In this document: positions 1 to 64,000 of the stretch, piece after piece
How positions within the stretch are numbered: the first letter of the stretch is position 1
Layout of the letters: each line of letters begins with the position of its first letter
NCBI GenBank assembly: GCA_017608025.1
Contig: JAFCGM010000004.1
Span: 90,744-154,743 of the forward strand
DNA from: Candidatus Pacearchaeota archaeon
Lineage (GTDB): Archaea; Nanobdellota; Nanobdellia; UBA10117; JABICX01
DNA length: 64,000 nt
Direction: 5' to 3'
Translations under genes and position numbers: made by a program
Notes under the pieces: model-generated
The model's database searches: none
What the model saw: only the letters and a program-made list of their open reading frames with translations
What the model was told of the DNA's origin: nothing

Positions 1-2345
1 CTCTTGCAGCAGCATTTTTTTTCTGGTTTACGCAAATACAAACTCATGGCCAAAACATAGGACTTGCAAATGAAGAAGAATTCATACAGCAAGGAACAAC
101 AACAATTGAAGTTATTGATGAAGTTGTTTACAACTCTCTTGCTGAAAAAAACCCGCTTGAAGATGCATTCATAACTGTTATTCTAAAAAACACAGGTTCA
201 AGAAAAATCAATTTTTCAGAAACAGAAAGCATTCAGCTAATCTTATATACTGAAAATGATGTTTTGTGTATCTCAAACATAACAGGAAACTGCCTTGACT
301 CAGCTTCAAGAACAATTGTTGGAGGAGAAAACAGCAGCATATATTATTCAGAAACATCTTCTTTTGATTCCAGCACAAAAATAAATGATGAAATAATTAC
401 TGCTTTAACAAATTACAATGATTATGTTCTTGCAGGAACAGCAACAAACAGCAGAATATTTCTTTCAAAAGATGGAATTAATTGGAAAGCAAAGCACTCT
501 TTTGGAAAAGGCGAAGTCTCTGAATTCCTAACTAACAGCAGCAGCATATATGGAATAGTTAATTTTGAAAACGGTGACAGCTCACTTGTTCTTTCTGAAG
601 ATTCTGGTTTTTCATGGGAAAAAATTTTCAATTTTTCAGAGGTTCATTTTTATGATTTAGAACTTTTCAACAATCAAATATTTCTTGTAGGAGAAAATGA
701 CACCAACGGAACAATTGTTAATGTTTCTGGAACCTCAAAAACAGAATGGTTTTTTGACAAAAAAATAGCATCAATTGGAAAAGTAAATGAAAAGCTTTAT
801 GCAGGAACTGGCGGAGGAAAAAACAACGGATACTTTTTAGTGTTTGATAGTGGAAATTGGGACAACTCTTACGGACCTTATGACTCAGAAATAACTGAAA
901 TAACTGAATATAAAAATAACATATATTTCTCAACAAAAAAAGAAAACGGAACTGGAAAAGTAAGAATGAACACAACAGGACCTTATTCTTTCAGTGAAAT
1001 AAACGGAATCAGCACAGAAATAAACGAAATCTCAAAAATAAAAGTAATTAACAATACTCTTTATGCAATTTCTTCAAACAACTCAGGAAACTCACATATA
1101 TATTATTTAAGTGGTTTTAGTTTCTACAAAAAAGATGAAATTCCCTTCTCTGTGTTAAATGACATTACTCATCTCAGTGGCTGTGACCAGTCTCTTGTTG
1201 AATGCTCGCAAGGATGTTCTGAAGGAGTTTTAGAGCCAGATGCAGTAAGGGAATTTAAATTTAGAACAGAAAACACAATTTGCGATATCTCAAGCAATGA
1301 ATCTCGCGATTTCAGCATAAAACTAAATATTGGAAAAGATGCGCAAATAATTAATGATTTTGAAAAATATTCTGTTGATGAAAAATTGAAAAACACCCCT
1401 TGCGAACTTTCATGGCCTCTTTGCAATGGAAAAGTATCTAACCCTCTTGCAACCTGTGAAGTTGTCAATGACCATTGCGAAGAAGTATTGCACTATCCTT
1501 GCAATGCCACAGCCTTTTCTGAAGCAAGTTGCTCAGATGCAAATGACGCTTGCCCTGATGGATATTACTGCAATGACACTGGTTCAACCTGTGAATGCGC
1601 GCCACTTAAAACTACTTGCTCGTCCCTGTCACCTCCAGACTGCTACAAAGGAACTTGCTCTGGATACAAAAACTGCACAGAACTTAATGGAGCTTGCGTG
1701 TGCCTTGACTGCTGGGAATCTTATGAAGCAACACCGCGATGCTCAGGAGGATGCTTATTAGGAAACAACTGCAATGAAGGTTCTTTTTCCTGTTATTGTG
1801 GTTCATATACACCACCACCAGATGAAATTTGCAATAATGACTTAGACGATGATTTAGACGGAAATACTGATTGTGCTGATTCTGAATGCACATATGATCC
1901 TGCCTGCTATGAGTATATATGCTATGACTCAATAGATAATGAATATCATTCTGACGGGCTTATAGACTGCAATGATCCTGACTGCAATCTTCAAATATGC
2001 AACCAAACCTGCGACATTGACAATCCAGAACTAATTCCTGACACAATAAACATATCAAAATGCACTCCTGAAAACAACTGTGCTTATTATGAAACACAGG
2101 ATTGCCCGCCAGAAGACCCAAACTGCATAATTGGAAATCCAATTGACAAATGCTCTGGAGAAATTTGCCACAACAATGCAGATGATGATTCAGACAGCTT
2201 TATAGATTGTGCAGACACAGAAGACTGCGAAGATCTTCTTTGCTGGTCTGACTGTAATGAAACAGCAGGAAAGCATGATTATTACTTCTGCTCTGGCGGA
2301 ACTTGCGGAGCAGGACATATTCAATTTGATGACCCTTCTTGCTGA
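1..2345 (+). CDS. Large secreted cysteine-rich surface protein, 5'-truncated by the window edge. The reading frame stays open from nt 3; the ORF-track start at 264 is an internal TTG. N-terminal repeat-rich (beta-propeller-like) region plus a C-terminal ~350 aa with >60 Cys and DDDxDxxxDC acidic motifs.
   Basis: No in-frame stop from nt 3 to 2345. C-terminal Cys-rich patterns (CxC, DCADSEC, DCADTEDC). It lies directly upstream of the pilus operon. Confidence 0.55.
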   Translation, partial: LAAAFFFWFTQIQTHGQNIGLANEEEFIQQGTTTIEVIDEVVYNSLAEKNPLEDAFITVILKNTGSRKINFSETESIQLILYTENDVLCISNITGNCLDSASRTIVGGENSSIYYSETSSFDSSTKINDEIITALTNYNDYVLAGTATNSRIFLSKDGINWKAKHSFGKGEVSEFLTNSSSIYGIVNFENGDSSLVLSEDSGFSWEKIFNFSEVHFYDLELFNNQIFLVGENDTNGTIVNVSGTSKTEWFFDKKIASIGKVNEKLYAGTGGGKNNGYFLVFDSGNWDNSYGPYDSEITEITEYKNNIYFSTKKENGTGKVRMNTTGPYSFSEINGISTEINEISKIKVINNTLYAISSNNSGNSHIYYLSGFSFYKKDEIPFSVLNDITHLSGCDQSLVECSQGCSEGVLEPDAVREFKFRTENTICDISSNESRDFSIKLNIGKDAQIINDFEKYSVDEKLKNTPCELSWPLCNGKVSNPLATCEVVNDHCEEVLHYPCNATAFSEASCSDANDACPDGYYCNDTGSTCECAPLKTTCSSLSPPDCYKGTCSGYKNCTELNGACVCLDCWESYEATPRCSGGCLLGNNCNEGSFSCYCGSYTPPPDEICNNDLDDDLDGNTDCADSECTYDPACYEYICYDSIDNEYHSDGLIDCNDPDCNLQICNQTCDIDNPELIPDTINISKCTPENNCAYYETQDCPPEDPNCIIGNPIDKCSGEICHNNADDDSDSFIDCADTEDCEDLLCWSDCNETAGKHDYYFCSGGTCGAGHIQFDDPSC

Positions 2346-2347
2346 AA

Positions 2348-2941
2348 ATGAAACAAACCGTTAAATCAAAAAAAGCAGCTTCAGAACTAATTGGATTTAT
2401 AGCAATAACAATGATTGCAGTAATTGTAATTGGAACAACTTTTTTCTGGACTCTGCAATTAATTGAAAAAAACAAACGATTCTCAACAGTTGAATATTCT
2501 GAAGAGCTTTCTATAAAAATATCAGAAAAACTTGAAAAAGTTCTTGAGCAAAGATCTCAAGAAAGCATGCGCCTTGAACTAAAGGAAGGGCAAATCCTTT
2601 CAGTTAAAAACAAATCTCTAATTATCTCAAACATGAATGCATTTTCAGATAGTTCCTTGTCTGGAACAAATTATCTCCGCGGGAATGAAGCAATCTGCAC
2701 ATCTGAAAATGTATCTCTCGGTCAGGAAAATATCTGCGTTGTTTCAAAATTCCTAAATCAATTTGAAATTTATTTTATAGACACTTATGACTCTTCAAAT
2801 AACATGCTTTACTCAGTTGAATTTAAGATTGGCAATGTTGGTTCAGCAACAAAAGGAACTCATTATCTAATAATGTCTTACTCTGGTCTTGAAGAATCTG
2901 GAGCAACAACAAAACAAACAATAAAAATAGACATTGAGTAA
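2348..2941 (+). CDS. Pilin-like protein with a class III (type IV prepilin-like) signal peptide.
   Basis: ATG at 2348, 2 nt after the upstream stop. N-terminus MKQTVKSKKAASELIGFIAITMIAVIV: short basic segment followed by a hydrophobic helix. Confidence 0.5.
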   Translation: MKQTVKSKKAASELIGFIAITMIAVIVIGTTFFWTLQLIEKNKRFSTVEYSEELSIKISEKLEKVLEQRSQESMRLELKEGQILSVKNKSLIISNMNAFSDSSLSGTNYLRGNEAICTSENVSLGQENICVVSKFLNQFEIYFIDTYDSSNNMLYSVEFKIGNVGSATKGTHYLIMSYSGLEESGATTKQTIKIDIE

Positions 2942-3191
2942 ATATGTGTTATCGAGCAAGGCGAAAATAGCACTAGCCTGGGTCCCTTGGCTAAAAGGAC
3001 TGCTATACAAATAGATATAGAATAATAAAACAATAATAATGTTTTCCGCGAGCGCTTTTTCCAAAAGGGCTCTGTGGAGTCCCTTAGCTAGAAAGACTGA
3101 AATAATATGTGTTATCGAGCCGAAGGCGAAGATAGCACCTCTGTGTGTCTCTTCAGAAGAAGGACTGCCATAAAAATAGATATAAAATAAA
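2942..3191 (+). repeat. Intergenic composite repeat between two pilin genes. Two ~90-bp sub-repeats (2942-3040 and 3105-3191) bracket a 60-bp core (3041-3100).
   Basis: Sub-repeats atatgtgttatcgagc...ggcgaa(a/g)atagcac...aaggactgc(t/c)ata(c/a)aaatagatata(g/a)aataa. The core tttccgcgagcgctttttccaaaagggctctgtggagtcccttagctagaaagactg is ~90% identical to 53235-53292. GC content is above that of the flanking DNA. Confidence 0.65.
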
Positions 3192-3635
3192 ATGAAAAAA
3201 GCAGCAACAAACATAATATCTTTCGGAGCCTTAACCCTAATTGGCTTACTAGTTGTTAGTATGGTTTTTGTAATTTCTGAAAACATTGTTGAAAATGCAA
3301 ACAAAGAAATATCAAAAGAATTTGCAGAGAATATTTTCCTTCTTGCTGAAAGCAAAATAATTGAAATCGAAACTCTTGTAAACTACTCTCATTCTGGAAA
3401 TGAAATTTCAATAGAAATAAAAGAAAAAATACCTGAAAAGCTTGGAAGAAACTCTTATACAATTCAAGGAAAAAACAACTCTCTTTTATTCAAAACTCAA
3501 AATTATGGATATTCTAAAATAAAAAACATTTCCTGGTCAGACATGAATATTCAAGGAATTTGCTATTCTGGAAACAAAGAAATATCTCTTTCATTTAATT
3601 CCAGCCAATCAAATAAAACAATCACGCTATGCTGA
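3192..3635 (+). CDS. Pilin-like protein with a class III signal peptide.
   Basis: N-terminus MKKAATNIISFGALTLIGLLVV. Confidence 0.5.
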   Translation: MKKAATNIISFGALTLIGLLVVSMVFVISENIVENANKEISKEFAENIFLLAESKIIEIETLVNYSHSGNEISIEIKEKIPEKLGRNSYTIQGKNNSLLFKTQNYGYSKIKNISWSDMNIQGICYSGNKEISLSFNSSQSNKTITLC

Positions 3636-3673
3636 ACTATATGTTTATAAACTAGTTTTGTTTACTTTAAGCT

Positions 3674-5440
3674 ATGGATTTGAGTACTAAAAAAAGGCTC
3701 AGAAATGTTCTCTCAAAAGTCAAGAAAATTTACTCCTCAAAAAAAAGCTTAAAAAACAAAAAAGAGTTAATTGAAGAAAAAAAGCAGGAAATTCCAGAAA
3801 ACCAATACAACTTTGACAGGATTGCCCGCCCAGAAGATTCTTTTGACCTCGATGTTCTTGATGTTGAAAGTGAAGAAAAAAGATTCTCTCTTCCAGACGA
3901 GCTCAACAAACCAGAACTTGTTAAAAGCGAAATCAGAGCTCAAATAAGAAACATAAATGAAACTTATCCAGTGGTTTTCTCTTACCAAAACAACCAAAAA
4001 ATTCCTATTGCAAAGGCAAACATTTTCTATGACCCAAATATCAACAGTATAAGATATAATTTAATTGAGCCTCACTTGACTAAAGAAGAAGAAGAAAAAG
4101 TTTTCAAAACTCTTGAAAAACTAAAAGACAGACTTGATGTAAATCTTGCTGATTTGAAAAACAAAAAAGAAGTTTATGACTATCTTAATTCAAAAATAGA
4201 AGACATTTGGAAAGTTCTTGAAATAAAGGCAACTCTTGAACAGAAAATAAAAATGAAATATTATCTTTTCAGAAACACAATCGGACTTGACAAAATAAAT
4301 GCTTTAATGGAAGACCCAAATATAGAAGATATTTCATGTGATGGAGTTGGACTTCCTGTTTATATCTTTCACAGAAATCCAATGTATGGTGAAATACCCA
4401 CAAACATAATTTTCAATGAAAAGGATGCTCTTGACAGCTTTGTAATGAAGCTTGCTCAAAAATGTCACAGAACAATCTCTGTTGCTTCACCTTTAATGGA
4501 CGGCTCTCTTGAAGACGGCTCTCGTGTGCAAATAACATATGGAACAGATATTGCAAGACGGGGCAGCAATTTCACAATAAGAAAATTCTTCAAAATTCCA
4601 TTAACTCCTGTTGATTTGATAAACCTTAACACCATAGACCCAATGATGCTTGCATATCTCTGGCTTGCAATTGAGAACCAAAAATCAATACTCATTGCTG
4701 GAAGCACAGCAACAGGAAAAACAACATTGCTCAATTCCCTGTCATTGTTTATTGAACCAAATCAGAAAATAGTTTCAATTGAAGACACAGCAGAACTTCG
4801 CTTACCGCATATAAATTGGATGCCTCAAGTAGCAAGAACTGGCTTCGGACCAAAAAAATACGGGGAAATAAGTCTTTACGATCTTTTAAAAGCAGCTCTT
4901 CGTCAGCGTCCAGATTATCTAATTGTAGGAGAAGTAAGGGGCAAGGAAGCTTCTGTGCTTTTTCAGGCAATGGCAACAGGTCATCCTGGACTTTCAACAC
5001 TTCACGCCGACTCAATAAATGCTGTAATTGACCGTCTTACAACAAGACCTATAAACCTTCCTGCAGCAATTCTACAAAACCTTGACATAATTATTTTCAT
5101 AACAAGAGTGAAAAAAGACAACAAAATAACAAGACGAGTTGAAAAGATAATTGAAGTTGAAAATTATGACTTCAGTAAAAACAAGCTTAATGTAAATGAA
5201 GTTTTTGTATGGATTCCCGCTAAAGACAAGTTCATGTCAAAAGAAAGCAGCATCTTAAAGCAAATAGCAGAAATAAATGGATGGTCTGAACAGCAGGTAA
5301 ACAATGAAATTCTTAGAAGAATGCATATCCTAATATGGATGTTAAAGAAAAAAATATATCATTTTGAAGATGTTTCACGAGTAATAAAAATGTACTACAC
5401 AAATCCTGAAAAATTATACGGAATAATGAATAATGGATAG
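3674..5440 (+). CDS. Type IV pilus/archaellum secretion ATPase (FlaI/TadA/VirB11 family).
   Basis: Walker A GSTATGKTTLLNS, Walker B DYLIVGEVRG, 588 aa. Sits in an operon with pilins and platform proteins. Confidence 0.85.
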   Translation: MDLSTKKRLRNVLSKVKKIYSSKKSLKNKKELIEEKKQEIPENQYNFDRIARPEDSFDLDVLDVESEEKRFSLPDELNKPELVKSEIRAQIRNINETYPVVFSYQNNQKIPIAKANIFYDPNINSIRYNLIEPHLTKEEEEKVFKTLEKLKDRLDVNLADLKNKKEVYDYLNSKIEDIWKVLEIKATLEQKIKMKYYLFRNTIGLDKINALMEDPNIEDISCDGVGLPVYIFHRNPMYGEIPTNIIFNEKDALDSFVMKLAQKCHRTISVASPLMDGSLEDGSRVQITYGTDIARRGSNFTIRKFFKIPLTPVDLINLNTIDPMMLAYLWLAIENQKSILIAGSTATGKTTLLNSLSLFIEPNQKIVSIEDTAELRLPHINWMPQVARTGFGPKKYGEISLYDLLKAALRQRPDYLIVGEVRGKEASVLFQAMATGHPGLSTLHADSINAVIDRLTTRPINLPAAILQNLDIIIFITRVKKDNKITRRVEKIIEVENYDFSKNKLNVNEVFVWIPAKDKFMSKESSILKQIAEINGWSEQQVNNEILRRMHILIWMLKKKIYHFEDVSRVIKMYYTNPEKLYGIMNNG

Positions 5441-6305
5441 AGTTTACGATATTTCATTTTCAATTTTCGGTAAGCTTACGCACATACTTGATTCTGTTTT
5501 TCTCCCTTTGAAAAAAAAACTGGTTTCAGCAGGAATGGATGTTGACTACAAAAAATATGCTTCTTTCATAATAATGGTTTTTGTGTTTTTTCTAATTATT
5601 TCATTAATAATTTCATTGTTTTTTATTTTCTTTTTTCTTAAAAACATATCAGAATATGCTCCAATAATTATATTTGGAAACATAATTGTCTCTCTCGGCT
5701 TTGCTTTGTTCGCCTATTACTACCCTTTTCTTGTCTCTAGCGACAGAAAATCAAGAATAGACAACCAGCTCCCTTTTGCTTCTCTTTACTTATCAACAAT
5801 TTCAAAATCAGGTTTCCCTGCCCATGAAATGTTTCGAATGCTTGGAAATTTCAAAAACTACAAAATAATAGCAGAAGAAGCCAAAAAAATAAGCAAGGAC
5901 ATAACTCTTCTTGGATTTGATTTGCCTGAAGCAATCAATCGGGCAATAAAGCGTTCTCCGTCAAAAGAATGGAACGAGCTTTTGTCTGGGATAAGAAATA
6001 CAGTAACTGTTGGTGGAGAGCTTGGAAAATTTTTAGAGGAAAAATCAATTGGTTTTATCCAAGATTACAAGCGCAAATTAAAAAAATTCAGTGAAACTGT
6101 TTCAGTTTTTATGAATGTTTACATAACAGTAATTATTGTTGGCATTGTTTTTTTCATTGTAATTTCCTCTTTGATGAGCACAATCGGAGGAATGTCAGTG
6201 GTTTTAATCAAAACAATGCAAATGGCTGTTGTGTTTTTCGGACTGCCGATTGTAACAGTTGGATTCATACTATTAGTTAAAAGCATGTCACCATGGTCAA
6301 AATAA
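5433..6305 (+). CDS. Type IV pilus platform membrane protein (TadB/FlaJ N-terminal-half-like, T2SSF-type).
   Basis: Polytopic membrane protein overlapping the ATPase gene stop by 8 nt. Its position downstream of the ATPase is typical of FlaJ/TadB. Confidence 0.55.
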   Translation: MDRVYDISFSIFGKLTHILDSVFLPLKKKLVSAGMDVDYKKYASFIIMVFVFFLIISLIISLFFIFFFLKNISEYAPIIIFGNIIVSLGFALFAYYYPFLVSSDRKSRIDNQLPFASLYLSTISKSGFPAHEMFRMLGNFKNYKIIAEEAKKISKDITLLGFDLPEAINRAIKRSPSKEWNELLSGIRNTVTVGGELGKFLEEKSIGFIQDYKRKLKKFSETVSVFMNVYITVIIVGIVFFIVISSLMSTIGGMSVVLIKTMQMAVVFFGLPIVTVGFILLVKSMSPWSK

Positions 6306-7456
6306 AAGAATTTTTGAAAATAAAGGAAATTGGAAAAAACAAAAAAAAGATACTTATCTTTATTCTAAGCATACCTATTCCTTTTCTTCTTTCATTTGCA
6401 GCATATCTTCTGAATGCAGAAACAACAACAATTATTGCAATTGCATCAATAGGAATTATTCTAATTTTCCTTCCTTTCCTAATTATGAGCTTTATTGAAT
6501 TTAAGGAAATATCCAATGCAGAAAAGCATTATCCTGCATTTCTCAGAGACCTTGCACAAAGCGTTTCATCAGGAATGACTCTTCCACAAGCAATTGCTAT
6601 AAGCGCTGAAAACAACTATGGAAAACTTAGCAAATACTTGAAAAAACTTGACATTTACTTGAGCTGGGACTTACCTTTTCCTGAAGCTTGGAATAAATTC
6701 ACAAAACTTCTTGAAAAAAGCAATTTAATTTCTCGCCTTAATAACTTGATTCTTGAAGCATTCACAACTGGCGGCGAACTAAAAACAACTCTAAATTCTC
6801 TTGGCGATGATGTGATTATGCTAAAAGACATGGAAGCTGAGAAAAAAGCAACAATGTATGAGCAAATAATAATAATGTATATTGTCTTTTTCATCTTCCT
6901 TGGAGTAATTGTAGGGCTTTTCAAAATTCTGTCTCCGATTTTGTTTATTCAGAAAATGGGAATTTTCAGTGGAATTGAACTTGGTTCTGCAACTTCAGAA
7001 TCAATTGGAATAAATTACTTCAAAAACCTATTTTTCATGATGGCGCTAATTGAAGGTATTTGCGCAGGATTCATAGCAGGCCAGATTTCAGAAGAAAAGT
7101 TAATTGCAGGATTCAAGCATGTAGTAATTATGGTCGCAGCATCAGTATTATTGTTTTTCATATTTATATTTCCTTCCCACTTGTCCCTTGAAGTATCTTT
7201 ATATCCTCCATCTGTTGAAATTGGAGAATCTGTAATAATTACAGGCTACGCAAGATATGAGACTGAGCCAGTATCAAACAACCCTATTGACATAGTTCTT
7301 CCTGATGGAACAATAAAACGGGAATATACAGACTCAAACGGAAAATTCTCAACAAATATAAAAGCGCCTACGCAAAAGGGAATACATAAAGTAATTGTTA
7401 CACTTACGTATAAAAAAGAAACAGTTCAGTCAGAACTGTCAATTAAAGTCACCTGA
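6293..7456 (+). CDS. Second pilus platform membrane protein (TadC/FlaJ C-terminal-half-like) with a C-terminal extracellular Ig-like/CARDB-like beta-sandwich domain.
   Basis: Multi-TM core. C-terminal ~90 aa soluble beta-rich tail (SVEIGESVIITGYARYETEPVSNNPIDIVLPDGT...). Overlaps the upstream gene by 13 nt. Confidence 0.55.
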   Translation: MVKIKEFLKIKEIGKNKKKILIFILSIPIPFLLSFAAYLLNAETTTIIAIASIGIILIFLPFLIMSFIEFKEISNAEKHYPAFLRDLAQSVSSGMTLPQAIAISAENNYGKLSKYLKKLDIYLSWDLPFPEAWNKFTKLLEKSNLISRLNNLILEAFTTGGELKTTLNSLGDDVIMLKDMEAEKKATMYEQIIIMYIVFFIFLGVIVGLFKILSPILFIQKMGIFSGIELGSATSESIGINYFKNLFFMMALIEGICAGFIAGQISEEKLIAGFKHVVIMVAASVLLFFIFIFPSHLSLEVSLYPPSVEIGESVIITGYARYETEPVSNNPIDIVLPDGTIKREYTDSNGKFSTNIKAPTQKGIHKVIVTLTYKKETVQSELSIKVT

Positions 7457-8286
7457 TGAAAGCGCAGTCAATATATGAATATATAGTAAGTTTTGCAGTT
7501 TTCCTAGTAATGGCTCTTTTCTTGTTTCAATTAATGCTTTCTCTCGGGCCAGAAAGCATTGCTATTTTTGAGAAAAACACTGCTTGCTTGCAGGCAAACC
7601 AAATTTTAGAATACTCTACAGAAAGCCGAAATACTGAAAAAATTAATCTTAATTTTGGAATAAACAAAATAAATTACTCAAAATGGGAAAGCATGTCTGA
7701 AACAGATTATATTGCTTTCAAAAACTCAAATGAAATATTTTTTCCATTCAAGCTCCAATACACAATTAAAGAGCTTCCTCTAAACAAAACAGATACAGAC
7801 ACAGAATATCCAAACGGAACAGCAGCAAAAATAATACGTATGTCAGGAAACCAAATAAAAGTTTATGCAAATGGGTCGGCAAAAGCCACTCTTAAATTGA
7901 TAATTAACACTTTTAATAAGTCCTCATCTGTCAATATTATTGAAAGCGGCTGCAATTCCGGCACTCTTGAAGCAGAGGATTCTGCATCTGCTGAAACTGG
8001 AAAAATGTCAATAACAATGAACTTAAATAAAACAGATTATGACTGCCTGATTTTTTCAGTTGATTCAAATGAAGAATATCTTTACTTTGAAACTCTTGAA
8101 TTCAGTGATTTAAAAGGTGAAAAAATGTTCCCAGTGTTCCTTGAAAACACTTTCAGATTAAACGGCAACTACGGTTCGCAGAACATTGAAAAGAAAAAGC
8201 AATGCAGCAAAGGAAAATATGTTATAATCCAGTCAACTGAAAATGAAAAATTCATTGCTTATATAGAGGCGAAAAGTTGGAATTAA
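7456..8286 (+). CDS. Pilin-like / pilus minor subunit candidate with a class III signal peptide.
   Basis: N-terminus MKAQSIYEYIVSFAVFLVMALFLF. Translationally coupled: ATGA overlap at 7453-7456. Confidence 0.4.
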   Translation: MKAQSIYEYIVSFAVFLVMALFLFQLMLSLGPESIAIFEKNTACLQANQILEYSTESRNTEKINLNFGINKINYSKWESMSETDYIAFKNSNEIFFPFKLQYTIKELPLNKTDTDTEYPNGTAAKIIRMSGNQIKVYANGSAKATLKLIINTFNKSSSVNIIESGCNSGTLEAEDSASAETGKMSITMNLNKTDYDCLIFSVDSNEEYLYFETLEFSDLKGEKMFPVFLENTFRLNGNYGSQNIEKKKQCSKGKYVIIQSTENEKFIAYIEAKSWN

Positions 8287-8687
8287 TAAAATCAAAAAAA
8301 TCTCTTATTTACATAATGGAAACAATGCTTTGTGCAGTGGCTTTTGCGCTTATATTATTCTACTTTTCAAACTCGTTCTCAAGCCTTGAACAAGATACTT
8401 CTGAAATTGATACAGATAGCTTAATATATTCTTTAATTAATACTCGGGAAGTAAATATTTCATCAATTCCCAACATAAAAACAAGTTCAGAAAGAATAAT
8501 GGGTACAAGCTTCGAACTTAAAATGTTTTTTATAAATTCAAGCTGCTACATACTAAACTCCACAGATAGTCTTATTCAGAACTCAAATTGCTCATACTCA
8601 TTCAACACAAACAAAAATGTATTTTCCGGAGAAGCAAAAATAAGCACAGGAGAAACAATAAAAATATTATTTTGGAGGAAAATGTGA
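8277..8687 (+). CDS. Pilin-like protein with a class III signal peptide.
   Basis: N-terminus MELIKSKKSLIYIMETMLCAVAFALILF. Overlaps the upstream gene. Confidence 0.4.
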   Translation: MELIKSKKSLIYIMETMLCAVAFALILFYFSNSFSSLEQDTSEIDTDSLIYSLINTREVNISSIPNIKTSSERIMGTSFELKMFFINSSCYILNSTDSLIQNSNCSYSFNTNKNVFSGEAKISTGETIKILFWRKM

Positions 8688-8933
8688 TGAATAATAATAT
8701 ATTATCGAGGAAACTTATTTTTTGATGAAACTTTTTCAAAAGTTTCCGAAGATAGCGCCAGAAGGAACTTAGTTCCGCCTTGGGCTTTAGCCCTAGCCGA
8801 TTTTGCGGCTGAGTGTGTCCCTTGGCTAAAAGGACTTGAAGGAAAGTGTAATGAAAAATAAGTGACCTTTATAACTAAAATTTGGTCGCTGTCGCACAGT
8901 CCGGGCGAAACGGACAGAGGAAAATGTGATGAA
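8675..8933 (+). mobile_element. 224-bp family element (8693-8916) inserted exactly at an overlapping stop/start junction between two pilin genes. It is flanked by a 17-bp direct duplication (ggaggaaaatgtgatgaa at 8675-8692; gaggaaaatgtgatgaa at 8917-8933).
   Basis: Each copy keeps one gene end intact: copy 1 gives ...KM-TGA for the upstream gene; copy 2 supplies GAGG plus the ATG for the downstream gene. The insert has the tttgatgaaactttttcaaaagtttccg, gaagatagcgcc and gtgtcccttggctaaaaggact motifs plus GC-rich hairpins. Confidence 0.6.
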
Positions 8934-9552
8934 AACAAAATCAAAAAAAGCAGAGTTTTTCATGATAAGCATAGCAATAATACTTCTTTTCATGCTAACT
9001 CTTTTGGGATTTCCAAAAAGCGCTGTGCAATCAACACATTTCTCTGAAATAAACTATAATTCTGAAATAATGAAATTAATTGAAGCAAAAAACTCAGGAA
9101 ACTTCTGGAACTACACTTGGCAAAGCCAAATGAAAATTTCCTCAGCTTCAAATGAAACTGGCCGCCTTAAAATAGAAAATTTTGAAATATCCTCAGGATT
9201 TGCTTGCGAAGAAGACATTGTAGTTCTAAATTCAGCAAAAAGTGAAATAGATTCTGATACTGTTTCTGTTGGAATAGGACTCTGCGATATTGCTTTTGAA
9301 ATTGAACCTAACAAAAAATATTACATAATTTATAACGCATTTTATCCATACACAGCATCTTACAGTCGAGCAATGCCTTCTGGCGAATTTAACAAAACGT
9401 ATACAGAAATTGCAGACAAAACACATAACTTCTGCATATATTCTAAAGAAAGCATAGGCTCAAAAGCAGATTTTAACTGCACAATTCTTGAACAAAATAA
9501 AATTAGTATTTCATATGAATCTCCGAAAATAATGTATTCTGGAGTTATATAA
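8929..9552 (+). CDS. Pilin-like protein with a class III signal peptide.
   Basis: ATG at 8929 preceded by GAGG at 8917-8920 (9 nt upstream). N-terminus MKTKSKKAEFFMISIAIILLFML. The ORF-track start at 8926 is GTG. Confidence 0.45.
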   Translation: MKTKSKKAEFFMISIAIILLFMLTLLGFPKSAVQSTHFSEINYNSEIMKLIEAKNSGNFWNYTWQSQMKISSASNETGRLKIENFEISSGFACEEDIVVLNSAKSEIDSDTVSVGIGLCDIAFEIEPNKKYYIIYNAFYPYTASYSRAMPSGEFNKTYTEIADKTHNFCIYSKESIGSKADFNCTILEQNKISISYESPKIMYSGVI

Positions 9553-9583
9553 ATCTTAAAATGCAAAACCTTCATTTAATATT

Positions 9584-11743
9584 ATGGACTTTTCCTCATT
9601 TGAAAAAAAAATTCACTCTGCGCTTTTTAAAGAAATAAAAAACCTTTCTCCTAGACCTTGTCAGAAAAAAGCATTAAAGCAAGGTCTTCTTGAAAAAAGC
9701 AATATTCTTGTTTGCAGCCCCACTGCCTCAGGAAAAACTCTTGTAGCTGAAATTGCTGCAATAAACTCAATTCTGAAAACAGGAAAAAAAGCCATTTACA
9801 TCGTCCCTCTAAAAAGCCTTGCATCAGAAAAATACGATGAATTTAAAGAAAAATATGAAAAAATAGGAATTAAAATAGGCATTTCAATCGGAGACCTTGA
9901 CTCAAAAGACCCTTGGCTGAAAAACAAGGACTTAATAATTGCAACATCTGAAAAAATGGATTCTCTAATTCGGCATAATGCATCATGGATTTCCCAAATA
10001 AACATTGCAGTAATTGATGAAATCCATTTAATGAATGATGAATCTCGCGGACCAACTTTAGAAGTGCTAATAACTGCCTTAAAAAAAAGAATAAAAAACA
10101 TTCAGGTAATTTCTTTGTCAGCAACAATTGGAAATCCTCGCGAGCTTGCAGACTGGCTAGATGCAGAGCTTGTCTATGATGAATGGCGTCCTGTAAAGCT
10201 TAGTCAAGCAGTATTTTTTGAAGACAAAATAACTTTGAAAAAGTCTCAGAAAATAAGTCTTGAAAAGGACGAGCTTTTTTCACTTGTAAAGTACTTCAAA
10301 GAAAAGGGTTTGCAAATGCTTGTTTTCTGTCCAACAAAAAAAACAGCAGAATCCTCTGCAGAAAAAGCAAGCGCAATCTTTAACTCAAACCTTGAAGACG
10401 AAAAATCAAAAATACTTTCCGCCCTGCCACAACCAACAAAACAATGCAAAAAACTGGCAAAATGCATTGAAAAAGGGGTAGCTTTTCATCATGCAGGTCT
10501 TGTAAATTCTCAAAAAAAACTAATTGAAAATTCCTTTAGAAAAAGAAAAGTCAAAGCAATTTTTTGCACACCTACTTTAGCAATGGGACTTAATCTTCCA
10601 GCAGACATTGTTATAATGAAATCTTTGAAAAGATTTTCAAAAAGATTTGGAAATGCATGGATTCCTGTGCTTGAATATCATCAAATGACTGGCAGAGCTG
10701 GAAGACCGCAGTCAAAATCAAAAGAAGGCCTCGCAGTATCAATTGCAAAAACAGAAGCAGAAAAGGAAATTATTGAAAAGAAATATATAAATGGAAAACC
10801 TGAACCTATTTTAAGTAAACTTGCAGTAGAGCCTATTTTACGGCAAGTTATTCTTGCCCTTGTAGCAAGCAACATTGTTGCAGACAGAAAAGGCCTTTTG
10901 AAGTTTTTTAAGAGCACTTTTTATGGCTTCCAATTCGGCGATGACTGGACATTTGAAGACAAAATCCTTTCTGTTCTCAAAACCCTGAAGCAGAATTCAT
11001 TTATAAAAGAAAAAAATCATTTGGAAGCGACAAAGCTTGGAAAGCGTGTTTCTCAGCTTTACATTGATCCTGAAACTGCAATAAAAATGATTAATGCATT
11101 GAAAATGGAAAAAGGAAATACTTTTACATTTTTGCAGTTGGTTTGCAACACTCTTGAAATGCGTCCACTTGTTCGAGCAAAAGCAAAAGATTTGGAAAAG
11201 ATAGAAGACCTTATTCTAATGCATAAAGAAAACTTATTGACAAATCTGCCAAATGAATGGGATTATAACTATGATTTTTTCATTGACTCAGTAAAAACCG
11301 CCAATCTTCTTTATGACTGGATTTCAGAAAAATCAGAAGAAGATATAATGCTTTTATATAGAATCCGTCCCGGAGAACTAAAATACAAAATTGATAACAG
11401 TAATTGGCTACTTTATGCAATGAGTGAATTGGCTAAAATAATAAACAAAAAAGATTCATACTCTAAAATAAACAAGCTTAGAATTCGAATTAAGAATGGA
11501 ATAAAAGAGGAACTTTTGCCTCTTGTTAAAATTCGTGGCATCGGCAGATTCAGGGCAAGGCTCCTTTACAACAATGGAATTAGAACAATTTCTGAAATAA
11601 AAAAAGCAGAGCCAGAAAAAATCGCCAGAATAATAAAATCTGTGGCAATTGCAAAAAAAATCAAGCAAGAAGTTGGCCAAAAAATAAAACATATCAATCC
11701 AGTTTCAATAAAAGAAGGGCAAGTAAAATTATCAGATTTCTGA
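9584..11743 (+). CDS. hel308: Hel308/Hjm (Ski2-like) DNA repair helicase.
   Basis: Walker A CSPTASGKT, DEIH box (VIDEIHLM), 719 aa, C-terminal HhH-like domain. Confidence 0.85.
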   Translation: MDFSSFEKKIHSALFKEIKNLSPRPCQKKALKQGLLEKSNILVCSPTASGKTLVAEIAAINSILKTGKKAIYIVPLKSLASEKYDEFKEKYEKIGIKIGISIGDLDSKDPWLKNKDLIIATSEKMDSLIRHNASWISQINIAVIDEIHLMNDESRGPTLEVLITALKKRIKNIQVISLSATIGNPRELADWLDAELVYDEWRPVKLSQAVFFEDKITLKKSQKISLEKDELFSLVKYFKEKGLQMLVFCPTKKTAESSAEKASAIFNSNLEDEKSKILSALPQPTKQCKKLAKCIEKGVAFHHAGLVNSQKKLIENSFRKRKVKAIFCTPTLAMGLNLPADIVIMKSLKRFSKRFGNAWIPVLEYHQMTGRAGRPQSKSKEGLAVSIAKTEAEKEIIEKKYINGKPEPILSKLAVEPILRQVILALVASNIVADRKGLLKFFKSTFYGFQFGDDWTFEDKILSVLKTLKQNSFIKEKNHLEATKLGKRVSQLYIDPETAIKMINALKMEKGNTFTFLQLVCNTLEMRPLVRAKAKDLEKIEDLILMHKENLLTNLPNEWDYNYDFFIDSVKTANLLYDWISEKSEEDIMLLYRIRPGELKYKIDNSNWLLYAMSELAKIINKKDSYSKINKLRIRIKNGIKEELLPLVKIRGIGRFRARLLYNNGIRTISEIKKAEPEKIARIIKSVAIAKKIKQEVGQKIKHINPVSIKEGQVKLSDF

Positions 11744-11761
11744 GTTGTGGAAAGAAAAGAT

Positions 11762-12469
11762 TTACTCAACTCTTCTAGCGAAAACCAAAAAAGCAGTATG
11801 ACCTAACTGCTGAAACTTTGGCCTTGCGATATCTCCTTTGACTTTCCACTCTTTAATTGGATTTTCAATAACATGCTCAATCAAAAATCCTTTTTCCTCT
11901 GCAAAATTAACAAACTTCACTACCTGAGTCATTTGCGGCAAATAAGCAACAGCATATCCACCAATTTTAACTCTTAAAATATCAACTTTCCACGGCTCAG
12001 GCAAATCCAATGCAAGCAAATCAATATTCCGCTCATTTAATTCACTATAAACATCTGCATTTTTTATCTGAACATTTTTTATTCCCAGCAGCTCAAAATT
12101 TTTCTTTGCAATTTTAATAAATTCCTTTCTTTTTTCATATGAAACAATTTTTTTGGGAAAAACAATTTTTGCAAGATAAGCAGCAAGCCACCCAGAGCCA
12201 GTTCCTGCATCAACAACCTTGGAATTCTTGCCAATTCCAGTAAAAGCAGCAATCAAAGCAGAATCTTTAAGAAGAACTGCTTGCGGCCCTCTTTTGCATT
12301 TATTCAAAATATCAGAAAAATTGGCATCAATCTGGTAAAAATCCTTTCCAAGATGGCTTTTTGTCTTGCCATTTTTAGAATCTACAGAAACTTCTCCATG
12401 CTTTGTTGAAAATTTTCCTTTTTTCTTAACTAAATATTTTTTCCCTAAAAAATCAATCAGCAATTTCAT
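11762..12469 (-). CDS. trmI: tRNA (adenine-N1)-methyltransferase TrmI/GCD14-like SAM-dependent methyltransferase.
   Basis: SAM motif VDAGTGSGWLAAYLA, ~235 aa. Confidence 0.65.
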   Translation of the reverse strand: MKLLIDFLGKKYLVKKKGKFSTKHGEVSVDSKNGKTKSHLGKDFYQIDANFSDILNKCKRGPQAVLLKDSALIAAFTGIGKNSKVVDAGTGSGWLAAYLAKIVFPKKIVSYEKRKEFIKIAKKNFELLGIKNVQIKNADVYSELNERNIDLLALDLPEPWKVDILRVKIGGYAVAYLPQMTQVVKFVNFAEEKGFLIEHVIENPIKEWKVKGDIARPKFQQLGHTAFLVFARRVE

Positions 12470-12774
12470 TTTCTTTTATTTCTAGAAAAAGTTCTTTCTT
12501 TCAAAAGAAACCTAGAAGCAATTATCCATGAAAAAAGGCCGATTAAAAGCAAAGCAGCAGACAAAGAAACAATTGAAGTACCACTGAAAAATGTTTGAAT
12601 TGATTTCTCTTCTGCATTTGAAAAAATCTCAACAGTAAAACCAAAAACAAAAATAATAATAAGAATCACTATTGAAATAACAGAAAAGAATTTTCTCTTT
12701 TTTGAAAAGTCCTTATCCATATCTATTAAAAAAAAATAAACAAATATAACCTTTATCCTAACAAACAAAAACAT
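12466..12774 (-). CDS. Small hypothetical membrane protein.
   Basis: ORF with two predicted TM helices and no recognisable motif. Confidence 0.3.
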   Translation of the reverse strand: MFLFVRIKVIFVYFFLIDMDKDFSKKRKFFSVISIVILIIIFVFGFTVEIFSNAEEKSIQTFFSGTSIVSLSAALLLIGLFSWIIASRFLLKERTFSRNKRK

Positions 12775-12788
12775 TTAAAACAATTCGC

Positions 12789-13676
12789 TTGTATTTTAAA
12801 AAAATGAATATATTAAACTCAATAAAAAATTTTTATGAAAAAAAATATAAGATTCTAGCAATAATTCCTCTTATAATTCTTTTAAGTTCAGTTGCATATC
12901 TTGGTTTTGTAAAAGCTTCAACTGGAGAATTTATTCAAAAAGATGTTTCTCTAAGCGGAGGAGTAATGATTACAATAAATACAAACGAAAATTTCAATGT
13001 AAAGGAACTCGAAGAACAATTTGAAAGCACAAAAGTTCGGCAAATAAAAGCAGCAGGAACAACAGAAATTCTAGGCTATTCTTTTGAATCAAACTACTAC
13101 TCTATTGAAGACCTTAAATCAAAAATCCACAAAACTACAAGCTTTGAATTTCAGGAAGGAAGCTATAGCATTGAGGAAACAAGCGCTTCATTAAGCTCTG
13201 CATTTTGGAGCAGCGCAATAAAAGCAATGATTTTCGCTTTTCTATTCATTTCAGTTGTTGTTTTTATATACTTTAGAAAAATTATACCTTCAGTAGCAAT
13301 TGTCCTCTCAGCTATTTCTGACATAATAATAACATTAACTGTGCTGAACATATTAAACATCTCTCTTTCAACAGCAGGAATTGCAGCAATTCTAATGTTA
13401 ATTGGTTATTCTGTTGACTCAAACATTCTCCTAACAACAAAAGTTGTAAAAAGAAAAAAAGATCTTTTTGAAAGCATTTTCACTGCAATGAAAACCGGCC
13501 TTACAATGCAAGCAACAACAATCGTGGCTCTGCTTTGTATCTTCCTTTTTTCTCCTGCAGAAATTTTGAAATCAATTACGCTAATCCTTATAATTGGAAT
13601 CCTTGTTGACTCAATAAACACTTGGATACAAAACGCCGGAATACTAAGCTGGTGGTCAAAAAAATGGGAAAAATAA
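12789..13676 (+). CDS. secF: Protein-export membrane protein SecF.
   Basis: N-terminal TM, periplasmic domain and C-terminal TM bundle. Lies directly upstream of and overlapping secD, the usual archaeal order. Confidence 0.75.
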   Translation: MYFKKMNILNSIKNFYEKKYKILAIIPLIILLSSVAYLGFVKASTGEFIQKDVSLSGGVMITINTNENFNVKELEEQFESTKVRQIKAAGTTEILGYSFESNYYSIEDLKSKIHKTTSFEFQEGSYSIEETSASLSSAFWSSAIKAMIFAFLFISVVVFIYFRKIIPSVAIVLSAISDIIITLTVLNILNISLSTAGIAAILMLIGYSVDSNILLTTKVVKRKKDLFESIFTAMKTGLTMQATTIVALLCIFLFSPAEILKSITLILIIGILVDSINTWIQNAGILSWWSKKWEK

Positions 13677-15232
13677 AGCAGATATTTTCATCATGGAAAA
13701 TCTGGCTCTTGCTAGCAGTACTGATACTTTCTATCTGGTCCATGTTTAACATAGAGGATTCAACAAACGGAAACATTGAAATAACCTATATTGAAAAAAA
13801 CTCAACATTTGAAGCAGCAGGATTGTCTTCTGGAAAAATAATAAATGAAATTAATAACCAAAAAATAGAAAACATCTCAGAGTTTAATAAAAAACTAAAT
13901 TCTTTTGAACCAAAAGACATAATCATAATAAAAACTCAGCAAGGATTAATTTTCAAAAAAACAGAAGAATACAAAGTTCTTGCTGAGAAAAACATGTCTT
14001 CTAAAATAAGAACAAAAGAAGTTGAATTTACAAAAATTCAAAAAGGCCTTGATTTAATTGGCGGCGCAAGAGTAATTTTAAAGCCAAATGAAAACATAAC
14101 TTCTCAGCAATTTTCAGACCTTCTGGCATTAATTGAAGAAAGAATGAACGTCTATGGCTTAAAAGACATAACCGTAAAATCTGTTACCGACATTTCAGGT
14201 CAAAAGTATGTTTTAATTGAAATCGCTGGTGCAAGCAGAGAAGAAGTAATTGACCTTGTGTCAAACCAAGGAAAGTTTGAAGCAAAAATAGCAAATAAAA
14301 CAATTTTTGTTGGTGGACAGGATATAAAATCAGTTTGCAGAGACACTTCTTGTTCAGGTGTTGCTCTGCAAAGTTGTGGTCAGTCTGAAACTGGGCAATG
14401 GTTCTGTCGCTACAATTTCAGAATAGACATAACTCCTAAAAGTGCTGAAAAATTTGCACAAGTTACATCCACAATTCCAATTGAATATGATTCTAAAACA
14501 GAAGAAAACTACCTTACAAAGCAAATTGACCTTTATCTTGACAATTCCCTTGTTGAATCCCTTAACATCGCTGCAGGACTAAAAGGTGAAGCAACAACTT
14601 CAATCACAATCTCTGGTCCAGGAATAGGCCAAACAAAGCAAGCAGCAATAAATGATGCAATTAATAAAATGAACAAAATGCAAACTCTGCTTATAACAGG
14701 CTCATTGCCAGTAAAGCTCGAAATTTCAAAAGTGGATATAATAAGTCCTTTATTAGGAAGCAATTTTCTTAAATATGCTTTCATATCTTTCGGAATTGCC
14801 CTTCTTGGTGTCGGAGCAGTAGTATTTTTGAGATTCAGAAAACTAAAGATAACAATACCAATTTTAATAACTGGAATTTCCGAAATCATAATCATCTTAG
14901 GAGTTGCATCTGTAATAAAATGGAATATTGACTTTGCAGCAATTGCCGGAATTCTCGCAACAATTGGAACAGGAGTAGATGATCAAATTGTCATAACTGA
15001 TGAAGTTTTAAGAGGTGAAATAGACTCCTCGTGGAAGCAAAAAATAAAAAACGCATTCTTCATTATAATGGCAGCATATTTCACAACTCTTGTTGCAATG
15101 GGCCCTCTTTACTTAATGGGCACAGGTCTTTTGAAAGGATTTGCAGTCACAACCATAATTGGAATCACTGCTGGCGTATTAATAACTCGGCCAGCATTTG
15201 CAAAAATAATTGAAATACTTCTGAAAGAATAA
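13622..15232 (+). CDS. secD: Protein-export membrane protein SecD. The true start is probably the ATG at 13664 (MGKIKQIF).
   Basis: Large periplasmic domain plus C-terminal 6-TM SecD/SecF fold (GTGVDDQIVITDE). 536 aa. Confidence 0.75.
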   Translation: MDTKRRNTKLVVKKMGKIKQIFSSWKIWLLLAVLILSIWSMFNIEDSTNGNIEITYIEKNSTFEAAGLSSGKIINEINNQKIENISEFNKKLNSFEPKDIIIIKTQQGLIFKKTEEYKVLAEKNMSSKIRTKEVEFTKIQKGLDLIGGARVILKPNENITSQQFSDLLALIEERMNVYGLKDITVKSVTDISGQKYVLIEIAGASREEVIDLVSNQGKFEAKIANKTIFVGGQDIKSVCRDTSCSGVALQSCGQSETGQWFCRYNFRIDITPKSAEKFAQVTSTIPIEYDSKTEENYLTKQIDLYLDNSLVESLNIAAGLKGEATTSITISGPGIGQTKQAAINDAINKMNKMQTLLITGSLPVKLEISKVDIISPLLGSNFLKYAFISFGIALLGVGAVVFLRFRKLKITIPILITGISEIIIILGVASVIKWNIDFAAIAGILATIGTGVDDQIVITDEVLRGEIDSSWKQKIKNAFFIIMAAYFTTLVAMGPLYLMGTGLLKGFAVTTIIGITAGVLITRPAFAKIIEILLKE

Positions 15233-15251
15233 GTTTTACATAAAAAAAAGA

Positions 15252-15259
15252 TTTATAAA
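15252..15259 (+). promoter_or_regulatory. Archaeal TATA box (TTTATAAA) with an A-rich BRE-like stretch upstream, 25-32 nt 5' of the tRNAi-Met.
   Basis: TTTATAAA at the expected about -27 position relative to the tRNA 5' end at 15284. Confidence 0.5.
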
Positions 15260-15283
15260 CCCAATTTTTTAATACAATTTATT

Positions 15284-15358
15284 AGCGGGATGGGGCAGTC
15301 TGGAGTGCCCGTCGGGCTCATAACCCGAAGGTCGAAGGTTCAAATCCTTCTCCCGCTA
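15284..15358 (+). tRNA. tRNA-Met (anticodon CAT), initiator-type.
   Basis: Cloverleaf: acceptor AGCGGGA/TCCCGCT, anticodon stem TCGGG/CCCGA with three G:C pairs, loop CTCATAA, T-arm GAAGG-TTCAAAT-CCTTC. A1:U72 pair, archaeal initiator signature. Confidence 0.85.
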
Positions 15359-15543
15359 CTTACAAGGAGAAATTCAATAAACCTTTTGGGTTGGAAAACA
15401 TCCCTGAAGGTTTTCCGCCAGAAACGAACGTAGTTCGTGCCTATGAAATAGTGCTTTTTTAAAAGGGCTGTTTAGGGTTGGAAGACCTTTTTCAAAGGGA
15501 TTCCGTTTGAATCCTTCTCCCGCTACTTACAAGGAGAAATTCA
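15343..15543 (+). mobile_element. 133-bp repeat element (15377-15509) inserted at the 3' end of tRNAi-Met, flanked by a 34-bp direct duplication of the tRNA 3' end plus downstream sequence (15343-15376 and 15510-15543).
   Basis: Exact direct repeat AATCCTTCTCCCGCTACTTACAAGGAGAAATTCA twice. The internal sequence shares a >50-nt near-identical core (GGTTTTCCGCCAGAAACGAACGTAGTTCGTGCCTATGAAATAGTGCTTTTT) with 35579-35632. Confidence 0.6.
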
Positions 15544-15556
15544 TCAAAAAAATAAA

Positions 15557-16207
15557 ATGAAAACATGCGGTGTTGATGAAGCTGGAAGAGGACCTATTAT
15601 CGGACCAATGGTTCTTGCAGGTGTTTGCGCTTCAGAAAAAAAACTAGAAGAATTAAAAAAGCTTCATATAAAAGATTCTAAATTACTAACTCCAAAACGG
15701 CGGGAAGAACTCTTCAAAAAGATAATTGCAAAATATAAATATGTAATTGTAAAAATATCTCCGCAAGAAATTGATTCTAACAACGCAAATGGAACAAATT
15801 TAAATCGCCTTGAAGCAAAAACTATTGCTCGAATAATTATGGAAATGAAACCTAACAAAGTAATTGTAGATTCTCCAGAACCTGCTGATGAGCAAAAATT
15901 TGGCCGAACAATAAAAGAACTATGTAAAAACTGCAAACCTAAAATTTCAAGTGAACATAAAGCAGATACAAACCACATTATTGTTGGTGCAGCCTCAATT
16001 CTAGCAAAAGTAACTCGCGACAAGGAAATTGAAAAAATAAAAAAAGAAACAAAAATAGATATTGGCTCAGGATACCCTTCAGATGAAATAACAATAAAAG
16101 CATTAAAAGAGCATTTAAGTGAACTTGAACCTTATATAAGAAAATGCTGGGCAACATACAAAAGACTCAAAGGTGAAAAGTTCCAAGCTAATTTAGAAGA
16201 TTTCTAG
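15557..16207 (+). CDS. rnhB: Ribonuclease HII.
   Basis: N-terminal GVDEAGRGPIIGPMV catalytic motif, 216 aa. Confidence 0.9.
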   Translation: MKTCGVDEAGRGPIIGPMVLAGVCASEKKLEELKKLHIKDSKLLTPKRREELFKKIIAKYKYVIVKISPQEIDSNNANGTNLNRLEAKTIARIIMEMKPNKVIVDSPEPADEQKFGRTIKELCKNCKPKISSEHKADTNHIIVGAASILAKVTRDKEIEKIKKETKIDIGSGYPSDEITIKALKEHLSELEPYIRKCWATYKRLKGEKFQANLEDF

Positions 16208-16364
16208 TTTGGGGTTGGAAGACCTTTTCTAAAGGGATTCCTGTGAAAAGTTCCAAGCTAATTTAGGAGATTTCTAATTCAGTGCACAACAATGCAAATG
16301 TTTGTGCGCTAAGCGTGGGTCCCTTCGCTTTAAGGACTTCCAAGCTAATTTAGGAGATTTCTAA
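16177..16364 (+). repeat. Three direct copies of the rnhB 3' end (ttccaagctaatttag[a/g]agatttcta[g/a]) at 16180-16207, 16248-16274 and 16339-16364, separated by two short hairpin elements (16208-16247; 16278-16338).
   Basis: Copy 1 ends in TAG; copies 2 and 3 are identical to each other and end in TAA. Inserts carry the family motifs tttggggttggaagaccttttctaaagggattcc and gtgggtcccttcgctttaaggact. Confidence 0.6.
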
Positions 16365-16756
16365 ACTTTCTCAAGAAGTTTATTAAGATAAGAAACAGTA
16401 ACATCTCGCATAAAGCGGATTATATCTATATTCTCTGGGTTATGCAGACGTATATTTTTCTTATCAACAACATATGTAAAATTAAAAGTATTAGTAATAA
16501 AATCAAAGGTTAAAATATCATGACAAGCAGTAATGCGCGATTCTAACGTCTCATCAGATTTACTCAAAAATAGCTGATAGATTAAACCACTATACGTTGA
16601 GATTTTATTATTTTTATAATCTCTAACAACATCCATAAAAATCTCGGGATCTTTTCTAATTTCAGCAGGCAATCCAAGAACCTCGTCTGGAATTGGAATT
16701 GCTCCAAACCCACATTTAGTTACTTCATAATCCTCAGGATTAAGATATTCAACCAT
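16361..16756 (-). CDS. Hypothetical protein (131 aa).
   Basis: ORF only. Its stop codon overlaps the last rnhB-tail repeat copy. Confidence 0.35.
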   Translation of the reverse strand: MVEYLNPEDYEVTKCGFGAIPIPDEVLGLPAEIRKDPEIFMDVVRDYKNNKISTYSGLIYQLFLSKSDETLESRITACHDILTFDFITNTFNFTYVVDKKNIRLHNPENIDIIRFMRDVTVSYLNKLLEKV

Positions 16757-16796
16757 AAATAAAATTCAATAAGCGTATTCTTAAACATTTGTATAA

Positions 16797-18107
16797 TCAC
16801 GGCGTCAACCTCTCAGTATCTCTTGGAAATAAAATTCCTTCTCTTATGTTTCCCAGACCGCAAATCATCATTGTAAGACGGTCAACTCCCAAACCAAAAC
16901 CTCCGTGAGGTGGCATTCCATATTTGAAAGGCATTAAATAATCCTTAAAATCTTTCGGATTCATTCCTTTTTCTTTTATTTGCTTTACAAGAACATCATA
17001 CCTGTGCTCTCTCTGGCTTCCAGTAAACATCTCTTGCCCTTTGTATTCCAAATCTCCTCCAAAACCAACTTTCTTATCCATCATCCAGTAAAATTTTCCC
17101 TCTTTCCTCGGAAGTTCAGAAATAAAATAAGCATCTGTCTTGTATTTGCTCTTCACAATATTTCCAAGAATTTTCTCCTTCTCCAAGTCAAGTTCTTCTC
17201 CTTTTTTCACTTTGACTCCAGACTTTTTAAGCAAATCAACTGCTTCTGAATGTTTTATTCTTGGAAATGGAAGTTTTGGAACATCAATCTTAACTCCTAG
17301 CTCCCTAAGTTCATTTTTGCATTCTCTCTTAACTTTCCTCAAAACATAAACCAGCATTCTTTCTCCAACAGAAAAAACATCTTCATACGAGTCTATAAAA
17401 GACATTTCAACATCCAAATGTGAGAACTCAGCAACATGCCTAATTGTATGTGATTTTTCAGCTCTGAAACTGGGACCTATTTCAAAAACTTTCTCAAACC
17501 CTGCAGCCATCATTATCTGCTTGTAAAGCTGCTGACTCTGAGACAAATAGGCTTTTTTATTAAAATAATCAAAAGCAAAAAGAGTTGCACCACCTTCTGC
17601 TCCAGACTCTGAAATTTTTGGGGTATGAACTTCAATAAAATCCTCTTTTCTGAAAAATTCTCTTAAAGCAGAAAAGATTTCCTGTCTTATCTTAAATATT
17701 GCAAGATTTCTCGAATTTCTTAAATCCAAAAACCTATTGTCAAGCCTTTTGCTAAACTCGGTTTCAATATTTTTATCGTGAATTGATATCGGCAATGGAG
17801 TTTTTGCCTTGTTTAAAATATCCATTTTAGAAACAACAACTTCATTTGCACCAGATTTGAGTTTTGATTTTTTAACTTCTCCTTCAACAAGAACAACTGA
17901 CTCAACAGTAAGATTTTTTATTTTTTCAAAATCTGGAAATTTTTTCTTCAAAAAAGTAAGCTGAATTTTACCTTCACGGTCTCTCAAAGTTATAAAAGAA
18001 AGCTTTCCTAAAAATTTTATTTTTTCAACCCAGCCAGCAAGAACAACATTTTTTCCAGACTGCATTTTCAAGGCTTTTCTTGTGCTTATTCTTTTGCTGA
18101 ATTTCAT
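16797..18107 (-). CDS. aspS: Aspartyl-tRNA synthetase, archaeal type (possibly non-discriminating Asp/Asn).
   Basis: N-terminal OB anticodon-binding domain, class II motifs (FRAE..., GGFGLGVDRL), C-terminal ...FPRDTERLTP. 436 aa. Confidence 0.8.
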   Translation of the reverse strand: MKFSKRISTRKALKMQSGKNVVLAGWVEKIKFLGKLSFITLRDREGKIQLTFLKKKFPDFEKIKNLTVESVVLVEGEVKKSKLKSGANEVVVSKMDILNKAKTPLPISIHDKNIETEFSKRLDNRFLDLRNSRNLAIFKIRQEIFSALREFFRKEDFIEVHTPKISESGAEGGATLFAFDYFNKKAYLSQSQQLYKQIMMAAGFEKVFEIGPSFRAEKSHTIRHVAEFSHLDVEMSFIDSYEDVFSVGERMLVYVLRKVKRECKNELRELGVKIDVPKLPFPRIKHSEAVDLLKKSGVKVKKGEELDLEKEKILGNIVKSKYKTDAYFISELPRKEGKFYWMMDKKVGFGGDLEYKGQEMFTGSQREHRYDVLVKQIKEKGMNPKDFKDYLMPFKYGMPPHGGFGLGVDRLTMMICGLGNIREGILFPRDTERLTP

Positions 18108-18157
18108 AATATTACTTTAAAATAAAGAAATAAAAGCATTGCTGTATTTGCTTGAAT

Positions 18158-18913
18158 TTATTGAAAATCTTGCTCTGAATTGCCTATTGCAGACAAGTCT
18201 GCCTCTTGCTGCTCTGGCTCAAAATTAACAATAATTCCATCATCTGTTATGTGCATTGGAATCAAATCTCTTTTTTGCTTTGTTCTTCTTATTTTCAAGA
18301 CCCGAATCATTCTGTCAGTATCTCCGCCCAACCCGCCATAATGCAATGTTGTAACTGAATCAGAAATAAACTCCTCAACACCAAACCTTGAAAGAGAGCC
18401 TCCGCCACTAGAATCAATTGAGCCAGACTCTGTAACTTCTGCAGTCAAAAGTGCTGTAACTCCTGTTTTCTTAACAACTCTCTGCATTTCAAAAAGAAAT
18501 TTTCTAACTTCATATGAATTTCCCATAGCCAATCCCAAAACAGAAGATGAATCAAAAACAACTCTTTTTGCTTGAAAGCTTCTTATTTCATCAATAAGGT
18601 TGTCTGAAAATTTCTTCAAATCATAAGGTGAATGAAAAATAATTTTAGCTCGATTTAATTTTTCAAGCTGTTCAAAATCCCAATTAAAACTTCTTGCATC
18701 TTCAATCAAATCCTCTTTTGTCTGCTCAAAGGAAATGTAAATGCCTCTGTCTCCGTAACTAATTGCGCCATAATAAATAAACTGAAGTGCAAAAATTGTT
18801 TTTCCAGTTCCAGGACCTCCGCTAATCATATTCAAACTACCAGGATAAAATCCCCCCTGAATTAAATTATCAAAACCAGGAACTCCAGTAGGAACTCTTC
18901 TAATATTATTCAT
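18158..18913 (-). CDS. KaiC-like / RecA-superfamily ATPase (archaeal RadA paralogue aRadC-type).
   Basis: Walker A GGPGTGKT, single KaiC-like domain, 251 aa. Confidence 0.7.
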   Translation of the reverse strand: MNNIRRVPTGVPGFDNLIQGGFYPGSLNMISGGPGTGKTIFALQFIYYGAISYGDRGIYISFEQTKEDLIEDARSFNWDFEQLEKLNRAKIIFHSPYDLKKFSDNLIDEIRSFQAKRVVFDSSSVLGLAMGNSYEVRKFLFEMQRVVKKTGVTALLTAEVTESGSIDSSGGGSLSRFGVEEFISDSVTTLHYGGLGGDTDRMIRVLKIRRTKQKRDLIPMHITDDGIIVNFEPEQQEADLSAIGNSEQDFQ

Positions 18914-18960
18914 ATTATCTATCTAGTTGTGTATATATTTAATAGTTTTGTTATAAATAT

Positions 18961-19038
18961 GTTTGGGGTGAAGAAGTGAACTCTTTATTACAATTCACGC
19001 CTGAACTTGTTCAGACCTTTTTGAAAGGGATTCAAGTA
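18961..19038 (+). repeat. Repeat-family element in the divergent promoter region: gtttggggtgaag...[two hairpins]...acctttttgaaagggattcaag.
   Basis: Shares the tttggggt(t)gaagacc...ttt(c/g)aaagggattc ends with elements at 15470-15505, 16208-16245 and 35640-35670. Internal inverted repeats gtgaa...ttcac and ctgaac...gttcag. Confidence 0.5.
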
Positions 19039-19085
19039 TCTAAAAAAACATAAACATTAAATCTAATAAGTTTTAGTTTTATATA

Positions 19086-19988
19086 ATGGTTTTAGAGTCA
19101 ATAATCCCAGTAAACATTGCTGAGGAAAGGCCGATTAAAATTCTTCCTACAAGTTTCATATATGCCACAATAGCCTTGTTCATTGCTTATTGGCTTTTCC
19201 CAACAGAAGCTAGCATGACTCTAATTTTTTTCACAGTAATGGCTTGCCTTCCTCTAATGCTTGGCCTAATCGGACTTGAAAAACTAAAAGCAGAAGCAAT
19301 TTTAAAGGAAATAGTTTTTGACTATGTATCTCAACCAAATAAAAAAACATCAAATCCTTTCAAAACCCACAAAAAATTCTTCCTGTTTATGACATACTTA
19401 ACAATTGGACTTGTTCTTGCATTCACTCTTTGGTATATTGTTCTGCCAACAAATATGGTAAATCTTCTTTTCAATTCCCAAATAAACACAATAAACACAA
19501 TAAACAGCAATGTGTCCCATCTAACTGGAAATGCAATAAACATTATATCTTATTTCAGCATAATACTTACAAACAATCTCAAGGTTTTGATTTTCTGTCT
19601 TCTCTTTTCTTTCATTTATGGAGCAGGAGCAATTTTCATTCTTGTTTGGAACGCCAGTGTTGTATCTATTGCAATTGGAAATTCAATTAGAGGTCTTTTA
19701 AGCAGTTACGCAGCAGCAACTGGAGCAAACACTCTTAGTCAGTATTTCTCTGCCTTCTCTCTTGGACTCTTGCGATATATTGTACATGGAATTCCTGAAA
19801 TCGGAGCATATTTTATTGGTGGGCTTGCTGGAGGAATGATTTCAATTGCAATTATAAAACACGAATTTATGAGTCCTAAATTCAAAATAATTTTAATGGA
19901 CGCCCTCCTGCTAATGCTAATTTCTGTCGGGCTTCTAATCCTTGCCGCACTTATAGAAACCTTTATCAGTCCACTAATTCCTATTTAA
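19086..19988 (+). CDS. SpoIIM-like (DUF95 family) polytopic membrane protein, paralogue 1.
   Basis: Multi-TM protein. Conserved core NNLKVLIFCLLFSFIYGAGAIFILVWNASVV is shared with the downstream paralogue. Confidence 0.5.
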   Translation: MVLESIIPVNIAEERPIKILPTSFIYATIALFIAYWLFPTEASMTLIFFTVMACLPLMLGLIGLEKLKAEAILKEIVFDYVSQPNKKTSNPFKTHKKFFLFMTYLTIGLVLAFTLWYIVLPTNMVNLLFNSQINTINTINSNVSHLTGNAINIISYFSIILTNNLKVLIFCLLFSFIYGAGAIFILVWNASVVSIAIGNSIRGLLSSYAAATGANTLSQYFSAFSLGLLRYIVHGIPEIGAYFIGGLAGGMISIAIIKHEFMSPKFKIILMDALLLMLISVGLLILAALIETFISPLIPI

Positions 19989-20331
19989 GTCATTGTTCTT
20001 TTGATGAAATTTTTTCAAAAAGTTTCCGCCAGCGCTTTTTCTAAAAGGGGCTTTTTTCTTTTCCGCAGCCGCTTTTTCTAAAAGGGGCTTTGGGGTTGGA
20101 AGACCTCTAAATTAGTTTTCTTTTTAGGACGGGTTTTTCTTTTTCTAAAAGAAAAAAGCATTTGGGAATGCAAACACTTTTCTAAAGGGTTTGCAGAGGC
20201 GTTCATCAGTCCGCTAATTCCTATTTAAGTCATTGTTCTTTTGATGAAATTTTTTTCCAAAATTTCAATTTTTTGCGAGCTTTGTTCTTGCTCTAAGAAA
20301 GCTTAAATAATACTCTTACTACAATTAATTT
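19965..20331 (+). repeat. Composite repeat element between the SpoIIM paralogues, flanked by a 52-bp direct duplication of the paralogue-1 3' end (19965-20016 and 20205-20258). It contains tandem ttccgc(c/a)agc(g/c)gctttttctaaaaggggct units and the terminal gggaatgcaaacacttttctaaagggtttgc hairpin.
   Basis: Direct repeats read directly from the sequence. The terminal hairpin GCAAAC...GTTTGC abuts the second target copy, as at the Hef and radA loci. Confidence 0.6.
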
Positions 20332-21174
20332 ATGGTTTTAGAATCAATAATTCCAATAAAAACAGCAGAAAAGCAACCAATAGAAATGCTGCCTCTGGCT
20401 TTTTTGTATGCTTCAATTGGAATTTTCATTGGATACTGGATTTTTCCAAATTACGCAAGCCTCTCTTCTGTTTTCTTCACAGTCCTTGCTCTAGTGCCTT
20501 TAATGGTAAGTTTCATAAAATTCGAGGAAAAAGATGTTTTCAAAAAGCAGGAAAAATGGCATCACAAAAAAGCAATTCCTTTTTTTTGCTTTATGTTTCT
20601 CGGCCTTGTTTTTGCTTATTCATTTTGGTTCATAGTGTTCCCTTCTTCTCTAATTGGAAGTGTTTTTGGAATTCAGCTTAACACAATAAATCAAATAAAC
20701 AGCCAAGTAACTGGAAATTCTGCAGCAGTATCGTTTTTTTCAGCAATTTTATCAAACAATCTCAAGGTTTTGATTTTCTGTCTTCTCTTTTCTTTCATTT
20801 ACGGAGCAGGAGCAATTTTCATTCTTGTTTGGAATGCAAGCGTGGTTTCAGCAGCAATTGGAAATGGAGCTAGAGCATTAATTTCAAAACTTGTAGAAAC
20901 AACAAACCTACCAGGAATTGCAGTGTATTTCTCTGCCTTCTCTCTTGGGTTACTTAGGTATATGTCTCATGGAATTTTCGAAATGATTGGCTATTTCCTA
21001 GGCGGGCTTGCTGGTGGACTGATTTCTGTTGCAATTCTCCGTCACGAATTTATGGATAATAATTTCAAAAAAGTAATGCTCGATTCATTAACCTTAACTC
21101 TTTTTTCAATAGCAGTTTTGATTCTGGCTGCAGTAATAGAAGTTACTTTCTCACCCTTAATTCCATTTAAATAA
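20332..21174 (+). CDS. SpoIIM-like (DUF95) membrane protein, paralogue 2.
   Basis: ~45% identical to 19086-19988 overall, but shares an 83-bp tract (20755-20837) with only 2 mismatches to 19572-19654. Confidence 0.5.
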   Translation: MVLESIIPIKTAEKQPIEMLPLAFLYASIGIFIGYWIFPNYASLSSVFFTVLALVPLMVSFIKFEEKDVFKKQEKWHHKKAIPFFCFMFLGLVFAYSFWFIVFPSSLIGSVFGIQLNTINQINSQVTGNSAAVSFFSAILSNNLKVLIFCLLFSFIYGAGAIFILVWNASVVSAAIGNGARALISKLVETTNLPGIAVYFSAFSLGLLRYMSHGIFEMIGYFLGGLAGGLISVAILRHEFMDNNFKKVMLDSLTLTLFSIAVLILAAVIEVTFSPLIPFK

Positions 21175-21205
21175 TCTTTTTATATGTAAAGCTAAAAATA
21201 AAGAA

Positions 21206-23782
21206 ATGGACGAACTTCCCGAACAAAATCAGGAAATAATTGAAAAAAGAAAGAAAAAAATATTAAATTTCCTAAAAAAATTCTCAAAAGGAAAAGATTT
21301 TCTTGAAAATCCATTTGTAAGCATTGGCGCAATAATTTTCACAATAATTTTAGGAGTTTACATTCGAATTCAAAATCTTCCGCATCTTGCAAACAAATAC
21401 CTTCTCGGTCTTGACCCTTACTTTTTCTTTCGCTATGCTCAAACTCTTTTTGAGAAAGGTACTCTTCCAGTAATTGACTATATGCGTTATTCTCCAGTAG
21501 GCTACCCAACTGCAAAATTTAGTGTTTTAACTCATTTATTTGTTTATTCTTACAAAATTGCAAACCTATTTTATCCAATGACACAAAAACAATGGCACAT
21601 AATTTATCCTCCAGTTATAACTGCAATCTCTTTTGTATTTTTCTTTCTAATGCTTGCAAAGCTTTTCAATAAAAAAACCGCAATAATTGGAACAGCCCTT
21701 TTAGCAACAATTCCTGCTTATATATATAGAACTGGTGCAGGATTTGCTGACCACGAAGCTTTTGCCATGCTTTTCATGTTTGCAGCAATGTATTTTTTTG
21801 TCCTTGCATTCAAATCACTAAAAGCAAAGAAAATAATTATTTTTTCAATAATGTCTACAATTTCCGCATCTCTTATGGCTGCTTCATGGGGTGGAGTAAA
21901 ATTCTTAACAGTTTCACTAGCAATATTTTTGTTTACTCTCTCTTTCCTCTCAACTCTAAGCAAAAAGCAAATTATTTCCAGCAGCATATTTATTTTACTT
22001 TTTATCCCGCTAAGTTCTCTCACAACAACACTTTCAATCAAAATTTCTGCTTTAACTTCAATAGATAATCTTATTCTTCTGGCAGCACTTGGCTTTGTAA
22101 TCATAACTCAATTTGTAAAGCAAACAAAAAATCCAAAAATCAAAGAATATTTGTCAAAAACAAAACTGCCTAATTCAATAAACGGAACAATAATTTATAT
22201 AATTTTCAGCATTCCTGTTTTATTAATTTCAATTATAACAGGCATTTTTAATCCGCAGACAATCATAGAAAACCTCTTTGGTGTTGGACTTTCAAGATTT
22301 CAGACAACTGTTTCTGAAAGTATGGTGCCGCAAATCAAAGCTTCATGGATGTCTTCTAGCGCTTTTGGAACAATAACTTTTCTTTTAATATTCATAAGCG
22401 CAGTTTTCCTGATATATTGCATTTTCAAAAACTCAAAAAGAAATGCAGTTGTTTTCAGTTCAATAACTTCAATTTTCTTTTTGATTTTCATCGGAAGCAA
22501 TTATTCTGGAGATTTCCAGAGAAAAGCAATTGGTTACTTTCTTGCCCACTCTTACATGTATTTATTAATATTACTCTTTGCAGGAGCTGCAGTTTATTAT
22601 GTTTACATTTACAAAAAAAGCAAATCAAACTTTGAAAAATTTTCACAAATAAAATGGCAGAACATATTTATTCTTTCCTTCTTTTTAGTAAGCCTTCTTG
22701 TCGCAAAAGGAAGCACTCGACTTTTATTTGCACTGGCTCCTTTTGCAATGATTGTAATTGCCTTTTTCTTCTCAAAACTTATTGAAAAATCTCTGGCAAA
22801 CAAAAAAATAATTTGGATTTCGTTTGTGGTTGGAATCCTCTTTATTATTATAATTATAAGCAATTCAAAAGCAAGTTACATACTTAATTCATACGCTGGT
22901 TCTGGCTATCCTGGCCAATGGGAGTCTTCAATGACTTTCTTAAGAGAAAACACTTCTGAAGATTCTGTAATTGCTCATTGGTGGGATTATGGCTACTGGA
23001 CACAAACAGAAGGTAAAAGAACAACAGTTGGAGATGGTGGAAATCTTATGGGATGGAACCATCAGCTTGGAAGATATGCTATGACTGGAAAAAACGAAAC
23101 AGAATATTTAGCATACTTAAAGACACACAAAGTCACTCATCTTCTTTACTCTGAAGAGGAAATTGGAAAATATCATGCTTTCTCATTTATTGGTTCTGAC
23201 GAAAACCTAGATAGGGAAAGTACAATTGGAATTTTCAGCTTAAGAGATGTAAAAGAAGTAAGAAACGGAACTCGTTATATATATCAAAGCGCATGGGGGC
23301 TTGACAAGGATTATGTAATCGGAAATACTGTTTTTGAGCAAGGTGCAGACGCTTTGCTTGGACTTTCATATGACTTAAGAAACAACAAGACAGAAAATCC
23401 ACTAGCATACTTGTACAGAAACGGGCAGCAATACTCTTTCCCTGCAGAATGCGTGTGCTATGACTCAAAATGCAGGCACTATGAATCTAAAGAAAATTCT
23501 TTCCCTGGCTGCTTTGTAATTGCTCCATTCTTTTCACAAGAAAATGTTAATGAACGAGGAACAGCATTTTATTTGTCTCCAAAAGTTAATGGAGGATTGT
23601 TTGCAGAACTTTATATAAAAAACCAAAAACTGCCATACTTCAATGAAGTTTACAACGACAAAACACCTCTCGGGCTTTACAATGGAAGGCTTATTGGTCC
23701 AATAAGAATTTGGGAAGTTTCATATCCTTCTTGGGTTAAGGAAGAACCTAACAAATACATTAAAAGAAGTGTGTATGGCTAA
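21206..23782 (+). CDS. aglB: Archaeal oligosaccharyltransferase AglB (STT3 family).
   Basis: 13-TM N-terminal domain followed by a periplasmic domain carrying the diagnostic WWDYGYW motif. 858 aa. Confidence 0.85.
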   Translation: MDELPEQNQEIIEKRKKKILNFLKKFSKGKDFLENPFVSIGAIIFTIILGVYIRIQNLPHLANKYLLGLDPYFFFRYAQTLFEKGTLPVIDYMRYSPVGYPTAKFSVLTHLFVYSYKIANLFYPMTQKQWHIIYPPVITAISFVFFFLMLAKLFNKKTAIIGTALLATIPAYIYRTGAGFADHEAFAMLFMFAAMYFFVLAFKSLKAKKIIIFSIMSTISASLMAASWGGVKFLTVSLAIFLFTLSFLSTLSKKQIISSSIFILLFIPLSSLTTTLSIKISALTSIDNLILLAALGFVIITQFVKQTKNPKIKEYLSKTKLPNSINGTIIYIIFSIPVLLISIITGIFNPQTIIENLFGVGLSRFQTTVSESMVPQIKASWMSSSAFGTITFLLIFISAVFLIYCIFKNSKRNAVVFSSITSIFFLIFIGSNYSGDFQRKAIGYFLAHSYMYLLILLFAGAAVYYVYIYKKSKSNFEKFSQIKWQNIFILSFFLVSLLVAKGSTRLLFALAPFAMIVIAFFFSKLIEKSLANKKIIWISFVVGILFIIIIISNSKASYILNSYAGSGYPGQWESSMTFLRENTSEDSVIAHWWDYGYWTQTEGKRTTVGDGGNLMGWNHQLGRYAMTGKNETEYLAYLKTHKVTHLLYSEEEIGKYHAFSFIGSDENLDRESTIGIFSLRDVKEVRNGTRYIYQSAWGLDKDYVIGNTVFEQGADALLGLSYDLRNNKTENPLAYLYRNGQQYSFPAECVCYDSKCRHYESKENSFPGCFVIAPFFSQENVNERGTAFYLSPKVNGGLFAELYIKNQKLPYFNEVYNDKTPLGLYNGRLIGPIRIWEVSYPSWVKEEPNKYIKRSVYG

Positions 23783-23822
23783 ATACAAAACCTTTTAAGC
23801 ATTTTTACTAATATGAAATATT

Positions 23823-24824
23823 ATGGCGGAAATATTAATCATAAGCGCATTAGTAAGTTTTTTAATCACTTTAGCATTCACACCAAGAACAATCTCTTTT
23901 TTTAATAAAATAGGTCTCTCTGCAAAAGACATTCACAAAAAAAACGCTCCGCTTATTGCTCGCGGAGCAGGAATACCAGTTATTGTCGGAATATTCGCAG
24001 CCATATCTGCTGTAATTTTCATTCAGACTTTTATTCTAAAAAACTCAGAGCCAGTAATATCGCTTCTAGCAGGTCTATTAACTCTTTTAATAATAACAAT
24101 TTCAGGATTTATAGATGACTTTGCATCAATAAAAGACAAGTCAGCATACAAGGAAAATGAAAATGGTCGTCTTCCTCAATGGATTAAAATGATAATTGTT
24201 ATTCCAGCAGCAATCCCTTTAATGGTCATATCTGCAGGAACTTCAACAATGAATGTTCCTTTGCTTGGGCAAGTAAATTTCGGAATTCTCTATCCGCTTT
24301 TTCTGGTTCCTCTTGCTATTTTCGGTGCAGCAAACATGGTTAATCTCCTTGAAGGTCTTAATGGAACAGCATCTGGTCTTGGAATTATTTACACTGGAAT
24401 GCTTGGACTTTATGCTGCAGTTCATGGAAGGTATATAGCAGCCATCTTCGCATTTTCAGTCTTTGGTTCACTGCTTGCAATTTGGAGATTCCACAAAGCA
24501 CCTGCAAAAATTCTTGCTGGAGACTCTCTAACTTACTTGCTCGGAGCATCCCTTGCAATAATCGCAATCCTGGGAAACATGGAAAAAGCAGCACTAATTG
24601 TATCTATTCCTTTTGTAATTGAATTCATATTGAAAATGCGCGGAAAACTAAAAAAAGAAACTCTTGGCTACTTGCTCCCAAATGGAAACATTAAGTCAAA
24701 ATATTCAAAAATCTATTCTCTTCCACACATCTGGATGATTAAAGGAGATTTCACAGAAAAGCAAATAGTTTATCTTCTTATGAGTCTTGAATTAATCTTT
24801 TCATTATTAATTTGGGTGGTATAA
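23823..24824 (+). CDS. Polyprenyl-phosphate N-acetylhexosamine-1-phosphate transferase (MraY/WecA family; AglH-like) that initiates the dolichol-linked glycan.
   Basis: Motifs DIHKKNAPLIARGAGIPV, ISGFIDDF, MVNLLEGLNGTASGL. Confidence 0.7.
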   Translation: MAEILIISALVSFLITLAFTPRTISFFNKIGLSAKDIHKKNAPLIARGAGIPVIVGIFAAISAVIFIQTFILKNSEPVISLLAGLLTLLIITISGFIDDFASIKDKSAYKENENGRLPQWIKMIIVIPAAIPLMVISAGTSTMNVPLLGQVNFGILYPLFLVPLAIFGAANMVNLLEGLNGTASGLGIIYTGMLGLYAAVHGRYIAAIFAFSVFGSLLAIWRFHKAPAKILAGDSLTYLLGASLAIIAILGNMEKAALIVSIPFVIEFILKMRGKLKKETLGYLLPNGNIKSKYSKIYSLPHIWMIKGDFTEKQIVYLLMSLELIFSLLIWVV

Positions 24825-25594
24825 TGGACTTATCTTTAATAATTCCAGCATATAATGAAGAAAAAACAATTGAAAAAGTTGTTATGAATTACTATAAATT
24901 ATTTAAAAAAAAGAAACTGGATTTTGAAATAATCCTTTCAGTTGACGGATGCAAAGACAGAACACCGCAAATAGCAAAAAAACTTGCAAAAAAACACAAG
25001 CAAATAAAAACAAATTTTTCCAAAGAAAAAAGAGGAAAAGGCGGCGGAGTGTTCAGCGCATTTCCAAAAGCTAAAGGAAAATTCATTGGAATAACAGATT
25101 CTGATGAATCTGTTTCTCCTGAGCAATTTTATGAAATGTTTTCTCAAAAGCAAAACGCAGATGTAGTCATTGGTTCTCGATGGCTTCCGCAATCAAAAAA
25201 CATTGGCTCTTCTCTTTTTAGAAAATTCCTTGGACGCGGATTCAACTATTACATACGGCTGCTGTTTTTCCTTCCTTACAGAGACACGCAATGCGGCTCA
25301 AAAATAATAAAAAGAAAATTAATAAAGCCAATACAAAATCAGTTAAGAATTACAGATTGGGCGTGGGATATAAATCTCCTCTATCTTCTGAAAAAGCAGG
25401 AAGCAAAAGTAATGGAATACCCAATTACTTGGATAAATTCAGACAGGAAAAGCAAATTCAATTACAAAAAAGCAGTGCTTCAAATGGCACTCTCAACTCT
25501 TCGACTTAGATTAATTTATTCTCCAATTTCAAGACTCAGAATTCCTGGACTGAGAAAAGTTAAAGGAAAAATATACTGCTTGCTTGAAAATTAA
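24812..25594 (+). CDS. Family 2 glycosyltransferase (dolichyl-phosphate sugar synthase-like).
   Basis: GT-A fold N-terminus (LIIPAYNEE, DGCKD). Overlaps the upstream gene. Confidence 0.65.
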   Translation: MGGIMDLSLIIPAYNEEKTIEKVVMNYYKLFKKKKLDFEIILSVDGCKDRTPQIAKKLAKKHKQIKTNFSKEKRGKGGGVFSAFPKAKGKFIGITDSDESVSPEQFYEMFSQKQNADVVIGSRWLPQSKNIGSSLFRKFLGRGFNYYIRLLFFLPYRDTQCGSKIIKRKLIKPIQNQLRITDWAWDINLLYLLKKQEAKVMEYPITWINSDRKSKFNYKKAVLQMALSTLRLRLIYSPISRLRIPGLRKVKGKIYCLLEN

Positions 25595-25628
25595 AAACAA
25601 TTTTAAAGCTTAAAAAAATAATCTTAAT

Positions 25629-26738
25629 ATGAAAATTCTTGTCCTTAACTGGAAATCCTGGAAGGATTCTGAAGCAGGTGGAGGAGAACATAATGCATAT
25701 TATCTTTCAAAATATCTTATTTCTAAAGGAAATCAAGTAACATATTTTTGTAGAAAAAGCAAATCTTCTGAGCAAAAAAACATCATCCCAAAAAAGGACA
25801 GGAAAAACAGCATAAAAATAATTGAAAAGGGAAACAAATTAACTGTTTACATCTGGGCGATACTCTACTACATTTTCAAATTAAGAAAAAACACTAATTT
25901 CATTGTAGAATACTGCAACGGAATTCCGTGGTTCACTCCGATTTTTTCAAGAAAACCAAAAATTCTGATTATGCACCATGTTCTGGGAAAACTCTGGTTT
26001 AAAATAAAAGAGCCAGGATTTCCGTTTTATTATTTAGGATATTTCATAGAAAATAAATTAATGCCCGTAATTTACAAAAAAACAAAAACAATAGCAGTTT
26101 CTCCCAGCACAAAAAAAGATTTAATTAAAATTGGTTTCAAGAAAAAAAATATAACAGTATCATATAGTGGAATTTCTGGAAAATTATCTAAAGGAATAAA
26201 AAGCAGAAAACCTCTAATTGTGTATGTTGGTAGAATAAAAAGTTACAAGAACATTGAAAAAATGATTGATGTTTGTAAAGAATTAAACATCTGCGGCGAG
26301 ATAATTGGCCAAGGAAATCACCTGCCAAAATTAAAAAAATACACTAAAAAAATAAAAGCAACAAATCTAATAAAATTCCGGGGATTTGTGTCTGAAAATG
26401 AAAAAATAAAAGCATTCCAAAAAGCTTGGATTTTCATAATGCCCTCTTTAAGAGAAGGATGGGGTCTAACTGCAATTGAGGCTAATAAATGCGGAACTCC
26501 AGTTATTGCATTCAATGTAAAGGGATTGAAAGATGCTATTAAAAACAATTATTCTGGATACCTATGCAAAAACTATAACCAAATAAAACAAAAAGCAAAA
26601 GAGATAATAAAAAATAAAAATCTGAGAAAAAAGCTAGAAAAAAGCTCAGAAAAATGGGCTTCTCAATTTAATTGGGAAAATTATTCAGAAAAAATTTACA
26701 ATGAGATTGAAAAAATTGCTAAGAAAAATAATAAGTAG
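25629..26738 (+). CDS. GT-B fold glycosyltransferase (GT4 family).
   Basis: C-terminal EGWGLTAIEANKCGTPVIA (E-X7-E) motif. Confidence 0.7.
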   Translation: MKILVLNWKSWKDSEAGGGEHNAYYLSKYLISKGNQVTYFCRKSKSSEQKNIIPKKDRKNSIKIIEKGNKLTVYIWAILYYIFKLRKNTNFIVEYCNGIPWFTPIFSRKPKILIMHHVLGKLWFKIKEPGFPFYYLGYFIENKLMPVIYKKTKTIAVSPSTKKDLIKIGFKKKNITVSYSGISGKLSKGIKSRKPLIVYVGRIKSYKNIEKMIDVCKELNICGEIIGQGNHLPKLKKYTKKIKATNLIKFRGFVSENEKIKAFQKAWIFIMPSLREGWGLTAIEANKCGTPVIAFNVKGLKDAIKNNYSGYLCKNYNQIKQKAKEIIKNKNLRKKLEKSSEKWASQFNWENYSEKIYNEIEKIAKKNNK

Positions 26739-27978
26739 TTATTCAGAACTGTTGAAAATGAGTTCTGTCTTCATTACAGGTATCTTTATCTTTAACTTTT
26801 TCAATTATTTGTTTCAGTTAGTATCTGCAAGATTTCTTGGTCCTGCATTTTACGGGGAAGTCGGAGCAATTCTTTCAATAATGTATTTGTTTACAATCCC
26901 CAGTGAAATAATAGGAACATCAATAATAACATTTGGTTCAAAATTGAAAGTTAAAAAGCAGTTCGGAAAATTGAAATCTTTTTTTAAGTTCTCAATAAAA
27001 ACCACAGCAATATTTTTCTCAGTATCCACATTAATCCTTCTTTTGCTAACTCCTTTAATTTCAAATTTCCTAAAGCTGTCATCTACTATACCTTTAATTA
27101 TATTCTTTATATTCATTTTAACAATGATTCCTACACTGACAAACCGCGCCTTTATGCAGACTTCATTGAAATTCACTTCCCTTAGTGTAAATATAGTAGC
27201 AGAATCTCTGCTTAAATTTTCCTTAGCTCTTTTGTTTCTCTTTTTGGGCTTTAAAATAACAGGAATCTTTGTTGCTGTTCTGATGGCAGGATTAATAACA
27301 GCAATCCTTTCCTTTATTCCAATAAGAAAAATATTTTCTTACAAAGCAAAGAAAATTAACACCAAAAAGATACTAACTTCATCAAAAAGCATTTCTCTAA
27401 TTTTAATTGGAATAACTGCAATGTACTCTGTAGATATTCTTCTTGCAAAGCATTTCCTTCTTCCAGAGCAAGCAGGATTTTATGCTGCTCTTTCATTGTT
27501 TGGAAAAACAATTTTCTTCGGTTCTTTTGCAGTAATAAAAGTCATGTTTGCGCAGCTCTTTGAAAAGAGCAAGTTAGAAAAAAGAAAGCTTGTTCTAAAA
27601 GCACTTTCACTGCTAATTCTTGGCTCAGCAATAGCTTTATTTGTCTTTTTGATTTTCCCAGCACAGCTTGTTACGCTCCTGCTCGGAAAAGAATATCTTC
27701 CAATGGCAAAATACCTTTTCAAATTCGGTCTTGCAATGACTTTGTTTTCAATATCATATTTAATAGCTCATTACAACATATCAAAGCAAAGCAAGAAAGG
27801 GACAATTATCTTCCCGGTTTTCGCACTTATTGAAATTATTTTAATAATCTTAATGAGTCAATCTCTAGCATCAATAACAAATGCTATTTTAATAACAATG
27901 TCTCTACTGTTTGTTGTAACAATAGTGTTGCCTGGAATAAAAAAAATAGGAGAAATACTGAAAAATGAAATTAGTTAG
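26701..27978 (+). CDS. Oligosaccharide flippase (Wzx/MOP superfamily). Probable true start at MSSVF (26758).
   Basis: ~12 TM helices, no soluble domain, in a glycosylation cluster. Confidence 0.55.
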   Translation: MRLKKLLRKIISSYSELLKMSSVFITGIFIFNFFNYLFQLVSARFLGPAFYGEVGAILSIMYLFTIPSEIIGTSIITFGSKLKVKKQFGKLKSFFKFSIKTTAIFFSVSTLILLLLTPLISNFLKLSSTIPLIIFFIFILTMIPTLTNRAFMQTSLKFTSLSVNIVAESLLKFSLALLFLFLGFKITGIFVAVLMAGLITAILSFIPIRKIFSYKAKKINTKKILTSSKSISLILIGITAMYSVDILLAKHFLLPEQAGFYAALSLFGKTIFFGSFAVIKVMFAQLFEKSKLEKRKLVLKALSLLILGSAIALFVFLIFPAQLVTLLLGKEYLPMAKYLFKFGLAMTLFSISYLIAHYNISKQSKKGTIIFPVFALIEIILIILMSQSLASITNAILITMSLLFVVTIVLPGIKKIGEILKNEIS

Positions 27979-28762
27979 TATAGTAATTCCAACATACAAC
28001 AATGAAGAAACAATAGAAAAATGCATAAAAACACTTAAGAATCAAACATATCTAAAAATAGAAATAATTGTTGTTGACAATCTAAGCAAAGACAAAACAC
28101 CGCAAATCTGCAAAAAATTCAAAGTAAAACTAATTTCAAAAAAATCAACAAGAACTCAAGCAAGGAACATTGGAATAAAAAAAGCTCGCGGAGATTTTAT
28201 TTTCAACATTGACTCTGACATGTACTTCCCAAAAAATTTAATTTCAGAATGCATCAAAAAAATTGAAAAATATGATGCTTTGTGTGTTGATGAAAAATCA
28301 ATAGGCACTGGATTCTGGTCAAAAGTTCGTTCATTTGAAAGATCTCTTTATTCTGGAAATGAAAATATAGATGCTGCTCGATTTGTAAAAAAGAACATAT
28401 TTACAAAAATAAACGGTTATGATGAAAAGTTAAATTTTGGCGAAGACTGGGACATACATTCTAGAATAAAAAAAGCAGGTTTCAAAATTGGTCGCCTAGA
28501 AAATCCAAAAATACTTCATGATGAAGGAAAATTAACATTAAAAAAAGCATACAAGTCAAAAAAATTCTACGGAAAATCTATGAAAAAATTCTTTGAAAAA
28601 AACCCGCAAAGAAAATCCCAAATCTACAGCGCAAAAAATATCATTGTAAATGTAATTCTTAAGAATTGGAAGAAAATAATTTTCCACCCAATTCTATTCA
28701 TAGCAGCAGCAATCCTGAAAACAACAGAATACATCGGCGCCTGGAGGGGAATAAAAAAATGA
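27965..28762 (+). CDS. Family 2 glycosyltransferase.
   Basis: N-terminus VSIVIPTYNNEETIEKCI, DSD motif. Confidence 0.7.
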   Translation: MKLVSIVIPTYNNEETIEKCIKTLKNQTYLKIEIIVVDNLSKDKTPQICKKFKVKLISKKSTRTQARNIGIKKARGDFIFNIDSDMYFPKNLISECIKKIEKYDALCVDEKSIGTGFWSKVRSFERSLYSGNENIDAARFVKKNIFTKINGYDEKLNFGEDWDIHSRIKKAGFKIGRLENPKILHDEGKLTLKKAYKSKKFYGKSMKKFFEKNPQRKSQIYSAKNIIVNVILKNWKKIIFHPILFIAAAILKTTEYIGAWRGIKK

Positions 28763-29844
28763 AAATTCTCATAATAAACAACGGCTATCTCTCAGGAATT
28801 AGTGGAGGAGACAAGCACATAATCAATGTTGCAAAAAACTGGGCAATAAAAAATTCAGTTGAATTTATAATCCCTGCTTCCGCAAAAAAATACCTAACAA
28901 AAAATCTAAAATCAAAAACCTATTCTGCAAAAATTCCAAAATCGCTGTTTTCAATTCTTCTGGAATATTTTAAGCGTGTAATAAAAGCAGGAAAAATAAC
29001 AAAAAAATCTCCTGCAGACATAGTAATTGCCTCCTCTCCTTTTTTATACGATGTTTTTCCGGCACTTGCCCACAAAAAGAAATTCAATTCGAAACTTATT
29101 ATTTACTTCCATCATGTAATTGGAAACAGAAAAGCAAAAACTCTTCGCCAAAAAATCCAATTCAAAATCTCAAAAGCAATGCAAGAACTATCCTTAAAAC
29201 TTTGCAGAAAAGCTGACTTAATTTTCACAGACAACGAAAATGAGAAGAACAAACTAAAGAAACACAATCTAAAAAACATCCATCTTCACCCAGAAATAAT
29301 AAATAAAGCAATATTTTCTGCAAAACCTAAAAACAAATTCGACGCAATTTTCATAGGCCGTCTTGTAAAACAAAAAGGAATCTTTGATATAATTGAAGCA
29401 GCAAAAAGCCTTAACATTTCAGTTGGAATTATTGGAGATGGAGAGGAAAAAGAAAACCTAATCAAAAAAATAAAATCAGAAAACCTTAAAACTAAAATAA
29501 AAATTCTGGGATTTGTTTCTGAAAAGGAAAAATTTTCTCTGCTAAAAGGCTGCAAATTCCTTTTATTTCCAAGTTATGAAGAAGGTTATGGACTTGCAAT
29601 TGCAGAAGCAATTGTCGCAAAAAAGCCAGTTCTTGCATACAACTTACCTCATTACAAGAGCACGTTCAATAATTCAATAATTATAGCACCAATCGGAAAT
29701 ACAAAGGAGTTAAAAAAGAATATAAAAAACCTAATGTCAGGAAAAATTAAAACAAAAGAAATCCTAAAAAAATACAAAAAAATAAAAATCTACAATGAAA
29801 AAGAAGCAGCAGATTTCGAACTTGAAAAGATAAAAGAAAATTAA
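28759..29844 (+). CDS. GT-B fold glycosyltransferase (GT4). Start taken as MKILIINN (ATGA overlap with the upstream stop) rather than the ORF-track TTG at 28666.
   Basis: C-terminal EEGYGLAIAEAIVAKKPVLA motif. Confidence 0.65.
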   Translation: MKILIINNGYLSGISGGDKHIINVAKNWAIKNSVEFIIPASAKKYLTKNLKSKTYSAKIPKSLFSILLEYFKRVIKAGKITKKSPADIVIASSPFLYDVFPALAHKKKFNSKLIIYFHHVIGNRKAKTLRQKIQFKISKAMQELSLKLCRKADLIFTDNENEKNKLKKHNLKNIHLHPEIINKAIFSAKPKNKFDAIFIGRLVKQKGIFDIIEAAKSLNISVGIIGDGEEKENLIKKIKSENLKTKIKILGFVSEKEKFSLLKGCKFLLFPSYEEGYGLAIAEAIVAKKPVLAYNLPHYKSTFNNSIIIAPIGNTKELKKNIKNLMSGKIKTKEILKKYKKIKIYNEKEAADFELEKIKEN

Positions 29845-31370
29845 TTATTATACTCAAAAACATAAATAATTGGCTGCCCGTTTCTCTTATAAACTTTAAC
29901 AGGAATAAAAACGCCTTGTTCTTGCTTTTTCTGGAAATATTCAATCTGCCACTGAGATTTTTCTCTCAATTCATAAAAAGTCAAAACAACAAATTTCGGA
30001 TTGTATTTTGCAAGTGCTTCATCAAACTCTGTAGTATTTTGCAAATCATTAATAGTTATTGTTTTTCTTTCAGAATAATAAACATTCTGAGGTAATGCGG
30101 CATTAAAAATAATGTCTTCTGGATTAGAATTTTCTTTAATCCATAAACTTGAATCTCTTGTTTCAGAATAAGTATCTGTTTTTAAATTAATTAAATTGTT
30201 TGCTTCTTGCAATTGAAAAAATCCTGCAAAAATCAAAACTCCTGCAATAAAAATAAAGCCAATTATTTTGCCAGATTTCTCAGGAGAAATAAACTCTTTA
30301 ATTTTTCTATAAATAAAATCCAAACCATATGCAAAAAATAAAGCTAAAATTGGAAAAACAACAATTAAATATCTATTATCTTCTGATCCTACATAAACAA
30401 GATAAACAAAAATTAAAGAAAAAGACAACATCAAAAGACAAATAAATTTAATTTTACTATTTTTCTTTATTAAATCATATCCTATAAAAAGCGAGAAAAG
30501 AGCAAGCATTAAACCAAATATAAAAAATAAAAAAAAATATTGTGGAAAATAACTAAACAAAAAACCAATATTATTTTTAATTACATACAAATAAGAATCT
30601 GGTCCTGGCGCGCCAATTCCTCCTTGCCCAGATAAAGACTTAAACATGCCTTCAAAAAAAGTACCATAATACAAAAACAAAGAAAGAAAATATATTCCAA
30701 ACCCAAAAATTCCAATTCCTCCAGCAATCCAAAAATCCTTATTTTTAAAAACATTAAGTCCTCTTGTTATTAAAAAGTAAATTATAACTGAAACAATTAA
30801 AATACCTGCACTAAATTTTACTAAAAACGCTATAACAAGCAAAAATGAAAGAATCCAAAGAAATTTCCCATTATCTGTTTTTTCATACTTAACTAAAACA
30901 AAAATACACAAAAGCCAAGCAAAAACACTTGGAACTTCCATAAAAATTCTTGTAACTGAAAAAATCTCAAGCCAGAAAACAGACATCAAAGCAGAGGCAA
31001 TCAAAGCAATTCTTTTGTTAAACATCTCTTTTCCTAAAAAGTAAATCAAAACAACAGACCCCATTGAAACCAAAACATTCAAAAACCGAATAAAGTTCTC
31101 TCCCAAGCCAACCCTAAAAATGCCTGCATGAATCAAATTGTAAAAACTAAACCTTATTGAATCAATTGTATATGGAACACCATAAGCAATATGCTTTGCA
31201 ATCGCAACATAATCTGCCTCATCCCACCAAAGCGGTTGGTTCAGAGTCCTGAAAAAATAAAACAGGCGTACTGCAAACGCAAAAATTAATATTGCAAGAA
31301 AAACCTTATTGTAATTATCTGACCAAAATGCTTTTGCACTATCTTGCAATTTTTCCAAATTAATCTTCAT
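29841..31370 (-). CDS. GT-C fold membrane glycosyltransferase (ArnT/PMT/GT39/GT83-like).
   Basis: 509 aa with >10 TM helices. First-loop acidic motif PLWWDEADY typical of GT-C enzymes. Confidence 0.5.
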   Translation of the reverse strand: MKINLEKLQDSAKAFWSDNYNKVFLAILIFAFAVRLFYFFRTLNQPLWWDEADYVAIAKHIAYGVPYTIDSIRFSFYNLIHAGIFRVGLGENFIRFLNVLVSMGSVVLIYFLGKEMFNKRIALIASALMSVFWLEIFSVTRIFMEVPSVFAWLLCIFVLVKYEKTDNGKFLWILSFLLVIAFLVKFSAGILIVSVIIYFLITRGLNVFKNKDFWIAGGIGIFGFGIYFLSLFLYYGTFFEGMFKSLSGQGGIGAPGPDSYLYVIKNNIGFLFSYFPQYFFLFFIFGLMLALFSLFIGYDLIKKNSKIKFICLLMLSFSLIFVYLVYVGSEDNRYLIVVFPILALFFAYGLDFIYRKIKEFISPEKSGKIIGFIFIAGVLIFAGFFQLQEANNLINLKTDTYSETRDSSLWIKENSNPEDIIFNAALPQNVYYSERKTITINDLQNTTEFDEALAKYNPKFVVLTFYELREKSQWQIEYFQKKQEQGVFIPVKVYKRNGQPIIYVFEYNN

Positions 31371-31415
31371 ACCAAAACAAAGAACTTATTAATTTATAAG
31401 AATTTATCTATTAAT

Positions 31416-31988
31416 ATGAAATCTTCAAAAAAACTACATTTAGGATGTGGAATAGATATAAAAAAAGATTATATTAACGTTGACATTGTAAAAAACAAAG
31501 GAGTTGACAAAGTAATTGATTTAAATAAATATCCTTGGCCTTTCAAAGAAGACCAATTTAATGAAATAATTATTAATCATACATTAGAACACCTTGACGA
31601 TGTTATAAAAGCACTAAACGAAATGTGGAGAATAACAAAAAAAGGTGGAAAAATCGAAATTAGTGTCCCGTATTTCGCATCCGCACTCACATTCAGAGAC
31701 TTAACACACAAACATGTATTTACATATACTTCTTTTGACAATTGGGACATAAAGAATTTCAAAAAAGGAATTTACGTAACACATATGAATAAAAAAATGA
31801 GATTCAAAATCGAAAAACGAAGAATTAACTTTTTTGGGAAAAATAGAGGAATTATTAGCATAATCACTAACATTCTTACAATTATTCCTGATTTCCTAAT
31901 AAACCTCGCACCAAAAATCTATGAAAGATTTTTCTTTTTTTACTTTCCAGCTACAAGCATAGAATATATACTCGAAGTTGTAAAATAA
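31416..31988 (+). CDS. Class I SAM-dependent methyltransferase (Methyltransf_11-like).
   Basis: LHLGCG motif I and EHL motif. The ATG at 31416 is in-frame inside the ORF-track TTG-start ORF. Confidence 0.55.
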   Translation: MKSSKKLHLGCGIDIKKDYINVDIVKNKGVDKVIDLNKYPWPFKEDQFNEIIINHTLEHLDDVIKALNEMWRITKKGGKIEISVPYFASALTFRDLTHKHVFTYTSFDNWDIKNFKKGIYVTHMNKKMRFKIEKRRINFFGKNRGIISIITNILTIIPDFLINLAPKIYERFFFFYFPATSIEYILEVVK

Positions 31989-31989
31989 T

Positions 31990-32904
31990 TTACTTTGTGC
32001 TCTCAATCCTTTCCCAATTGTCTGTGTATTTCTTTCTTCGTATTTTTGTGTCATAAAAAACCAAAATCCAGATCAAAAGTCGAAATCCAAAAAGCAAAAA
32101 TGTCCAGAAAAGCTCTTTCAAATTCCTTACATATCTCAATGCTCTAAAGCTTCCATATTTAACTTCATTCCAAAATGACTTCATCCTCGGAACCCTTAAA
32201 ATATCAACATATCTTTCCAAAGTCTCGTGCGCCTTTGCAGTCCTCCTTCTTTGCTTTATCCAATCCCCAAGCGTCTCTGGATTTTTGACATAAACTTTAG
32301 CATTCGGAGCATAATCAATTTTCCATCCTTTTTCATAAAACAAATACGGAATTACTGAATCTTCTGCAACATCAAGCGGGATCTTATCCACAATTCCTTT
32401 CCTAAAACCAAACAAATACCCTGAACACTCTAAAAAACCTTTTTTTGCCTGCCTTCTTCTTTGCTCATGCGCACCAGCCTCAAAAAGCAGCCAGGACCAG
32501 TATCCTAACATCGTCTTTCTTGAATCCTGTGGAATCGGCCTTCCTGAAACAACACCTACATTTTTCTTTTGAAATTCTTTAATAAGCTCGTTAATTGCAT
32601 TCTTGCCTAAGTAAACATCTCCGTCAGTAAAAATCCAAAAATCTCCTTTAAGTTTTTTGAAAATCAAATTCAAAGCATAAGATTTTCCTTTGCCAGGGTC
32701 TTTGAAATACTTAACTTGATTATGCTTCTTCTCATATTTTTTAATTATATCTGAGGTTTCTTTATCTGGCGCAGCAACAATTAATTCATACTCATCTTTA
32801 ATTTTCTGATTAATAATAGACTTAATAGCCTTACCAATTGTTTTCGGCTCTTTAAAAGCAGTAATTACAATTGAAAGCTTAATTTTCTGAGACTTCATCT
32901 TCAA
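31990..32904 (-). CDS. Family 2 glycosyltransferase.
   Basis: LSIVITAFKEPKTI and FTDGD (DXD) motifs. Confidence 0.7.
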   Translation of the reverse strand: MKMKSQKIKLSIVITAFKEPKTIGKAIKSIINQKIKDEYELIVAAPDKETSDIIKKYEKKHNQVKYFKDPGKGKSYALNLIFKKLKGDFWIFTDGDVYLGKNAINELIKEFQKKNVGVVSGRPIPQDSRKTMLGYWSWLLFEAGAHEQRRRQAKKGFLECSGYLFGFRKGIVDKIPLDVAEDSVIPYLFYEKGWKIDYAPNAKVYVKNPETLGDWIKQRRRTAKAHETLERYVDILRVPRMKSFWNEVKYGSFRALRYVRNLKELFWTFLLFGFRLLIWILVFYDTKIRRKKYTDNWERIESTK

Positions 32905-33508
32905 TTATTTCTGCTAAGGTATGGTATATTAATAAATGTGCCTCTTGAATTCTTGGTGTTGAATTTGAAAGAACAACTATATTCAAATCAGTAAATTCTT
33001 TTAGTTTTCCTCCATCTCTTCCAAGCAAACCAATTATTTTAATTCCTTTTTCTTTTGCCAGTTTAGCAGCACTTAATAAATTTGCAGAATTTCCACTTGT
33101 AGATATCAAAAACAAAATATCTCCTTCTTTTCCAATAGCTTCAAGTTCTCTTGAAAACTGCTCATCATAATTTATGTCATTAGACCAAGCAGAAACAACT
33201 GCAGGATTTGTTCCAAGAGCAACTGCTGAAATCGCTTTTCTCTTCTTGTTGAAAAAAGAATTAACCAGTTCAGCAGTAAAATGTTGCGCATCTGCCATTG
33301 AACCGCCGTTTCCAGCAGTAATAATTTTATTACCTCTTTTAACACAGGAAATCATTTCTTCTGCAGCCTCACAAATATTTAACTTTGAATCAGAAATGAG
33401 ATTGATTACTTCCTTGTGTTCTTTCATATTTATTAAAAATTTTTCAATTATTTTCATTTTTTCCCCTCCAATAATCCAAAGAATCCTTGATTGTTTGGTC
33501 AATTCCAA
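32879..33508 (-). CDS. gmhA: Sedoheptulose-7-phosphate isomerase GmhA (SIS domain). Probable true start MKIIEKF (33457).
   Basis: ITAGNGGSMADAQHFTAEL and LISTSGNS SIS motifs. Confidence 0.75.
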   Translation of the reverse strand: MELTKQSRILWIIGGEKMKIIEKFLINMKEHKEVINLISDSKLNICEAAEEMISCVKRGNKIITAGNGGSMADAQHFTAELVNSFFNKKRKAISAVALGTNPAVVSAWSNDINYDEQFSRELEAIGKEGDILFLISTSGNSANLLSAAKLAKEKGIKIIGLLGRDGGKLKEFTDLNIVVLSNSTPRIQEAHLLIYHTLAEIIEDEVSEN

Positions 33509-34418
33509 TCTCTGGTTTCCATCCAGTTTCCTTAATAAGCTTTGAATTGTCTCCTAGAATTATTGGTTCATCACTAGGCCTTAATTTTTCCTTGTCCATC
33601 TCAACTTTGATTTCATTTTTTGAAATTGAAATCAGTTTGTCTAAAATATATTGAATTTTAATTGCCTTGCTTGAGCAGAAATTGTAAACCTCTCCATACT
33701 TCGCCTTTTCAGTTGCCAGCCAGAAACTACGAATCTGGTCGCGAACATCAGTTATATCTCTTTCTGCTTCTAAATTTCCAACTTTAATTACTGCCTCTTG
33801 CTCTCCAGCCTCAATCTTCGCAACTTGAGATGAAAAATCAGCAAGAGCATCTCCAACTTTTCTTGGCCCTGTTGTATTAAAAATTCTTGCAGCAATAGTT
33901 CTTATTCCAAAATTCTTGAAATACTGGTATGTCAAATTCTCCTGTGCAACTTTTGAAATCCCATATGGATGCAATGGCTTAAGAATATGTGTTTCCTTAA
34001 CTGGAACTTCTTCTGGAGTAACTAATCCATATTCAGCTGAAGAGCATGCAACAAAAACAATTGGATTTAATTTTAATTTCTTGACAGCTTCAAAAATATT
34101 TATTGTTCCATTAACATTAATATCTATTGTAAGCCTTGGCTTTTTCCAGGAAACTGTTGGATAAGACTGTGCAGCAAGATGAAAAATTTTGTCAGGCATT
34201 GCTTTTTTAATTGCTAAAAAAACATCCTCTTTTTTTCTGACATCGCACTCAATCATTTCCTCTGTCTTATCTGAATACTCTGAAATGTCAACTGTAGGAT
34301 TGTAATATGTTCCGTAAATTTTTACATCAGGATAATTTTCAGCAACAAATTCAATCAAATGGCTTCCAATAAATCCTCCTGCACCTGTAATCAAAACATT
34401 CATTCTCTTGCCCTCCAA
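33444..34418 (-). CDS. GDP-sugar 4,6-dehydratase (Gmd/DmhA-like SDR).
   Basis: GAGGFIGSHL Rossmann motif, YGISK catalytic YxxxK, Gmd-like FNTTGPRKVGD...GNLEAERD segment. Confidence 0.7.
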   Translation of the reverse strand: MEGKRMNVLITGAGGFIGSHLIEFVAENYPDVKIYGTYYNPTVDISEYSDKTEEMIECDVRKKEDVFLAIKKAMPDKIFHLAAQSYPTVSWKKPRLTIDINVNGTINIFEAVKKLKLNPIVFVACSSAEYGLVTPEEVPVKETHILKPLHPYGISKVAQENLTYQYFKNFGIRTIAARIFNTTGPRKVGDALADFSSQVAKIEAGEQEAVIKVGNLEAERDITDVRDQIRSFWLATEKAKYGEVYNFCSSKAIKIQYILDKLISISKNEIKVEMDKEKLRPSDEPIILGDNSKLIKETGWKPEIGIDQTIKDSLDYWRGKNENN

Positions 34419-35443
34419 GTGTAAATGCCCCTGTCTTCAAACCGAACAGGAAGTTTCGAAATTGTTGTTTCATAATCAATTGCAACTTTTTGTAATTCCT
34501 TTAGCAAAGTTAATTTCTGAATCGGCTCTTTAACAATGAAATACATAAATCCTCCTCCGCCAGCACCAGAAACCTTTCCGCCAATAGCACCATTTTTCTT
34601 TGCAGTATCATATATTTTATCTAAAAATTCATTTGTAACTCCATCAGAAACTTTTCTTTTCTCCTGCCAGGAAAGGTCAATATATCTAGCAAATTCATCA
34701 ATGTCTTCTTTCTCCAATGCCTCTTTCATCTTGTAAGCATACTCTTTTATTTTATGAAGACATTCCACATTTTGCTTTTTCTCCAAATTCTTCTTAAGCT
34801 CATCCTGAAGTTTTCCAGAAACCCGCACTTTTCCAGTAAAGCACAAAAGAATTCTTGCCTGTAACTCATTTTTAAAACTATTGGAAACTCTAAGAGGAGA
34901 GACATGAACACTTCCGTCTTTTCTATATTCAATCCAATTAAACCCTCCAAAAGAAGATGCAAACTGATCCTGATAACCTCCTTGAATTCCAAGCTCTTTT
35001 CTTTCAATTTCATAAGCAAGATTTGCAATATCATATTTTGTAGATGCTAAATTCAAAGGAGAAGCAATTCCTCTACCGGTTCCATCCCAAATTACGCCAA
35101 TCAAAGCCACATTAACAGCAGAAGAAGTTCCTAACCCAGAACCTGGCGGAGCTTCGCAATGAATGCAAAATTCTCCGCCAATAGGAACTTTTAGTTTTTT
35201 AAGAGTCGTTTCAATTAAATTCGTATTTTCATAAAGTGAAAGGTTTTCAATTTTCTTTTTAAGCTGAACATCTGGCGCATTAATTTTTGTAATGCTGTTA
35301 TTCTGCTTTTTCCATGTAGCATATGCATACACATTAATTGCAGCACTTAAAGTAACTCCGCCAAATTCTGTGCAATAAGGAACAACATCTGTTCCTCCTC
35401 CGCCAAAACCTAAACGAAGAGGTGCTCGACTTCTTATAATCAT
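34400..35443 (-). CDS. GHMP-family sugar kinase, D-glycero-D-manno-heptose-7-phosphate kinase (HddA)-like.
   Basis: RAPLRLGFGGGGTD N-terminus and PPGSGLGTSSA ATP-binding motif. Located next to gmhA. Confidence 0.7.
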   Translation of the reverse strand: MIIRSRAPLRLGFGGGGTDVVPYCTEFGGVTLSAAINVYAYATWKKQNNSITKINAPDVQLKKKIENLSLYENTNLIETTLKKLKVPIGGEFCIHCEAPPGSGLGTSSAVNVALIGVIWDGTGRGIASPLNLASTKYDIANLAYEIERKELGIQGGYQDQFASSFGGFNWIEYRKDGSVHVSPLRVSNSFKNELQARILLCFTGKVRVSGKLQDELKKNLEKKQNVECLHKIKEYAYKMKEALEKEDIDEFARYIDLSWQEKRKVSDGVTNEFLDKIYDTAKKNGAIGGKVSGAGGGGFMYFIVKEPIQKLTLLKELQKVAIDYETTISKLPVRFEDRGIYTWRARE

Positions 35444-35557
35444 GTTAAGTATGAAAAAGTAATACCTATTTAAAAAGATTGTTGTTTTTTGGCAGACGAA
35501 AAGCAGATACTTTTATAAAGTAATACTTTTTCATAATATCAATGAAAAATAAATTTA

Positions 35558-35674
35558 GTGTGGAGGTTCTTTTCTAAAGGTTTTCCGCCAGAAACGAACG
35601 TAGTTCGTGCCTATGAAATAGTGCTTTTTCTAAAAGAGCTGTTTGAGGTGAAGACCTTTTCCAAAGGGATTCAA
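35558..35674 (+). repeat. Repeat-family element covering the 5' leader of the next gene.
   Basis: Contains the ~53-nt core shared with 15403-15455 and an end gaggtgaagaccttttccaaagggattcaa. The ORF-track start at 35558 lies inside it. Confidence 0.6.
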
Positions 35675-36409
35675 ATGAAGAAAAAGATTGCAATTGCCCT
35701 AAGTGCTGAAATCCTTGATGAAGTGGATTTTATTTCAAAAAAAGAAAGTCTATCAAGAAGCCAGGAAATTGAAAAACTCATCTTAGAAGGACTGAAAAAA
35801 ACTGAAGTGAAAACTGCGGTATTGCTAATACACAAAAATAAAAAAGAAGTTTTATTCAAAAACAGCAACGAACTGCTAAAGAAGCAATATGAATTTCTTA
35901 AAAAAAACCGAATTCAAAATATAATATTCGTTTCTGAATTCAAAGAAAGTGAAAAGCGAAAAATAGAGCAAATTTTTCAAGAAATTAACTTAAAAATAAT
36001 ATCTGACAAATCAAATGGCACTGCTCAAGCTCTGAAAAAAGCAAATAAACACATCTTTTCAGATTTCATACTAATTAACGCAGACACGTACAATGAATTT
36101 GACTTAAAAAAAATGATTTCATTCCACAAAGAAACAAAAACAACAGCAACTCTTGGCCTTATAAACAGTGATTCTCCAGAAAAATATGGCTCAGTAATTC
36201 TAGATGGAACAAAAATAATAAAATTCAGTGAAAAAGCAAAACCTCTTTCAAATATAATCAGCGCAGGAATTTATATATTAAAGCCCAAAATCTTTGCAAG
36301 CATCAAAAATAAAAAATCTCTTGAAAAAGAAATCTTTCCAGAACTCGCTGAATCGCGAGAAATTCGCGGATTTTTTACTTTCGGCCAATACCAACATTTC
36401 GGAAACTAA
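35675..36409 (+). CDS. Sugar-phosphate nucleotidyltransferase (HddC/RmlA-fold) with an atypical N-terminus: an RHH-like segment replaces the canonical GGxGTRL loop.
   Basis: GTAQAL, LINADTY, YGSVILD and ISAGIYIL motifs of the NTP_transferase family. Start at ATG 35675 (MKKKIAIALSAEILDEVD...). Confidence 0.5.
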   Translation: MKKKIAIALSAEILDEVDFISKKESLSRSQEIEKLILEGLKKTEVKTAVLLIHKNKKEVLFKNSNELLKKQYEFLKKNRIQNIIFVSEFKESEKRKIEQIFQEINLKIISDKSNGTAQALKKANKHIFSDFILINADTYNEFDLKKMISFHKETKTTATLGLINSDSPEKYGSVILDGTKIIKFSEKAKPLSNIISAGIYILKPKIFASIKNKKSLEKEIFPELAESREIRGFFTFGQYQHFGN

Positions 36410-37886
36410 AAATTCTTTTTCTTATTTTATATAGAATTTCCAAATCTTTTTTTTCTAATGCCTTTGTAACATACAAAAGCAAAGCATAAATAACACAAAA
36501 CAAAACTCCAAGAAAAAGCAAAACAAAAACACTGCTCGCATTAGTCATTTCCTTTACAAAGTAAACAATTCCAAAAGGAACTAAAGCAGAAATAAAAATA
36601 AGCACATACCTAAAATTAAAAAAGCGAATTTTTGGAACAAACTTCTTAACAAAAATCAAAGACAAAATCATAATAATAAAATACGCAAACGAAGTTGAAA
36701 TTGCTCCGCCAACAATTCCGTATTTTTGAATCAAAAAGTAATTTAAGATTACATTAAAAAAAGTTGCAGTCATAGCAATAATTAAAACATACTTGCTTTT
36801 GCCAAGCATTTTAAGAATATTTAGGTTTGGAAAACTCATGTTGTACAAAAAAAATCCTGCTGCCAAAACTGAAAGAGAAATTGCTCCGCCAACATATTCA
36901 TTTCCAAACATTATGCTTAGAATTTGACTTGAAAACAAAACAAAAATCAAAGTCAATGGAAAAATAAACAGCAAAATCCATTTACTAACTACTTTGTAAA
37001 TCCCGGAAATAGACTTGTTCTTTGAAAATCTCTCTGTTATTAATGGAAAAAACATCGACATAAGCGCCATCGGAAAAAGATTAATCAACGCTGCTGTGGG
37101 AAGCGCAGCATTGTAAATTCCAGTAGCTTCAGAAGAAATAAAATGCCCAATCATCAAAACATCGATCTTTCCAATAATAATATTTAAAATTCCAAAAAGC
37201 AATAATGGAAATGAATAAGAAAAAATCCTACCAAAAAAATGAGTCTTTTTCTTGAAAATATTTGAATTTTTAAAAAGAAAATACATTAAAACTAAAGCTG
37301 AAACAAAAACAGACAACAAATAAGCAATTGCTGCCCCGAAAACACCATATGAAAAAAAGAAAACAAAAGCAATTGCAAAAACAAATTTTACTCCATGCCA
37401 AACAAACTCAGAAACAAATGAAGAAATTGGAGCTTTTTTCAATCCAAACAAACTCCTTGAAAAAACTTTCATCAAAACTAAAAACGGCAAAGATAAAACA
37501 ACAATCCTAAGAACAGGAATCAAAAGAGGTTCATTAAACAAAAAGGAAATCTGAGGTGAAAAAGAAAAAAGTACAACAGTGAAAATAATACTTAAGGAAA
37601 AAGAAATCAGTGCTGTATCAAAAATAACTCCTCTAATCCTCTCTTTGTTTTTCTTTCCATTATAATATGCAACAAATCGTTCTGCTCCTTCTTGAAGTCC
37701 TAAAAGAGAAAGCAAAAGTAAAAACTCCATAATCGCAAATGAAATTGACAAAACACCATACTCTCTTGTTCCAATCCTTGCTACAAAAAGAGTAAACAAA
37801 TATGAAAATAATTTACCAAAAACCAAGGAAACAAATACAAGCAAAGTTCCTTTTGCAATAAAGCTTGCGTCTTTTGAGCTGCTCAT
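36375..37886 (-). CDS. Polysaccharide/oligosaccharide flippase (MOP/Wzx-like).
   Basis: 503 aa, ~14 TM helices. Confidence 0.55.
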   Translation of the reverse strand: MSSSKDASFIAKGTLLVFVSLVFGKLFSYLFTLFVARIGTREYGVLSISFAIMEFLLLLSLLGLQEGAERFVAYYNGKKNKERIRGVIFDTALISFSLSIIFTVVLFSFSPQISFLFNEPLLIPVLRIVVLSLPFLVLMKVFSRSLFGLKKAPISSFVSEFVWHGVKFVFAIAFVFFFSYGVFGAAIAYLLSVFVSALVLMYFLFKNSNIFKKKTHFFGRIFSYSFPLLLFGILNIIIGKIDVLMIGHFISSEATGIYNAALPTAALINLFPMALMSMFFPLITERFSKNKSISGIYKVVSKWILLFIFPLTLIFVLFSSQILSIMFGNEYVGGAISLSVLAAGFFLYNMSFPNLNILKMLGKSKYVLIIAMTATFFNVILNYFLIQKYGIVGGAISTSFAYFIIMILSLIFVKKFVPKIRFFNFRYVLIFISALVPFGIVYFVKEMTNASSVFVLLFLGVLFCVIYALLLYVTKALEKKDLEILYKIRKRIFSFRNVGIGRK

Positions 37887-38015
37887 GAATTACTAAACCT
37901 TCTGAAATATAAAACATTAGTGGATACTGGACAACCAACTGAGAGCTTTTTATTTCAAAATATAGAACTTACCATATAAACCTTTAAATTCAAAATTTGG
38001 AAAAGTATAACAGAG

Positions 38016-39023
38016 TTGTTCAAAATGCTTAAAGTTCCAATAAATGAAATAATAGAAAAAATTTCAGAAGCCAGCGGCCTTTCTGACGCAGAAATAAAAA
38101 AGAAAATACAAGAAAAAATGAATTCCTTAGAAGGCCTTGTTTCAGAAGAAGGAGCAGCACACATAATTGCTCATGAACTTGGAATAGAACTTTTCAAAAC
38201 AAGCTATGAAAAGGAAGTTAAAATAAAAGAGCTTCCAATTGGATTAAGAAAATTCGAAATAGTTGGTGTAATAACTAATGTTTTTAATGTGAAGACTTTC
38301 AAAAAGCAAAATAAAACTGGAAAAGTTGCATCATTTATTCTAGAAGATGAAACAGCAAGAATAAGAGTAACTCTTTGGAATGAAGCTACAGATCTTGTTG
38401 AAACAGGAAAAATAGCAGAAGGAAAAACAATCAAAATAAAAAATGGACTAGTAAAAATAAACAAATACCAAGGACGTGAAAACAAGGAAATTCACACAAC
38501 ATCTGGAACGAAAATTGAGTTTGATGTTGAAGAAAAAATAGAAATTCATGACAGAACAAAAGCTCCTGCATATGAATTTAAAAATATAAATCAAACAAAA
38601 GCAGGAGATTTAGTTAAAATAAGAGGAACAGTTGTTTCTGTTTTCATGCCCAAACTTTATTTTGCTTGCCCTGAGTGTAACAAAAAAATAGAAGTTGAAA
38701 ATGAAAAAGGAATTTGCAAAGACCATGGTGATGTTAAGCCAAAGAAAACAGCTCTTTTCTCTTTTGTTGTTGATGATGGAACTGACAACATTCGTTGCGT
38801 GTCATTCCGTGAAACAGCAGAATCAATATTGAACATGTCACCAGAAGATATTGAAGTTGCTCAGGAAGAAAATATTAATCAAAGAATATTAGGAGATGAA
38901 GTGGAAATTGTCGGAAGAGTTAATGAAAACAAGCAGTCTGGAAAAAAAGAAATACTCCTCTCAGGAGTTAACAAAAATTTAAATCCAGTTCAAATTGCAA
39001 AAAGCATATTAGGTGATAATTAA
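38016..39023 (+). CDS. rpa: Replication protein A (ssDNA-binding) with an OB fold and a C4 zinc ribbon.
   Basis: RPA-like N-terminus (...[16 protein letters not shown]), OB domain, [21 protein letters not shown] zinc finger. Confidence 0.65.
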
Positions 39024-40099
39024 TGGCAAAAAAAACAAAACCTGAAAAAAAAGAGGAAAAAATTTCAGAAGAAATTGCAGAAAACAATCCAGAAGAAAAA
39101 GCAAAACAAAAAAAAGAATCTGATGAAATAAAAGAAAAAGAAAAAGTAGCTACAATGAAAATCGAGGACTTACCTGGAGTTGGTCCGGCAACTGTTGAAA
39201 AGCTAAAGGAAGCAGGTTATTTAGACTTAATGAGTCTAGCAGCAGCCCCTTCTCGTGAACTTGCAGACATAGCAGGAATGACTGAATCTGGAGCAGGAAA
39301 AGTTATTGTTGCTGCAAGAAAAGCTCTTAAAATTGATTTCATGACAGGAGATGAATTATCTTCAAAAAGAAAAAGTATTGAAAGAATATCAACTGGAAGC
39401 CAGGAATTTAACAAGCTTATTGGTGGGGGAATTGAAACACAAGGTCTGTTTGAATGCTTTGGTGAATATGGTTCTGGAAAATCCCAACTAGCAATGCAGT
39501 TGGCAGTTATGGCTCAGCTTCCAAAAGAAAACGGAGGTCTCAACAGTGATGTAATTTACATTGACACAGAAAACACATTCCGGCCAGAAAGAATAAAGCA
39601 AATAGCAGAAGCGCAAGGCCTTGACTCTAAAAAAGTATTGAAAAGAATAATGGTAGCTCGGGCATTCACATCAGATCATCAAATGCTGCTTGCAGAAAAA
39701 ATTGACAGTATGATTCGTGAAAAGAATATACACGTAAGGCTTGTAATAGTAGATTCCTTAACTTCATTATTCAGAACAGAATATTCTGGAAGAGGAACTC
39801 TCGCCACAAGACAGCAAAAACTTAATCGACATCTTCACACTCTGCAGAGAATCGCAGACATACACAACATAGCAGTTTACGTAACAAACCAAGTAATGGC
39901 TCGGCCAGACATTTTCTTTGGAAACCCAACAGCAGCAATAGGAGGTCATGTTCTAGGGCATGCCTGCCAGTTCAGAGTTTACCTTAGAAAAAGCAAAGGA
40001 GACAAAAGAATCGCCCGCTTAATAGACTCTCCATATTTACCAGAAGGCGAAGCAATCTTCAGAGTAACTGAAAAAGGAATTGAAGATATTAAGTCCTAA
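39023..40099 (+). CDS. radA: DNA repair and recombination protein RadA, with a Lys/Glu-rich N-terminal extension or an alternative start at 39155.
   Basis: HhH ([13 protein letters not shown]), Walker [10 protein letters not shown], RecA core. 358 aa. Confidence 0.9.
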
Positions 40100-40440
40100 C
40101 TTGTGTTAAGCAATCACTTTTTTGATGAAACTTTTTCTAAAATTTCAATTTTTTGCAAGCTTTCTTTCTAAGAAAGCTTTGGGAATGAAAACACTTTTTA
40201 AAGGGTTTTCTGTAACTGAAAAAGGAATTGAAGATGTTAAGTCTTAATTACAGGTATCGTATTTTGTTTACCTGTTGAAAGTGCCAGCTGATTTTGCAGC
40301 TGGAAGATGTTAAGTCTTAATTACAGGTATCGTATTTTGTTTACCTGTTGAAAGTGCCAGCTGATTTTGCAGCTGGAAGATGCTAAATCCTAACTTATAT
40401 TAAGCAATCCATTTTTTTAATGAAACTTTTTCTAAAAGAG
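40066..40440 (+). repeat. Nested/tandem array downstream of radA: four direct copies of the radA 3' end (40066-40099, 40214-40247, 40303-40320, 40376-40393). They are separated by a ~95-bp family element and by two copies of a 55-bp two-hairpin module (40248-40302 and 40321-40375; period 73 bp).
   Basis: Copies ...gaagat(a/g)ttaagtc(c/t)taa. Module ttaCAGGTAtcgtattttgttTACCTGttgaaagtgcCAGCTGattttgCAGCTG with two perfect stems. Confidence 0.65.
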
Positions 40441-40473
40441 AATCTTTTTATTTTTCTCTGAGTTTATTAGTTC

Positions 40474-41349
40474 ATGTTCATAATTTACATCTTAACTGCA
40501 ATAGCTGTTATATATACTTTAGTCGGAGCTTACACAGACATACGCTGGCGTATTTTTCCTGACTATTTAAGCTATTCTTTAATTCTTTTCGGCCTCTTTG
40601 GAAATCTTTTCTTGTCAATAGAAACAGGAAATAGTGCTTTTTTCGCAAATTCAGTGCTTTTCCTTATTCTTGCCTTTTCAATTGGATATTTTCTGTCTTA
40701 CTTTGGTTTGTGGGGAATGGGTGATACAAAAATACTGGCTGGTTTTGCTGCGGTTTTTTCAATCTGGCCGTCTTTCCAGTCATTTCCATTATTTCAAGCC
40801 CCATGGCCTTTTGTAGTAACAATTTGGCTTAATGCTGTATTGCTTGCGCCTTTCCTTGCTGTTGCTTTCATGACTTTCCATATAATAAAAAACAGAAAAA
40901 AGCTTCTGATATTAATAAGAAAAAAATTCCAAAAATACAGAAAAGTAACATATATATTTGCAGCTTCTCTCGTGCTTTTTTCAATAATTTATTTTACGAC
41001 TCCTGTGTATGGTTTGTATTTTTTGGTTTTATGGGCGTTTGCAATTCTTTTCACATACTTTTCAATCCTTGCAAAGATAATGGATTCAAATATCTATGAA
41101 CTGAAAAAACCGTCTGAATTAATTGAAGGAGACTATCCTATCGAACTGAAATTAAAAATACCTGGAAAGCTAAAAAAATGGGGTCTTGAAAAAAATCAAA
41201 TAAATTACATAAAAAGTCACACAAAAAAGCAACTTAAAATAAAAAGAGGATTTCCAATGATTGTAGCATATGCATTTTCCTTGTTGATTTCCTTATTTTC
41301 AGGAGACCTTACCTACAAAATAATTTATTCTTTAATTCATATAATTTAA
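40474..41349 (+). CDS. Type IV prepilin/preflagellin peptidase (A24 family, PibD/FlaK-like).
   Basis: Catalytic Asp motifs YTDIRWRIFPD and WGMGDTKIL in a polytopic membrane protein. Confidence 0.65.
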   Translation: MFIIYILTAIAVIYTLVGAYTDIRWRIFPDYLSYSLILFGLFGNLFLSIETGNSAFFANSVLFLILAFSIGYFLSYFGLWGMGDTKILAGFAAVFSIWPSFQSFPLFQAPWPFVVTIWLNAVLLAPFLAVAFMTFHIIKNRKKLLILIRKKFQKYRKVTYIFAASLVLFSIIYFTTPVYGLYFLVLWAFAILFTYFSILAKIMDSNIYELKKPSELIEGDYPIELKLKIPGKLKKWGLEKNQINYIKSHTKKQLKIKRGFPMIVAYAFSLLISLFSGDLTYKIIYSLIHII

Positions 41350-41414
41350 AGTAAGTATCACAAAATATAAATACCAGTAAATAGATATATGAATATAAAA
41401 AAGAGGTTAAAAGC

Positions 41415-41708
41415 ATGCTAGCACCAATACAATATGTATTCCTAGGAGTAATTGGTTTTGCTGCGTTGATGTGGGCTCTTTCAAGTATGGGTGTGATTGA
41501 AGCGCGTGACCACGAACTCTACAACCAAAGAAAAAGGCATTTGCGGATGGCTGAAAACACAATTGAAAGAACATACTATTATTTGAAACATATTCCAAAA
41601 GAATCACGTTCAGATGTTTTCAAGCATCTTGATCGCGGACTTTTAAGTTATGCCTATACCAACGCAAAAACTAAACATGACGTTTACAACTTTTTCAAAA
41701 GTATGTAA
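41415..41708 (+). CDS. Hypothetical protein with an N-terminal TM anchor.
   Basis: ORF only. Confidence 0.3.
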   Translation: MLAPIQYVFLGVIGFAALMWALSSMGVIEARDHELYNQRKRHLRMAENTIERTYYYLKHIPKESRSDVFKHLDRGLLSYAYTNAKTKHDVYNFFKSM

Positions 41709-41738
41709 GCGCCACTTTTTATTGTTTTTATTTAAATA

Positions 41739-42431
41739 TTAAGGAAGAATTCTTTTTGCTTTTAGTTTGTTCCTAAACTCTTCACTGAAAATACCAGTTA
41801 CTTTATTTTCTTTTTTCTCAGAAGCATTTGTTTTTTTGTCAGCATCGGGCTTATTTGCGCTCCCTTCTGGCGCTTGCAACACTTGCTGTTCTGTCTCAGT
41901 TTTGTTTTTTGGTTTAAAATAAACTCTTTTCATTCCCTCTGAAATTGCCTCTGAAATAGTCTTCATTTCTTCATCTGTAACCTCTTTAATTCGCTCTTTA
42001 AAGTCTGTTGCTAAGTCGTTTTTCATTGTTGGAATAATGTGAATATGAACATGAGGCACAGCTTGACCAGCGCTTGAACCATTCCTTTGTGTAATCAAAA
42101 TTCCTGTTGCATTCATTAATTCAAAAACAACTGGAGCAATTCTCTTTGCAATAACAAACAAATGAGAAACAATCTCATCTGGAGTTTGAGTAATTAAGGA
42201 GTAATGCTTCTTAGGAACAACAAGAACATGACCTTTGTTTATTGGCTGAATATCTAAAAAAGCAATAACATAATTATCTTCATAGACTTTGTAACTTGGA
42301 ACATCTCCTTTGACAATCTTGCAGAAAAGGCACTGCTTCTGAATTAATTCATTAATCTCTTCCGGAGACATTTGCTTAAGCTTCTCCTCGTACGCTTTCC
42401 TTTGCTCAAAAGTCATTTCTTGCTCTGCCAT
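41739..42431 (-). CDS. HIT-family (HINT-like) nucleotide hydrolase with a Lys-rich C-terminal tail.
   Basis: HVHIHIIP histidine triad. Confidence 0.8.
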   Translation of the reverse strand: MAEQEMTFEQRKAYEEKLKQMSPEEINELIQKQCLFCKIVKGDVPSYKVYEDNYVIAFLDIQPINKGHVLVVPKKHYSLITQTPDEIVSHLFVIAKRIAPVVFELMNATGILITQRNGSSAGQAVPHVHIHIIPTMKNDLATDFKERIKEVTDEEMKTISEAISEGMKRVYFKPKNKTETEQQVLQAPEGSANKPDADKKTNASEKKENKVTGIFSEEFRNKLKAKRILP

Positions 42432-42470
42432 GTTAATATCTAAAAAATAAAGATTTTAAGTGTTTTTATT

Positions 42471-43946
42471 TCAAATTCTAAACTTAACCACAATCTTAGG
42501 ACCATCTTCAGAATCCTGAATCTCATATCCTTTTGAAGCCAGCTCATCTCTAATTTTGTCTGCCTTTTCCCAGTCTTTGTTTTTTCTTGCTTTTTCTCTC
42601 TCATCAACTTTATTTAAAATCTCTTTTGGAATTTCTTCCTTATAATCCAAAACACCTAAAACAGAATCAAATTTCTCAAGTTCCTGAAGCAAAATTTTTG
42701 CTCCTTTTTTGCTCAGCTCCTTTTTTGAAATAAGCTTATTTCCTTCAGAAATCATCTCAAAAATAAAAGCAATTCCTTTTGAAATATTAAGGTCGTTGTC
42801 CATTGCTTTTTCAAATTCCTTTCTTGTGTTTTTTGAAAGAACTACTCCGTCATTCTTGCCATTGCTATTGTAATTTTCCAAATCTTTCTTAAAGGAAAGA
42901 ATCTTCTGCAAGGCTTTGTTTGAAGCCTGAAATGAATCAAATGTAAAATTAAATGGTTTCCGATAATGCTTTGAAAGCAGAAAAAATCTGAACTGTTGTG
43001 GAGTAAACCCTCTCTTGTATATATCTTCTGGAGTGTAAAAATTACCTGTCCTTTTGCTCATCTTCTCTCCTTCAACAAACAAGTGCCTTACATGCATCCA
43101 AAAATTTGAAAAATCTTTTCCAGTAGCGCCTTTTGTCTGGGCAATCTCTGCCTCATGATGTGGAAATATATTATCTTCTCCGCCAGTGTGAATATCAATT
43201 GTCTCAAATTTTTTTGGATAAAATTTTCCTTTTGAAAAGCAGTTTGACAAATATTTCATTGCCATAACCGAACATTCAATATGCCATCCAGGATACCCGT
43301 GGTCATTCCATGGAGACGACCACCACATTAAATGATCTGGATCATTAACCCACAGCGAAAAATCATAAAAATGCCTCTTTTCTTTGTTTGAATCTACATC
43401 CCGTCCAGACTTGCCTTCCTCAAGTTTTTCAATAGTATTTCCTGAAAGCTTTCCATACTCTGGAAATTTTGAAATATCATAATAAACGCTTCCATTAACT
43501 TCATAAGCAAGTTTCTTTTTAAGCAAAACAGAAATAACTTGCTGCATTTCCTTTATATGGTCTGTTGCTCTTGGTCGATGATATGGCTTTTTAAGATTAA
43601 GCTTTTCGCATTCCTTTTCAAATGCATTTTCATAAAACCGAGCAATTTCTTCTGGAGAAATTTTTTCTTTCTTGGCTTTTTTCTGAATCTTGTCTTCTCC
43701 TTTTTCCAAATCATCATCAGACAAATGCCCTACATCAGTAATATTCATAACCTGCTTAACTTCAAAACCCTTATATTCCAAATACCGTCGCAAAACATCT
43801 GCAAAAACAAAGCTACGAAAATTGCCAATATGCGCATAATCATAAACTGTTGGTCCGCAATTGTACATTCTCACAACGTTTCCCTTAACTGGTTTGAAAT
43901 TCTCAAGTTTTTTAGAATAAGTATTGTAAAACCTAAGACTCATCAT
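42471..43946 (-). CDS. cysS: Cysteinyl-tRNA synthetase.
   Basis: HIGN (HIGH) and KMSKR (KMSKS) motifs, 491 aa. Confidence 0.9.
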   Translation of the reverse strand: MMSLRFYNTYSKKLENFKPVKGNVVRMYNCGPTVYDYAHIGNFRSFVFADVLRRYLEYKGFEVKQVMNITDVGHLSDDDLEKGEDKIQKKAKKEKISPEEIARFYENAFEKECEKLNLKKPYHRPRATDHIKEMQQVISVLLKKKLAYEVNGSVYYDISKFPEYGKLSGNTIEKLEEGKSGRDVDSNKEKRHFYDFSLWVNDPDHLMWWSSPWNDHGYPGWHIECSVMAMKYLSNCFSKGKFYPKKFETIDIHTGGEDNIFPHHEAEIAQTKGATGKDFSNFWMHVRHLFVEGEKMSKRTGNFYTPEDIYKRGFTPQQFRFFLLSKHYRKPFNFTFDSFQASNKALQKILSFKKDLENYNSNGKNDGVVLSKNTRKEFEKAMDNDLNISKGIAFIFEMISEGNKLISKKELSKKGAKILLQELEKFDSVLGVLDYKEEIPKEILNKVDEREKARKNKDWEKADKIRDELASKGYEIQDSEDGPKIVVKFRI

Positions 43947-44112
43947 TTTCCTCCTTTATATTTTCAACACTATTTTTTGGATGAAACTTTTTTTCAAAAC
44001 CCAAAACAGGAATATCAAAATCAACTGACAACTCAATATCCTTTTTTAAAAAACTCAAAAAATCTTCTTGATTAACAAACTCTTTTTTCAAAAGTTCTAA
44101 ATCACAAAAAAA

Positions 44113-44185
44113 GCACGGGGCGGGATTTGAACCCGCAATCTTACGGGCTGCAACCGTACGCCTTACCGGATTTGGCCACCCGTGC
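44113..44185 (-). tRNA. tRNA-Cys (anticodon GCA).
   Basis: Minus-strand cloverleaf GCACGGG-TG-GCC..GGC-G-TACGG-TTGCAGC-CCGTA-AGATT-GCGGG-TTCAAAT-CCCGC-CCCGTGC. 73 nt, directly upstream of cysS on the same strand. Confidence 0.85.
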
Positions 44186-44212
44186 AATTCTTGCCAAATT
44201 TCCTCCTTGTAC

Positions 44213-44219
44213 TTTAAAA
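44213..44219 (-). promoter_or_regulatory. TATA-like box (minus-strand TTTTAAA) about 28-34 nt upstream of tRNA-Cys.
   Basis: AT-rich box at the archaeal TATA distance from the mature tRNA 5' end. Confidence 0.35.
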
Positions 44220-44286
44220 CTAAATTGTTTTCCTCAGCAAAATTCAAGAACTCGTTATCTATCTTTAAATTCTTAAGCTGTACAGG

Positions 44287-44543
44287 GATGCTCACCCTTA
44301 CATTCCATTTTAATTTACCTTGATTTTCCGTGAACACTTTTCTTAAAAGGGTTCTTGTTTTTTTGATGAAACTTTTTCTAAAAGTTTCCGTGAACACTTT
44401 TCTTAAAAGGGTTCTTGTTTTTTTGATGAAACTTTTTCTAAAAGTTTCCGTGAACACTTTTGCAGGCATCGTATTTTATTCGCCTGCTCAGAGTGCCAGC
44501 TGATCTCTCAGCTGTGGTGCTCACCCTTACATTCCATTTTAAT
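44287..44543 (+). repeat. Repeat locus upstream of tRNA-Cys. 25-bp direct repeats (44290-44314 and 44519-44543) flank two and a fraction tandem 60-bp units (44325-44384, 44385-44444) plus one 52-bp two-hairpin module (44462-44513).
   Basis: Unit tttccgtgaacacttttcttaaaagggttcttgtttttttgatgaaactttttctaaaag. Module GCAGGCatcgtattttattcGCCTGCtcagagtgcCAGCTGatctctCAGCTG. Confidence 0.65.
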
Positions 44544-44599
44544 CTCAGATATTTATTTATATTAAATCTTGCCTTTTAAAAACCTTTGGGTGATCGTAA

Positions 44600-44914
44600 T
44601 CAAAAAAAAGAGCTTGCTCTCCTTAATATCAAGTAAAGTGAAATAGCAATCAGCAATGCTGGCCAGAAAACTTGTTCAGAGACATAACCCAAATTCTTCA
44701 AAAGCCAAAACAAGGCAATTATAAGCAAAATTGACGGTATAAATCCAACTCCTCTTCCTCTAAAAAGATGCGTGTATCTCATAACTGGAACATTTTTCGG
44801 AATTTTAATTGAAACACCAGGAAACCGAATATCTTCATCAAACTCCTGCCAGTTTGCATCAATATCTCTTTTTTTATTTGTCTTTCTTTTTTTAAGCTTT
44901 TTATTAAATACCAT
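44600..44914 (-). CDS. Hypothetical small membrane protein with a basic N-terminus and two TM helices.
   Basis: ORF only. Confidence 0.3.
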   Translation of the reverse strand: MVFNKKLKKRKTNKKRDIDANWQEFDEDIRFPGVSIKIPKNVPVMRYTHLFRGRGVGFIPSILLIIALFWLLKNLGYVSEQVFWPALLIAISLYLILRRASSFF

Positions 44915-44984
44915 AAGAATAAAACTAAACTAAAGTTTTTAAAAATTTCTAAACAAAAAATTTAAAATCAAGAAACTATTAACT

Positions 44985-45308
44985 ATGTTAAAAATGGAAT
45001 TTCCCTGTGAAATTGTTGCTAACAAAATCCTACCTTCAGTTAAATGCGAACTTGCAAAAACCCTAAAGAAAAAAGGCGTGACTCAAAGAAAAATAGCGCA
45101 GTATCTTAACCTTACAGAAGCTGCAGTTTCTCAATATTTGTCTGGAAAAAGAGCAAAAGACTATAAAATACCTGAAAAAATAAAGCCAATGTTTGAGCTT
45201 GTTGCAAAAGCAATTTTTAAAAAACAAAGCAAAGATGTAATGGTTTTTGGAATAAGTGAAATATGCAAAGCAATTAGAAAACTAGAAAATATTGACTTTA
45301 AATGTTAA
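44985..45308 (+). CDS. HTH-type transcriptional regulator (small).
   Basis: Helix-turn-helix GVTQRKIAQYLNLTEAAVSQYLSGKR. Confidence 0.45.
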   Translation: MLKMEFPCEIVANKILPSVKCELAKTLKKKGVTQRKIAQYLNLTEAAVSQYLSGKRAKDYKIPEKIKPMFELVAKAIFKKQSKDVMVFGISEICKAIRKLENIDFKC

Positions 45309-45351
45309 TTTTTTGATAAAAATTTCAATAAAACAGCTTCACTTTAAAAAT

Positions 45352-45774
45352 TCACAAAAAGAAGATTATAACAAAAACCAGAATTATAAATATTATTCTC
45401 TCAATTAATCCACCGCTTTTAATTCCCCAACTAAGTCTATATCTTATTGGATAAATTGGATGTATTCCGTGCAAAGTAATCATGTCTCCTAAAAGATGTG
45501 TAAAGTAACCTATAGAAAATGCAATTAAAAACGGAAAAGCAGGCTTTATTACAAACGCCAAAATCAACGCCAGAACAGGAAGGTAAATTGTATGCGTTAT
45601 TCCTCGGTGTTGAAATACGTTAAATCTATGGTCAATATCTGGAAATGCAGTTCCAATAATCAAACCAATTGAAAACAAAAATTTTGAAAAAATATCTGCA
45701 ATAGCTAATGGAAAAATCCTAATGAATATCATTCCAAAAATTAATCCTAAAAGCAAATGTGTTTTTCCATTCAT
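45352..45774 (-). CDS. Membrane-bound metal-dependent hydrolase-like protein (DUF457/YdjM-like).
   Basis: His-rich motifs (PDIDHR, RGITH, HLLGD) in a 4-TM protein. Confidence 0.4.
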   Translation of the reverse strand: MNGKTHLLLGLIFGMIFIRIFPLAIADIFSKFLFSIGLIIGTAFPDIDHRFNVFQHRGITHTIYLPVLALILAFVIKPAFPFLIAFSIGYFTHLLGDMITLHGIHPIYPIRYRLSWGIKSGGLIERIIFIILVFVIIFFL

Positions 45775-46007
45775 TTTTTATTTCGCCGGATGCTTTTAGT
45801 TGTAGCAAGCATCTCTGGTGCTCTCTCAAGAGCAAACTCTTCAGCAAGCGCTTCAAAACCATATTTAAGGAAAAGCTTAACAACATTCCTTGCCGACTCT
45901 TTTTCTTGTTCAGAGCGTATCTTTCTCATATACTCTGCCTTTTTCTGCTTAACATAACTGCGTTGATTATATTCTTTCATGTACTGTTTTTTTCCTTCTG
46001 AAACCAT
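45771..46007 (-). CDS. Small basic hypothetical protein.
   Basis: ORF only, Lys/Arg-rich. Confidence 0.25.
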   Translation of the reverse strand: MVSEGKKQYMKEYNQRSYVKQKKAEYMRKIRSEQEKESARNVVKLFLKYGFEALAEEFALERAPEMLATTKSIRRNKK

Positions 46008-46097
46008 TTCATCTGCAACTTCTCATAACCACTCTTCATTCCTTTCTAAAGAAAGGATATCTATTATATTCTCTCTTAAATAAACTATTTAATAGTT

Positions 46098-46814
46098 ATG
46101 ATTAAAGAAAAAATCATGCCAAAATTGAAAACAGGAGCAAAACCTCTTGATGTAATGCTTAATGGCGGAATAGAAAATGGAATTATAAGCACAGTCTATG
46201 GTCCAGCTGGCTCTGGAAAAACAAACATAGGGCTAATTGCAGCAGCAAATGCTGAAAAAGAAGGTAATGTTATTTTTATAGATACTGAAAGCTCTTTTTC
46301 TATGGAAAGATATTATCAAATTTCTGGAAAAAGAAAACTGGATAACATAGAGCTTATTGAACCAGTTGAATTTGAAGAGCAAAAAAAAGTTATAAGAAAT
46401 TTAAGGGAAAAAGTAAATGAAAAAGAAATAAAATTAATTGTTATTGACTCCTTAACTATGCTCTACAGATTGGAGCGTTCAGAAAATCATGAAGAAGTGA
46501 ATTTGGAACTAACAAAACAGCTCTCGATTTTGTCATCAATTGCAAGAAAAAAGAACATAGCAATTCTTGTAACAAACCAAGTTTATTCTGATTTTGAGAA
46601 AAAAGGTTCAATTAAAATGGTTGGTGGGGACATCTTAAAATATTGGAGTAAATGCATTGTCCGTCTTGACAAAAAAGAAGGACTTAGTAACATACGAAAA
46701 GCCACTTTAGTGAAGCACCGCTCTTTACCTGAAAATCGTAGTTTTTATTTCAAAATTACGCAATTTGGAATTGAAGAAACTCAGCCAGAAAAAAAGAAAA
46801 TTAATCTTTTTTAG
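46098..46814 (+). CDS. radB: DNA repair protein RadB.
   Basis: Walker A GPAGSGKTN, RecA core without an N-terminal HhH, 238 aa. Confidence 0.8.
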   Translation: MIKEKIMPKLKTGAKPLDVMLNGGIENGIISTVYGPAGSGKTNIGLIAAANAEKEGNVIFIDTESSFSMERYYQISGKRKLDNIELIEPVEFEEQKKVIRNLREKVNEKEIKLIVIDSLTMLYRLERSENHEEVNLELTKQLSILSSIARKKNIAILVTNQVYSDFEKKGSIKMVGGDILKYWSKCIVRLDKKEGLSNIRKATLVKHRSLPENRSFYFKITQFGIEETQPEKKKINLF

Positions 46815-48888
46815 ATTTCTTGATTGTCTTTTTCTTTGATTTTAATTTAGTGTATTCTTCTTTTGTTTTGCAGTTTGGATTTGGGCACAAAAACCATGGC
46901 TTTCTTCCTGAAGAGAATATCGCAATCTTCCTTGCACCACATTCTTTGCAGTTATTGTCAAGAAAAACTAGTTTTCCCTTTTGAGGCAGAGGCCAGCAGT
47001 TCATGCATTTTGGATATGCATTGCAAGCCAAAAACCGTTTTTTTGTCTTTTTGGAAAACCTAATAACCATTTTTCCTTTATTGCATTTTAAACAAGTCAT
47101 AAGCTCTGTTTCTGCTTTTCTAACATCCTTAAATGCCTCAAACAATTCATGACCTAATTTTAATTCATGCTTTGATATATCTTTGTAAATTTCCGTAACA
47201 ATTTTTTTAGCTTGCTCAAGCACTTTCTCGGGTTTGCTTTTTTTCTCCCTAATTTTATCCATTTGAATTTCAAAATCTCTTGTCAAATTCTCATCAAGAA
47301 CTGTTGGAGCATATTTTTTAAGTAATGAAAAAACTTTTAATCCAAGTTCTGTAACTTCAATCTCTCTTCCCACAATATATTTTCTGTCAAAAAGAATATC
47401 AACAATTGAAGACCTTGTCGCTTTTGTTCCCAAATTTCTTTTTTCAAGTTCCCGCACAATTGAAGCTTGCGAATACCTCTTTGGTGGTTGTGTCTCCTTA
47501 TTCTCAACAAAAGGTTTTTGTGAAAATTCCTCTCCTTTTTCAACTTTTGGAACCTCGCCTTCTTTTCTTTTTGAATATGGTAAATACCATTTCATCCATC
47601 CAAGTTTGGTTGTTCTTGTTGCTGAAGCAGAAAAATCCATGCCGTTTATGTCAAAAACAATTTTAGCAGTTGTTCTCTCTCCTGCTTCTCCAAAAACAGC
47701 AAAAAATCTCTTAACAATCAAATCATAAAGTTTTGCATCATCTTTATTAAGCGATTTCGGCGCATGCCCTGTGGGATATATTGCTGGGTGAGCAGAGTCT
47801 TCTTTCTTTCCTTGGTTAGGTTTAAGCTCTGTCTTTAAAACTTCCTTAACAATGTCAAAATATTTGCTTTGCTTTGCCAGATTTTGAAGAATTTTTTTAA
47901 ATCCGAGCTTATATGGAAGCTTCTGGCTGCTTGTTCTTGGATATGAAATATATGCTTTTGTGTAAAGATTTTGAGCAATCTGCAAGGTTTTTTTCGGACT
48001 GAATCCAAAAACACGATATGCTTCAAGCTGAAGAGACGTTAAATCAAAAGGAAGCGGCGGCAATACTTTCTTTGGAATATCTTTTGTATCAGAAACAACT
48101 GCTTTTTTTCTTTTTGCCTTCTCAAAAAGATTTTGGGCTTTTTCCTTATCTCGCAGCTCGTTTCCAGAATATTCTGCTTCAAGCTCATCATTTTTTATTT
48201 TTATTATTGACTTCAAAAGCCAAAATGGCTCTGGCTTGAATTTCTTTATTTCCTGCTCTCTTTCTGACAACAAAGCAAGAGCAGGACCCTGAACTCTACC
48301 AATGCTCAAAACAACTCTTTTGTTTTCAGCGCTTGCAACTGCCTTGCTCAGTGCTTGTGAAAGATTCACACCATAATACCAGTCAAGATAATGCCTTGTT
48401 TCTCCTGCATTTGCTTGCCCCCAGTCAAGAGACTTGCTGCGATTTTTATAAGCTTCAACTAAATCAAAAACAGTAAGTGTTGAGAATTTCATTCTTGAAG
48501 CATCTTTTTTTCCAAAAATATATTTCATAACATTAAGTCCAATTACTTCTCCCTCAATATCATAATCTGTAGCAATAACTAATGAATCCGCTTTTTTTGA
48601 TATTTTCTCAAGAGCGCTAAAATATTTTTTTGAAAATTTGTCTGAAGAAGACATATATGTTGGCTTCCAATCCAAATCAAAGCAAGGATATTCTGCCCCG
48701 CGCTTTTTTGCCAAAGTAAACAAATGACCTACAGCATTTGCTACAATTAAGTCCTGTTTTGAATTTGTATAATAATAAACAGAACCGATTTTTTTCCGAA
48801 TTTTTGCACCAAGAGCATATGCAATTTTGCTTGCAGCACTTGGCTTTTCAGCAAGCACAACCTGCGCCATTACTTGCCTAACAATCAC
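46801..48888 (-). CDS. topA: DNA topoisomerase I (type IA, archaeal Topo III-like) with C-terminal zinc ribbons.
   Basis: Toprim N-terminus VVLAEKPSAASKIA, ~695 aa. C-terminal CxxC...CxxC fingers (CLKCNKGKM..., CKECGARK..., CPNPNC). Confidence 0.85.
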   Translation of the reverse strand: MIVRQVMAQVVLAEKPSAASKIAYALGAKIRKKIGSVYYYTNSKQDLIVANAVGHLFTLAKKRGAEYPCFDLDWKPTYMSSSDKFSKKYFSALEKISKKADSLVIATDYDIEGEVIGLNVMKYIFGKKDASRMKFSTLTVFDLVEAYKNRSKSLDWGQANAGETRHYLDWYYGVNLSQALSKAVASAENKRVVLSIGRVQGPALALLSEREQEIKKFKPEPFWLLKSIIKIKNDELEAEYSGNELRDKEKAQNLFEKAKRKKAVVSDTKDIPKKVLPPLPFDLTSLQLEAYRVFGFSPKKTLQIAQNLYTKAYISYPRTSSQKLPYKLGFKKILQNLAKQSKYFDIVKEVLKTELKPNQGKKEDSAHPAIYPTGHAPKSLNKDDAKLYDLIVKRFFAVFGEAGERTTAKIVFDINGMDFSASATRTTKLGWMKWYLPYSKRKEGEVPKVEKGEEFSQKPFVENKETQPPKRYSQASIVRELEKRNLGTKATRSSIVDILFDRKYIVGREIEVTELGLKVFSLLKKYAPTVLDENLTRDFEIQMDKIREKKSKPEKVLEQAKKIVTEIYKDISKHELKLGHELFEAFKDVRKAETELMTCLKCNKGKMVIRFSKKTKKRFLACNAYPKCMNCWPLPQKGKLVFLDNNCKECGARKIAIFSSGRKPWFLCPNPNCKTKEEYTKLKSKKKTIKKSKKD

Positions 48889-49053
48889 AACATTTAAAAT
48901 AGTTTTGAAAAGGAATTACGGAAATCCATTAAAAACAGTTTACTAGACTAAATATCAAAACTAATCTTTTTTGATTCAAAATGCTTTAGTAACTCTACAT
49001 CTTTGTCTTCAAAAAAGTTGTTAAGCAGAACAAAATGTTTTTGAAAAAGGCAG

Positions 49054-49656
49054 TTATACTTCAACAATCACACCATCTTTTCCAGCACAGATAAGTCTTG
49101 TGTCTCCAACTTTATCTTCAATTCCATGCCCTTCATGAATGTGGGAAAAAATCGCAACATCAGGCTTAAACTTATCAATGGCTTCTTTAACTGCCTTGCT
49201 CCCTTCAAATCCAGATATTTTCTCAACCAAAGATTTTGAAGGATGCACATGCGTTATCATTATTTTGCTTTTCTTTTTCTTTATTTTATCAAAACTTTTT
49301 GAAAGCATGCTAAGCATTTCTTTCTCAGCGTTCATTGTTACTGGTCCAATGTTTGCTCCGCCAGCTCCAAACAATCCCACTTCTCCAAAATCAGCATAAT
49401 ATCCATTTAATGAAAAAACACCATAATTCTCAATTGCAAATTTAATTGTTGAAAGAGATTCATGATTTCCTGGAATAATAAAAATCTTCTTGCCTGCTTG
49501 CTTCAATTTCTTGAAACTACCTTTTGAAAGATAGTCAAAATTTGTAAAATCACCAGAAAGCACAATAGCATCAACATTTTCCTTTTCTGCTTTTTCAGCA
49601 AGACGCTCAATCGCCCTTAAATCAGAATGAACGTCTCCTGCTACTAAGAATTTCAT
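49054..49656 (-). CDS. Metallophosphoesterase (calcineurin-like, YfcE/MJ0936 family).
   Basis: GDVHSD, GDFTN, GNHE, HVHP motifs. Confidence 0.75.
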   Translation of the reverse strand: MKFLVAGDVHSDLRAIERLAEKAEKENVDAIVLSGDFTNFDYLSKGSFKKLKQAGKKIFIIPGNHESLSTIKFAIENYGVFSLNGYYADFGEVGLFGAGGANIGPVTMNAEKEMLSMLSKSFDKIKKKKSKIMITHVHPSKSLVEKISGFEGSKAVKEAIDKFKPDVAIFSHIHEGHGIEDKVGDTRLICAGKDGVIVEV

Positions 49657-49994
49657 TATAAAAATGCATCCAAAGAGAAGTCCTCTGCATTTACTTCTTC
49701 CGTATTGCTTTTTAAAAAAGAATACTCTTCAATCATTGCATTAATTTGCTCTTCTAAAAAACTATGCTCTGAACTAATGCTTGCTCTTACTATTGTAGTA
49801 TTTGTATTTGAATCCCAATAAACACTCAAATGAGTGTCTGCAAAATCCCAATAATGCATTTGAGGAAGAACTTTGCTTTTAGTATAACAAATCATTGGAA
49901 GCATTCCTTTAATTCTTGACACTATTTTATCAATATATTCTGGAAGCTCTTCATCAATTTCTACCATTTTAAACCGCGATATAAAAAATAACAA
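49656..49994 (-). CDS. Hypothetical protein.
   Basis: ORF only. Confidence 0.3.
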   Translation of the reverse strand: MLFFISRFKMVEIDEELPEYIDKIVSRIKGMLPMICYTKSKVLPQMHYWDFADTHLSVYWDSNTNTTIVRASISSEHSFLEEQINAMIEEYSFLKSNTEEVNAEDFSLDAFL

Positions 49995-50012
49995 AAAATC
50001 CTTTTAAAAACA

Positions 50013-51296
50013 TTACTTTTTTGCTTTTATCTTCCGAAATCCAGTGTATTTCCACAAGCATCCAGGAATTTTAATGCTGCCGTCTTTTTGTTGATGATTT
50101 TCAAGCAATGCAGGCAAAGCTCGTGAAGTTGCAACCATTGTATTATTCAGCATGTGAACGTATTTTTTCTCATTCCTATCCAAATATCTTGTTTTTGTCT
50201 TAACTGCCTGGTAGCTTCTGCAGTTGCTGCATGAAGTGACTTCTCGATAAGCTCCTTTCTTATTGTTTTGTCCTGGAAACCATGCCTCAATATCATATTG
50301 TAAGCTTTGTTTATCTCCCAAATCACCTGAACAAATATTGACAACTTGAAAAGGAATTCCCAAATCTTTGAAAAATTTCTCAGTGATTTTCTGCAAAATG
50401 TTAAAAAATTTATCTGAATCTTTTGGTTCGCAAAGAACAACTTGTTCTGCCTTATTGAATTGATGCATCCTCATTGTTCCTTTGTCATCCTTGCCATGCG
50501 TTCCTGCCTCCATTCTAAAGCATGGGCTTATTCCTCCATACTTAATTGGCAAATCCTTTTTTTGTAGTGTCTCATTTGCATGCAAGTTAACCAAAGGTAG
50601 CTCAGAACTTCCAATTAAATACAAATCTTCATTTTCAACTTTGTAAATTGTATCTTCAAAATCACTTAAATTAACTGCATTACCAATATACTTTTTCTTC
50701 ATCATCAGTGGTGGCCAAACCATTTTAAAGCCATTTTTAACCAAAATCTCAATTGCATACATTTGCATTGCCCAATCAAGAACAACTGCCTCATTCTTAA
50801 AATAAACAAACCTCGCGCCAGAAACCTCAGCACCTTTGTCAAAGTCAAACAAGTCAAGAGTTTTTCCAAGTTCAATATGGTCTTTGTGCTTGAAGCGAAA
50901 TTTCTTTGCTTTTCCAACTTTCTTTAAAACAACATTATCTCGCGCATCTTTGCCTTTTGGAACTGAATTGTCAAGCAAGTTTCCAACTTTTCTTCTATAA
51001 AAATCTCTTAGTTTCAGAAAATCATCTGACTCTTTCTGAGCATCATTTATTCTTGCAGAAACTTTCCGCATTTCTTGAATCTGCAATTCAGCCTTTTTTC
51101 CCTGGCTTCGAAGCTTTGCAACTTCCTTGTTCAGCTCGTTTCTCCTAGCCCTAAGCTCCTCAACTTCCTTTAATGAATTTCTCCACTTTTTATCATACAA
51201 AGCAACATTTCTTGCATTTGAAATAGGCTTTCCCCGTTTCCTTTCGCTTTCTTCAACTTCTTTAAGATGCTCTCTAAAATATCTTATTTCCAGCAT
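50013..51296 (-). CDS. serS: Seryl-tRNA synthetase.
   Basis: N-terminal coiled-coil arm and class II core. 427 aa. Confidence 0.9.
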   Translation of the reverse strand: MLEIRYFREHLKEVEESERKRGKPISNARNVALYDKKWRNSLKEVEELRARRNELNKEVAKLRSQGKKAELQIQEMRKVSARINDAQKESDDFLKLRDFYRRKVGNLLDNSVPKGKDARDNVVLKKVGKAKKFRFKHKDHIELGKTLDLFDFDKGAEVSGARFVYFKNEAVVLDWAMQMYAIEILVKNGFKMVWPPLMMKKKYIGNAVNLSDFEDTIYKVENEDLYLIGSSELPLVNLHANETLQKKDLPIKYGGISPCFRMEAGTHGKDDKGTMRMHQFNKAEQVVLCEPKDSDKFFNILQKITEKFFKDLGIPFQVVNICSGDLGDKQSLQYDIEAWFPGQNNKKGAYREVTSCSNCRSYQAVKTKTRYLDRNEKKYVHMLNNTMVATSRALPALLENHQQKDGSIKIPGCLWKYTGFRKIKAKK

Positions 51297-51356
51297 AATT
51301 AAAAATACGCATACAGATTTAAAAAAGTATTTATCTGCAAAAATTTAATTATTAGC

Positions 51357-52373
51357 ATGCTGCTTATAGATGGCTCCAAAGGCGAAGGCGGAGGGCAAAT
51401 TCTCCGAACGGCTTTGTCTCTTAGTGCAATAACGGGCAAGCCATTTAAAATCAAAAACATCCGTACAAACCGCCCAGAAAAAGGGCTTCGCCCGCAACAT
51501 CTTTCATGCATAAATGCTTGCGCAGAAATCTGCAATGCAGACGTAACTGGAGCAAAAATTGGCTCAAAAGAGCTTTCTTTTTTCCCTAAAAAAATTCAGT
51601 CAAAAAAATATAACTTCAAATTTAACATTGGAACTGCTGGCTCAACACCTTTGCTTTTGCAAACAATAATTCCAATCCTTGCCTTTTCCCCTTCAGTTTC
51701 AAAAGTGGAAGTAACTGGTGGGACAGATATTCCTTTCTCTCCAACAATACACTATCTTCGCCACGTATTCTGCGACTTTCTTCAAAGAATAGGTCTTAAC
51801 ACTCACTTGCACATTTTGTATCATGGTTTTTACCCAAAAGGACTAGGAAAAGTGAAAGTGATTATTTATCCATGGAAAAACAAATATCCTCTTAAAATAA
51901 AAAAAAGAGGAAAAGCAGAAAGAATCGACACAATAAGCATTGCCTCATTTAATTTAAAAAAAAGAGATGTTGCCAGACGGCAAACATATGGATTTGAACA
52001 GGAAATTAAAATAACTGGAGACTCAACAAATCAATATGTGCCTTCTGCTTCGCCAGGAACTTCTTTTCACGCTCATGCTCATTTTGAAAACACAAAACTC
52101 GGCTCTTGCGAAGTTGGAAGAAAAAACATTTCTGCAGAGCAGGTTGGAAGAAACGCAGGCCTTAAACTATTAAAAGAAATAAAATCTTCAGCAACTATTG
52201 ACAAAAGAATGGCTGACCAAATTCTATTGTATCTTGCTTTCAGCGGAGGAGAATTTATAATAAGCAAAAAAACAAACCATTTCATAACAAACAAGAAGAT
52301 TATTCAAAAGTTCTTAAATTGTAAAATAAGTGAAAAAAATAATATAATTAAAATTACACGTTATAATACATAA
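51357..52373 (+). CDS. rtcA: RNA 3'-terminal phosphate cyclase RtcA.
   Basis: N-terminus IDGSKGEGGGQILRTALSLSAITGKPFKIKNIR and overall RtcA architecture. 338 aa. No rtcB is adjacent. Confidence 0.85.
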   Translation: MLLIDGSKGEGGGQILRTALSLSAITGKPFKIKNIRTNRPEKGLRPQHLSCINACAEICNADVTGAKIGSKELSFFPKKIQSKKYNFKFNIGTAGSTPLLLQTIIPILAFSPSVSKVEVTGGTDIPFSPTIHYLRHVFCDFLQRIGLNTHLHILYHGFYPKGLGKVKVIIYPWKNKYPLKIKKRGKAERIDTISIASFNLKKRDVARRQTYGFEQEIKITGDSTNQYVPSASPGTSFHAHAHFENTKLGSCEVGRKNISAEQVGRNAGLKLLKEIKSSATIDKRMADQILLYLAFSGGEFIISKKTNHFITNKKIIQKFLNCKISEKNNIIKITRYNT

Positions 52374-52532
52374 AATTTATTTTTAAGCGACTTTTCATTC
52401 CCAATGTTTATCGCCAGAAGCAAACTTAATTTGCGCCTAAGCTATGCTTAGTAGGGATCTCTTCGCTAGAAAAACACAAACAAAGAAATCATTGAAAAAT
52501 TTCTTAATTGCAAAATCATTGAAAAAAACAAA

Positions 52533-52739
52533 TTAATTATAATCTTTCCTTCTAGAATTTAATTCCACATTTTTACCAATAAAAACAATGCCGTCCTTCA
52601 TCATCTGGTCCTTGCCTTCTTCAGCCATTATCAAAAGATATGCTGCATGCTCAAAAAAAGCGTCAAAATCCTTATACCTGCCTTCTTCAATAAACTTCTT
52701 AATCTTATCTTTTTTCTCTTTTGAAATTTTTATTTCCAT
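52533..52739 (-). CDS. Small ribbon-helix-helix (CopG/Arc-like) DNA-binding protein candidate.
   Basis: Beta-alpha-alpha pattern MEIKISKEKKDKIKKFIEEGRYKDFDAFFEHAAYLLI. 68 aa. Confidence 0.4.
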   Translation of the reverse strand: MEIKISKEKKDKIKKFIEEGRYKDFDAFFEHAAYLLIMAEEGKDQMMKDGIVFIGKNVELNSRRKDYN

Positions 52740-52835
52740 TACTCCTCCATTGCACTGCGCGTAAACGTATGTGCAATCAAATTGCGAGCTTTTTCGAAAG
52801 CTCTGAAATTTTTATTTCCGTTTTATTCCTGCTCC
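52740..52835 (+). repeat. Direct duplication of the RHH gene 5' end (gaaatttttatttcc[a/g]tt...tcctcc) at 52722-52750 and 52803-52835.
   Basis: Read directly. The second copy lacks the start codon. Confidence 0.5.
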
Positions 52836-52993
52836 TTATCAACAAGAACAATAACTCGTTTTCCAATTAATTTTTTCGGAAGTGTGATTTTTCCAGATGA
52901 AGCATTGTTTTTAATAACATATCTTGTTAAAATTTGGTTAAAGTTTATTGGCTTCAACTTAACACTTCCCCGAACTTTCGCATTAATTCCCAT
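52823..52993 (-). CDS. 56-aa AbrB/MazE/SpoVT-like swapped-hairpin DNA-binding protein. Not in the supplied ORF track because it is under 60 aa.
   Basis: Translation MGINAKVRGSVKLKPINFNQILTRYVIKNNASSGKITLPKKLIGKRVIVLVDKEQE. The GKITLPKKL..GKRV motif resembles the AbrB swapped hairpin. ATG at 52991-52993 (rc), TAA at 52823-52825 (rc). Confidence 0.35.
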   Translation of the reverse strand: MGINAKVRGSVKLKPINFNQILTRYVIKNNASSGKITLPKKLIGKRVIVLVDKEQE

Positions 52994-53359
52994 TAAATTA
53001 ATTCCTCATCTTTCTAATTTGTTTCTTTGGGCAACTTGCACTTTCTTTTCTAAAGAAAGGGCAGAGCATTAATTCCCATTAAATTAATTCCTCGTCTCTC
53101 TAATTTGTTTCTTTGGGCAACTTGCACTTTCTTTTCTAAAGAAAGGGCAGAGCATAACTTTTATAGTCTAATTAAAGACTACAATATTTAAAAACCTTAT
53201 GTGCATCCTTGCTCTACACGATCATATTCGTCATTTTCCGCAAGCGCTTTTTCCAAAAGGGCTCCATGAGTCCCTTGGCTAGAAGGACTATAACCAGAAT
53301 TAAACCGTTGTGTGAAGCTCTGCTTTACACGACCAGCCTGTGTCCCTTGGCTAGAAGGA
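52979..53359 (+). repeat. Two tandem 87-bp units (52979-53065 and 53066-53152), each beginning with a copy of the AbrB-like gene start. These are followed by a ~120-bp GC-richer family element (53235-53359) carrying two gtcccttggctagaaggacta hairpin motifs.
   Basis: Tandem units are near-identical. The 53235-53292 segment is ~90% identical to 3041-3100. Confidence 0.6.
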
Positions 53360-55201
53360 CTATTTAATCTTCTTTAAAATAGCGTGATTTCCCTTCCAGT
53401 TAATTGCTTCTTTAAGAACATCCTTAAGCGTGGTTGCAGGAATAATTTTTATTTTGTTTTTCAAATTAGAACTTAAAATAATATCTTTTTCATTTGCAGC
53501 GGGAACAATAACTTTCTTCATTCCTGCCTCAATAGCAGCCTCAACTTTTTGAGTTACACCACCAACAGGAAGAACATCTCCTCTAACAGACAAACTTCCA
53601 GTCATTGCTACTTCCTGATTTATTGGCAAGTTCTTTATTGCAGAAATAATGCATGTTGCAACAGATATGCTCGCACTATCACCTTCAACACCTTCATATG
53701 TTTGGAGAAATTGAACATAAACATCATATTTCTTCAAATCTTCATTAAACCATTTCTTAACAATTGCAGAAACATTTGTAATTGCTTCTTTTGCAATTTT
53801 TCCAAGTTGGCCTGTAGCAACAATTTTCCTGTCTTTTTTTGATTCAGATGGAACTACTTCTCCATCAATTGGCAAAACAATTCCTGAAAAATTGCCATTG
53901 CTTCCAATAACAGCAAGACCATTAACTCGCCCAACAAACTCTCCTTTTGACTTTATAACATTGTAAGCTTTCTTGTCATTAATAACTCTATCAGCAAGCT
54001 GCTGCTCCAAACCTCTAGAAAGCTTTCTTGCATCAATAACATCTTTCTCTGTAACAACTTTATGATCTCGTTCATTTGCTAAATCTCCTGCTGCTCTTAC
54101 AAGCCCTCCCAAATCTCTCAATCTTAAAGTTAGTTTTTTCTTTTTTCCAGACATTCTTCTTGCAACAGAAATAACTTCTTCAACTGCTTTTTTAGTGAAA
54201 TGCGGAATCTTGCCATCCTTAACAACTTCTTGTGCAACAAACCTTACCAGTTTGTCTCGGTTTTCTTTGTTATCTTCCATATAATCATTCATATAAATTT
54301 CATAACCATATCCCTTAAGCCGCGACCTTAAAGCAGGATGTATGTTTTTAACAGTTTCAAGATTTCCTGCTGCAATTAAAACAAAATCACAAGGAACTTG
54401 TTTAGTTTTAACTAATGCTCCTGCGCTTCTCTCAGACTGGCCTGTAATTGAAAATTTCTTTTCCTGCATTGCAGTCAAAAGCTCTTGTTGAGACTTTGGC
54501 TCAAGTGTTGAAACTTCATCAATAAACAAAACTCCGCCATTTGCTTTATGAATCATTCCTGCTTCAACTCTCAAATGCGCTGGAGTTGCAAGCCCGCCAG
54601 ACTGAAAAGGGTCGTGTCTTACATCTCCAAGCAAAGCACCAGCTTTTGCTCCAGTAGCATCAACAAAAGGTGCTTTTTTTGCTCCAGAATTATTAACAAT
54701 AAGCTTTGGCTCAACAATTTTTTTATTTTTTTGCGGCATGCTAAGTGAAAGCATAATTATTCCAAAAAAAATAAACCCTCCAATTAAAGAAGCAGCAGCC
54801 ATCACATCTCCGTACTGGCTCCGAATAAACCAAGGAATCATCAATACAATAAATCCCAAAACCAAATAAAGCAGTTTCCTACTCTTCATAAAGCTCTGTG
54901 CTTTAATCTTTGCAGAGTTAACAAAAGAACTTCCCTGACCTGCTTTTACCTCACTAATTATTGGCTCATTTTCATCTTCTTCATTTGGAAAAACAAGTAT
55001 ATCTCTCAATAAGCTTTTTGGCAAAAGCTCTGAAAGCGCCTGCCCAATCATTGATTTTCCCGTCCCTGGAGTTCCAATAAGAAAAACATGACGTCTTTGC
55101 TTCGCTGCCTTCTTAATTATGTTTACAGCTTCATCCTGCCCAATAATCTGGTCAACAATTTTGCTCGGGACTTTAATTTCTTTAGTGGTTTTGAATTTCA
55201 T
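53360..55201 (-). CDS. lonB: Archaeal membrane-bound Lon protease (LonB).
   Basis: AAA+ Walker A GTPGTGKSM with two TM helices inserted in the ATPase domain. C-terminal Lon protease domain with catalytic Ser (VGGVTQK...). 613 aa. Confidence 0.9.
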   Translation of the reverse strand: MKFKTTKEIKVPSKIVDQIIGQDEAVNIIKKAAKQRRHVFLIGTPGTGKSMIGQALSELLPKSLLRDILVFPNEEDENEPIISEVKAGQGSSFVNSAKIKAQSFMKSRKLLYLVLGFIVLMIPWFIRSQYGDVMAAASLIGGFIFFGIIMLSLSMPQKNKKIVEPKLIVNNSGAKKAPFVDATGAKAGALLGDVRHDPFQSGGLATPAHLRVEAGMIHKANGGVLFIDEVSTLEPKSQQELLTAMQEKKFSITGQSERSAGALVKTKQVPCDFVLIAAGNLETVKNIHPALRSRLKGYGYEIYMNDYMEDNKENRDKLVRFVAQEVVKDGKIPHFTKKAVEEVISVARRMSGKKKKLTLRLRDLGGLVRAAGDLANERDHKVVTEKDVIDARKLSRGLEQQLADRVINDKKAYNVIKSKGEFVGRVNGLAVIGSNGNFSGIVLPIDGEVVPSESKKDRKIVATGQLGKIAKEAITNVSAIVKKWFNEDLKKYDVYVQFLQTYEGVEGDSASISVATCIISAIKNLPINQEVAMTGSLSVRGDVLPVGGVTQKVEAAIEAGMKKVIVPAANEKDIILSSNLKNKIKIIPATTLKDVLKEAINWKGNHAILKKIK

Positions 55202-55261
55202 TTTGCCAAATAATATAAATACAATAATTAATAAAACTTATATTGTTTTTGTGTAGAAAAA

Positions 55262-55531
55262 TCACTCTGTTGTAGTATCTGTAATGTTTGCTGTAGCGTT
55301 TTCAATTATCATTATTTGACCAATTGCCCGTACAAGTTGGTGTGGAATTTGAACTCCCTTTGCAGAAGGAAGTGATTTTTTAAGAAGAGAATTGCTATTT
55401 GTGGTTCTTACTCTCCATCCAACAACCTTGTTTGTTGAAACAATAGCATCCTCTATTTCGCCGAAAAATTCGCCATCAATAGTATAAACTCTCAAACCAT
55501 TAACTTCACTAATATTTTTAAGATTTAACAT
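55262..55531 (-). CDS. PRC-barrel domain protein.
   Basis: LRVYTIDGEFFGEIEDAIVSTNKVVGWRV pattern. 89 aa. Confidence 0.55.
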   Translation of the reverse strand: MLNLKNISEVNGLRVYTIDGEFFGEIEDAIVSTNKVVGWRVRTTNSNSLLKKSLPSAKGVQIPHQLVRAIGQIMIIENATANITDTTTE

Positions 55532-55581
55532 TAAGCATCACCGTCTTAAAAAATACACATCATACTACAATAAAAAGATTT

Positions 55582-55770
55582 CTAAAATATAACGTATGCT
55601 TCTTAAATTATATTTCTTTTAGTGCAGGTTTTCTTTGTAAAAGAAAAAGTGCAAAGGTCTCTAAAATATAACGTATGCTTCTTAAATTATATTTTTTTCT
55701 TTGTAAAAGAAAAAGTGCAAAGGTCTCTAAAATATAACGTATGCTTCTTAAATTATATTTCTTTTAATAC
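55582..55770 (+). repeat. Three tandem direct repeats (79, 66 and a partial ~45 bp) upstream of the TraB-family gene.
   Basis: Unit ctaaaatataacgtatgcttcttaaattatattt(c)tttt...ctttgtaaaagaaaaagtgcaaaggtct. Units begin at 55582, 55661 and 55727. Confidence 0.7.
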
Positions 55771-55828
55771 AGAAGTGAACTTTTGTTTTAATTTGCGACT
55801 GAATTTAGTTCAGGTTTTCTCAAAAACA

Positions 55829-55836
55829 TTTATAAG
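55829..55836 (+). promoter_or_regulatory. Candidate TATA box (TTTATAAG) 22-29 nt upstream of the TraB-family gene start.
   Basis: AT-rich box at the archaeal promoter distance. Confidence 0.3.
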
Positions 55837-55857
55837 CCTAAAGCAAAAGTTCTTCTT

Positions 55858-56514
55858 ATGTCTCTCAAAATACTTGGCTCATCGCACATATCAGGAAAAT
55901 TCGCAAGCAAGGTTTATGACACAATAATCGTTGAAGAACCAGAAATTGTTGCAGTTGAATTAGACTTAGCTCGCGCCCGCGCTTTATTTTCAAAACAAAA
56001 ACAAAAAATTTCATTTAAAACAATAAGGAATTTCGGCCTTTTTGGGTTCTTTTTTGCACTTATTGGATCTAAAATACAGAAATATTTAGGTAAAAAAGTT
56101 GGTTTTGAACCTGGAATTGACATGAAAAAGGCAATTATTGCAGCAAAAAAAGTAAATTCAAAAATAATTCTCATTGACCAGCCAATGAGTAAAACACTTC
56201 AAAAACTTTCCAAAATTAGTTTTAAAGAAAAAGTAAAACTTTTCTTTTATTTAATTTGGCCATTTCAAAAAAAAGCTAAAATGTCTTTTGATTTGTCTTC
56301 TGTGCCAAATGAAAAAACAATTAATAAAATAATAAAAGATTTTAAAGAAAAATTTCCTGGAATTTATTCGGTGCTTATTAAAGAAAGAAATGATTTTATT
56401 GCAAAAAACTTAATTGATTTAAAAAGAAAATTTGAAAATTTAAACATTGTAGCTGTTTTGGGAGCAGGACATGTTTCTGAAGTAAAAAAATTAATTAAAA
56501 ATTTTGAAGAATAA
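55858..56514 (+). CDS. TraB/PrgY-family protein (Tiki/TraB fold).
   Basis: N-terminus ILGSSHISGKFASKV, GHVSEV near the C-terminus. 218 aa. Confidence 0.6.
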   Translation: MSLKILGSSHISGKFASKVYDTIIVEEPEIVAVELDLARARALFSKQKQKISFKTIRNFGLFGFFFALIGSKIQKYLGKKVGFEPGIDMKKAIIAAKKVNSKIILIDQPMSKTLQKLSKISFKEKVKLFFYLIWPFQKKAKMSFDLSSVPNEKTINKIIKDFKEKFPGIYSVLIKERNDFIAKNLIDLKRKFENLNIVAVLGAGHVSEVKKLIKNFEE

Positions 56515-56526
56515 TTAAAAATATTT

Positions 56527-56818
56527 TTAAAAAAATTATTTTAATATAATATTTTTTTAAATATAAATTAAAACAAAAAAAAGCATTTTTTAACTGAAAT
56601 ATGCAAAAAAAATAGCAAAAATTAAATAAAAAATTAAATAAAAATTATTTTTTATTAAATTAAAACAAAAAATAAGTAAATTTAATGAAAAATCATAAAA
56701 AATACATAAAAATCATGAAAAAAAGATTTAAAAAAATTATTTTAATATAATATTTTTTTAAATATAAATTAAAGCAAAAAAAGCAAGAGATAAGTTTTTA
56801 TGTTCTGAAATATACAAA
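56527..56818 (+). repeat. Extremely AT-rich (>90% AT) intergenic region containing a ~200-bp tandem duplication. The 59-bp near-identical cores are at 56527-56585 and 56727-56785, with weaker similarity continuing about 30 bp beyond each.
   Basis: tttaaaaaaattattttaatataatatttttttaaatataaattaaa(a/g)caaaaaa(a)agca occurs twice, 200 bp apart. Confidence 0.7.
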
Positions 56819-56823
56819 TTATC

Positions 56824-57672
56824 ATGAATAAAGATGAAATAATTGATATTATTTTAGTAACAATTATTCTCGGATTTTGCTTCAGTTTTAGAAATTGGAG
56901 TGGAAATATTGTCTTTTACAAAGATGTTGCCGGCATAACAAACTTATTAATTACTTGTTTAGTAGTACTTATTGCTGTTTTAATACATGAAGCAAGTCAT
57001 TATTTTGTAGCAAAGAAATATTTTGCAGAAGTAAAAACAAAAACATGGAAAGCTTTTCTTGTTCTCGCACTCTTAAGCACATTCATAACAAATGGATATT
57101 TTGTTTTTGCAGCAGTTTGGTCAATTGCTATTATAAAAAGTCCTTTGTTTTCAATTGGAGAAAAAAGAACATTTCTTGGCCCGAGAAAACGGGCGAAAAT
57201 TGCTTTAATTGGACCTCTAATAAACTTTGCCTTAGGAATTATTGGTTTTTTGTTTTTTGTAAAAACTGGAAGCTTCTTTGCAAAAAAGCTTGTAGAAGTT
57301 AATCTTTATCTGGCAGTGTTCAATTTGTTCCCTTTTTTCAGGTTTATTTATTTAACATTTAATATCCCTATGCTTCGTGACAACAAATACAAGCAAAACT
57401 ATTGGCAGAAATATGTTCATAAAATGCTTTCAGGATTCAAAAGCACAAGAAACCCTCCAGAAGGTCATGTTACATTTAATGAAGGAGAAATGGTGTTTTT
57501 CGGCTCCAGACCATATTGGTTCTTTTTCTTTCCCTTAATTTTAACATCATCAATAATGATATTCTTGACTTCAAAAATCTTTATAAGTCTTCTAATTGGT
57601 CTTTTAATAGCTAGCATGTCTTGGCTCATTGAGCATTATTTTGTTGAAATACATGTAAAGCCAGAAACCTAA
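56824..57672 (+). CDS. Site-2-protease-like (M50 family) membrane metalloprotease homologue, possibly degenerate.
   Basis: HEASHY (HExxH) in a TM helix. The second zinc-ligand region reads NLFPFFRF rather than the canonical NxxPxxxxDG. Confidence 0.45.
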   Translation: MNKDEIIDIILVTIILGFCFSFRNWSGNIVFYKDVAGITNLLITCLVVLIAVLIHEASHYFVAKKYFAEVKTKTWKAFLVLALLSTFITNGYFVFAAVWSIAIIKSPLFSIGEKRTFLGPRKRAKIALIGPLINFALGIIGFLFFVKTGSFFAKKLVEVNLYLAVFNLFPFFRFIYLTFNIPMLRDNKYKQNYWQKYVHKMLSGFKSTRNPPEGHVTFNEGEMVFFGSRPYWFFFFPLILTSSIMIFLTSKIFISLLIGLLIASMSWLIEHYFVEIHVKPET

Positions 57673-57673
57673 A

Positions 57674-59872
57674 ATGCAATTCTTAAAGCAAAAGCTAAAT
57701 TTAAGAGTGTATCAGCAAACAATATTAAACACAGCTCTTAGCAAAAATACTCTTTGCGTAATCCCTACTGGTCTTGGAAAAACCTACATAGCAATAGCTC
57801 TAATTGGCTTAAAATTAAAAGAAAAAAAAGCAATTTTTCTTGCTCCAACTAAGCCTCTTGTAACGCAGCACTTTAACACCTTTAAGCAGTTTTTTGATTC
57901 TGAACCCGAAGAAATAATTGAAGTTTCTGGAACAGTTCCTTCAAAAAAAAGAAAAGAAATGTATAAAAAAGCAAAAATAATTTTTGCAACCCCACAAACA
58001 ATTGAAAATGACATAATTACAAAAAGAATACTTCCTGAGGAATTTTCAATAGCAATATTTGATGAAGCTCATCGCGCAGTAGGAGACTATGCATATGTTT
58101 TCCTTGCAAAGCAATTCAAAGAAAGTAGAATTCTAGCATTAACAGCTTCTCCCGGTCATGAAATTGAAAAAATAAATGAAATAAAAAATAACCTGTTTAT
58201 TCAAGAAATTGAAAAAAGAACACAAAAAGACAAAGATGTTAAAGAATATGTAAAGGAAATTAAATTTCAGTACAAAAAAGTTGAGCTTCCAAAACTTATG
58301 AAAGCAATACAAAAACACCTTAAAATGGCAATGAAAGAATATCTTGTCCAACTAAAGGAATTAGATATTATTGACTCAACCAGCTTGTCAAAATTCAGCA
58401 GAAAAAACCTTCTAAATCTTCAAACTAAACTTCGTACGCAAATAAGCACAGGAGATTTTGAAATAATGCGCGCCCTATCAATAACAGCAAGACTAATAAA
58501 AATAAATTATGCCCTTCATCTTCTTGAATCTGAATCGCTGAATGCCTTGAATGATTATTTAAAGTCAATTTGGAAAGATTCAAAAACAACAAAAACAAAA
58601 GCAGTAAAAGCTCTTGTCCAAAATTTCCATATTCGTGCAGCATACAGGCTTTCTCAAGAATGTAAAGAAAAGAAAATAGAGCACCCAAAAATGCTTGAAC
58701 TGAAAAAAACAATTAAACAGGAATTGAAAAAAAATCCCAACTCAAAAATACTAATTTTCACTGAATACCGAAGCAATGTTGAGCAAATTGTACAAGAATT
58801 ATCTGAATTTAAAATTCATCAGTTTGTTGGCCAATCCTCTTTAAAGAAAAAAGGAATGTCGCAAAAAGAGCAGATTAAAGCAATAGAAGATTTAAAAACA
58901 GGAAAAGTTAATGTTCTTGTCTGCACTTCTGTAGCTGAAGAAGGCCTTGACATTCCAAAAGTGGATTTAATTGTTCTTTATTCTCCAATTCCTTCTGCTA
59001 TTAGGTCAATACAAAGAAAAGGAAGAACTGGCAGACAGGAAGTTGGAAATCTTGTAGTCCTTTTAACAAAAGACACAAAAGATGAAACTTATCATTGGAT
59101 TTCTGTAAATCGGGAAAGGAAAATGAATCAAGTGCTTACAAACATGTCACAGTCAAAAAGCAAGCTAATAACTCTTGACTCCTTTCAAAACAAAAGCAAA
59201 GAAAAGCAAACTGTTGAAAATAGGGAAGAAATAAAAGTATATTGTGATTGCCGCGAATCAGGAATATTAAAATATCTCATAGAGCACGGCGTTACAGTTC
59301 TTCCAAAAAAACTAGAAGTTGCAGACTTCATTCTCTCTGATGATATTGCAGTTGAAAGAAAGGAAGTAGAAGATTTTACTTCTTCTTTAATTGACCAACG
59401 CCTTTTTAACCAAGCAACTGAACTAAAACGAAACTTCGAAAAACCGCTTTTTATTATTGAAGGAGACTTATCAGAAATTTTCTTTTCAAGAAACATAAAT
59501 CCTGATGCTCTCCGCTCAGCAATGATCTCTTTGCTTGTTGATTATCAAATACCTTTTTTATTCAGTTCAAACAAGCAGGAAACTGCAAAATACCTTTACC
59601 TCATAGCTAAAAGAGAACAAATTGAAAAGAAAAAATTAATTTCCTTACGCGGCTCCAAAAGATTAACTTCAATTCCAGAAATGCAGCAATTCTTTATTGA
59701 AGGTTTGCCTTTAATTGGTCCTGCTCTTACAAAAAAGCTCCTAAAGCACTTCAAAACACCAAAAGCTTTGTTAAATGCCTCAAAAGAAGAGCTTCAAAAT
59801 GTTAAAAACCTCGGCCCAAAAAAAGCAGAAAAAATCAAAATGATTCTTGAAGAAATATATGATGAAGAATGA
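57674..59872 (+). CDS. hef: Hef (helicase-associated endonuclease for fork-structured DNA; XPF/FANCM homologue).
   Basis: SF2 helicase motifs (GLGKT, DEAH), XPF nuclease ERK motif (AVERKEVEDF), C-terminal HhH2. 732 aa. Confidence 0.85.
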   Translation: MQFLKQKLNLRVYQQTILNTALSKNTLCVIPTGLGKTYIAIALIGLKLKEKKAIFLAPTKPLVTQHFNTFKQFFDSEPEEIIEVSGTVPSKKRKEMYKKAKIIFATPQTIENDIITKRILPEEFSIAIFDEAHRAVGDYAYVFLAKQFKESRILALTASPGHEIEKINEIKNNLFIQEIEKRTQKDKDVKEYVKEIKFQYKKVELPKLMKAIQKHLKMAMKEYLVQLKELDIIDSTSLSKFSRKNLLNLQTKLRTQISTGDFEIMRALSITARLIKINYALHLLESESLNALNDYLKSIWKDSKTTKTKAVKALVQNFHIRAAYRLSQECKEKKIEHPKMLELKKTIKQELKKNPNSKILIFTEYRSNVEQIVQELSEFKIHQFVGQSSLKKKGMSQKEQIKAIEDLKTGKVNVLVCTSVAEEGLDIPKVDLIVLYSPIPSAIRSIQRKGRTGRQEVGNLVVLLTKDTKDETYHWISVNRERKMNQVLTNMSQSKSKLITLDSFQNKSKEKQTVENREEIKVYCDCRESGILKYLIEHGVTVLPKKLEVADFILSDDIAVERKEVEDFTSSLIDQRLFNQATELKRNFEKPLFIIEGDLSEIFFSRNINPDALRSAMISLLVDYQIPFLFSSNKQETAKYLYLIAKREQIEKKKLISLRGSKRLTSIPEMQQFFIEGLPLIGPALTKKLLKHFKTPKALLNASKEELQNVKNLGPKKAEKIKMILEEIYDEE

Positions 59873-59955
59873 TTTGGGGATGCAAACACTTTTTCAAAGG
59901 GTTTGCTGCTGAAAAAATCAAAATGATTCTTGAAGAAGAATTTAGTGAGGAGTAA
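59825..59955 (+). mobile_element. 35-bp hairpin element (59873-59907, tttggggatGCAAACactttttcaaaggGTTTGCtgct) inserted at the Hef 3' end with a ~48-bp duplication of the gene tail (59825-59872 and 59908-59955).
   Basis: Copy 1 encodes ...AEKIKMILEEIYDEE*. Copy 2 encodes ...AEKIKMILEEEFSEE*. The first 30 bp are identical and the ends have diverged. Confidence 0.55.
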
Positions 59956-60154
59956 TTAATTGTATGCAAATTTGTTACACTGCTTTATTAAAAGGACTTT
60001 AACAATAAAATATATTCAAAGAATAATAATAAATTTTATTAATTATATAAAAGGGTTCTTATTGGAAAATAGTCAAAAAATAGACTATAATAAGCCTTAA
60101 TTTTTTATGATATTTTCAGTAAAAAACAAAATACTCAAAAGAACTGCTTTTTTC

Positions 60155-60988
60155 TTAAATTGTTTGAATAATTAAGCTTACTATAAATCCTACTAAAGAA
60201 CCAAAAGCAATTGGTGGAAGTGCTGGAAGTGCCTGCCTTTGCGACTGTTTTAATAATAAGTAAAAAATAACAATAAGACCAAAAACTGCTCCAAACACAA
60301 CAAACATAGAAGTCATTAAGCTAATTTTAAGGCAAGAAACTGCAAAAATAAGTGGAAAAACCAAATCTCCTGTTCCAAGAACAAGAACATCTCTTCCAAT
60401 ATGAATTTTTTTTGTTTTATTTAAAAAATTCTTAAAATTAAAAGGAACAATTAAAGCAAGAAAAACTCCTTTGTTTGAAAGCTGTTTAAACATTTTAACC
60501 ATATGCCTTGTCTTATAAACTGCAAAAACATCATAAATTGAAAGAACTGCAAAAAGAATTAAGACACTCCCAACTGTTAAAGACAATCCAAGCTGAGCTC
60601 CAACACCTGCAATTGCAAAAAGGATTGCTATATCGTGCATAAAAACTCTGTCAATTAAAATCCAAAGAACAATAAATAACACAGAAAAGAAAAACGAAAT
60701 CTTGTTTGAAAAGAAAATCTGCGCAGAATAATTAACTCCTGTGAAAATTAAAATAATAAATGCTATTTTAAAAATAATTCCTGTTTTAATATATTTCATT
60801 GAAAAAATAATAAATAAGGTCATTACTATAAACGCAATAATAAACCAAAAAATTGAAAGCTGTGGAAAAGAAACATACTCGCCGCTAATCATAAAATTCA
60901 GAGCAATAAAAATTCCAAAAAACTGAATTATTAAGAAAAAAATAATTTCTAAAAATAATAATTTTAGCTTCTGAATATTAAACATCAT
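60155..60988 (-). CDS. Presenilin / signal-peptide-peptidase homologue (A22 family intramembrane aspartyl protease).
   Basis: YD (SIYDVFAV), GxGD (LGTGDLVFP) and PAL (RQALPALPP) motifs in the correct order in a 9-TM protein. Confidence 0.6.
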   Translation of the reverse strand: MMFNIQKLKLLFLEIIFFLIIQFFGIFIALNFMISGEYVSFPQLSIFWFIIAFIVMTLFIIFSMKYIKTGIIFKIAFIILIFTGVNYSAQIFFSNKISFFFSVLFIVLWILIDRVFMHDIAILFAIAGVGAQLGLSLTVGSVLILFAVLSIYDVFAVYKTRHMVKMFKQLSNKGVFLALIVPFNFKNFLNKTKKIHIGRDVLVLGTGDLVFPLIFAVSCLKISLMTSMFVVFGAVFGLIVIFYLLLKQSQRQALPALPPIAFGSLVGFIVSLIIQTI

Positions 60989-61051
60989 TATTTATTTCCT
61001 TCAATGTATTATATACATTTCCTTTAATTTTTTTAATATATTTAAAAATCT

Positions 61052-62443
61052 TCAGCTGAAATCGAGAATAGAAACTTTACCTGTTTTCAAATTAAGTATT
61101 GGAACTTTTCCTGGTTCGGGGTGATGCCCGACTTTCTCTTGAAACTCTGTTTTTGCCTGCCAGCAGGAACTGCATATAGTATGAATTCCCTTGTATTTTC
61201 CAACAGCAACTTTGTGTATGTGCCCTGTTGCAAGAACATGAGGAATATTTTTTATAATCAATGGGTCTTCTTTCATCGGAAAGCAAAGAGTGGATCCATA
61301 GCAAGGAGCTAAATGTCTTCTTTTAAGCAAAAATTTCATTATTTCGTCTGCCTTATCATATCCTCCAGCAAGTCTTAAAAATTCAACTTTGTCAACAAAA
61401 TAATCAAAGCTATATCCATGATAAATCAAAACTTTTAGTCCGCAGTATTTAGGATTTTTATGAAGCTTTAAAAGGCATGGATTTGGAACAAGAAAAACAT
61501 TGCTAAATTCTGTTAAGATTTTTGCATATTTTTCTGAAAAAACCTGCGGCTCTTCAATAGTAAGTCCATCATGATTTCCTGGACAGAGAATTATTTTTTT
61601 GTCTTTTGGAATTTTTGAAATATATTCTGAAAATTTTTCAAATTGCTTTTCCAAATCTTTTATAATTAACTCATCTTCCTGACCAGGATATACTCCAACG
61701 CCATCAACAAGATCACCAATAAAAAAAATATACTTCACTTTTTCAGCAATTTTTCTCTGGTTTTCATCACCAATTTCCCCTGAAAGCCACTTAATAAATG
61801 TATTAAATTTTTTCTCAAGAAACATATTTGAACCAATATGAACATCACTTGAAAAAACAATATAAACCTCTTCGTCTGTTTTTGGAAAGGGCGTCATAGG
61901 AATATCTGGCCAAATAATATCTTTTATAAAAAAAATGTCTTTTGAAAATCTACCTTTTAAAGCAATTACTTCATCAAATGAAACATATTTTATTTTCTCC
62001 AAAACTTCTGAATTGTTTTTTGAAGCAATTGCTGTGTATTTGCCAGACAAATCCTCAATTTCTAAAATATAAGAACCAGTATTAAGTAAGTTAATGTCAA
62101 AAACCATTGCAATAATAGTAACTTCTTCTTGCATTTGCTTTGCGCGTGAAATAGATACTGCATCCTGAACTTCAGGCCGCTGCATTAAAATTCTTTTTAT
62201 CGTGTTATATCTTGCTCTGAAACTCTCAACAAAATCAGAGGATTTTATTTTCTTTGGTATAAAACTTTTTTTATTTAAAACTTCAACATTTGGCTCAAAA
62301 CTCTTATTAAGAAATTCTTTTTTATTTTTAAAAACATTAACATCATAATCACACTGCGTTAATATTTGTATATTTTGCTTATTAGGTAAAATATTTTCTT
62401 TCATTAAAATTGAAATTGCTTTCAAATCTTGTTCTGTTGCCAT
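61052..62443 (-). CDS. DNA polymerase D small (exonuclease) subunit DP1.
   Basis: Calcineurin-like phosphoesterase motifs (GDLVDG, GNHD), N-terminal OB region, 463 aa. Confidence 0.8.
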   Translation of the reverse strand: MATEQDLKAISILMKENILPNKQNIQILTQCDYDVNVFKNKKEFLNKSFEPNVEVLNKKSFIPKKIKSSDFVESFRARYNTIKRILMQRPEVQDAVSISRAKQMQEEVTIIAMVFDINLLNTGSYILEIEDLSGKYTAIASKNNSEVLEKIKYVSFDEVIALKGRFSKDIFFIKDIIWPDIPMTPFPKTDEEVYIVFSSDVHIGSNMFLEKKFNTFIKWLSGEIGDENQRKIAEKVKYIFFIGDLVDGVGVYPGQEDELIIKDLEKQFEKFSEYISKIPKDKKIILCPGNHDGLTIEEPQVFSEKYAKILTEFSNVFLVPNPCLLKLHKNPKYCGLKVLIYHGYSFDYFVDKVEFLRLAGGYDKADEIMKFLLKRRHLAPCYGSTLCFPMKEDPLIIKNIPHVLATGHIHKVAVGKYKGIHTICSSCWQAKTEFQEKVGHHPEPGKVPILNLKTGKVSILDFS

Positions 62444-62494
62444 TTTTGGAAAAGCCTGTTATTTTTCTGAAATAAAGGAATTTGCTTGAAGTTT

Positions 62495-64000
62495 TTAATT
62501 GAAAAGCAAGTCATAAAGGCTCGTCTTAACTCTGTCAATTAAATCAAAAGGAATGGAAATATAAACTTCTCTTGTTCTTCCATATCTTCCTTTTGAAATA
62601 AGTTTTGTATTAATTAATCCAAGCATTCCTAATTCAGACAGCAAATCTGAAATTCTTCTTTGAGTTAAAATTCGATTTCCTGTCTGGTCGCAAAGCTCTT
62701 TGTATTTATCAAATATTTCTCCAGTCTCTGTTATTGAACCTTCTTTTTTATTTTCAATAACTAGCAAAATTGAATATAAAACCATTTGAGATTGCTTTGG
62801 CTGAGTCTCAATTATTTCCATTATGCGATTTCTTTCAATTTTTTCTTCAGCTAAATCAATGTGCTTCTCTTCAATAACAGCATCACCATGCCTCTCAGCA
62901 AGTTCTGCAGAAACTCTTAGTAAATCCAAGGCTCTTCTTGCATCTCCGTGCTCTCTAGCTGCATATGCAGCGCATTTTGCAAGCACAGATGTTGAAACAA
63001 CTCCTTTTTTAAAAGCATCTTTTGACCTTTCAAGCAAAATATCTTTTATTTCAAGAGCATTGTATGGTGGAAAAACAAGCTCTTCTTCTCCTAAAGAAGA
63101 CTTAACTCTTGGATCTAAATCCTCAACAAAACGAACATCATTTGAAATTCCAATTATTGAAACTTGTGAATTTTTAAGTTCAGCATTTATTCTTGTTAAA
63201 GTATAAAGAATCTCATCTCCTGCTTTCTTAACAAGTCTGTCAACTTCATCTAATACTAAAATAACAATTTGATTTTCAATATCAAGTTTTTTAAGGAAAA
63301 TATTGTAAACTTCGTCTGTTGGAAGGCCAGTCATTGGAACTTCCTCTCCAATTTCTCTTGCTAATTGAGCAATAACTCGATATTCCGTATCTGCAACTTT
63401 TTTCAATTTACAATTAATATAAATTATTTTCAAAGAAAGATTTCTTTTTAAAGATATTTTTTTTAATTTACTTAAAACATGTTGAACACATAAAGTCTTT
63501 CCCGTACCTGTTTTACCATATATAAATAAATTTGAAGGTTGCTCTTCTCGTAATGCTGGAGCTAAAATTGAAGCTAATTGTTTTATTTGTGTATTTCTAT
63601 GAGGAATTGTGTTTGGTAAATATCGAATCCGTAAAACATCTTTATTTTGAAAAATTGATTCTTTGCTTAAATAATCAGAAAAAAATTCATCTAATTCAGA
63701 CTCTGCTCCATTATCTTCCAAATCAATTTCATTAACTCTTTTCTCTTCTTCAGCTAATATTGTTTTTTGCTTTTCAAAATTATCTATATTAAAAAGAAAA
63801 ACCAACTCTTCATCATCAACAAAACAAATATTATTATAAAAATAAGAAAAATTCTTTTTTTCTATAGTAATTTCTTTATTAATTTGAATATATTTTTCTC
63901 TATCTTTAATTTCTTCAATATCTATTTTTTTTCGTTCTTCATTCAAAAATGAAGTTAAAAAAGAATCTTTAACCATATTGCTTCCACTGGAAAAATTCAT
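62495..64000 (-). CDS. orc1: Orc1/Cdc6 replication initiator with a ~110-aa acidic N-terminal extension. Its start is at or beyond the window edge.
   Basis: AAA+ Walker A GKTGTGKT, Walker B LVLDEVD, C-terminal winged helix. Confidence 0.85.
   Translation of the reverse strand: MNFSSGSNMVKDSFLTSFLNEERKKIDIEEIKDREKYIQINKEITIEKKNFSYFYNNICFVDDEELVFLFNIDNFEKQKTILAEEEKRVNEIDLEDNGAESELDEFFSDYLSKESIFQNKDVLRIRYLPNTIPHRNTQIKQLASILAPALREEQPSNLFIYGKTGTGKTLCVQHVLSKLKKISLKRNLSLKIIYINCKLKKVADTEYRVIAQLAREIGEEVPMTGLPTDEVYNIFLKKLDIENQIVILVLDEVDRLVKKAGDEILYTLTRINAELKNSQVSIIGISNDVRFVEDLDPRVKSSLGEEELVFPPYNALEIKDILLERSKDAFKKGVVSTSVLAKCAAYAAREHGDARRALDLLRVSAELAERHGDAVIEEKHIDLAEEKIERNRIMEIIETQPKQSQMVLYSILLVIENKKEGSITETGEIFDKYKELCDQTGNRILTQRRISDLLSELGMLGLINTKLISKGRYGRTREVYISIPFDLIDRVKTSLYDLLFN

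What the first reader, a model, noticed from the sequence alone, without database searches (positions are those of the whole stretch)
1..9552. Giant cysteine-rich secreted protein directly upstream of a compact type IV pilus operon: candidate host-attachment module
A protein of more than 780 aa, running off the window edge, has a repeat-rich N-terminal region and a C-terminal ~350 aa containing over 60 cysteines. It has acidic DDDxDGxxDCADSEC-type motifs, similar in appearance to Ca-binding thrombospondin-type-3 or EGF-like repeats. It ends 2 nt before the first of five pilin-like genes. These flank a FlaI/TadA ATPase and two separate platform proteins. A matching prepilin peptidase is encoded at 40474-41349. 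In small-genome episymbiotic archaea, pili plus large Cys-rich surface proteins are the prime candidates for host-cell contact. The composition and tight linkage here have not been characterised.
Basis: partly seen in the sequence, partly recalled or inferred. Interest (0 to 1): 0.6.

Follow-up and report, generated by a model that had tools for sequence, protein, structure and literature searches.

The report
Propeller-bearing cysteine-rich pilin in archaeal pilus operon
The cysteine-rich protein is itself a pilus subunit of a tiny DPANN (Woesearchaeota-like) archaeon, with a seven-bladed propeller inserted into its pilin head and a calcium-binding-type disulfide-rich tail, which makes it a concrete but untested candidate for the part of the pilus that grips a host or a surface.

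Summary
The ORF at 3..2345 is followed 2 nt later by a pilus operon, and an A24 prepilin peptidase lies at 40474-41349. Two details are overstated. The full protein is 806 aa (only 26 aa lie off the window), so it is not giant. It has 50 cysteines, 44 of them in the last 350 aa, not more than 60.

- It starts with a class III (prepilin-type) signal and a hydrophobic helix.
- Both halves of its globular head are homologous to small archaellin-type pilins (hhalign 99.7% and 99.0%).
- A confidently modelled 7-bladed beta-propeller (aa ~126-418) is inserted between the two halves.
- The C-terminal ~320 aa hold six-Cys modules and three acidic double-disulfide repeats. Their acidic positions match the Ca2+ ligands of the teneurin-4 C-rich domain.

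Homologues occur only as unnamed hypothetical proteins; the few with a source name are from Woesearchaeota MAGs. Pilin-like genes lie next to them in six of seven other lineages. Three lineages carry the same ATPase/platform arrangement, two of them through to Hel308.

Best reading: an archaeal modular minor pilin that displays a ligand-binding head on an adhesion-type type IV pilus. It is not an archaellum component, because no ArlH is present. The adhesin role and a tip position are inferred. I rate it a new variant of a known kind.

The parts
3..2345 (+). Cys-rich propeller pilin. This is codons 27-806 plus the stop of the 806-aa protein P0001; the first 26 codons lie upstream of the window.
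   Evidence: Translation. A 100% identical full-length protein of 806 aa was found. The full N-terminus MLQRNSKNKA|VQSIIAVLLLTLLLISLAAAFFFWF is class III signal-like and gives a sub-threshold UpsB pilin hit.
3..299 (+). Pilin module, N-terminal half (aa 27-125 seen here): the rest of the alpha1 helix and the first beta strands, with conserved C115.
   Evidence: hhalign of small archaellin-type pilins (A4) against the family (A1): probability 99.7%, E 2.6e-25, covering aa 3-122. The AF2 model has a helix at 9-57.
300..1178 (+). Seven-bladed beta-propeller (aa ~126-418) inserted in the pilin head. It is a degenerate BNR/Asp-box type, with SKDGINW and SEDSGFSW motifs.
1179..1379 (+). Pilin module, C-terminal half (aa ~419-485) with conserved C427, C431 and C453.
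   Evidence: hhalign of the C-terminal half of the small pilins against aa 405-500 of the family: probability 99.0%, E 8.7e-18. Invariant cysteines are listed.
1380..1820 (+). Disulfide-rich region (aa 486-632, 22 Cys) built of short six-Cys modules ending in CxC.
   Evidence: Cysteine positions and counts. The first ~90 aa of this region are conserved in the shorter family members. The AF2 model is low-confidence here.
1821..2228 (+). Region holding three acidic double-disulfide repeats (aa 633-655, 663-687, 745-768) with predicted Ca2+-binding loops.
   Evidence: NCBIfam NF033662: 3 stretches, E 1.3e-8, 34.5 bits (cut-off 41). Teneurin-4 C-rich domain 7plp_A: E 0.022. Ca-ligand positions are conserved in repeats 1 and 3 by fixed offset (NDDDDDDE). 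Repeat 2, which has a 2-residue insertion, matches them in the phmmer alignment. Three Ca2+ sites are described in PMC9058538.
2348..2941 (+). pil1, a pilin-like protein of 197 aa.
   Evidence: Class III-like N-terminus. The profile of its orthologues against small archaellin-type pilins gives probability 95.4%, E 1.8e-8 over 87 columns. Orthologues follow the propeller pilin in L001, L009, L006, L002 and L020.
3192..3635 (+). pil2, a pilin-like protein of 147 aa.
   Evidence: Class III-like N-terminus. Weak DUF7266 hit, E 0.0013, below cut-off. Orthologues occupy the same position in L009, L006 and L020.
3674..5440 (+). Pilus assembly ATPase (PilB/FlaI superfamily), 588 aa.
   Evidence: Pfam T2SSE E 2.4e-35; PilB3_C 28.1 bits against a cut-off of 27. 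The best NCBIfam match is FlaI at 420.5 bits, below the cut-off of 550.
5433..6305 (+). Platform protein, N-terminal-half equivalent of FlaJ/TadC.
   Evidence: Pfam T2SSF E 2.4e-14. It matches ArlJ model positions 5-248 of 555.
6293..7456 (+). Platform protein, C-terminal-half equivalent of FlaJ/TadC, with a ~100-aa beta-rich C-terminal extension.
   Evidence: Pfam T2SSF E 3.3e-14. It matches ArlJ model positions 181-436 of 465.
7456..8286 (+). pil3, a pilin-like protein of 276 aa (MKAQ|SIYEY...).
   Evidence: Class III-like N-terminus and a single N-terminal hydrophobic helix. The L006 orthologue starts MRKAQSSVEF. No homology beyond the N-terminus was detected.
8277..8687 (+). pil4, a pilin-like protein of 136 aa with a TTG start that overlaps pil3.
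   Evidence: N-terminus KSKKS|LIYIMETML. Orthologues in L006 and L020 have KKG/KRG|YAYW. The start codon is uncertain.
8929..9552 (+). pil5, a pilin-like protein of 207 aa.
   Evidence: N-terminus MKTKSKKA|EFFMISIAI. The L006 orthologue (500 aa, MNNRGQ|FFIISIV) carries Cu-binding_MopE Cys/acidic repeats, E 1.3e-13.
40474..41349 (+). Prepilin/preflagellin peptidase (A24 family), the presumed processing enzyme for all six pilin-like proteins.
   Evidence: Pfam Peptidase_A24 32.7 bits, above the 26.5 cut-off. FlaK_Arch E 7e-12, below cut-off. D22 and G81-M-G-D84 are present.

Best explanation
The ORF at 3..2345 encodes a modular minor pilin of an adhesion-type archaeal type IV pilus in a Woesearchaeota-like DPANN archaeon.

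**Shown here**
- The 806-aa protein has a prepilin-type leader and hydrophobic helix.
- It has an archaellin-type pilin head split into two halves.
- A 7-bladed beta-propeller is inserted between the two halves.
- A ~320-aa disulfide-rich C-terminal extension follows, with three acidic repeats of a Ca2+-binding type.
- The gene sits in a conserved operon with five further pilin-like genes, a PilB/FlaI-type ATPase and a FlaJ/TadC platform split into two genes.
- An A24 peptidase is encoded 31 kb away.

**Inferred mechanism**
1. The precursor inserts into the membrane.
2. The A24 peptidase removes the ~10-residue leader, after K9-A10.
3. The ATPase and platform extract pilins from the membrane and polymerise them through their N-terminal helices. 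The filament body would be built from small archaellin-type pilins, which in relatives are encoded just upstream and here lie off the window.
4. The bulky propeller pilin enters through its intact pilin module in low copy. It is most plausibly at the tip, together with some of pil1-pil5 as a priming or tip complex.
5. There it presents the propeller and a Ca2+-stiffened, disulfide-locked stalk as the ligand-binding end that contacts a host cell or another surface.
For: **The protein is a pilin**
- Full-length sequence and N-terminus.
- The same N-terminal motif, M..NKKG|VxTIISxLL...YFWF..IQ, occurs in every family member.
- Pilin-head homology in both halves.
- The small pilins used for that comparison pass the curated models: PF01917 at 36.4 and 33.1 bits against 29.5, and TIGR02537 at 31-39 bits against 20.

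**The extra modules**
- Acidic repeats and their Ca-ligand pattern.

**The operon**
- Machinery genes.
- Peptidase.
- Synteny is conserved. L009 (Ca. Woesearchaeota, ATPase 68% identical) has three small pilins, the Cys-rich propeller pilin, pil1, pil2, the ATPase and the first platform gene.
- L006-8 and L020 have the complete order through to Hel308.
- L002-4, L005 and the P0019 locus have neighbouring pilins.

**Consistent with ligand-facing modules**
- Between the two full-length orthologues, the pilin halves are about 50% identical. The propeller is 32% and the Cys-rich tail 37%.
- The C-terminal extension is absent, short, or replaced by other Cys repeats in other lineages.
- In L006 a Cys/acidic MopE-type module sits on the pil5 orthologue instead.

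**Precedent**
- Bacterial modular pilins are tip-exposed adhesins, and GspK has a domain inserted in the pilin beta-sheet (PMC8179133).
Against: - P0001 itself does not reach any curated pilin or archaellin model. It gives only a UpsB hit of 20.3 bits against a cut-off of 70. The pilin assignment rests on profile-profile comparison and on the N-terminal pattern.
- The +2 residue after the proposed cleavage site (Q) is less typical than in relatives, which have KKG|V/I-T.
- No small major pilin gene is visible in the window. The upstream DNA of this contig could not be retrieved.
- In two lineages (P0008, P0019) the propeller pilin and its neighbouring pilins lack an adjacent ATPase and platform.
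- The C-terminal 270 aa are modelled with pLDDT below 50, so Ca2+ binding and the disulfide pattern are predictions from sequence only.
- The propeller fold is generic: lectins, lactonases, BtuG and S-layer YVTN domains score alike. It therefore gives no ligand.
- Nothing tests filament incorporation, tip position, binding, or that this organism is an episymbiont.
Confidence: 0.6

Rival explanations
1. Bindosome-like surface display. The class III signal only targets and anchors the protein. It would sit on the cell surface, or in a short pseudopilus, as a substrate-binding or glycan-processing propeller protein for nutrient capture. Sulfolobus sugar-binding proteins are assembled this way by the Bas system. 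On this reading it is not a subunit of an extended adhesive pilus.
For: - The second-best NCBIfam match of the ATPase is bindosome BasE, and BasF matches the first platform gene weakly.
- The protein is very bulky for a filament subunit.
- The propeller belongs to the BNR/Sortilin-like sequence neighbourhood, which is rich in secreted glycan-binding or hydrolytic proteins.
Against: - Homology to pilins extends through the whole globular head, in both halves, not just the signal and helix. Bindosome substrates share only the N-terminus (established knowledge).
- Several small archaellin-type pilins and five more pilin-like genes accompany it.
- The ATPase scores far better against FlaI (420 bits) than against BasE (228 bits), and it carries a PilB3_C domain.
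- No catalytic family model matches the propeller.
Confidence: 0.17
2. The locus is a reduced archaellum (swimming organelle), and the Cys-rich protein is a specialised archaellin or cap.
For: - Small pilins of relatives pass Pfam Arch_flagellin.
- The best curated matches of the ATPase and platform are FlaI (E 1e-125) and ArlJ.
- Weak ArlF and ArlG similarities appear in the small pilins.
Against: - FlaI and ArlJ scores are below the equivalog cut-offs: 420 against 550, and 100 against 550.
- No ArlH is present in the operon or elsewhere in the window.
- The only KaiC-like gene (18158-18913) scores 52 bits against the ArlH cut-off of 215, and matches generic KaiC families better.
- No ArlC/D/E/X was found.
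- ArlF and ArlG hits are about 20 bits against a cut-off of 110.
- The platform is split into two tadC-like genes. That is described for euryarchaeal non-archaellum T4P, whereas all archaella carry seven components including FlaH (PMC4858521).
Confidence: 0.07
3. The protein is a pilus subunit, but the pilus serves something other than host-cell contact. Possibilities are attachment to mineral or organic surfaces and biofilm formation, DNA uptake, or cell-cell aggregation among conspecifics. The Cys-rich tail would be only a stabilising stalk.
For: - Archaeal T4P of the PilB3/PilC3 and Epd kind mediate adhesion to abiotic surfaces (background cited in PMC4858521).
- Nothing in the sequence specifies a host ligand.
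- The locus sits in a conserved core-genome neighbourhood of thermosome, Hel308, SecDF and AglB, not in a variable island.
Against: - Lineage-specific swapping of C-terminal Cys-rich modules, and faster divergence of the propeller, fit partner-specific recognition better than generic stickiness. This evidence is indirect.
- A relative's 788-kb contig points to small genomes in the clade, and all cultivated DPANN are host-dependent ectosymbionts (PMC11291902 abstract). Both make host contact the most obvious need.
Confidence: 0.16

Closest known systems
Bacterial modular type IV pilins (Streptococcus sanguinis PilB with a vWA module and PilC with a lectin module; also CofB and GspK)
   Same: - A small pilin module carries a bulky functional module that the filament presents, most likely at its tip.
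- In PilB, metal binding contributes to adhesion.
- GspK even has its extra domain inserted into the pilin beta-sheet (PMC8179133).
   Different: - This pilin is archaeal, with an archaellin-type module rather than the bacterial IPR012902 type.
- The module is a 7-bladed propeller inserted inside the head, and a second disulfide-rich module is added at the C-terminus.
- The survey in that paper covered bacteria only; the word 'archaea' does not occur in it.
- No sequence homology to PilB, PilC or GspK was found or tested.
Euryarchaeal-type adhesion pili (Haloferax volcanii PilA1-6/PilB3/PilC3; Methanococcus maripaludis Epd pili with two TadC-like genes)
   Same: - An ATPase of the T2SSE family with a PilB3_C domain.
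- Two tadC-like platform genes in the locus, a stated feature of euryarchaeal clade 1/2 systems (PMC4858521).
- Several class III-signal pilins processed by an A24 peptidase.
- No FlaH.
   Different: - The structural pilins here are of the archaellin-like (PF01917/TIGR02537) kind.
- The machinery's closest curated models are FlaI and ArlJ.
- None of the characterised systems has a propeller-bearing or Cys-rich pilin.
PilY1/PilC tip adhesins of bacterial type IVa pili
   Same: Functional analogy only: a beta-propeller plus Ca2+-binding sites presented at the pilus tip together with a set of minor pilins (PMC8179133 discussion; PMC7541494 abstract).
   Different: - PilY1 is not a pilin and docks onto minor pilins.
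- Here the propeller is part of a pilin.
- No PilY1/Neisseria_PilC Pfam hit appeared in the Pfam scan.
Teneurin C-rich domain, NCBIfam 'acidic double-disulfide repeat' (NF033662) and MopE-type 'putative metal-binding motif' (PF11617)
   Same: - Short acidic loops locked by disulfides.
- P0001 repeat 2 aligns to teneurin-4 residues that bind three Ca2+ ions.
- In repeats 1 and 3, the eight ligand positions read NDDDDDDE.
- The repeat is common: most of the 596 proteins with E<=0.001 in the exhaustive search match only aa ~625-700.
- The pil5 orthologue in L006 carries PF11617.
   Different: - P0001 scores below the NF033662 cut-off (34.5 against 41) and has no PF11617 hit.
- It has four cysteines per repeat rather than the six of the teneurin domain.
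- Ca2+ binding is not demonstrated.
Archaellum (ArlB, ArlF, ArlG, ArlH, ArlI, ArlJ, ArlC/D/E or ArlX)
   Same: The pilin N-terminal domain and head are archaellin-like. ArlI and ArlJ are the closest curated models for the motor genes.
   Different: - No ArlH, ArlF/G or ArlC/D/E/X.
- The platform is split in two.
- Five extra pilin-like genes are present.

Membership tests
Archaeal type IV pilin / archaellin superfamily (class III signal peptide proteins) | A short positively charged leader ending in [KR]-[GA], followed at once by a ~20-residue hydrophobic helix at the extreme N-terminus. | tested here: met
   P0001 starts MLQRNSKNKA|VQSIIAVLLLTLLLISLAAAFFFWF and has a single hydrophobic segment at the N-terminus only. 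The same pattern occurs in all family members.
Archaeal type IV pilin / archaellin superfamily (class III signal peptide proteins) | A match to a curated pilin or archaellin model (TIGR02537, PF01917) above its cut-off. | tested here: not met
   P0001 gives no PF01917 or TIGR02537 hit at E<=0.1, only UpsB at 20.3 bits against 70. The homologue P0017 reaches TIGR02537 at 18.1 bits against 20. P0015 has a precomputed weak PF01917 hit.
Archaeal type IV pilin / archaellin superfamily (class III signal peptide proteins) | Homology of the globular head to bona fide family members. | tested here: met
   hhalign against small pilins that pass PF01917 and TIGR02537: N-terminal half 99.7% (E 2.6e-25), C-terminal half 99.0% (E 8.7e-18).
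Archaeal type IV pilin / archaellin superfamily (class III signal peptide proteins) | A cognate A24 prepilin peptidase in the genome, and actual cleavage by it. | tested here: inconclusive
   The peptidase gene is present with both catalytic Asp motifs. Cleavage itself cannot be tested with these tools.
Archaeal type IV pilin / archaellin superfamily (class III signal peptide proteins) | Incorporation into a filament assembled by a PilB/FlaI ATPase and a TadC/FlaJ platform. | not testable with these tools
   Only conserved operon linkage is shown.
Modular pilins (sensu Raynaud et al. 2021) | An N-terminal pilin module plus at least one additional module not specific to pilus biology. | tested here: met
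   The architecture is a pilin module, a 7-bladed propeller and a Cys-rich/acidic repeat region. The definition is taken from PMC8179133. That definition used the bacterial IPR012902 signature, which was not tested here.
Archaellum | Presence of ArlH (FlaH) with ArlI and ArlJ in the locus. | tested here: not met
   There is no such gene between pil2 and the ATPase, or elsewhere in the operon. The KaiC-like gene at 18158-18913 scores 52 bits against the ArlH cut-off of 215. The requirement is stated in PMC4858521. The rest of the genome was not seen.
Archaellum | ArlF, ArlG and ArlC/D/E or ArlX components; ArlI and ArlJ at equivalog level. | tested here: not met
   pil1 and pil2 give no ArlF or ArlG hit at E<=0.1. 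The ATPase scores 420.5 against 550, and the platform genes 100 and 46 against 550 and 400.
Euryarchaeal-type (Epd / PilB3-PilC3-like) type IV pilus locus | A T2SSE ATPase plus TadC-like platform genes (often two) plus class III-signal pilins, without FlaH. | tested here: met
   T2SSE, PilB3_C (28.1 bits against 27) and two T2SSF genes; pilin-like genes. The 'two tadC' feature is quoted from PMC4858521. Placement of the ATPase in a phylogenetic clade was not done.
Acidic double-disulfide repeat (NCBIfam NF033662) | A match to the repeat model above its cut-off. | tested here: inconclusive
   P0001 has 3 stretches, E 1.3e-8, 34.5 bits against a cut-off of 41. P0002 scores 39.7 bits.
Teneurin C-rich-type Ca2+-binding loop (TSP type 3-like coordination) | Acidic residues at the Ca-ligand positions between the flanking cysteines. 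| tested here: met
   Positions C+2, 5, 6, 7, 9, 13, 16 and 18 read NDDDDDDE in repeats 1 and 3, against DDNDDDDD in teneurin-4. Repeat 2 aligns directly to 7plp_A, E 0.022. The ligand list comes from PMC9058538. Metal binding itself is not testable here.
   No Pfam family matches P0001 or P0002 at E<=0.1 or E<=0.05 respectively.
BNR/Asp-box beta-propellers (Sortilin-Vps10, PSII_BNR/Ycf48-like) | A beta-propeller fold with recurring SxDxGxxW Asp-boxes, and a match to the Pfam models. | tested here: inconclusive

The most novel reading that the evidence does not exclude
Woesearchaeota carry a previously undescribed class of archaeal tip adhesin. In it the receptor-binding propeller is grafted inside the pilin fold. 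Disulfide-locked Ca2+-binding modules are exchanged between different pilin subunits of the same operon. They sit on the propeller pilin here and in L009, on the pil5 orthologue in L006, and as a different Cys-repeat array in P0010. Together these would act as a swappable host-range cassette that determines which partner cell an episymbiotic DPANN archaeon can dock to.
Probability: 0.25. Interest if true: 0.8.

Novelty: new variant of a known kind. Interest (0 to 1): 0.55.

Why it matters
How DPANN archaea recognise and hold their hosts is an open question. Pili are suspected, but I found no named, testable adhesin described for them.

This family gives a defined target: an 806-aa pilin with a propeller head and a Ca2+-type stalk, in a conserved operon. 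It could be expressed, tested for Ca2+ and ligand binding, used to raise antibodies for cryo-ET or immunogold in enrichments, and tracked for diversifying selection in metagenomes.

For pilus biology it would extend the 'modular pilin' principle from bacteria to archaea. It would also add a new topology, with a whole propeller inserted into the pilin head.

If it is only a surface-anchored binding protein, it is still an unannotated family that is currently labelled 'hypothetical protein'.

Full report
**1. What is in the sequence**

Frame 3 of the + strand is open from the window edge to a TGA at 2343-2345, giving 780 codons. A 100% identical full-length protein exists in the public protein collection. 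It is P0001, 806 aa, from a 193-kb NCBI contig. Only 26 residues are therefore missing, and the protein is not 'giant'.

It contains 50 cysteines, 44 of them in the last 350 residues. The enrichment is still extreme: 12.6% Cys against 0.78% in 46 other genes of the window.

The next gene starts at ATG 2348, two bases after the stop. The downstream genes are:

| Coordinates | Gene | Evidence |
|---|---|---|
| 2348-2941 | pil1 | class III-like N-terminus |
| 3192-3635 | pil2 | class III-like N-terminus |
| 3674-5440 | ATPase | T2SSE E 2.4e-35; PilB3_C above cut-off |
| 5433-6305 | platform gene 1 | T2SSF; matches the N-terminal part of ArlJ/FlaJ models |
| 6293-7456 | platform gene 2 | T2SSF; matches the C-terminal part of ArlJ/FlaJ models |
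| 7456-8286 | pil3 | class III-like N-terminus |
| 8277-8687 | pil4 | class III-like N-terminus |
| 8929-9552 | pil5 | class III-like N-terminus |

The platform is thus split into two genes. All five pil genes begin with a short K/R-rich leader and a single hydrophobic helix. The gene at 40474-41349 passes the Pfam Peptidase_A24 cut-off and has D22 and GMGD81-84. The window is archaeal: it encodes Hel308, Hef, LonB, AglB/STT3 and RadA. The closest genomes by the ATPase are Ca. Woesearchaeota MAGs, at 68% and 56% identity.

**2. The Cys-rich protein is itself a pilin**

The full N-terminus is MLQRNSKNKA|VQSIIAVLLLTLLLISLAAAFFFWF. It is the only hydrophobic segment of the protein. NCBIfam gives a sub-threshold hit of residues 9-65 to the UpsB pilin.

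An exhaustive HMMER search of 1.84 billion representatives found one full-length orthologue, P0002 (816 aa, 41% identity). It also found seven shorter or differently extended relatives: P0008, P0010, P0015, P0017, P0019, P0022 and the fragment P0064. All of them align from their own N-termini, with the motif M..NKKG|VxTIISxLL...YFWF..IQ. P0022 starts inside the helix.

In relatives the genes just upstream are small pilins of 160-185 aa. Several pass a curated model. Two L009 pilins reach Pfam Arch_flagellin (36.4 and 33.1 bits against 29.5). TIGR02537 is reached at 31-39 bits against 20 in L009 and L006 pilins.

Profile-profile comparison of these small pilins with the family gave two separate matches:
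- Residues 3-122 of P0001: probability 99.7%, E 2.6e-25.
- Residues ~425-483 of P0001: probability 99.0%, E 8.7e-18.

The four cysteines conserved in the small pilins correspond to C115, C427, C431 and C453.

The pilin head is therefore complete but interrupted. Residues ~126-418 are an insertion. AlphaFold2, run on a 9-sequence alignment, models:
- a long N-terminal helix (9-57);
- beta strands on both sides of the insertion;
- 28 strands, or seven four-stranded blades, between 129 and 417, at pLDDT mostly 80-90.

**3. The C-terminal region**

Residues 486-632 hold 22 cysteines in short six-Cys modules. Residues 633-768 hold three acidic repeats, starting at C636, C666 and C748.

- NCBIfam recognises the acidic repeats as 'acidic double-disulfide repeat', with 3 stretches at E 1.3e-8. 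The summed score of 34.5 bits is below the cut-off of 41.
- The only solved structure hit is the teneurin-4 C-rich domain, 7plp_A, E 0.022.
- That domain binds three Ca2+ ions through eight acidic residues. Two of the sites are coordinated as in thrombospondin type 3 repeats (PMC9058538).
- At the equivalent positions, repeats 1 and 3 read NDDDDDDE, against DDNDDDDD in teneurin-4.

Membership in TSP3 or EGF Pfam families was tested and not met. The AF2 model is unreliable here, with pLDDT below 50.

**4. Context in relatives**

| Locus | Family member | Gene order found |
|---|---|---|
| L009 (Ca. Woesearchaeota MAG) | P0002-like | thermosome, coiled-coil protein, three small pilins, Cys-rich propeller pilin, pil1, pil2, ATPase, platform gene 1 (contig ends) |
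| L001 | P0002 | pilin, propeller pilin, pil1 |
| L006-8 | P0017 | small pilins, propeller pilin, pil1, pil2, ATPase, two T2SSF genes, three small genes, Hel308 |
| L020 | P0015 | one partial upstream gene (155 aa, not identified), then the same order from the propeller pilin to Hel308 |
| L002-4 and the P0019 locus | P0008, P0019 | pilins, propeller pilin, pil1-like gene, then Hel308 directly (no ATPase or platform) |
| L005 | P0010 | two archaellin-type pilins upstream |

The order in L006-8 and L020 is the order seen in the window. The flanking genes (thermosome, Hel308, methyltransferase, SecDF, SpoIIM, STT3) are also shared. This is a core chromosomal locus, not an island.

All named members are 'hypothetical protein [Candidatus Woesearchaeota archaeon]'.

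**5. Variation**

Between P0001 and its orthologue, the pilin halves are ~50% identical. The propeller is 32% and the Cys-rich tail 37%.

The C-terminal extension takes several forms across the family:
- missing in P0022;
- short, ~70-90 aa with two Cys modules, in P0008, P0015, P0017 and P0019;
- long with acidic repeats in P0001 and P0002;
- a ~600-aa array of a different Cys repeat in P0010.

In L006 a Cys/acidic module (PF11617, E 1.3e-13) sits on the pil5 orthologue instead. These modules move between subunits of the same operon.

**6. Pilus or archaellum**

The best curated matches of the motor genes are FlaI and ArlJ, but both are below the equivalog cut-offs. The operon has no ArlH. 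The only KaiC-like gene in the window (18158-18913) scores 52 bits against an ArlH cut-off of 215, and fits generic archaeal KaiC families better. No ArlF, ArlG, ArlC/D/E or ArlX was detected.

Makarova et al. state two relevant points (PMC4858521):
- All archaella carry seven components, including FlaH.
- Two tadC-like genes are typical of euryarchaeal non-archaellum systems.

I therefore file the locus as an adhesion-type T4P built with archaellin-like pilins.

**7. Mechanism**

Shown here:
- the domain architecture;
- homology of the head to pilins;
- the presence of the machinery and the peptidase;
- conserved operon membership.

Inferred:
- cleavage after A10;
- assembly of a filament from the small pilins, which here lie off the window;
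- low-copy, probably tip, incorporation of the propeller pilin with some of pil1-5;
- display of the propeller and a Ca2+-stabilised disulfide stalk as the ligand-binding end.

Among the pil genes, pil1 is homologous to the small pilins (probability 95.4%). pil3-5 are pilin-like by N-terminus only.

The precedent is the bacterial modular pilin concept. It includes GspK, which has a domain inserted in the pilin sheet, and PilY1 as a propeller plus Ca2+ tip adhesin (PMC8179133). Host attachment is plausible for a DPANN archaeon but is untested.

The rivals are a bindosome-like surface display, a non-host adhesion role, and an archaellum. They are scored in the rivals section.

**8. Verdict**

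The linkage is real, but the protein is a pilin, not a separate secreted giant.
- Novelty: a new variant of a known kind. It is an archaeal modular pilin with an inserted propeller and shuffling Ca-type Cys modules, and I could find no description of it.
- Interest is moderate to good. It turns 'pili probably mediate DPANN host contact' into a specific protein that can be tested.

Noticed in passing
window 2944-3190, 8760-8842, 16285-16345, 53232-53368: A repeated intergenic element occurs six times, all on the + strand (0 expected by chance). It has a variable 8-12 bp hairpin followed by a conserved GTCCCTTGGCTA(A/G)AAGGACT. Two to three copies fill the 250-nt gap between pil1 and pil2, and one lies in the 238-nt gap before pil5. 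In L009 and L006 the corresponding genes abut or overlap, so the elements look like insertions into the operon. There is no Rfam match, and folding z-scores are mixed (-2.9 to +1.1). Possible identities are a small RNA, a protein-binding site or a miniature mobile repeat.
   Followed up: partly
window 18158-18913 (-): A single-domain KaiC-like ATPase of 251 aa (Pfam KaiC, 198.6 bits) lies 8.6 kb from the pilus operon. It is not ArlH by NCBIfam (52 bits against 215). Makarova et al. 2016 report that KaiC-family ATPases are often associated with archaeal T4P loci, so a regulatory link is possible.
   Followed up: partly
window 6293-7456 (+), last ~100 codons: The second platform (T2SSF) protein has a beta-rich C-terminal extension of ~100 aa after its last membrane segment (…VSLYPPSVEIGESVIITGYARYETEP…KVIVTLTYKKETVQSELSIKVT). 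It looks like an Ig or carboxypeptidase-regulatory-like domain but has no Pfam match. The L006 and L020 orthologues are similarly long (410 and 403 aa).
   Followed up: no
window 21206-37886: An AglB/STT3 oligosaccharyltransferase (21206-23782) is followed by a cluster of polysaccharide and nucleotide-sugar genes (Polysacc_synt at 26701-27978 and 36375-37886; NTP_transferase at 35558-36409). The window-encoded part of the propeller pilin has 19 N-x-S/T sequons in 780 aa, so it is probably N-glycosylated.
   Followed up: no
L006 18085-19587; P0010 aa ~560-1144: Other Cys-rich modules ride on pilin-like proteins of the same operon type. The pil5 orthologue in L006 (500 aa, 32 Cys) has MopE-type CxxxDDDCDGxxDE repeats. 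P0010 has a ~600-aa array of a different repeat (…C..CGG.GYS.DG..CY.D..C…).
   Followed up: partly
L020 8922-12157: The Hel308 helicase next to the operon in this relative carries an intein with a LAGLIDADG endonuclease (precomputed Pfam Intein_splicing and LAGLIDADG_3). The window's Hel308 (9584-11743, 719 aa) does not.
   Followed up: no
L010 (CAJWSY010000052.1): A contig binned as 'uncultured Chloroflexi bacterium' encodes a pil1-like gene and an ATPase 56% identical to the window's archaeal ATPase. This is probably a mis-binned Woesearchaeota contig.
   Followed up: no
L009 4494-4967; L006 8440-8868; L002 7894-8367: A conserved 142-157 aa coiled-coil protein lies between the thermosome gene and the first small pilin in relatives. 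It has no family match beyond generic coiled-coil hits. It may be a cytoplasmic component or regulator of the pilus system, and it would lie upstream of this window.
   Followed up: partly

Follow-up and report, generated by a model that had tools for sequence, protein, structure and literature searches.

To our knowledge, IS1634/IS1549 are the only prokaryotic elements known with long direct repeats of variable length. Casposons, which rely on a Cas1 integrase, make target duplications of 14-15 bp, and a partial tRNA 3′ copy beside an intact tRNA is the feature by which archaeal integrases are classically recognised. For the hairpin elements of organelles, we know of no report of long gene-end duplications, strand specificity or identity across phyla. 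The direct repeats of IS1549/IS1634 measure 8-514 bp, their mechanism is not known and the family is common in Euryarchaeota (PMC2266710). PATEs, the IS200/IS605-derived elements of haloarchaea, exist in seemingly mobile versions down to 52 bp and "do not cause TDs" (PMC3119063). Casposons are described as elements that target the 3′ ends of tRNAs and genes and duplicate the target (PMC5137440). The RHE of sponge mitochondria and the fungal double-hairpin elements are described as tiny hairpin repeats of several families that have spread through intergenic regions in compact genomes (PMC2800124).

Here we analyse an AT-rich, Woesearchaeota-like DPANN window of 64 kb (the whole stretch of DNA under study), in which short hairpin modules form mosaics at 13 intergenic loci. 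The reading that explains them best, and to which we give about an even chance of being right, is a strand-specific, non-autonomous hairpin element that is mobilised in trans and makes long target duplications of variable length, with the filled alleles then exchanged between lineages by recombination.

Results

Hairpin modules and duplicated targets in the window

A Hamming scan with the consensus sequences of modules a-f gave 29 matches in the window, where Markov shuffles predict 0-0.15 for the two strands combined, and the b/c pattern gave 4 matches against 0 expected. Exact 16-mers that recur 25-400 nt downstream occupied 15 bins of 300 nt, compared with 0.13 in shuffles. Direct repeats of 17-85 nt (copies of a target X, numbered from the left) flank most loci and contain a gene end, a gene start, a tRNA 3′ end or an operon junction; the duplicated targets thus include gene 5′ ends together with the RBS or promoter and an overlapping stop/start junction, and some are purely intergenic. 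The inserts are 28-230 nt long and have no ORF inside. A sequence-only reading had described these modules and duplications, and both were confirmed by reading the sequence at every locus it named, with coordinates right within a few bases; its list lacked one locus, at 55550-55760. All loci below are given on the + strand.

Four loci duplicate the 3′ end of a protein gene. At the RNase HII gene rnhB (16173-16364), for which sister loci were compared, two nested insertions have produced three copies: X1 (16173-16207) ends at the stop and is followed by module b (16208-16241), X2 (16243-16277), a second insert with module e (16278-16338) and X3 (16339-16364). The hef end (59825-59955; repeat of 50 nt at 82%) is simpler, with X1 (59825-59872, coding ..EEIYDEE*), module c (59873-59906) and X2 (59907-59955), which codes for the ancestral-type end ..EEEFSEE*. 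At the SpoIIM-like gene (19955-20330; repeat of 72 nt at 88%), X1 (19955-20026) combines the gene end with module a. Two d modules, half of b, a two-hairpin module and c (20161-20194) are found in the insert (20027-20194), and X2 (20195-20266) is followed by more hairpins up to 20330. The repeat search and module scan resolved the radA end (40064-40448) into a nested structure, in which an outer repeat of gene end plus module a (40082-40154 and 40376-40448) encloses a c-like module at 40178-40211 and a spare gene end at 40213-40248, together with two 73-nt units, each made of 18 nt of gene end and the 55-nt two-hairpin module f.

The tRNA-Met gene (15284-15359) has its 3′ end duplicated at 15338-15548 (44 nt at 91%). 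Between X1 (15338-15381) and X2 (15505-15548), which begins in the T-loop, lies a composite of a b-like module, a 55-nt module and b (15471-15504), then 'gtt'. A composite of ~95 nt present here also occurs in the insert (35558-35671) at the start of a nucleotidyltransferase gene (35541-35690), where a spare start copy (~35541-35557) precedes the functional start at 35675. The operon stop/start junction at 8675-8933, an empty overlapping junction in sister locus L003, carries X1 (gaggaaaatgtgatgaa, 8675-8691) with the stop of the upstream gene, an insert of 225 nt (8692-8916; modules a, f2-like and e) and X2 (8917-8933) with the RBS and start of the downstream gene.

Two small minus-strand genes, the second AbrB-like by sequence, have their starts affected at 52723-53361 (repeat search, module scan). 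A repeat of ~16-30 nt (52723-52738 and 52806-52821) flanks a two-hairpin insert at the first, and the AbrB-like gene has two 86-nt units at 98% identity (52980-53151), each with 45 nt of gene start and upstream region and a 41-nt c-like module; beyond them lie d (53235-53263) and two e modules (53268-53289 and 53340-53361), the last of which touches the LonB stop. Upstream of a minus-strand PRC-barrel gene, at the locus added by our repeat search (55550-55760), a 38-nt target is present three times, its copies separated by the 28-nt hairpin TTTTCTTTGTAAAAGAAAA.

The remaining loci lie elsewhere between genes. In the pilin-gene region (2943-3190; repeat of 68 nt at 76%), X1 (2943-3025) and X2 (3106-3190) flank an insert (~3026-3105) with d (3043-3071) and e (3077-3098), and X itself carries an e module at 2980-3001. 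Between tRNA-Cys on the minus strand and a minus-strand membrane-protein gene (44290-44543; repeat search, module scan), a 25-nt outer repeat (~44290-44316 and 44507-44533) encloses two and a fraction copies of a 60-nt unit (c-like hairpin plus module a) and module f. A divergent promoter region holds a b-like module interrupted by a nested two-hairpin insert (18961-19038), with no gene-end duplication seen, and fragmentary modules lie 3′ of rtcA (52400-52470; a relative of the 55-nt module and a degenerate e).

Structure and boundaries of the b/c element

The b/c module is 34 nt long and consists of a conserved 9-nt 5′ tail (TTTGGGRWT), an 11-bp stem in which A and G are mismatched once, and a pyrimidine loop that forms part of TTTTCYAAA. 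The palindrome lies inside the element, and the tail lacks an inverted counterpart. Stem pairs covary (pair 11-33 as CG/GC/AU; pair 14-30 as CG/AU/UA/GC), with a score that was reached in 0/500 shuffles. The folded hairpins are stable with the exception of module e, which had been put forward as a hairpin element; its copies are there, but its hairpin is weak.

With the repeats taken as its limits, the element begins with TTTGGGRAT and ends with GGGTTTGC. In most events its left edge coincides exactly with TTTRGG and its right edge is defined to within 0-3 nt, in agreement with the earlier observation that module c abuts the second target copy, which we find for b and c modules alike (gap 0-3 nt). 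Repeat length ranges overall from 16 to 103 nt and differs among copies of one module. At some junctions 7-27 additional bases are present, spare copies often open with 7-9 nt that match the target imperfectly, and many junctions have no microhomology (among those examined, rnhB in the window, L001 and L003). No fixed oligonucleotide was found at either boundary, only a preference for the tRNA T-loop and loose motifs (TGAAAA, GTTAGA).

Distribution outside the window

The family is not peculiar to the window: with the same flanking-repeat anatomy, the b/c module was found at 72 further loci, a few of which are one locus fetched twice, in at least six archaeal phyla that include Altiarchaeota, Iainarchaeota, Woese-/Pacearchaeota, Aenigmatarchaeota and Thermoplasmatota, at host GC contents of 28-61%. 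One 34-mer is letter-identical between the Woesearchaeota-like window and Altiarchaeota, in searches made with one exact pattern of 24 fixed positions and for modules b and c only, which inflates apparent conservation. Flanking repeats are again 16-103 nt, arrays and tRNA ends are frequent, and many loci have a zero gap between element and repeat (L005 99/103, L038 66/66, L018 45/46, L051 31/31). The arrays have identical units, with repeated target pieces and no ORFs between copies. The b/c element was absent from 2.9 million viral contigs.

In at least eight different tRNAs the element plus GGNGTTA is followed by a repeat from T-loop position 57. At least 10 loci carry the element inside canonical, bulge-helix-bulge tRNA introns of 46-53 nt (aragorn, intron mode), always antisense; among non-intron copies, long flanking duplications are the rule. 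The proposed homing to gene ends holds in that gene and tRNA ends are duplicated, but starts, promoters, operon junctions, tRNA 5′ parts, intergenic DNA and intron copies are affected too, and the preference largely reflects what survives in a compact genome.

Such tRNA loci recall integrative plasmids or viruses at tRNA and gene ends, deleted to a short remnant between the attL and attR that they left behind. The partial tRNA 3′ copies fit an integrase signature, repeats of 17-50 nt fit att sites, and Sugahara et al. (PMC3293823) describe an element with a recombinase whose trace is a 5′ fragment of a tRNA. Dozens of independent deletions would, however, have had to leave an identical 34 nt with precise edges; the duplications also take in gene starts, promoters and intergenic DNA, arrays have identical units, and no integrase remnant was seen in the window or at the loci. 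We regard this explanation as close to refuted.

Empty, filled and differently filled sites

Sister genomes have empty sites at the rnhB end (L002), the operon junction (L003) and the hef end (L076). Neither of the two findings that would have refuted the sequence-only reading, ancient tandem duplications and confinement to the window, was borne out. Matching sites may also hold another insert, as at rnhB in L003 and at the PRC-gene locus in L076, where a different insert has a 28-nt repeat that begins at the same base as in the window. Repeat starts are shared by supposedly independent events twice, at rnhB (window and L001 versus L003) and at the PRC-gene locus (window versus L076). Together, empty sites and same and different inserts support the proposal of a non-autonomous inserted family.

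At rnhB, L001 has the same insert (X1-b-X2) in a separate assembly from a diverged relative (83% protein identity). This bears on the possibility that strain variants were stitched around a short repeat during metagenome assembly, as the copies often look like alleles of different strains and every sequence is from a MAG or a metagenome. Assembly k-mers are longer than these structures, so the junctions must exist in reads, and they recur across many studies and assemblers in addition to the independent L001 assembly; we give an artefact almost no credence.

The modules might instead be host signals under selection, such as terminators, RNA-stability elements or protein-binding sites, dispersed and shuffled solely through homologous recombination among scattered copies, with the gene-end repeats as by-products. 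The covarying stem, a sense-strand T-run 3′ of + strand genes, the antisense position in tRNA introns, the intact gene almost always lying 5′ and the signs of inter-allele recombination in spare copies would all suit this account. It is nevertheless highly improbable in our view: a hairpin with its own duplicate at a unique gene end requires a non-homologous event, orthologous sites are empty, filled or differently filled, one 34-mer spans genomes of 28-61% GC, and copies among minus-strand genes, in promoters and inside each other would be useless or harmful as terminators.

Spare copies and probable exchange between lineages

The gene-end duplicates noted earlier are present, but they are not simple duplicates. 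Spare and used copies differ by 33 synonymous and 16 non-synonymous codon changes with stops kept in 6/6, and the hef spare copy matches the C-terminus of the closest relatives. This coding-type substitution pattern indicates that recombination between lineages is part of the story. In L033 the alleles differ by 24% and the crossover would lie exactly at the element boundary, a combination that is hard to square with ordinary homologous recombination.

The extra bases and the imperfect first 7-9 nt of spare copies would also fit a polymerase template switch, in which, with no dedicated enzyme, the nascent strand, having copied the target, jumps by microhomology to a distant hairpin module and copies that, returns to its own template a few tens of bases upstream and re-copies X. 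Variable repeat lengths, junctions with 0-27 extra bases and mosaic modules agree with this copy-choice process, a strand bias would be expected from a replication error, and spare copies begin with bases that recall both the target and a tail typical of the lineage (GTTA versus T-loop GTTC in at least eight tRNAs; TGAAAA in the window's rnhB, hef and radA copies; ATTCC in L033). It leaves the coding-type differences unexplained, and it sits poorly with the exact left edge at TTTRGG, the right edge within 0-3 nt in most events and the many junctions without microhomology; the 34-mer identical between window and Altiarchaeota and the covarying stem point rather to protein recognition. On balance we consider template switching rather unlikely.

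Orientation and the search for an enzyme

All module matches lie on the + strand (29/29), among genes of either strand, an orientation rule drawn from one 64-kb replichore arm and from tandem copies that are not independent of each other. The GC skew stays uniformly negative across the window, and an Orc1/Cdc6 gene (62495-64000, minus strand) stands at its right edge beside the gene for the PolD small subunit (61052-62443); from the position of Orc1/Cdc6, the replication origin would lie just right of the window. A d-like module in sister locus L003 is on the opposite strand, and element strand showed no link with local GC skew in loci outside the window.

Among the scanned ORFs of at least ~90 aa in the window, no transposase or integrase was found, as had been claimed before, and all matches were to housekeeping families. 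No Cas1 family, IntI or IS605-type gene was found in the window, and neither the 64-kb window nor the 72 loci contained a parent IS with the same ends or a RAYT (IS200-like Y1 HUH) gene. No protein family recurs beside the element across the 72 loci.

These results weigh on double-strand transposition of a minimal MITE, in which an IS1634/IS1549-like DDE transposase or an integrase of the Cas1 type would cut the two target strands at wide and variable distances before gap repair. The 8-514 bp repeats of IS1549/IS1634, a family common in Euryarchaeota (PMC2266710), and the tRNA and gene 3′ ends that casposons are described as targeting with duplications (PMC5137440) lend it some plausibility. 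Yet symmetric ends should go in both ways, whereas 29/29 copies have one orientation; the element lacks inverted repeats at its ends and, with its 34 bp, would be very short for a synaptic complex, the spacing produced by Cas1-type integrases is fixed, and no such transposase or Cas1 was seen in the window or beside the 72 loci. We judge this route improbable. The single-strand orientation, which the sequence-only reading did not mention, likewise argues against an ordinary staggered double-strand cut as the origin of the long duplications it had described.

Discussion

Under trans-mobilised, strand-specific insertion, elements of ~28-80 nt would be moved by a factor not encoded nearby, each event yielding X-element-X with X a direct repeat of 16-103 nt of target. 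Because X is long, landing in the first or last tens of bases leaves one intact copy on the gene body and a spare on the other side; this would hold alike for genes, tRNAs and overlapping stop/start junctions, and such insertions would survive in a compact genome. Elements may then land in one another and in their own spare copies, giving mosaic clusters, and unequal recombination between X copies may give (X-element)n-X arrays.

The chemistry that we propose is pure inference. The recognised unit would be a single-strand hairpin, and insertion would be strand-specific and coupled to replication, with the copies in this replichore arm all on the discontinuously made strand. The element would be joined at two points of one strand, at most about one Okazaki fragment apart; one possibility is that the 3′ end of a growing fragment is joined to the displaced 5′ flap of the next, and re-synthesis of the stretch between the joining points would create the duplication. 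A non-specific flap model does not predict the coinciding repeat starts at rnhB and the PRC-gene locus. Filled alleles may pass from one diverged lineage to another through recombination that is homologous or assisted by homology and uses X as its right-hand arm, and a spare copy would then look like another functional allele. From the orientation of its T-run, the element is probably a one-way transcription terminator, which would explain both the antisense tRNA-intron copies and the intact gene nearly always lying 5′ of the element.

Several known systems differ from the elements. They do not look like MITEs: there are no terminal inverted repeats at their ends, and their repeats are variable (16-103 nt) instead of the short fixed target duplication of a parent IS. 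Casposon and CRISPR integration is similar in using tRNA or gene 3′ ends with the gene left intact and in forming tandem arrays, and in CRISPR the duplicated target can match or exceed the insert (~30 bp repeat, ~35 bp spacer). In those systems the joining points are a fixed distance apart (14-15 bp, or one repeat length), whereas here the distance varies six-fold; what is inserted here belongs to a conserved family and is not arbitrary DNA, and no cas1 was seen. The variable spacing and the lack of a Cas1 family match in the window speak against Cas1 integration. Integron attC sites, which are also reported in Archaea, are 57-141 nt long with RYYYAAC/GTTRRRY boxes, ORF cassettes and IntI, whereas the module is 34 nt, its arrays are ORF-free and IntI is missing; some junctions have GTTAGA-like tails, which amount to no more than a resemblance. 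A tRNA-targeting tyrosine-integrase element does not fit either, with only 34-130 nt between the intact tRNA and the partial copy. RHE and double-hairpin elements belong to eukaryotic organelles, and the present elements are archaeal.

We found no published description of such elements; the closest kinds are REP/BIME, PATEs and the long duplications of the IS1634 type. IS1634/IS1549 share the long, variable direct repeats (8-514 bp, PMC2266710; 16-103 nt here) but are autonomous DDE elements of 1.5-2 kb with terminal inverted repeats, while the element described here has 28-80 nt, no inverted termini and one orientation; the inserts as a whole, ORF-free and 28-230 nt long, likewise depart from the 1.5-2 kb and the DDE transposase of that family. 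PATEs resemble the elements in being archaeal, without transposase gene or terminal inverted repeats and with palindromes near the ends, and their single-strand logic would account for the strand bias. Sub-terminal palindromes, the absence of inverted termini and a non-coding length, by which PATEs are recognised (PMC3119063), are all found here. The long duplications that define our elements set them apart from PATEs and other IS200/IS605 derivatives, which insert without them and 3′ of a fixed tetra- or pentanucleotide that is missing here, as does the lack of an IS605-type gene in the window.

The likeness to REP/BIME extends to an imperfect palindrome of ~35 nt with a conserved single-stranded 5′ tail, an extragenic position mostly directly 3′ of genes, mosaic clusters of several motif types, non-autonomy and a structure preserved by compensatory change, and the elements show the features by which REP/BIME are defined (palindrome of 35-40 nt, single-stranded tail, extragenic position, mosaic clusters). 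A REP system is defined by a RAYT gene (IS200-like HUH transposase) flanked by REPs, and no RAYT gene was seen in the window or at the 72 loci. REPs are bacterial and without target duplications, whereas the elements here are archaeal and flanked by long ones; and REP families are genome-specific, while the 34-mer described here is common to several archaeal phyla.

Insertions in the window spare the genes that they hit

The window is AT-rich archaeal chromosomal DNA (64 kb, 32% GC). Its larger ORFs are all housekeeping genes, among them those for type IV pilus ATPase and platform proteins, Hel308, SecDF, RNase HII, AspRS, a glycosylation cluster, RPA, RadA, CysRS, a topoisomerase, SerRS, RtcA, LonB and Hef, with the PolD small subunit and Orc1/Cdc6 at the right edge (61052-64000). 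The nearest named relatives of the window proteins are from Candidatus Woesearchaeota/DPANN. None of the ORFs scanned (about 90 aa or more) matched a transposase, integrase, Cas or HUH protein. Each intergenic locus named in the sequence-only reading was read in the sequence, and all hold the hairpin modules (six recurrent types, a to f) and the duplications ascribed to them. The six module consensus sequences gave 29 matches over the window compared with 0-0.15 in shuffled sequence, and exact 16-mers recur 25-400 nt downstream at 15 places where 0.13 are expected. The gene-end duplications were also recovered by a repeat search of the window. An additional locus at 55550-55760 has three 38-nt target copies with a 28-nt hairpin between them, and module fragments are found at 52400-52470. 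Rfam returned two tRNAs only for the window, both at the gathering score and at E≤0.1.

Every event has the form X-insert-X, in which X is a direct repeat of the target; we call the copy on the gene body the used copy and the one on the other side the spare copy. At hef, the gene's last 48 nt are followed, right after the stop codon, by a 34-nt module c and then by a second 48-nt copy. At rnhB, module b and an insert ending in module e stand between three copies of the gene end, and at tRNA-Met the repeat begins in the T-loop and extends 17 nt beyond the tRNA. Gene 3' ends alone are too narrow a description of the targets; gene starts, an operon junction and intergenic DNA are duplicated too. 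The 17-nt repeat at 8675-8933 is an overlapping stop/RBS/start junction of which the left copy keeps the upstream stop and the right copy the downstream start; at 52723-53151 and 35541-35690 a gene start is duplicated together with its upstream signals, and at 2943-3190 and 44290-44543 the repeat is mostly intergenic. In every event, the sequence that was hit survives in an intact copy. Thanks to the duplication, an element can enter a gene end, a tRNA or an overlapping operon junction without damaging it, even in a streamlined genome. Gene callers will be misled in MAGs of DPANN and Altiarchaeota by the spare gene ends and starts and by extra ATG or stop signals.

Inserts are also combined with one another. 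Module f lies inside the loop of a c-like hairpin, a two-hairpin insert lies inside module b, and insert-plus-repeat units stand in tandem at radA and at the AbrB-like start. A composite of ~90 nt (a 55-nt module, CGCCAGAAACGAACGTAGTTCGTGCC..., plus a b-type module) occurs at both 15416-15504 and 35590-35671, upstream of the unrelated rnhB and a nucleotidyltransferase gene; whole composites are thus what moves or recombines. Between two tandem SpoIIM-like paralogues (19086-21174) lies the window's largest module cluster. The glycosylation/polysaccharide cluster (21200-37900), where GC falls to 28.7%, has no module except at the edge locus 35558-35674, and is either a recent island or a place where insertions are not tolerated. 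Separately, a 95-nt direct repeat unrelated to the hairpin modules (85% identity, copies ~200 nt apart) occupies very AT-rich intergenic DNA between the TraB-like and M50 peptidase genes (56487-56782).

Insertion sites are polymorphic between sister genomes

Four contigs from related genomes (L001, L002, L003 and L076) were reached through RNase HII and Hef homologues. At the rnhB end, L001 (83% protein identity) carries module b as in the window together with a spare gene end, the insert of L003 (72%) is a different one, a CAGCTG hairpin, whose repeat begins at the same base, and L002 (76%) is without duplication. The operon junction that holds 225 nt in the window is an unbroken ATGA overlap in L003. 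At the hef end of L076 the spare copy is absent, and an array of another module comes next, its flanking repeat being the 5' half of a b module. Upstream of the PRC-barrel gene, the inserts of the window and L076 differ, and their repeats, 38 nt and 28 nt long, begin at the same base. The tRNA-Met gene of L002 lies on the opposite strand and is accompanied by two additional partial 3' ends with modules between them. Insertion sites are polymorphic between the sister genomes. The earlier proposal of hairpin elements bracketed by duplications is borne out by these contigs, in which sites are empty or hold the same or a different insert, rather than duplicated ends without one; the modules also extend beyond the 64 kb, into other genomes.

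Two features of these contigs deserve separate description. The tandem array of L076 (5446-5715) has a unit of ~70 nt, made of the 5' half of module b and a two-hairpin insert, so that half of another module is the duplicated "target"; the composite recurs at window 20094-20160, where the two copies are from different subfamilies (b and c). At L001:398-768, tRNA-Met is interrupted after the anticodon by ~370 nt, and the window's tRNA-Met has no intron. A short ORF in the insert (MKKISKREGLMLYWCEGDKY...) gives way to more coding-like sequence with frame shifts, and the insert looks like a decayed LAGLIDADG homing-endonuclease intron.

A 34-nt hairpin is found across archaeal phyla

We searched outside the window for the 34-nt b/c module (5' tail TTTGGGRWT, 11-bp stem; hereafter the element) with the pattern TTTRGGNNTGNAANNNCTTTTNNAAAGGGNTTNC. 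Among one-genome-per-species archaeal and bacterial genomes it matched 32 loci, and in JGI metagenomes 40, with a few duplicate pairs between them (L012/L072, L024/L034). Every named host is archaeal (Altiarchaeota, Iainarchaeota, Woese-/Pacearchaeota, Aenigmatarchaeota and Thermoplasmatota), with GC spanning 28 to 61%. One contig binned as "uncultured Planctomycetales bacterium" (L034, CAYTIW010000030.1) shares its element and 180 nt of flanking sequence, including a tRNA-Lys, with the archaeal L024 and is probably mis-binned. The most frequent 34-mer variant is identical between the window and Altiarchaeota from three studies, and a near-identical 34-mer across phyla provides a handle on gene flow between archaeal phyla that share habitats.

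Both flanks of every copy were aligned. About half of the copies show X-element-X, with long and variable repeats of 16-103 nt, mostly gapless on both sides (99/103 matches at L005, 66/66 at L038, 52/53 at L008, 45/46 at L018, 31/31 at L051 and 30/30 at L074). Arrays of the form (X-element)n-X are seen at L007, L018/L032, L035, L038, L051 and L073. We considered CRISPR-like arrays and rejected them, as the "spacers" of the Altiarchaeota arrays are copies of the neighbouring target and not diverse sequence. The elements are non-autonomous insertions. All-against-all clustering of 633 ORFs from 72 loci recovered local synteny only and no recurrent adjoining protein family. A viral vector was likewise rejected, the element having 0 matches among the 2.9 million viral contigs of IMG/VR, where module e has a single, probably fortuitous, match.

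Across 42 distinct b/c variants the 5' tail and the loop context are invariant, a conservation that is partly imposed outside the free positions since the search pattern fixes 24 positions. Two free stem pairs covary (CG/GC/AU and CG/AU/UA/GC), with a score that 0 of 500 shuffles reached and that is lower in slid registers; one stem position is nearly always A.G. When folded as single-stranded DNA and compared with shuffles, modules a, c and f reach z of -4.5 to -5.5, d is moderate, and b and e are weak. For module c the top strand is more stable than its complement (-9.5 vs -7.1 kcal/mol). This conserved, covarying hairpin is probably the recognised unit. A box C/D K-turn, suggested by TGATGA...CCGA in module a, was rejected, as the other modules lack it and there is no guide spacing.

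Spare copies are allele-like

Codon changes between the used and spare copies of 11 pairs are synonymous in 33 cases and non-synonymous in 16, several of the latter being junction codons, and 6/6 changed stop codons are still stops. Nine of the 10 changed codons at L033 are synonymous at 24% divergence, as are 5/5 at L050, which has one stop-to-stop change besides. With one copy constrained and the other free, we estimate that ~43% of changes would be synonymous and 36% of stops kept; the data exceed both. The spare copies are allele-like and are not decaying duplicates. Used Hef in the window ends in ..EEIYDEE-stop and the spare copy encodes ..EEEFSEE-stop; among relatives the closest Hef ends in ..DEEFSEN-stop and more distant ones in ..EEEFK.., a resemblance by which the spare copy keeps an ancestral-type end. 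The used rnhB end EDF-stop is common to the window and L001, and their spare ends differ, GDF-stop in the window and DEF-stop in L001, the latter matching what L003 has as its used end. Most simply, recombination would carry filled alleles from one diverged lineage to another. The repeat would then act as the right-hand homology arm, so that each lineage's native end stays as the spare copy. Young events (L038, L051 and the inner copies of L018) have identical repeats, and a true duplication was therefore made at insertion. Since spare copies preserve the alleles of other lineages, they are a record of inter-lineage recombination.

Elements are frequent in tRNA genes

At 8 or more different tRNAs, the element is followed by GGNGTTA (GATGTTA at tRNA-Pro) and then by a repeat starting at T-loop position 57. 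The 5' parts of tRNAs and upstream DNA are duplicated at L005, L006 and L063/L023/L051. The remaining half of the copies is without repeat, and at least 10 of these lie within canonical tRNA introns of 46-53 nt (among them loci L016, L017, L027, L028, L029, L042, L052, L060 and L075). These intron copies (Arg-tcg, Ser-tga/cga, Glu-ttc and Met-cat) are always antisense to the tRNA, and the module makes up most of the intron. By eye, four Aenigmatarchaeota loci (L021, L022, L026 and L031) have the module inside the T-loop region of tRNA-like sequences. The elements could seed tRNA introns or shelter there. On a far-reaching reading that we consider unlikely (below), the family may even now be giving rise to archaeal tRNA introns and partial tRNA gene copies, since this hairpin forms the bulk of many canonical introns; that would tie mobile DNA to two old puzzles of archaeal tRNA genes, the origin of introns and that of fragments.

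Orientation, junctions and a possible insertion route

All 29 module matches in the window are on the + strand, though three loci lie among minus-strand genes; this count is from the module-based scan only, a crude hairpin regex census being contaminated by coding-sequence coincidences. GC skew of the + strand is negative all across the window. Together with Orc1/Cdc6 at the right edge, this uniform skew indicates that a replication origin probably lies just right of position 64000, and the + strand would be the one made discontinuously. Single-strand transposons (IS200/IS605) likewise have an orientation that follows the chromosome strand and not the genes. The single orientation holds for one chromosome arm; at external loci, which are too short to decide, element strand is without association with local GC skew, and L003 has one d-like module on the opposite strand. 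There is a second polarity, with the intact gene 5' of the element in ~30 cases. The T-run is on the element's top strand only, and the element would terminate transcripts entering from the 5' side. Downstream of a gene this does no harm, but upstream of one it would. Selection may thus account for the intact gene on the 5' side, and the same argument would cover the antisense copies in tRNA introns.

Most events have an exact left boundary (target | TTTRGG). On the right of the element, even in very young events, the adjoining 7-9 nt often copy the target imperfectly and resemble a tail typical of the lineage: GGNGTTA/GATGTTA at tRNAs, where the T-loop is GTTC, TGTTAGA in L038, and TGAAAA at rnhB, hef and radA of the window. 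These imperfect, tail-like bases point to short homology aiding the right-hand joint and are the main argument for the rival explanation, in which the modules are spread by template switching. Junction microhomology is mixed, being present at L033, hef and the tRNAs and absent at rnhB, and so favours neither reading. We consider it likely that these are mobile hairpin elements that make long duplications.

Insertion chemistry at the replication fork is a more doubtful proposal. A trans-acting enzyme would recognise the single-stranded hairpin, which would be joined at two points on the discontinuously made strand, up to ~100 nt apart; as one option, a growing Okazaki fragment would have its 3' end joined to the 5' flap displaced from the following fragment. 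The duplication would come from re-synthesis of the stretch, and recombination would then spread the filled alleles. Such a fork model leaves unexplained the coinciding repeat starts of different inserts at orthologous sites, and spread by recombination leaves unexplained a crossover exactly at the element boundary between alleles 24% apart. Should the anatomy be a true guide to the mechanism, these elements transpose or insert by a chemistry not described before. Broader still, and in our view unlikely, would be an unrecognised archaeal route of moving DNA, in which a structured single strand is inserted at the fork between lagging-strand points at most one Okazaki fragment apart, with gene-sparing duplications of up to ~100 nt. 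The driving factor would be shared widely enough for one 34-mer to function in Woesearchaeota, Altiarchaeota, Aenigmatarchaeota and Thermoplasmatota alike, and the family might be a source of tRNA introns and partial tRNA copies.

Comparison with known systems

Literature searches found no published description of these elements. Archaeal integron attC sites were rejected (wrong size, no cassettes, no IntI), and integrase att scars and an assembly artefact were considered and rejected as well. We file the elements with small non-autonomous repeats, and there is a real chance that their insertion mechanism is new. Among such repeats (REP, MITE, PATE), we know of none with its own 16-100 nt "insurance" duplication, and long variable duplications are, to our knowledge, known only for IS1549/IS1634. 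The latter are full-size DDE elements, and their long variable duplications have no known mechanism (PMC2266710). Nearest in form are bacterial REP/BIME and haloarchaeal PATEs. REP/BIME are without target duplications, whereas the archaeal elements described here are defined by long ones. PATEs have palindromes but no inverted termini, appear to be mobile at 52 bp and also lack target duplications (PMC3119063), in contrast to the 16-103 nt repeats carried here. Casposons and CRISPR adaptation share with our elements both the targeting of gene ends or tRNAs and long duplicated targets, but their spacing is fixed, unlike that of the insertions in this family.

What the first reader, a model, noticed from the sequence alone, without database searches (positions are those of the whole stretch)
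8675..8933. Element insertion precisely at an overlapping stop/start codon junction, duplicating the RBS+ATG/TGA so both pilin genes stay intact
The upstream pilin gene ends ...gga gga aaa atg tga. The downstream pilin begins gaggaaaatgtgATGaaa, with GAGG nine nt upstream of the ATG. Both are copies of one 17-bp segment separated by a 224-bp element. The ancestral state was evidently an overlapping ATGTGA / GTGATG stop-start junction. The insertion regenerated a complete copy on each side. This is the cleanest example in the window and it constrains the mechanism: a ~17-bp staggered duplication with no loss of target bases.
Basis: seen in the sequence. Interest (0 to 1): 0.65.

Follow-up and report, generated by a model that had tools for sequence, protein, structure and literature searches.

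The report
Hairpin-mosaic insert splitting overlapping pilin-like genes
A 225-base patchwork of small hairpin-forming repeats has landed exactly on the shared stop/start signal of two neighbouring pilus-type genes in a tiny (DPANN-type) archaeon, copying 17 bases of the target so that both genes survive; it belongs to a family of such inserts that I could not match to anything described and whose way of spreading is unknown.

Summary
GAGGAAAATGTGATGAA occurs exactly twice in the window (8675-8691 and 8917-8933), 225 bp apart, not 224. Two related genomes carry the same operon with an uninterrupted, overlapping stop/start junction (TAATG in L066, ATGA in L069). Both window proteins are colinear with their orthologues to the last and first residue. 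So this is a lineage-specific insertion with a 17-bp target duplication.

The insert is not one clean element. It is a mosaic of at least six short hairpin modules that recur at about a dozen other intergenic sites in the window, all on the + strand. It also holds a third, decayed copy of the junction (8838-8857), so it was built in several steps or arrived as an array.

The same layout (duplicated target, hairpin insert, duplicated target; repeats about 14-100 nt) recurs at gene and tRNA 3' ends, here and in other AT-rich archaeal contigs. I found no terminal inverted repeats, no transposase in the window and no Rfam match.

The mechanism is inferred. I favour replication- or repair-coupled copy-in over classical transposition. 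One module is identical in more than 120 metagenome contigs, including archaeal tRNA introns and bacterial contigs.

The parts
8277..8687 (+). Upstream pilin-like gene (136 aa from TTG; the true start may be the ATG at about 8316). Ends ...AAA ATG TGA.
   Evidence: ORF list. C-terminus colinear with the L066 128-aa and L069 122-aa orthologues (...ETIKILFWRKM / ...ETLKLIFWRQV / ...EIIKINYWSRI). No Pfam hit.
8675..8691 (+). Junction copy A. It carries the last codons and the TGA stop (8685-8687) of the upstream gene, plus a now useless ATG.
   Evidence: Exact 17-mer. Its upstream flank TTTTGG matches the L066 empty site.
8692..8837 (+). Insert segment 1, a mosaic of hairpin modules:
- TTATCGAG...CGAAGATAGCGCC module (8702-8709 and 8747-8759), interrupted by module F1.
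- F1: TTTTGATGAAACTTTTTCAAAAGTTTC (8720-8746), preceded by a T6 run at 8718.
- GCGCCAGAA-hairpin-GCC (8755-8779).
- GGGCTTTAGCCC (8782-8793).
- AGCCGATTTTGCGGCT (8795-8810).
- GTCCCTTGGCTAAAAGGAC (8817-8835).
   Evidence: Coordinates. Each module has homologues elsewhere in the window, for example the 19/19 identical match at 2982 and 31/32 identity at 44359 and 44419. Hairpin folds. GC of the whole insert is 0.41, against 0.32 for the window.
8838..8857 (+). Copy B', a decayed third copy of the stop/start junction (GAAGGAAAGTGTAATGAAAA). It is non-functional and keeps the L066-like state AAGTGTAATGAA.
   Evidence: 26-nt family 8672-8697 / 8836-8861 / 8914-8939. (8824-8857 vs 8904-8935, 76%). 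Comparison with L066.
8858..8916 (+). Insert segment 2. It holds an A/T-rich stretch with a TATA-box-like TTTATAA (8868-8874, 61 nt before the ATG) and a terminal hairpin GTCCGGGCGAAACGGAC (8899-8915) that abuts copy C.
   Evidence: Coordinates. Hairpin z-score -2.8. The promoter reading is inference only, by analogy with TTTATAA(A) about 30 nt upstream of tRNA-Met in the window, L067 and L069.
8917..8933 (+). Junction copy C. It carries GAGG (ribosome-binding site), a spacer, and the GTG/ATG start with the first codons of the downstream gene.
   Evidence: Exact 17-mer. The downstream flank continues into sequence conserved with L066 (AAAAAAAGCAGARTTYTTCATGATAAGC).
8929..9552 (+). Downstream pilin-like gene (207 aa from the ATG).
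   Evidence: 100% identical to P0001 and 66% to P0002. N-terminus colinear with orthologues (MKTKSKKAEFFMISI / MNLSNRKKAEFFMISI / MKKGEFFIISI).

Best explanation
What it is (shown). In the lineage of this Woesearchaeota-like archaeon, 225 bp of foreign-to-the-site DNA was inserted into the 1-nt-overlap stop/start junction (..ATG TGA TG..) of two adjacent pilin-like genes of a type IV pilus-type operon. With it, 17 bp of the target were duplicated (ribosome-binding site, stop and start). Copy A still terminates gene 1 and copy C still initiates gene 2. The insert is not a unit element. It is a mosaic of short hairpin modules from a dispersed family that fills most long intergenic regions of this genome in one orientation.

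History (inferred). A decayed internal junction copy shows that the insert was assembled in at least two duplication-plus-insertion steps, or was imported as an already built array. The outer copies may have been kept identical by the repeat homogenisation seen at the RNase HII locus.

Mechanism (inferred, about 0.4 on its own). The modules are copied in by a replication- or repair-coupled process rather than by a classical transposase that recognises terminal inverted repeats. In this picture the nascent strand picks up hairpin-containing sequence, either by template switching or by ligation of a hairpin flap that resists removal. Synthesis then resumes upstream on the original template, which duplicates a variable stretch of target. 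This would explain four things: the variable repeat length, the hairpin that always abuts the downstream repeat, the single strand orientation, and the many perfect 60-86-nt tandem duplications.

Likely consequence (inferred). T6 and T5 runs in segment 1 and a TATA-like box in segment 2 could uncouple transcription of the downstream gene from the operon.
For: Insertion and duplication:
- Exact 17-mers.
- Empty overlapping junctions in L066 and L069.
- Proteins colinear with orthologues.

Mosaic family:
- Module homologues at about 12 loci in the window.
- Multi-module composites shared between loci: 15404-15464 / 35574-35634 at 95%, and 3042-3072 / 53234-53264 at 97%.
- Stems differ while flanks are conserved, e.g. 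GCCAGAA-GGAAC/GTTCC, -ACGAAC/GTTCGT, -GCAAAC/ATTTGC-GCC.

Strand polarity:
- Motif counts + versus -: 8:1, 6:0 and 13:1, despite mixed gene orientation.
- GC skew is negative all along the window, and -0.13 after balancing + and - ORFs.
- PolD small subunit and Cdc6/Orc1 genes lie at the right edge of the window.

Same architecture elsewhere:
- RNase HII 3' end in three species, and tRNA-Met 3' end in the window and in L068.
- L135 (38 nt), L167/L182 (22-32 nt) and L126 (40 nt).
- In the cases inspected the insert ends in a hairpin within 0-10 nt of the downstream repeat (within 0-3 nt in most), directly abutting it in L126.

Other points:
- Perfect tandem duplications of 60-86 nt.
- No transposase, integrase or Cas1 among about 60 ORFs.
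- No terminal inverted repeats at the insert ends.
- No Rfam family.
Against: - No microhomology was seen at the insert/target boundaries beyond the repeats themselves. I checked this by eye on the sequences. A simple template-switch model predicts some.
- The strand rule rests on one 64-kb stretch on one side of a presumed origin. In other AT-rich contigs the orientation of module F1 shows no link to balanced GC skew (0.003), and F1 is mostly antisense to neighbouring ORFs (27:8).
- Only about 10% of F1 sites in other contigs show a recognisable flanking repeat, against about 3% of control positions.
- An enzyme encoded outside the 64-kb window cannot be excluded.
- The relic copy B' carries the ancestral-like state while A and C are identical. 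Explaining this needs an extra assumption: gene conversion, or import of a ready-made array.
- The terminator and promoter readings are untested.
Confidence: 0.55

Rival explanations
1. A non-autonomous transposon is mobilised in trans by a DDE transposase that makes long, variable staggered cuts, as reported for IS1634 and IS1549. The 17 bp is a true fill-in target site duplication.
For: - Direct repeats flank the insert with no loss of target.
- There is precedent for direct repeats of 8-514 bp with IS1549 and IS1634, a family that is relatively common in Euryarchaeota (PMC2266710).
- Repeat lengths here are likewise variable.
Against: - There are no terminal inverted repeats at the insert ends. 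The only inverted pair is an internal, imperfect 21-nt one, 17/21 complementary, which by my estimate has p of about 0.07.
- The inserts are mosaics with different end modules at different sites.
- No transposase is present in 64 kb.
- A uniform strand orientation is not expected for DDE elements.
Confidence: 0.15
2. The hairpins are REP- or IS200/IS605-like single-strand DNA elements moved by an HUH/Y1 (RAYT/TnpA-type) enzyme at the replication fork. The flanking duplications arise separately, by slippage around the hairpins.
For: - These are short imperfect hairpins with a conserved 5' flank. TTGAT lies directly 5' of the F1 stem, and from my own knowledge TTGAT is the ISDra2 target.
- Strand polarity in the window.
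- Mosaic arrays like BIMEs.
- The F1 sequence is identical in bacteria and archaea, as would happen if an enzyme and its cognate hairpin transfer together.
Against: - By established knowledge of the family, IS200/IS605 and REP elements make no target duplication. Here the duplication is exactly at the insert borders.
- No Y1 transposase is in the window.
- No protein family other than chemoreceptor paralogues recurs next to F1 in 120 contigs.
- No common target tetra- or pentanucleotide is seen at the left borders (by eye).
Confidence: 0.15
3. The insert is primarily a selected regulatory cassette (internal terminator or attenuator plus a new promoter, or a structured RNA) and not a selfish or mutational by-product. 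The repeats are maintained because they are functional.
For: - T6 and T5 runs (8718, 8732) and TTTATAA at 8868, 61 nt before the ATG.
- Hairpin stems show compensatory differences between copies.
- The repeat copies at the RNase HII 3' end co-evolve within species: 4 of 4 species-specific substitutions are shared.
- The - strand of the region folds better than shuffles, z = -3.7.
Against: - The insert is absent from two orthologous operons, so it is not needed for operon function.
- No Rfam match.
- + strand fold z is only -1.9.
- The modules lie in one genomic orientation even next to - strand genes, which does not fit a role in cis on transcripts.
- The internal junction relic is decaying.
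Confidence: 0.1
4. The insert is ancestral and was precisely deleted, by recombination between the 17-bp repeats, in the lineages of L066 and L069.
For: Direct repeats favour precise deletion. The arrays clearly expand and contract, as shown by tandem copies and by different inserts at the same RNase HII site.
Against: - It needs two independent precise losses. By RNase HII identity, L069 (72%) branches outside the L066/L068 genome (76%) and the window.
- The modules have copies elsewhere in the genome, so they were imported at some point in any case.
Confidence: 0.04

Closest known systems
MITEs (miniature inverted-repeat transposable elements) of bacteria and archaea
   Same: Small, non-coding, multi-copy and intergenic; able to fold; flanked by a direct duplication of the target; an empty site exists in relatives.
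   Different: No terminal inverted repeats. The duplication is long (17 bp here) and very variable between sites (about 14-100 nt). The inserts are mosaics without constant ends, and all have one strand orientation. No cognate transposase was seen.
REP / BIME mosaics with RAYT, and hairpin elements derived from IS200/IS605
   Same: Short imperfect hairpins with conserved flanks, combined into mosaics in intergenic DNA. Strand polarity suggests a single-strand, replication-linked process.
   Different: By established knowledge those elements do not duplicate the target. BIMEs alternate REP orientation, whereas here all modules point one way. No Y1/HUH gene was found.
IS1634 / IS1549 (long, variable direct repeats on insertion)
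   Same: This is the only prokaryotic precedent I found for target duplications that are long and variable (8-514 bp; PMC2266710).
   Different: Those are 1.5-2 kb autonomous insertion sequences with inverted ends and a DDE transposase. Here there are 35-225-bp hairpin mosaics and no transposase.
Mitochondrial GC clusters, double-hairpin and repetitive hairpin-forming elements of fungi and sponges
   Same: Relatively GC-rich hairpin modules invade an AT-rich compact genome, sit at gene borders, merge and shuffle into arrays, carry putative target duplications, and have no known enzyme (PMC4478555; PMC2800124 listed).
   Different: Those duplications are 2-3 nt (AG/ACT), and the hosts are organelles. 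Here the duplications are 14-100 nt and the host is an archaeal chromosome.
Cas1-type integration (CRISPR repeat duplication, casposon target duplications)
   Same: It has a repeat-insert-repeat layout, arrays grow at one site, and the duplications are long.
   Different: The resemblance is from my own knowledge only. The 'repeat' here is whatever local sequence was hit, the 'spacers' are recurrent hairpin modules, and no cas1 gene is in the window.

Membership tests
MITE (DDE-transposase-dependent) | Terminal inverted repeats at the element ends | tested here: not met
   The repeat finder on 8660-8945 found no inverted repeat at the insert termini. The only one is an internal, imperfect 21-nt pair at 8702-8722 / 8854-8874.
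MITE (DDE-transposase-dependent) | Short target site duplication of fixed length | tested here: not met
   17 bp here. Elsewhere 22-40 nt, 72 nt and about 100 nt.
MITE (DDE-transposase-dependent) | Related autonomous insertion sequence in the genome | tested here: inconclusive
   None among the window's ORFs. The rest of the genome was not available.
REP/BIME-RAYT or IS200/IS605-derived hairpin element | Imperfect hairpin with a conserved 5' guide or target motif | tested here: inconclusive
   F1 has the conserved flank TTTTGAT 5' of a 9-bp stem, identical in more than 120 contigs. The other modules have no shared motif.
REP/BIME-RAYT or IS200/IS605-derived hairpin element | Insertion without target duplication | tested here: not met
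   An exact 17-bp duplication lies at the borders, and there are analogous duplications at other sites.
REP/BIME-RAYT or IS200/IS605-derived hairpin element | Cognate Y1/HUH transposase gene, usually flanked by the hairpins | tested here: inconclusive
   Not in the window. No recurrent candidate lies next to F1 in 120 contigs. Whole genomes were not searched.
IS1634/IS1549-type insertion | Long, variable direct repeats generated on insertion | tested here: met
   Variable repeats of 14-100 nt. Compare 8-514 bp in PMC2266710.
IS1634/IS1549-type insertion | 1.5-2 kb element encoding a DDE transposase, or a deletion derivative keeping its ends | tested here: not met
   The insert is 225 bp with no ORF of note and no inverted ends.
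Known structured RNA family (Rfam), including C/D-box sRNA and ribozymes | Match to a covariance model at gathering score | tested here: not met
   Only two tRNAs were found in the window. Nothing below E = 0.27 in 8500-9100, and all hits are far below gathering scores. Nothing for F1-bearing loci.
Integrative element at a tRNA or gene 3' end (att duplication) | Integrase gene, or an element-sized insert between the att repeats | tested here: not met
   The inserts are 35-225 bp of hairpins only, and there is no integrase in the window.
   The operon has a T2SSE ATPase and two T2SSF genes, and a Peptidase_A24 prepilin peptidase lies at 40474-41349. The two proteins have KKAEFF-type hydrophobic N-termini but no Pfam hit.

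The most novel reading that the evidence does not exclude
The insert is one instance of an undescribed, enzyme-independent (or unknown-enzyme) way of spreading DNA in DPANN archaea. Strand-polar hairpin modules are copied in during replication or repair, and each event duplicates 15-100 nt of whatever target was hit, so gene ends, tRNA ends and overlapping stop/start junctions survive. The most conserved module, TTTTGATGAAACTTTTTC(N)AAAAGTTTC, is shared verbatim with tRNA introns of other archaea and with intergenic composites of termite-gut bacteria. That would point to a hairpin that moves across domains, or to a hairpin-recognising factor common to both.
Probability: 0.25. Interest if true: 0.8.

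Novelty: new variant of a known kind. Interest (0 to 1): 0.55.

Why it matters
If the reading holds, compact archaeal genomes with almost no intergenic space can still absorb repeat invasions. The insertion process itself regenerates the gene end, the ribosome-binding site and the start codon that it hits. This is a clean natural example at a 1-nt-overlap junction.

The variable, long duplications, the single strand orientation and the lack of inverted ends or a transposase point away from textbook transposition. They point towards a replication-linked mechanism that could be tested with a closed genome.

The verbatim conservation of one hairpin in archaeal tRNA introns and in bacterial contigs is unexplained, and it may mark a widely shared factor or a mobile hairpin.

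Tried and rejected
- Rfam, at gathering scores and at relaxed E-values, on the window, the region and the F1-bearing loci. Only tRNAs were found.
- C/D-box or K-turn reading of UGAUGA in F1. There is no D box (CUGA) or tandem G.A geometry in the copies, and Rfam snoRNA hits are at E > 3. Dropped.
- Intron-like removal from the mRNA through a bulge-helix-bulge (BHB) splice motif. The flanking direct repeats cannot pair, so I found no support, although F1 does sit inside genuine tRNA introns elsewhere.
- Terminal inverted repeats. None at the ends.
- Transposase, integrase, Cas1 or HUH genes. None in about 60 window ORFs.
- A recurrent enzyme next to F1 in 120 contigs. Only chemoreceptor paralogues recur.
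- A general link between F1 orientation and replication skew in other contigs. Not seen. The orientation relative to genes is opposite to that in the window.
- Microhomology at the insert borders. None obvious, by eye.
- Synteny in 65 Hel308-anchored genome loci. No pilus operon lies next to Hel308, except in a Thermoplasmata contig.
- Fetching the source contig by exact protein look-up. This failed, and no accessions were returned.
- Apparent insertion in L066 at 1350. It is a scaffold gap of Ns.
- Plasmid BLAST with the bacterial F1 composite, and a viral scan for F1. One irrelevant hit and 5 contigs respectively.
- Literature search for the F1 sequence. Nothing relevant.
- A generic hairpin-loop detector for strand counts in other loci. 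Too unspecific to use.

Full report
**Observation.** The 17-mer GAGGAAAATGTGATGAA occurs exactly twice in the 64-kb window, at 8675-8691 and 8917-8933. There is no further match at up to two mismatches; 0.04 are expected and 0 of 100 shuffles reach two. The upstream ORF (8277-8687) ends ...TGG AGG AAA ATG TGA. The downstream ORF starts at ATG 8929 (GTG 8926 is in frame), with GAGG at 8917-8920. The intervening DNA is 225 bp (8692-8916) with GC 0.41, against 0.32 for the window.

**Context.** The window is AT-rich, compact and archaeal. It encodes Hel308, RadA, Cdc6/Orc1, the PolD small subunit and an STT3-type oligosaccharyltransferase. The Hel308 protein is 54-63% identical to proteins of Woesearchaeota/Nanoarchaeota MAGs. 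The two genes lie at the end of a tightly overlapping operon, behind a T2SSE ATPase (3674-5440) and two T2SSF membrane proteins. A prepilin peptidase gene is at 40474-41349. The two small proteins have hydrophobic N-termini but no Pfam hit, so 'pilin-like' is an inference.

**Test against relatives.** The downstream protein has only one non-identical relative among 5.8 billion sequences (66% identity). Its contig, L066 (GCA_964558255.1), carries the same operon. There the two genes share one base...TTTTGGAGGCAAGTGTAATGAATCTC. A second syntenic contig, L069 (GCA_964435825.1), runs from T2SSF through Hel308, SecDF and tRNA-Met to RNase HII, and has a 4-nt overlap...TTATTGGAGCAGAATATGAAAAAAGG. 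Neither has a spacer. The window proteins align with both orthologues to the last residue of the upstream protein and the first residue of the downstream protein. It shows a lineage-specific insertion that duplicated the stop/start junction without loss of target bases. Two independent precise deletions are the only alternative, and that is less parsimonious.

**Anatomy of the insert.** It is not a unit element. It consists of short hairpin modules, each with homologues elsewhere in the window:
- a TTATCGAG...CGAAGATAGC module (compare 2949 and 3110), interrupted by the hairpin I call F1;
- F1, TTTTGATGAAACTTTTTCAAAAGTTTC (8720-8746; 31/32 identical to 44359 and 44419);
- GCGCCAGAA-hairpin-GCC (8755-8779; compare 15416, 35586 and 52412, which have different but still paired stems);
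- two small GC hairpins;
- GTCCCTTGGCTAAAAGGAC (8817-8835; 19/19 identical to 2982).

The folds are short, with 4-9-bp stems, and some are better than shuffles. There are no terminal inverted repeats, no Rfam match and no meaningful ORF.

**A third copy of the junction.** GAAGGAAAGTGTAATGAAAA lies inside the insert at 8838-8857. The 20-mer used to find it has three matches in the window at three or fewer mismatches, against 0.05 expected. Like copy C, it is directly preceded by a GTCC...GGAC hairpin. It carries AAGTGTAATGAA, the state found in L066, whereas the outer copies share AAATGTGATGAA. Simple successive insertions, each duplicating the junction, would make the relic identical to one outer copy. 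They would not make the two outer copies identical to each other. So one of two things happened: the 225 bp arrived as a ready-made array, or the outer copies were homogenised afterwards.

**The wider pattern.** The same 'repeat-insert-repeat' layout is common:
- *In the window.* The 3' end of tRNA-Met plus its trailer (about 39 nt, 15340/15506); the last about 35 nt of RNase HII, three copies (16173/16243/16330); 72 nt at 19955/20195; about 60 nt at 40084/40378; 26 nt at 44288/44517; about 100 nt at 2942/3104.
- *In relatives and other AT-rich contigs.* The tRNA-Met end, three copies, in L068; the RNase HII end in L067 and L069; a 38-nt gene end in L135; a tRNA CCA end in L167/L182; 40 nt in L126.

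In the cases I inspected, the insert ends in a hairpin that abuts or lies within about 10 nt of the downstream repeat. At the RNase HII site, the window and L067 share the same inserted hairpin and L069 has a different one. Within each species, 4 of 4 species-specific substitutions in the first 24 nt are shared by both repeat copies. The copies therefore evolve in concert. That weakens any dating of the pilin-junction event from the identity of its two 17-mers. Perfect tandem duplications of 60-86 nt (40230, 44325, 52980, 55629) show that such arrays are currently expanding.

**Strand polarity.** Asymmetric module motifs occur almost only on the + strand (8:1, 6:0 and 13:1), although neighbouring genes point both ways. 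The GC skew is negative throughout the window, and it is -0.13 after balancing + and - ORFs. The PolD small subunit and Cdc6/Orc1 genes sit at the right edge, so the origin probably lies just to the right. On that reading the + strand is the lagging nascent strand, which suggests a replication-linked process. The evidence comes from one replichore only. In other AT-rich contigs the orientation of F1 shows no relation to balanced skew, and F1 is mostly antisense to nearby ORFs.

**Mechanism.** I found no transposase, integrase, Cas1 or HUH gene among about 60 window ORFs. Given the variable repeat length, the terminal hairpin, the polarity and the tandem duplications, I favour a replication- or repair-coupled copy-in. 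In that model the nascent strand acquires hairpin sequence by template switching or by retention and ligation of a hairpin flap, and then resumes upstream on the original template. This is inference. I saw no microhomology at the borders, and an enzyme encoded elsewhere in the genome cannot be excluded.

The rivals are:
- an IS1634/IS1549-like enzyme (direct repeats of 8-514 bp are documented; PMC2266710), but there are no inverted ends;
- a REP/IS200-like single-strand system, which would fit TTGAT next to the F1 stem and the polarity, but that family makes no target duplication;
- a selected terminator-plus-promoter cassette. T6 and T5 runs lie at 8718 and 8732, and TTTATAA lies at 8868, 61 nt before the ATG. 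However, the insert is dispensable in two relatives.

**An unexpected by-product.** By my estimate fewer than about 2 are expected by chance. The hits fall into two groups:
- About half are AT-rich contigs. In these F1 lies among similar hairpins, or inside intron-bearing tRNA genes directly after the anticodon loop (L095, L111, L120, L189, L106).
- The rest are 38-52% GC contigs from termite-gut-type samples that encode bacterial proteins (ABC/FtsX transporter, histidine kinase, many chemoreceptors). There F1 sits in a fixed composite between a terminator-like hairpin and a second, covarying GC hairpin.

No Rfam family, no literature match and few viral contigs were found. I cannot explain this conservation.

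**Verdict.** The 'element' is a multi-step hairpin mosaic from a family that I could not match to any described element. Its insertion chemistry is unknown, and it does not fit classical MITE, REP or IS definitions.

Noticed in passing
They include bacterial contigs from termite-gut-type samples, where it sits in a fixed composite between a terminator-like hairpin and a covarying GC hairpin. No Rfam family or paper matches it.
   Followed up: partly
L095 1176-1295, L111 2880-2997, L120 1907-2085, L189 4444-4559, L106 6581-6753: The same hairpin lies inside introns of archaeal tRNA genes. It is usually antisense and directly after the anticodon loop; in one case it is in sense at the 3' end of the intron.
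   Followed up: partly
window 16173-16366; L067 1510-1640; L069 9770-9910: The last about 35 nt of the RNase HII gene are repeated downstream of a hairpin insert in three species. The window and L067 share the same insert and L069 has another. Species-specific substitutions are shared by both repeat copies within each species (4 of 4), which indicates concerted evolution.
   Followed up: partly
window 15340-15545; L068 1850-2150; L167 (- strand view) 5890-6025: The 3' end of tRNA genes plus the trailer is duplicated two or three times around hairpin inserts, in the window (tRNA-Met), in a relative where the locus is inverted, and in an unrelated AT-rich contig (including the encoded CCA).
   Followed up: partly
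window 1-64000; 61052-64000: All hairpin modules are on the + strand. GC skew is negative throughout. PolD small subunit and Cdc6/Orc1 genes lie at the right edge, so a replication origin probably lies just beyond the window.
   Followed up: partly
window 40230-40375, 44325-44444, 52980-53151, 55629-55760: There are perfect or near-perfect tandem duplications with units of 73, 60, 86 and 66 nt, most of them containing hairpin modules. These look like recent array expansions.
   Followed up: no
window 2942-3191: Between two other pilin-like genes (weak DUF7289 and DUF7266 hits), a unit of about 100 nt that runs from just after the stop codon to the next ATG is duplicated around a two-hairpin insert. 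That insert is also found at 53234-53291.
   Followed up: no
window 15404-15510 and 35574-35680: A multi-hairpin composite of about 100 nt is shared by two loci 20 kb apart (61 nt at 95%, then 35 nt at 71%). Several modules therefore move together.
   Followed up: no
L067 340-800: In the closest relative, tRNA-Met carries an intron of about 370 nt at the canonical position. The intron has a short ORF, possibly a decayed homing endonuclease. The window's tRNA-Met has no intron.
   Followed up: no
L066 5710-8556: The Hel308 orthologue of the relative is 948 aa and has intein and LAGLIDADG domains. The window's copy is 719 aa and has no intein.
   Followed up: no
window 19086-19988 and 20332-21174: Two SpoIIM-like paralogues lie in tandem (DNA repeats with 1183-bp spacing, 74-89% identity). 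A hairpin array lies between them, and a 72-nt copy of the first gene's 3' end with its trailing hairpin is also present.
   Followed up: no
window 8868-8874: TTTATAA lies inside the insert 61 nt before the downstream ATG. It resembles the TTTATAA(A) found about 30 nt upstream of tRNA-Met in the window, L067 and L069. It may be a new promoter for the downstream gene.
   Followed up: no
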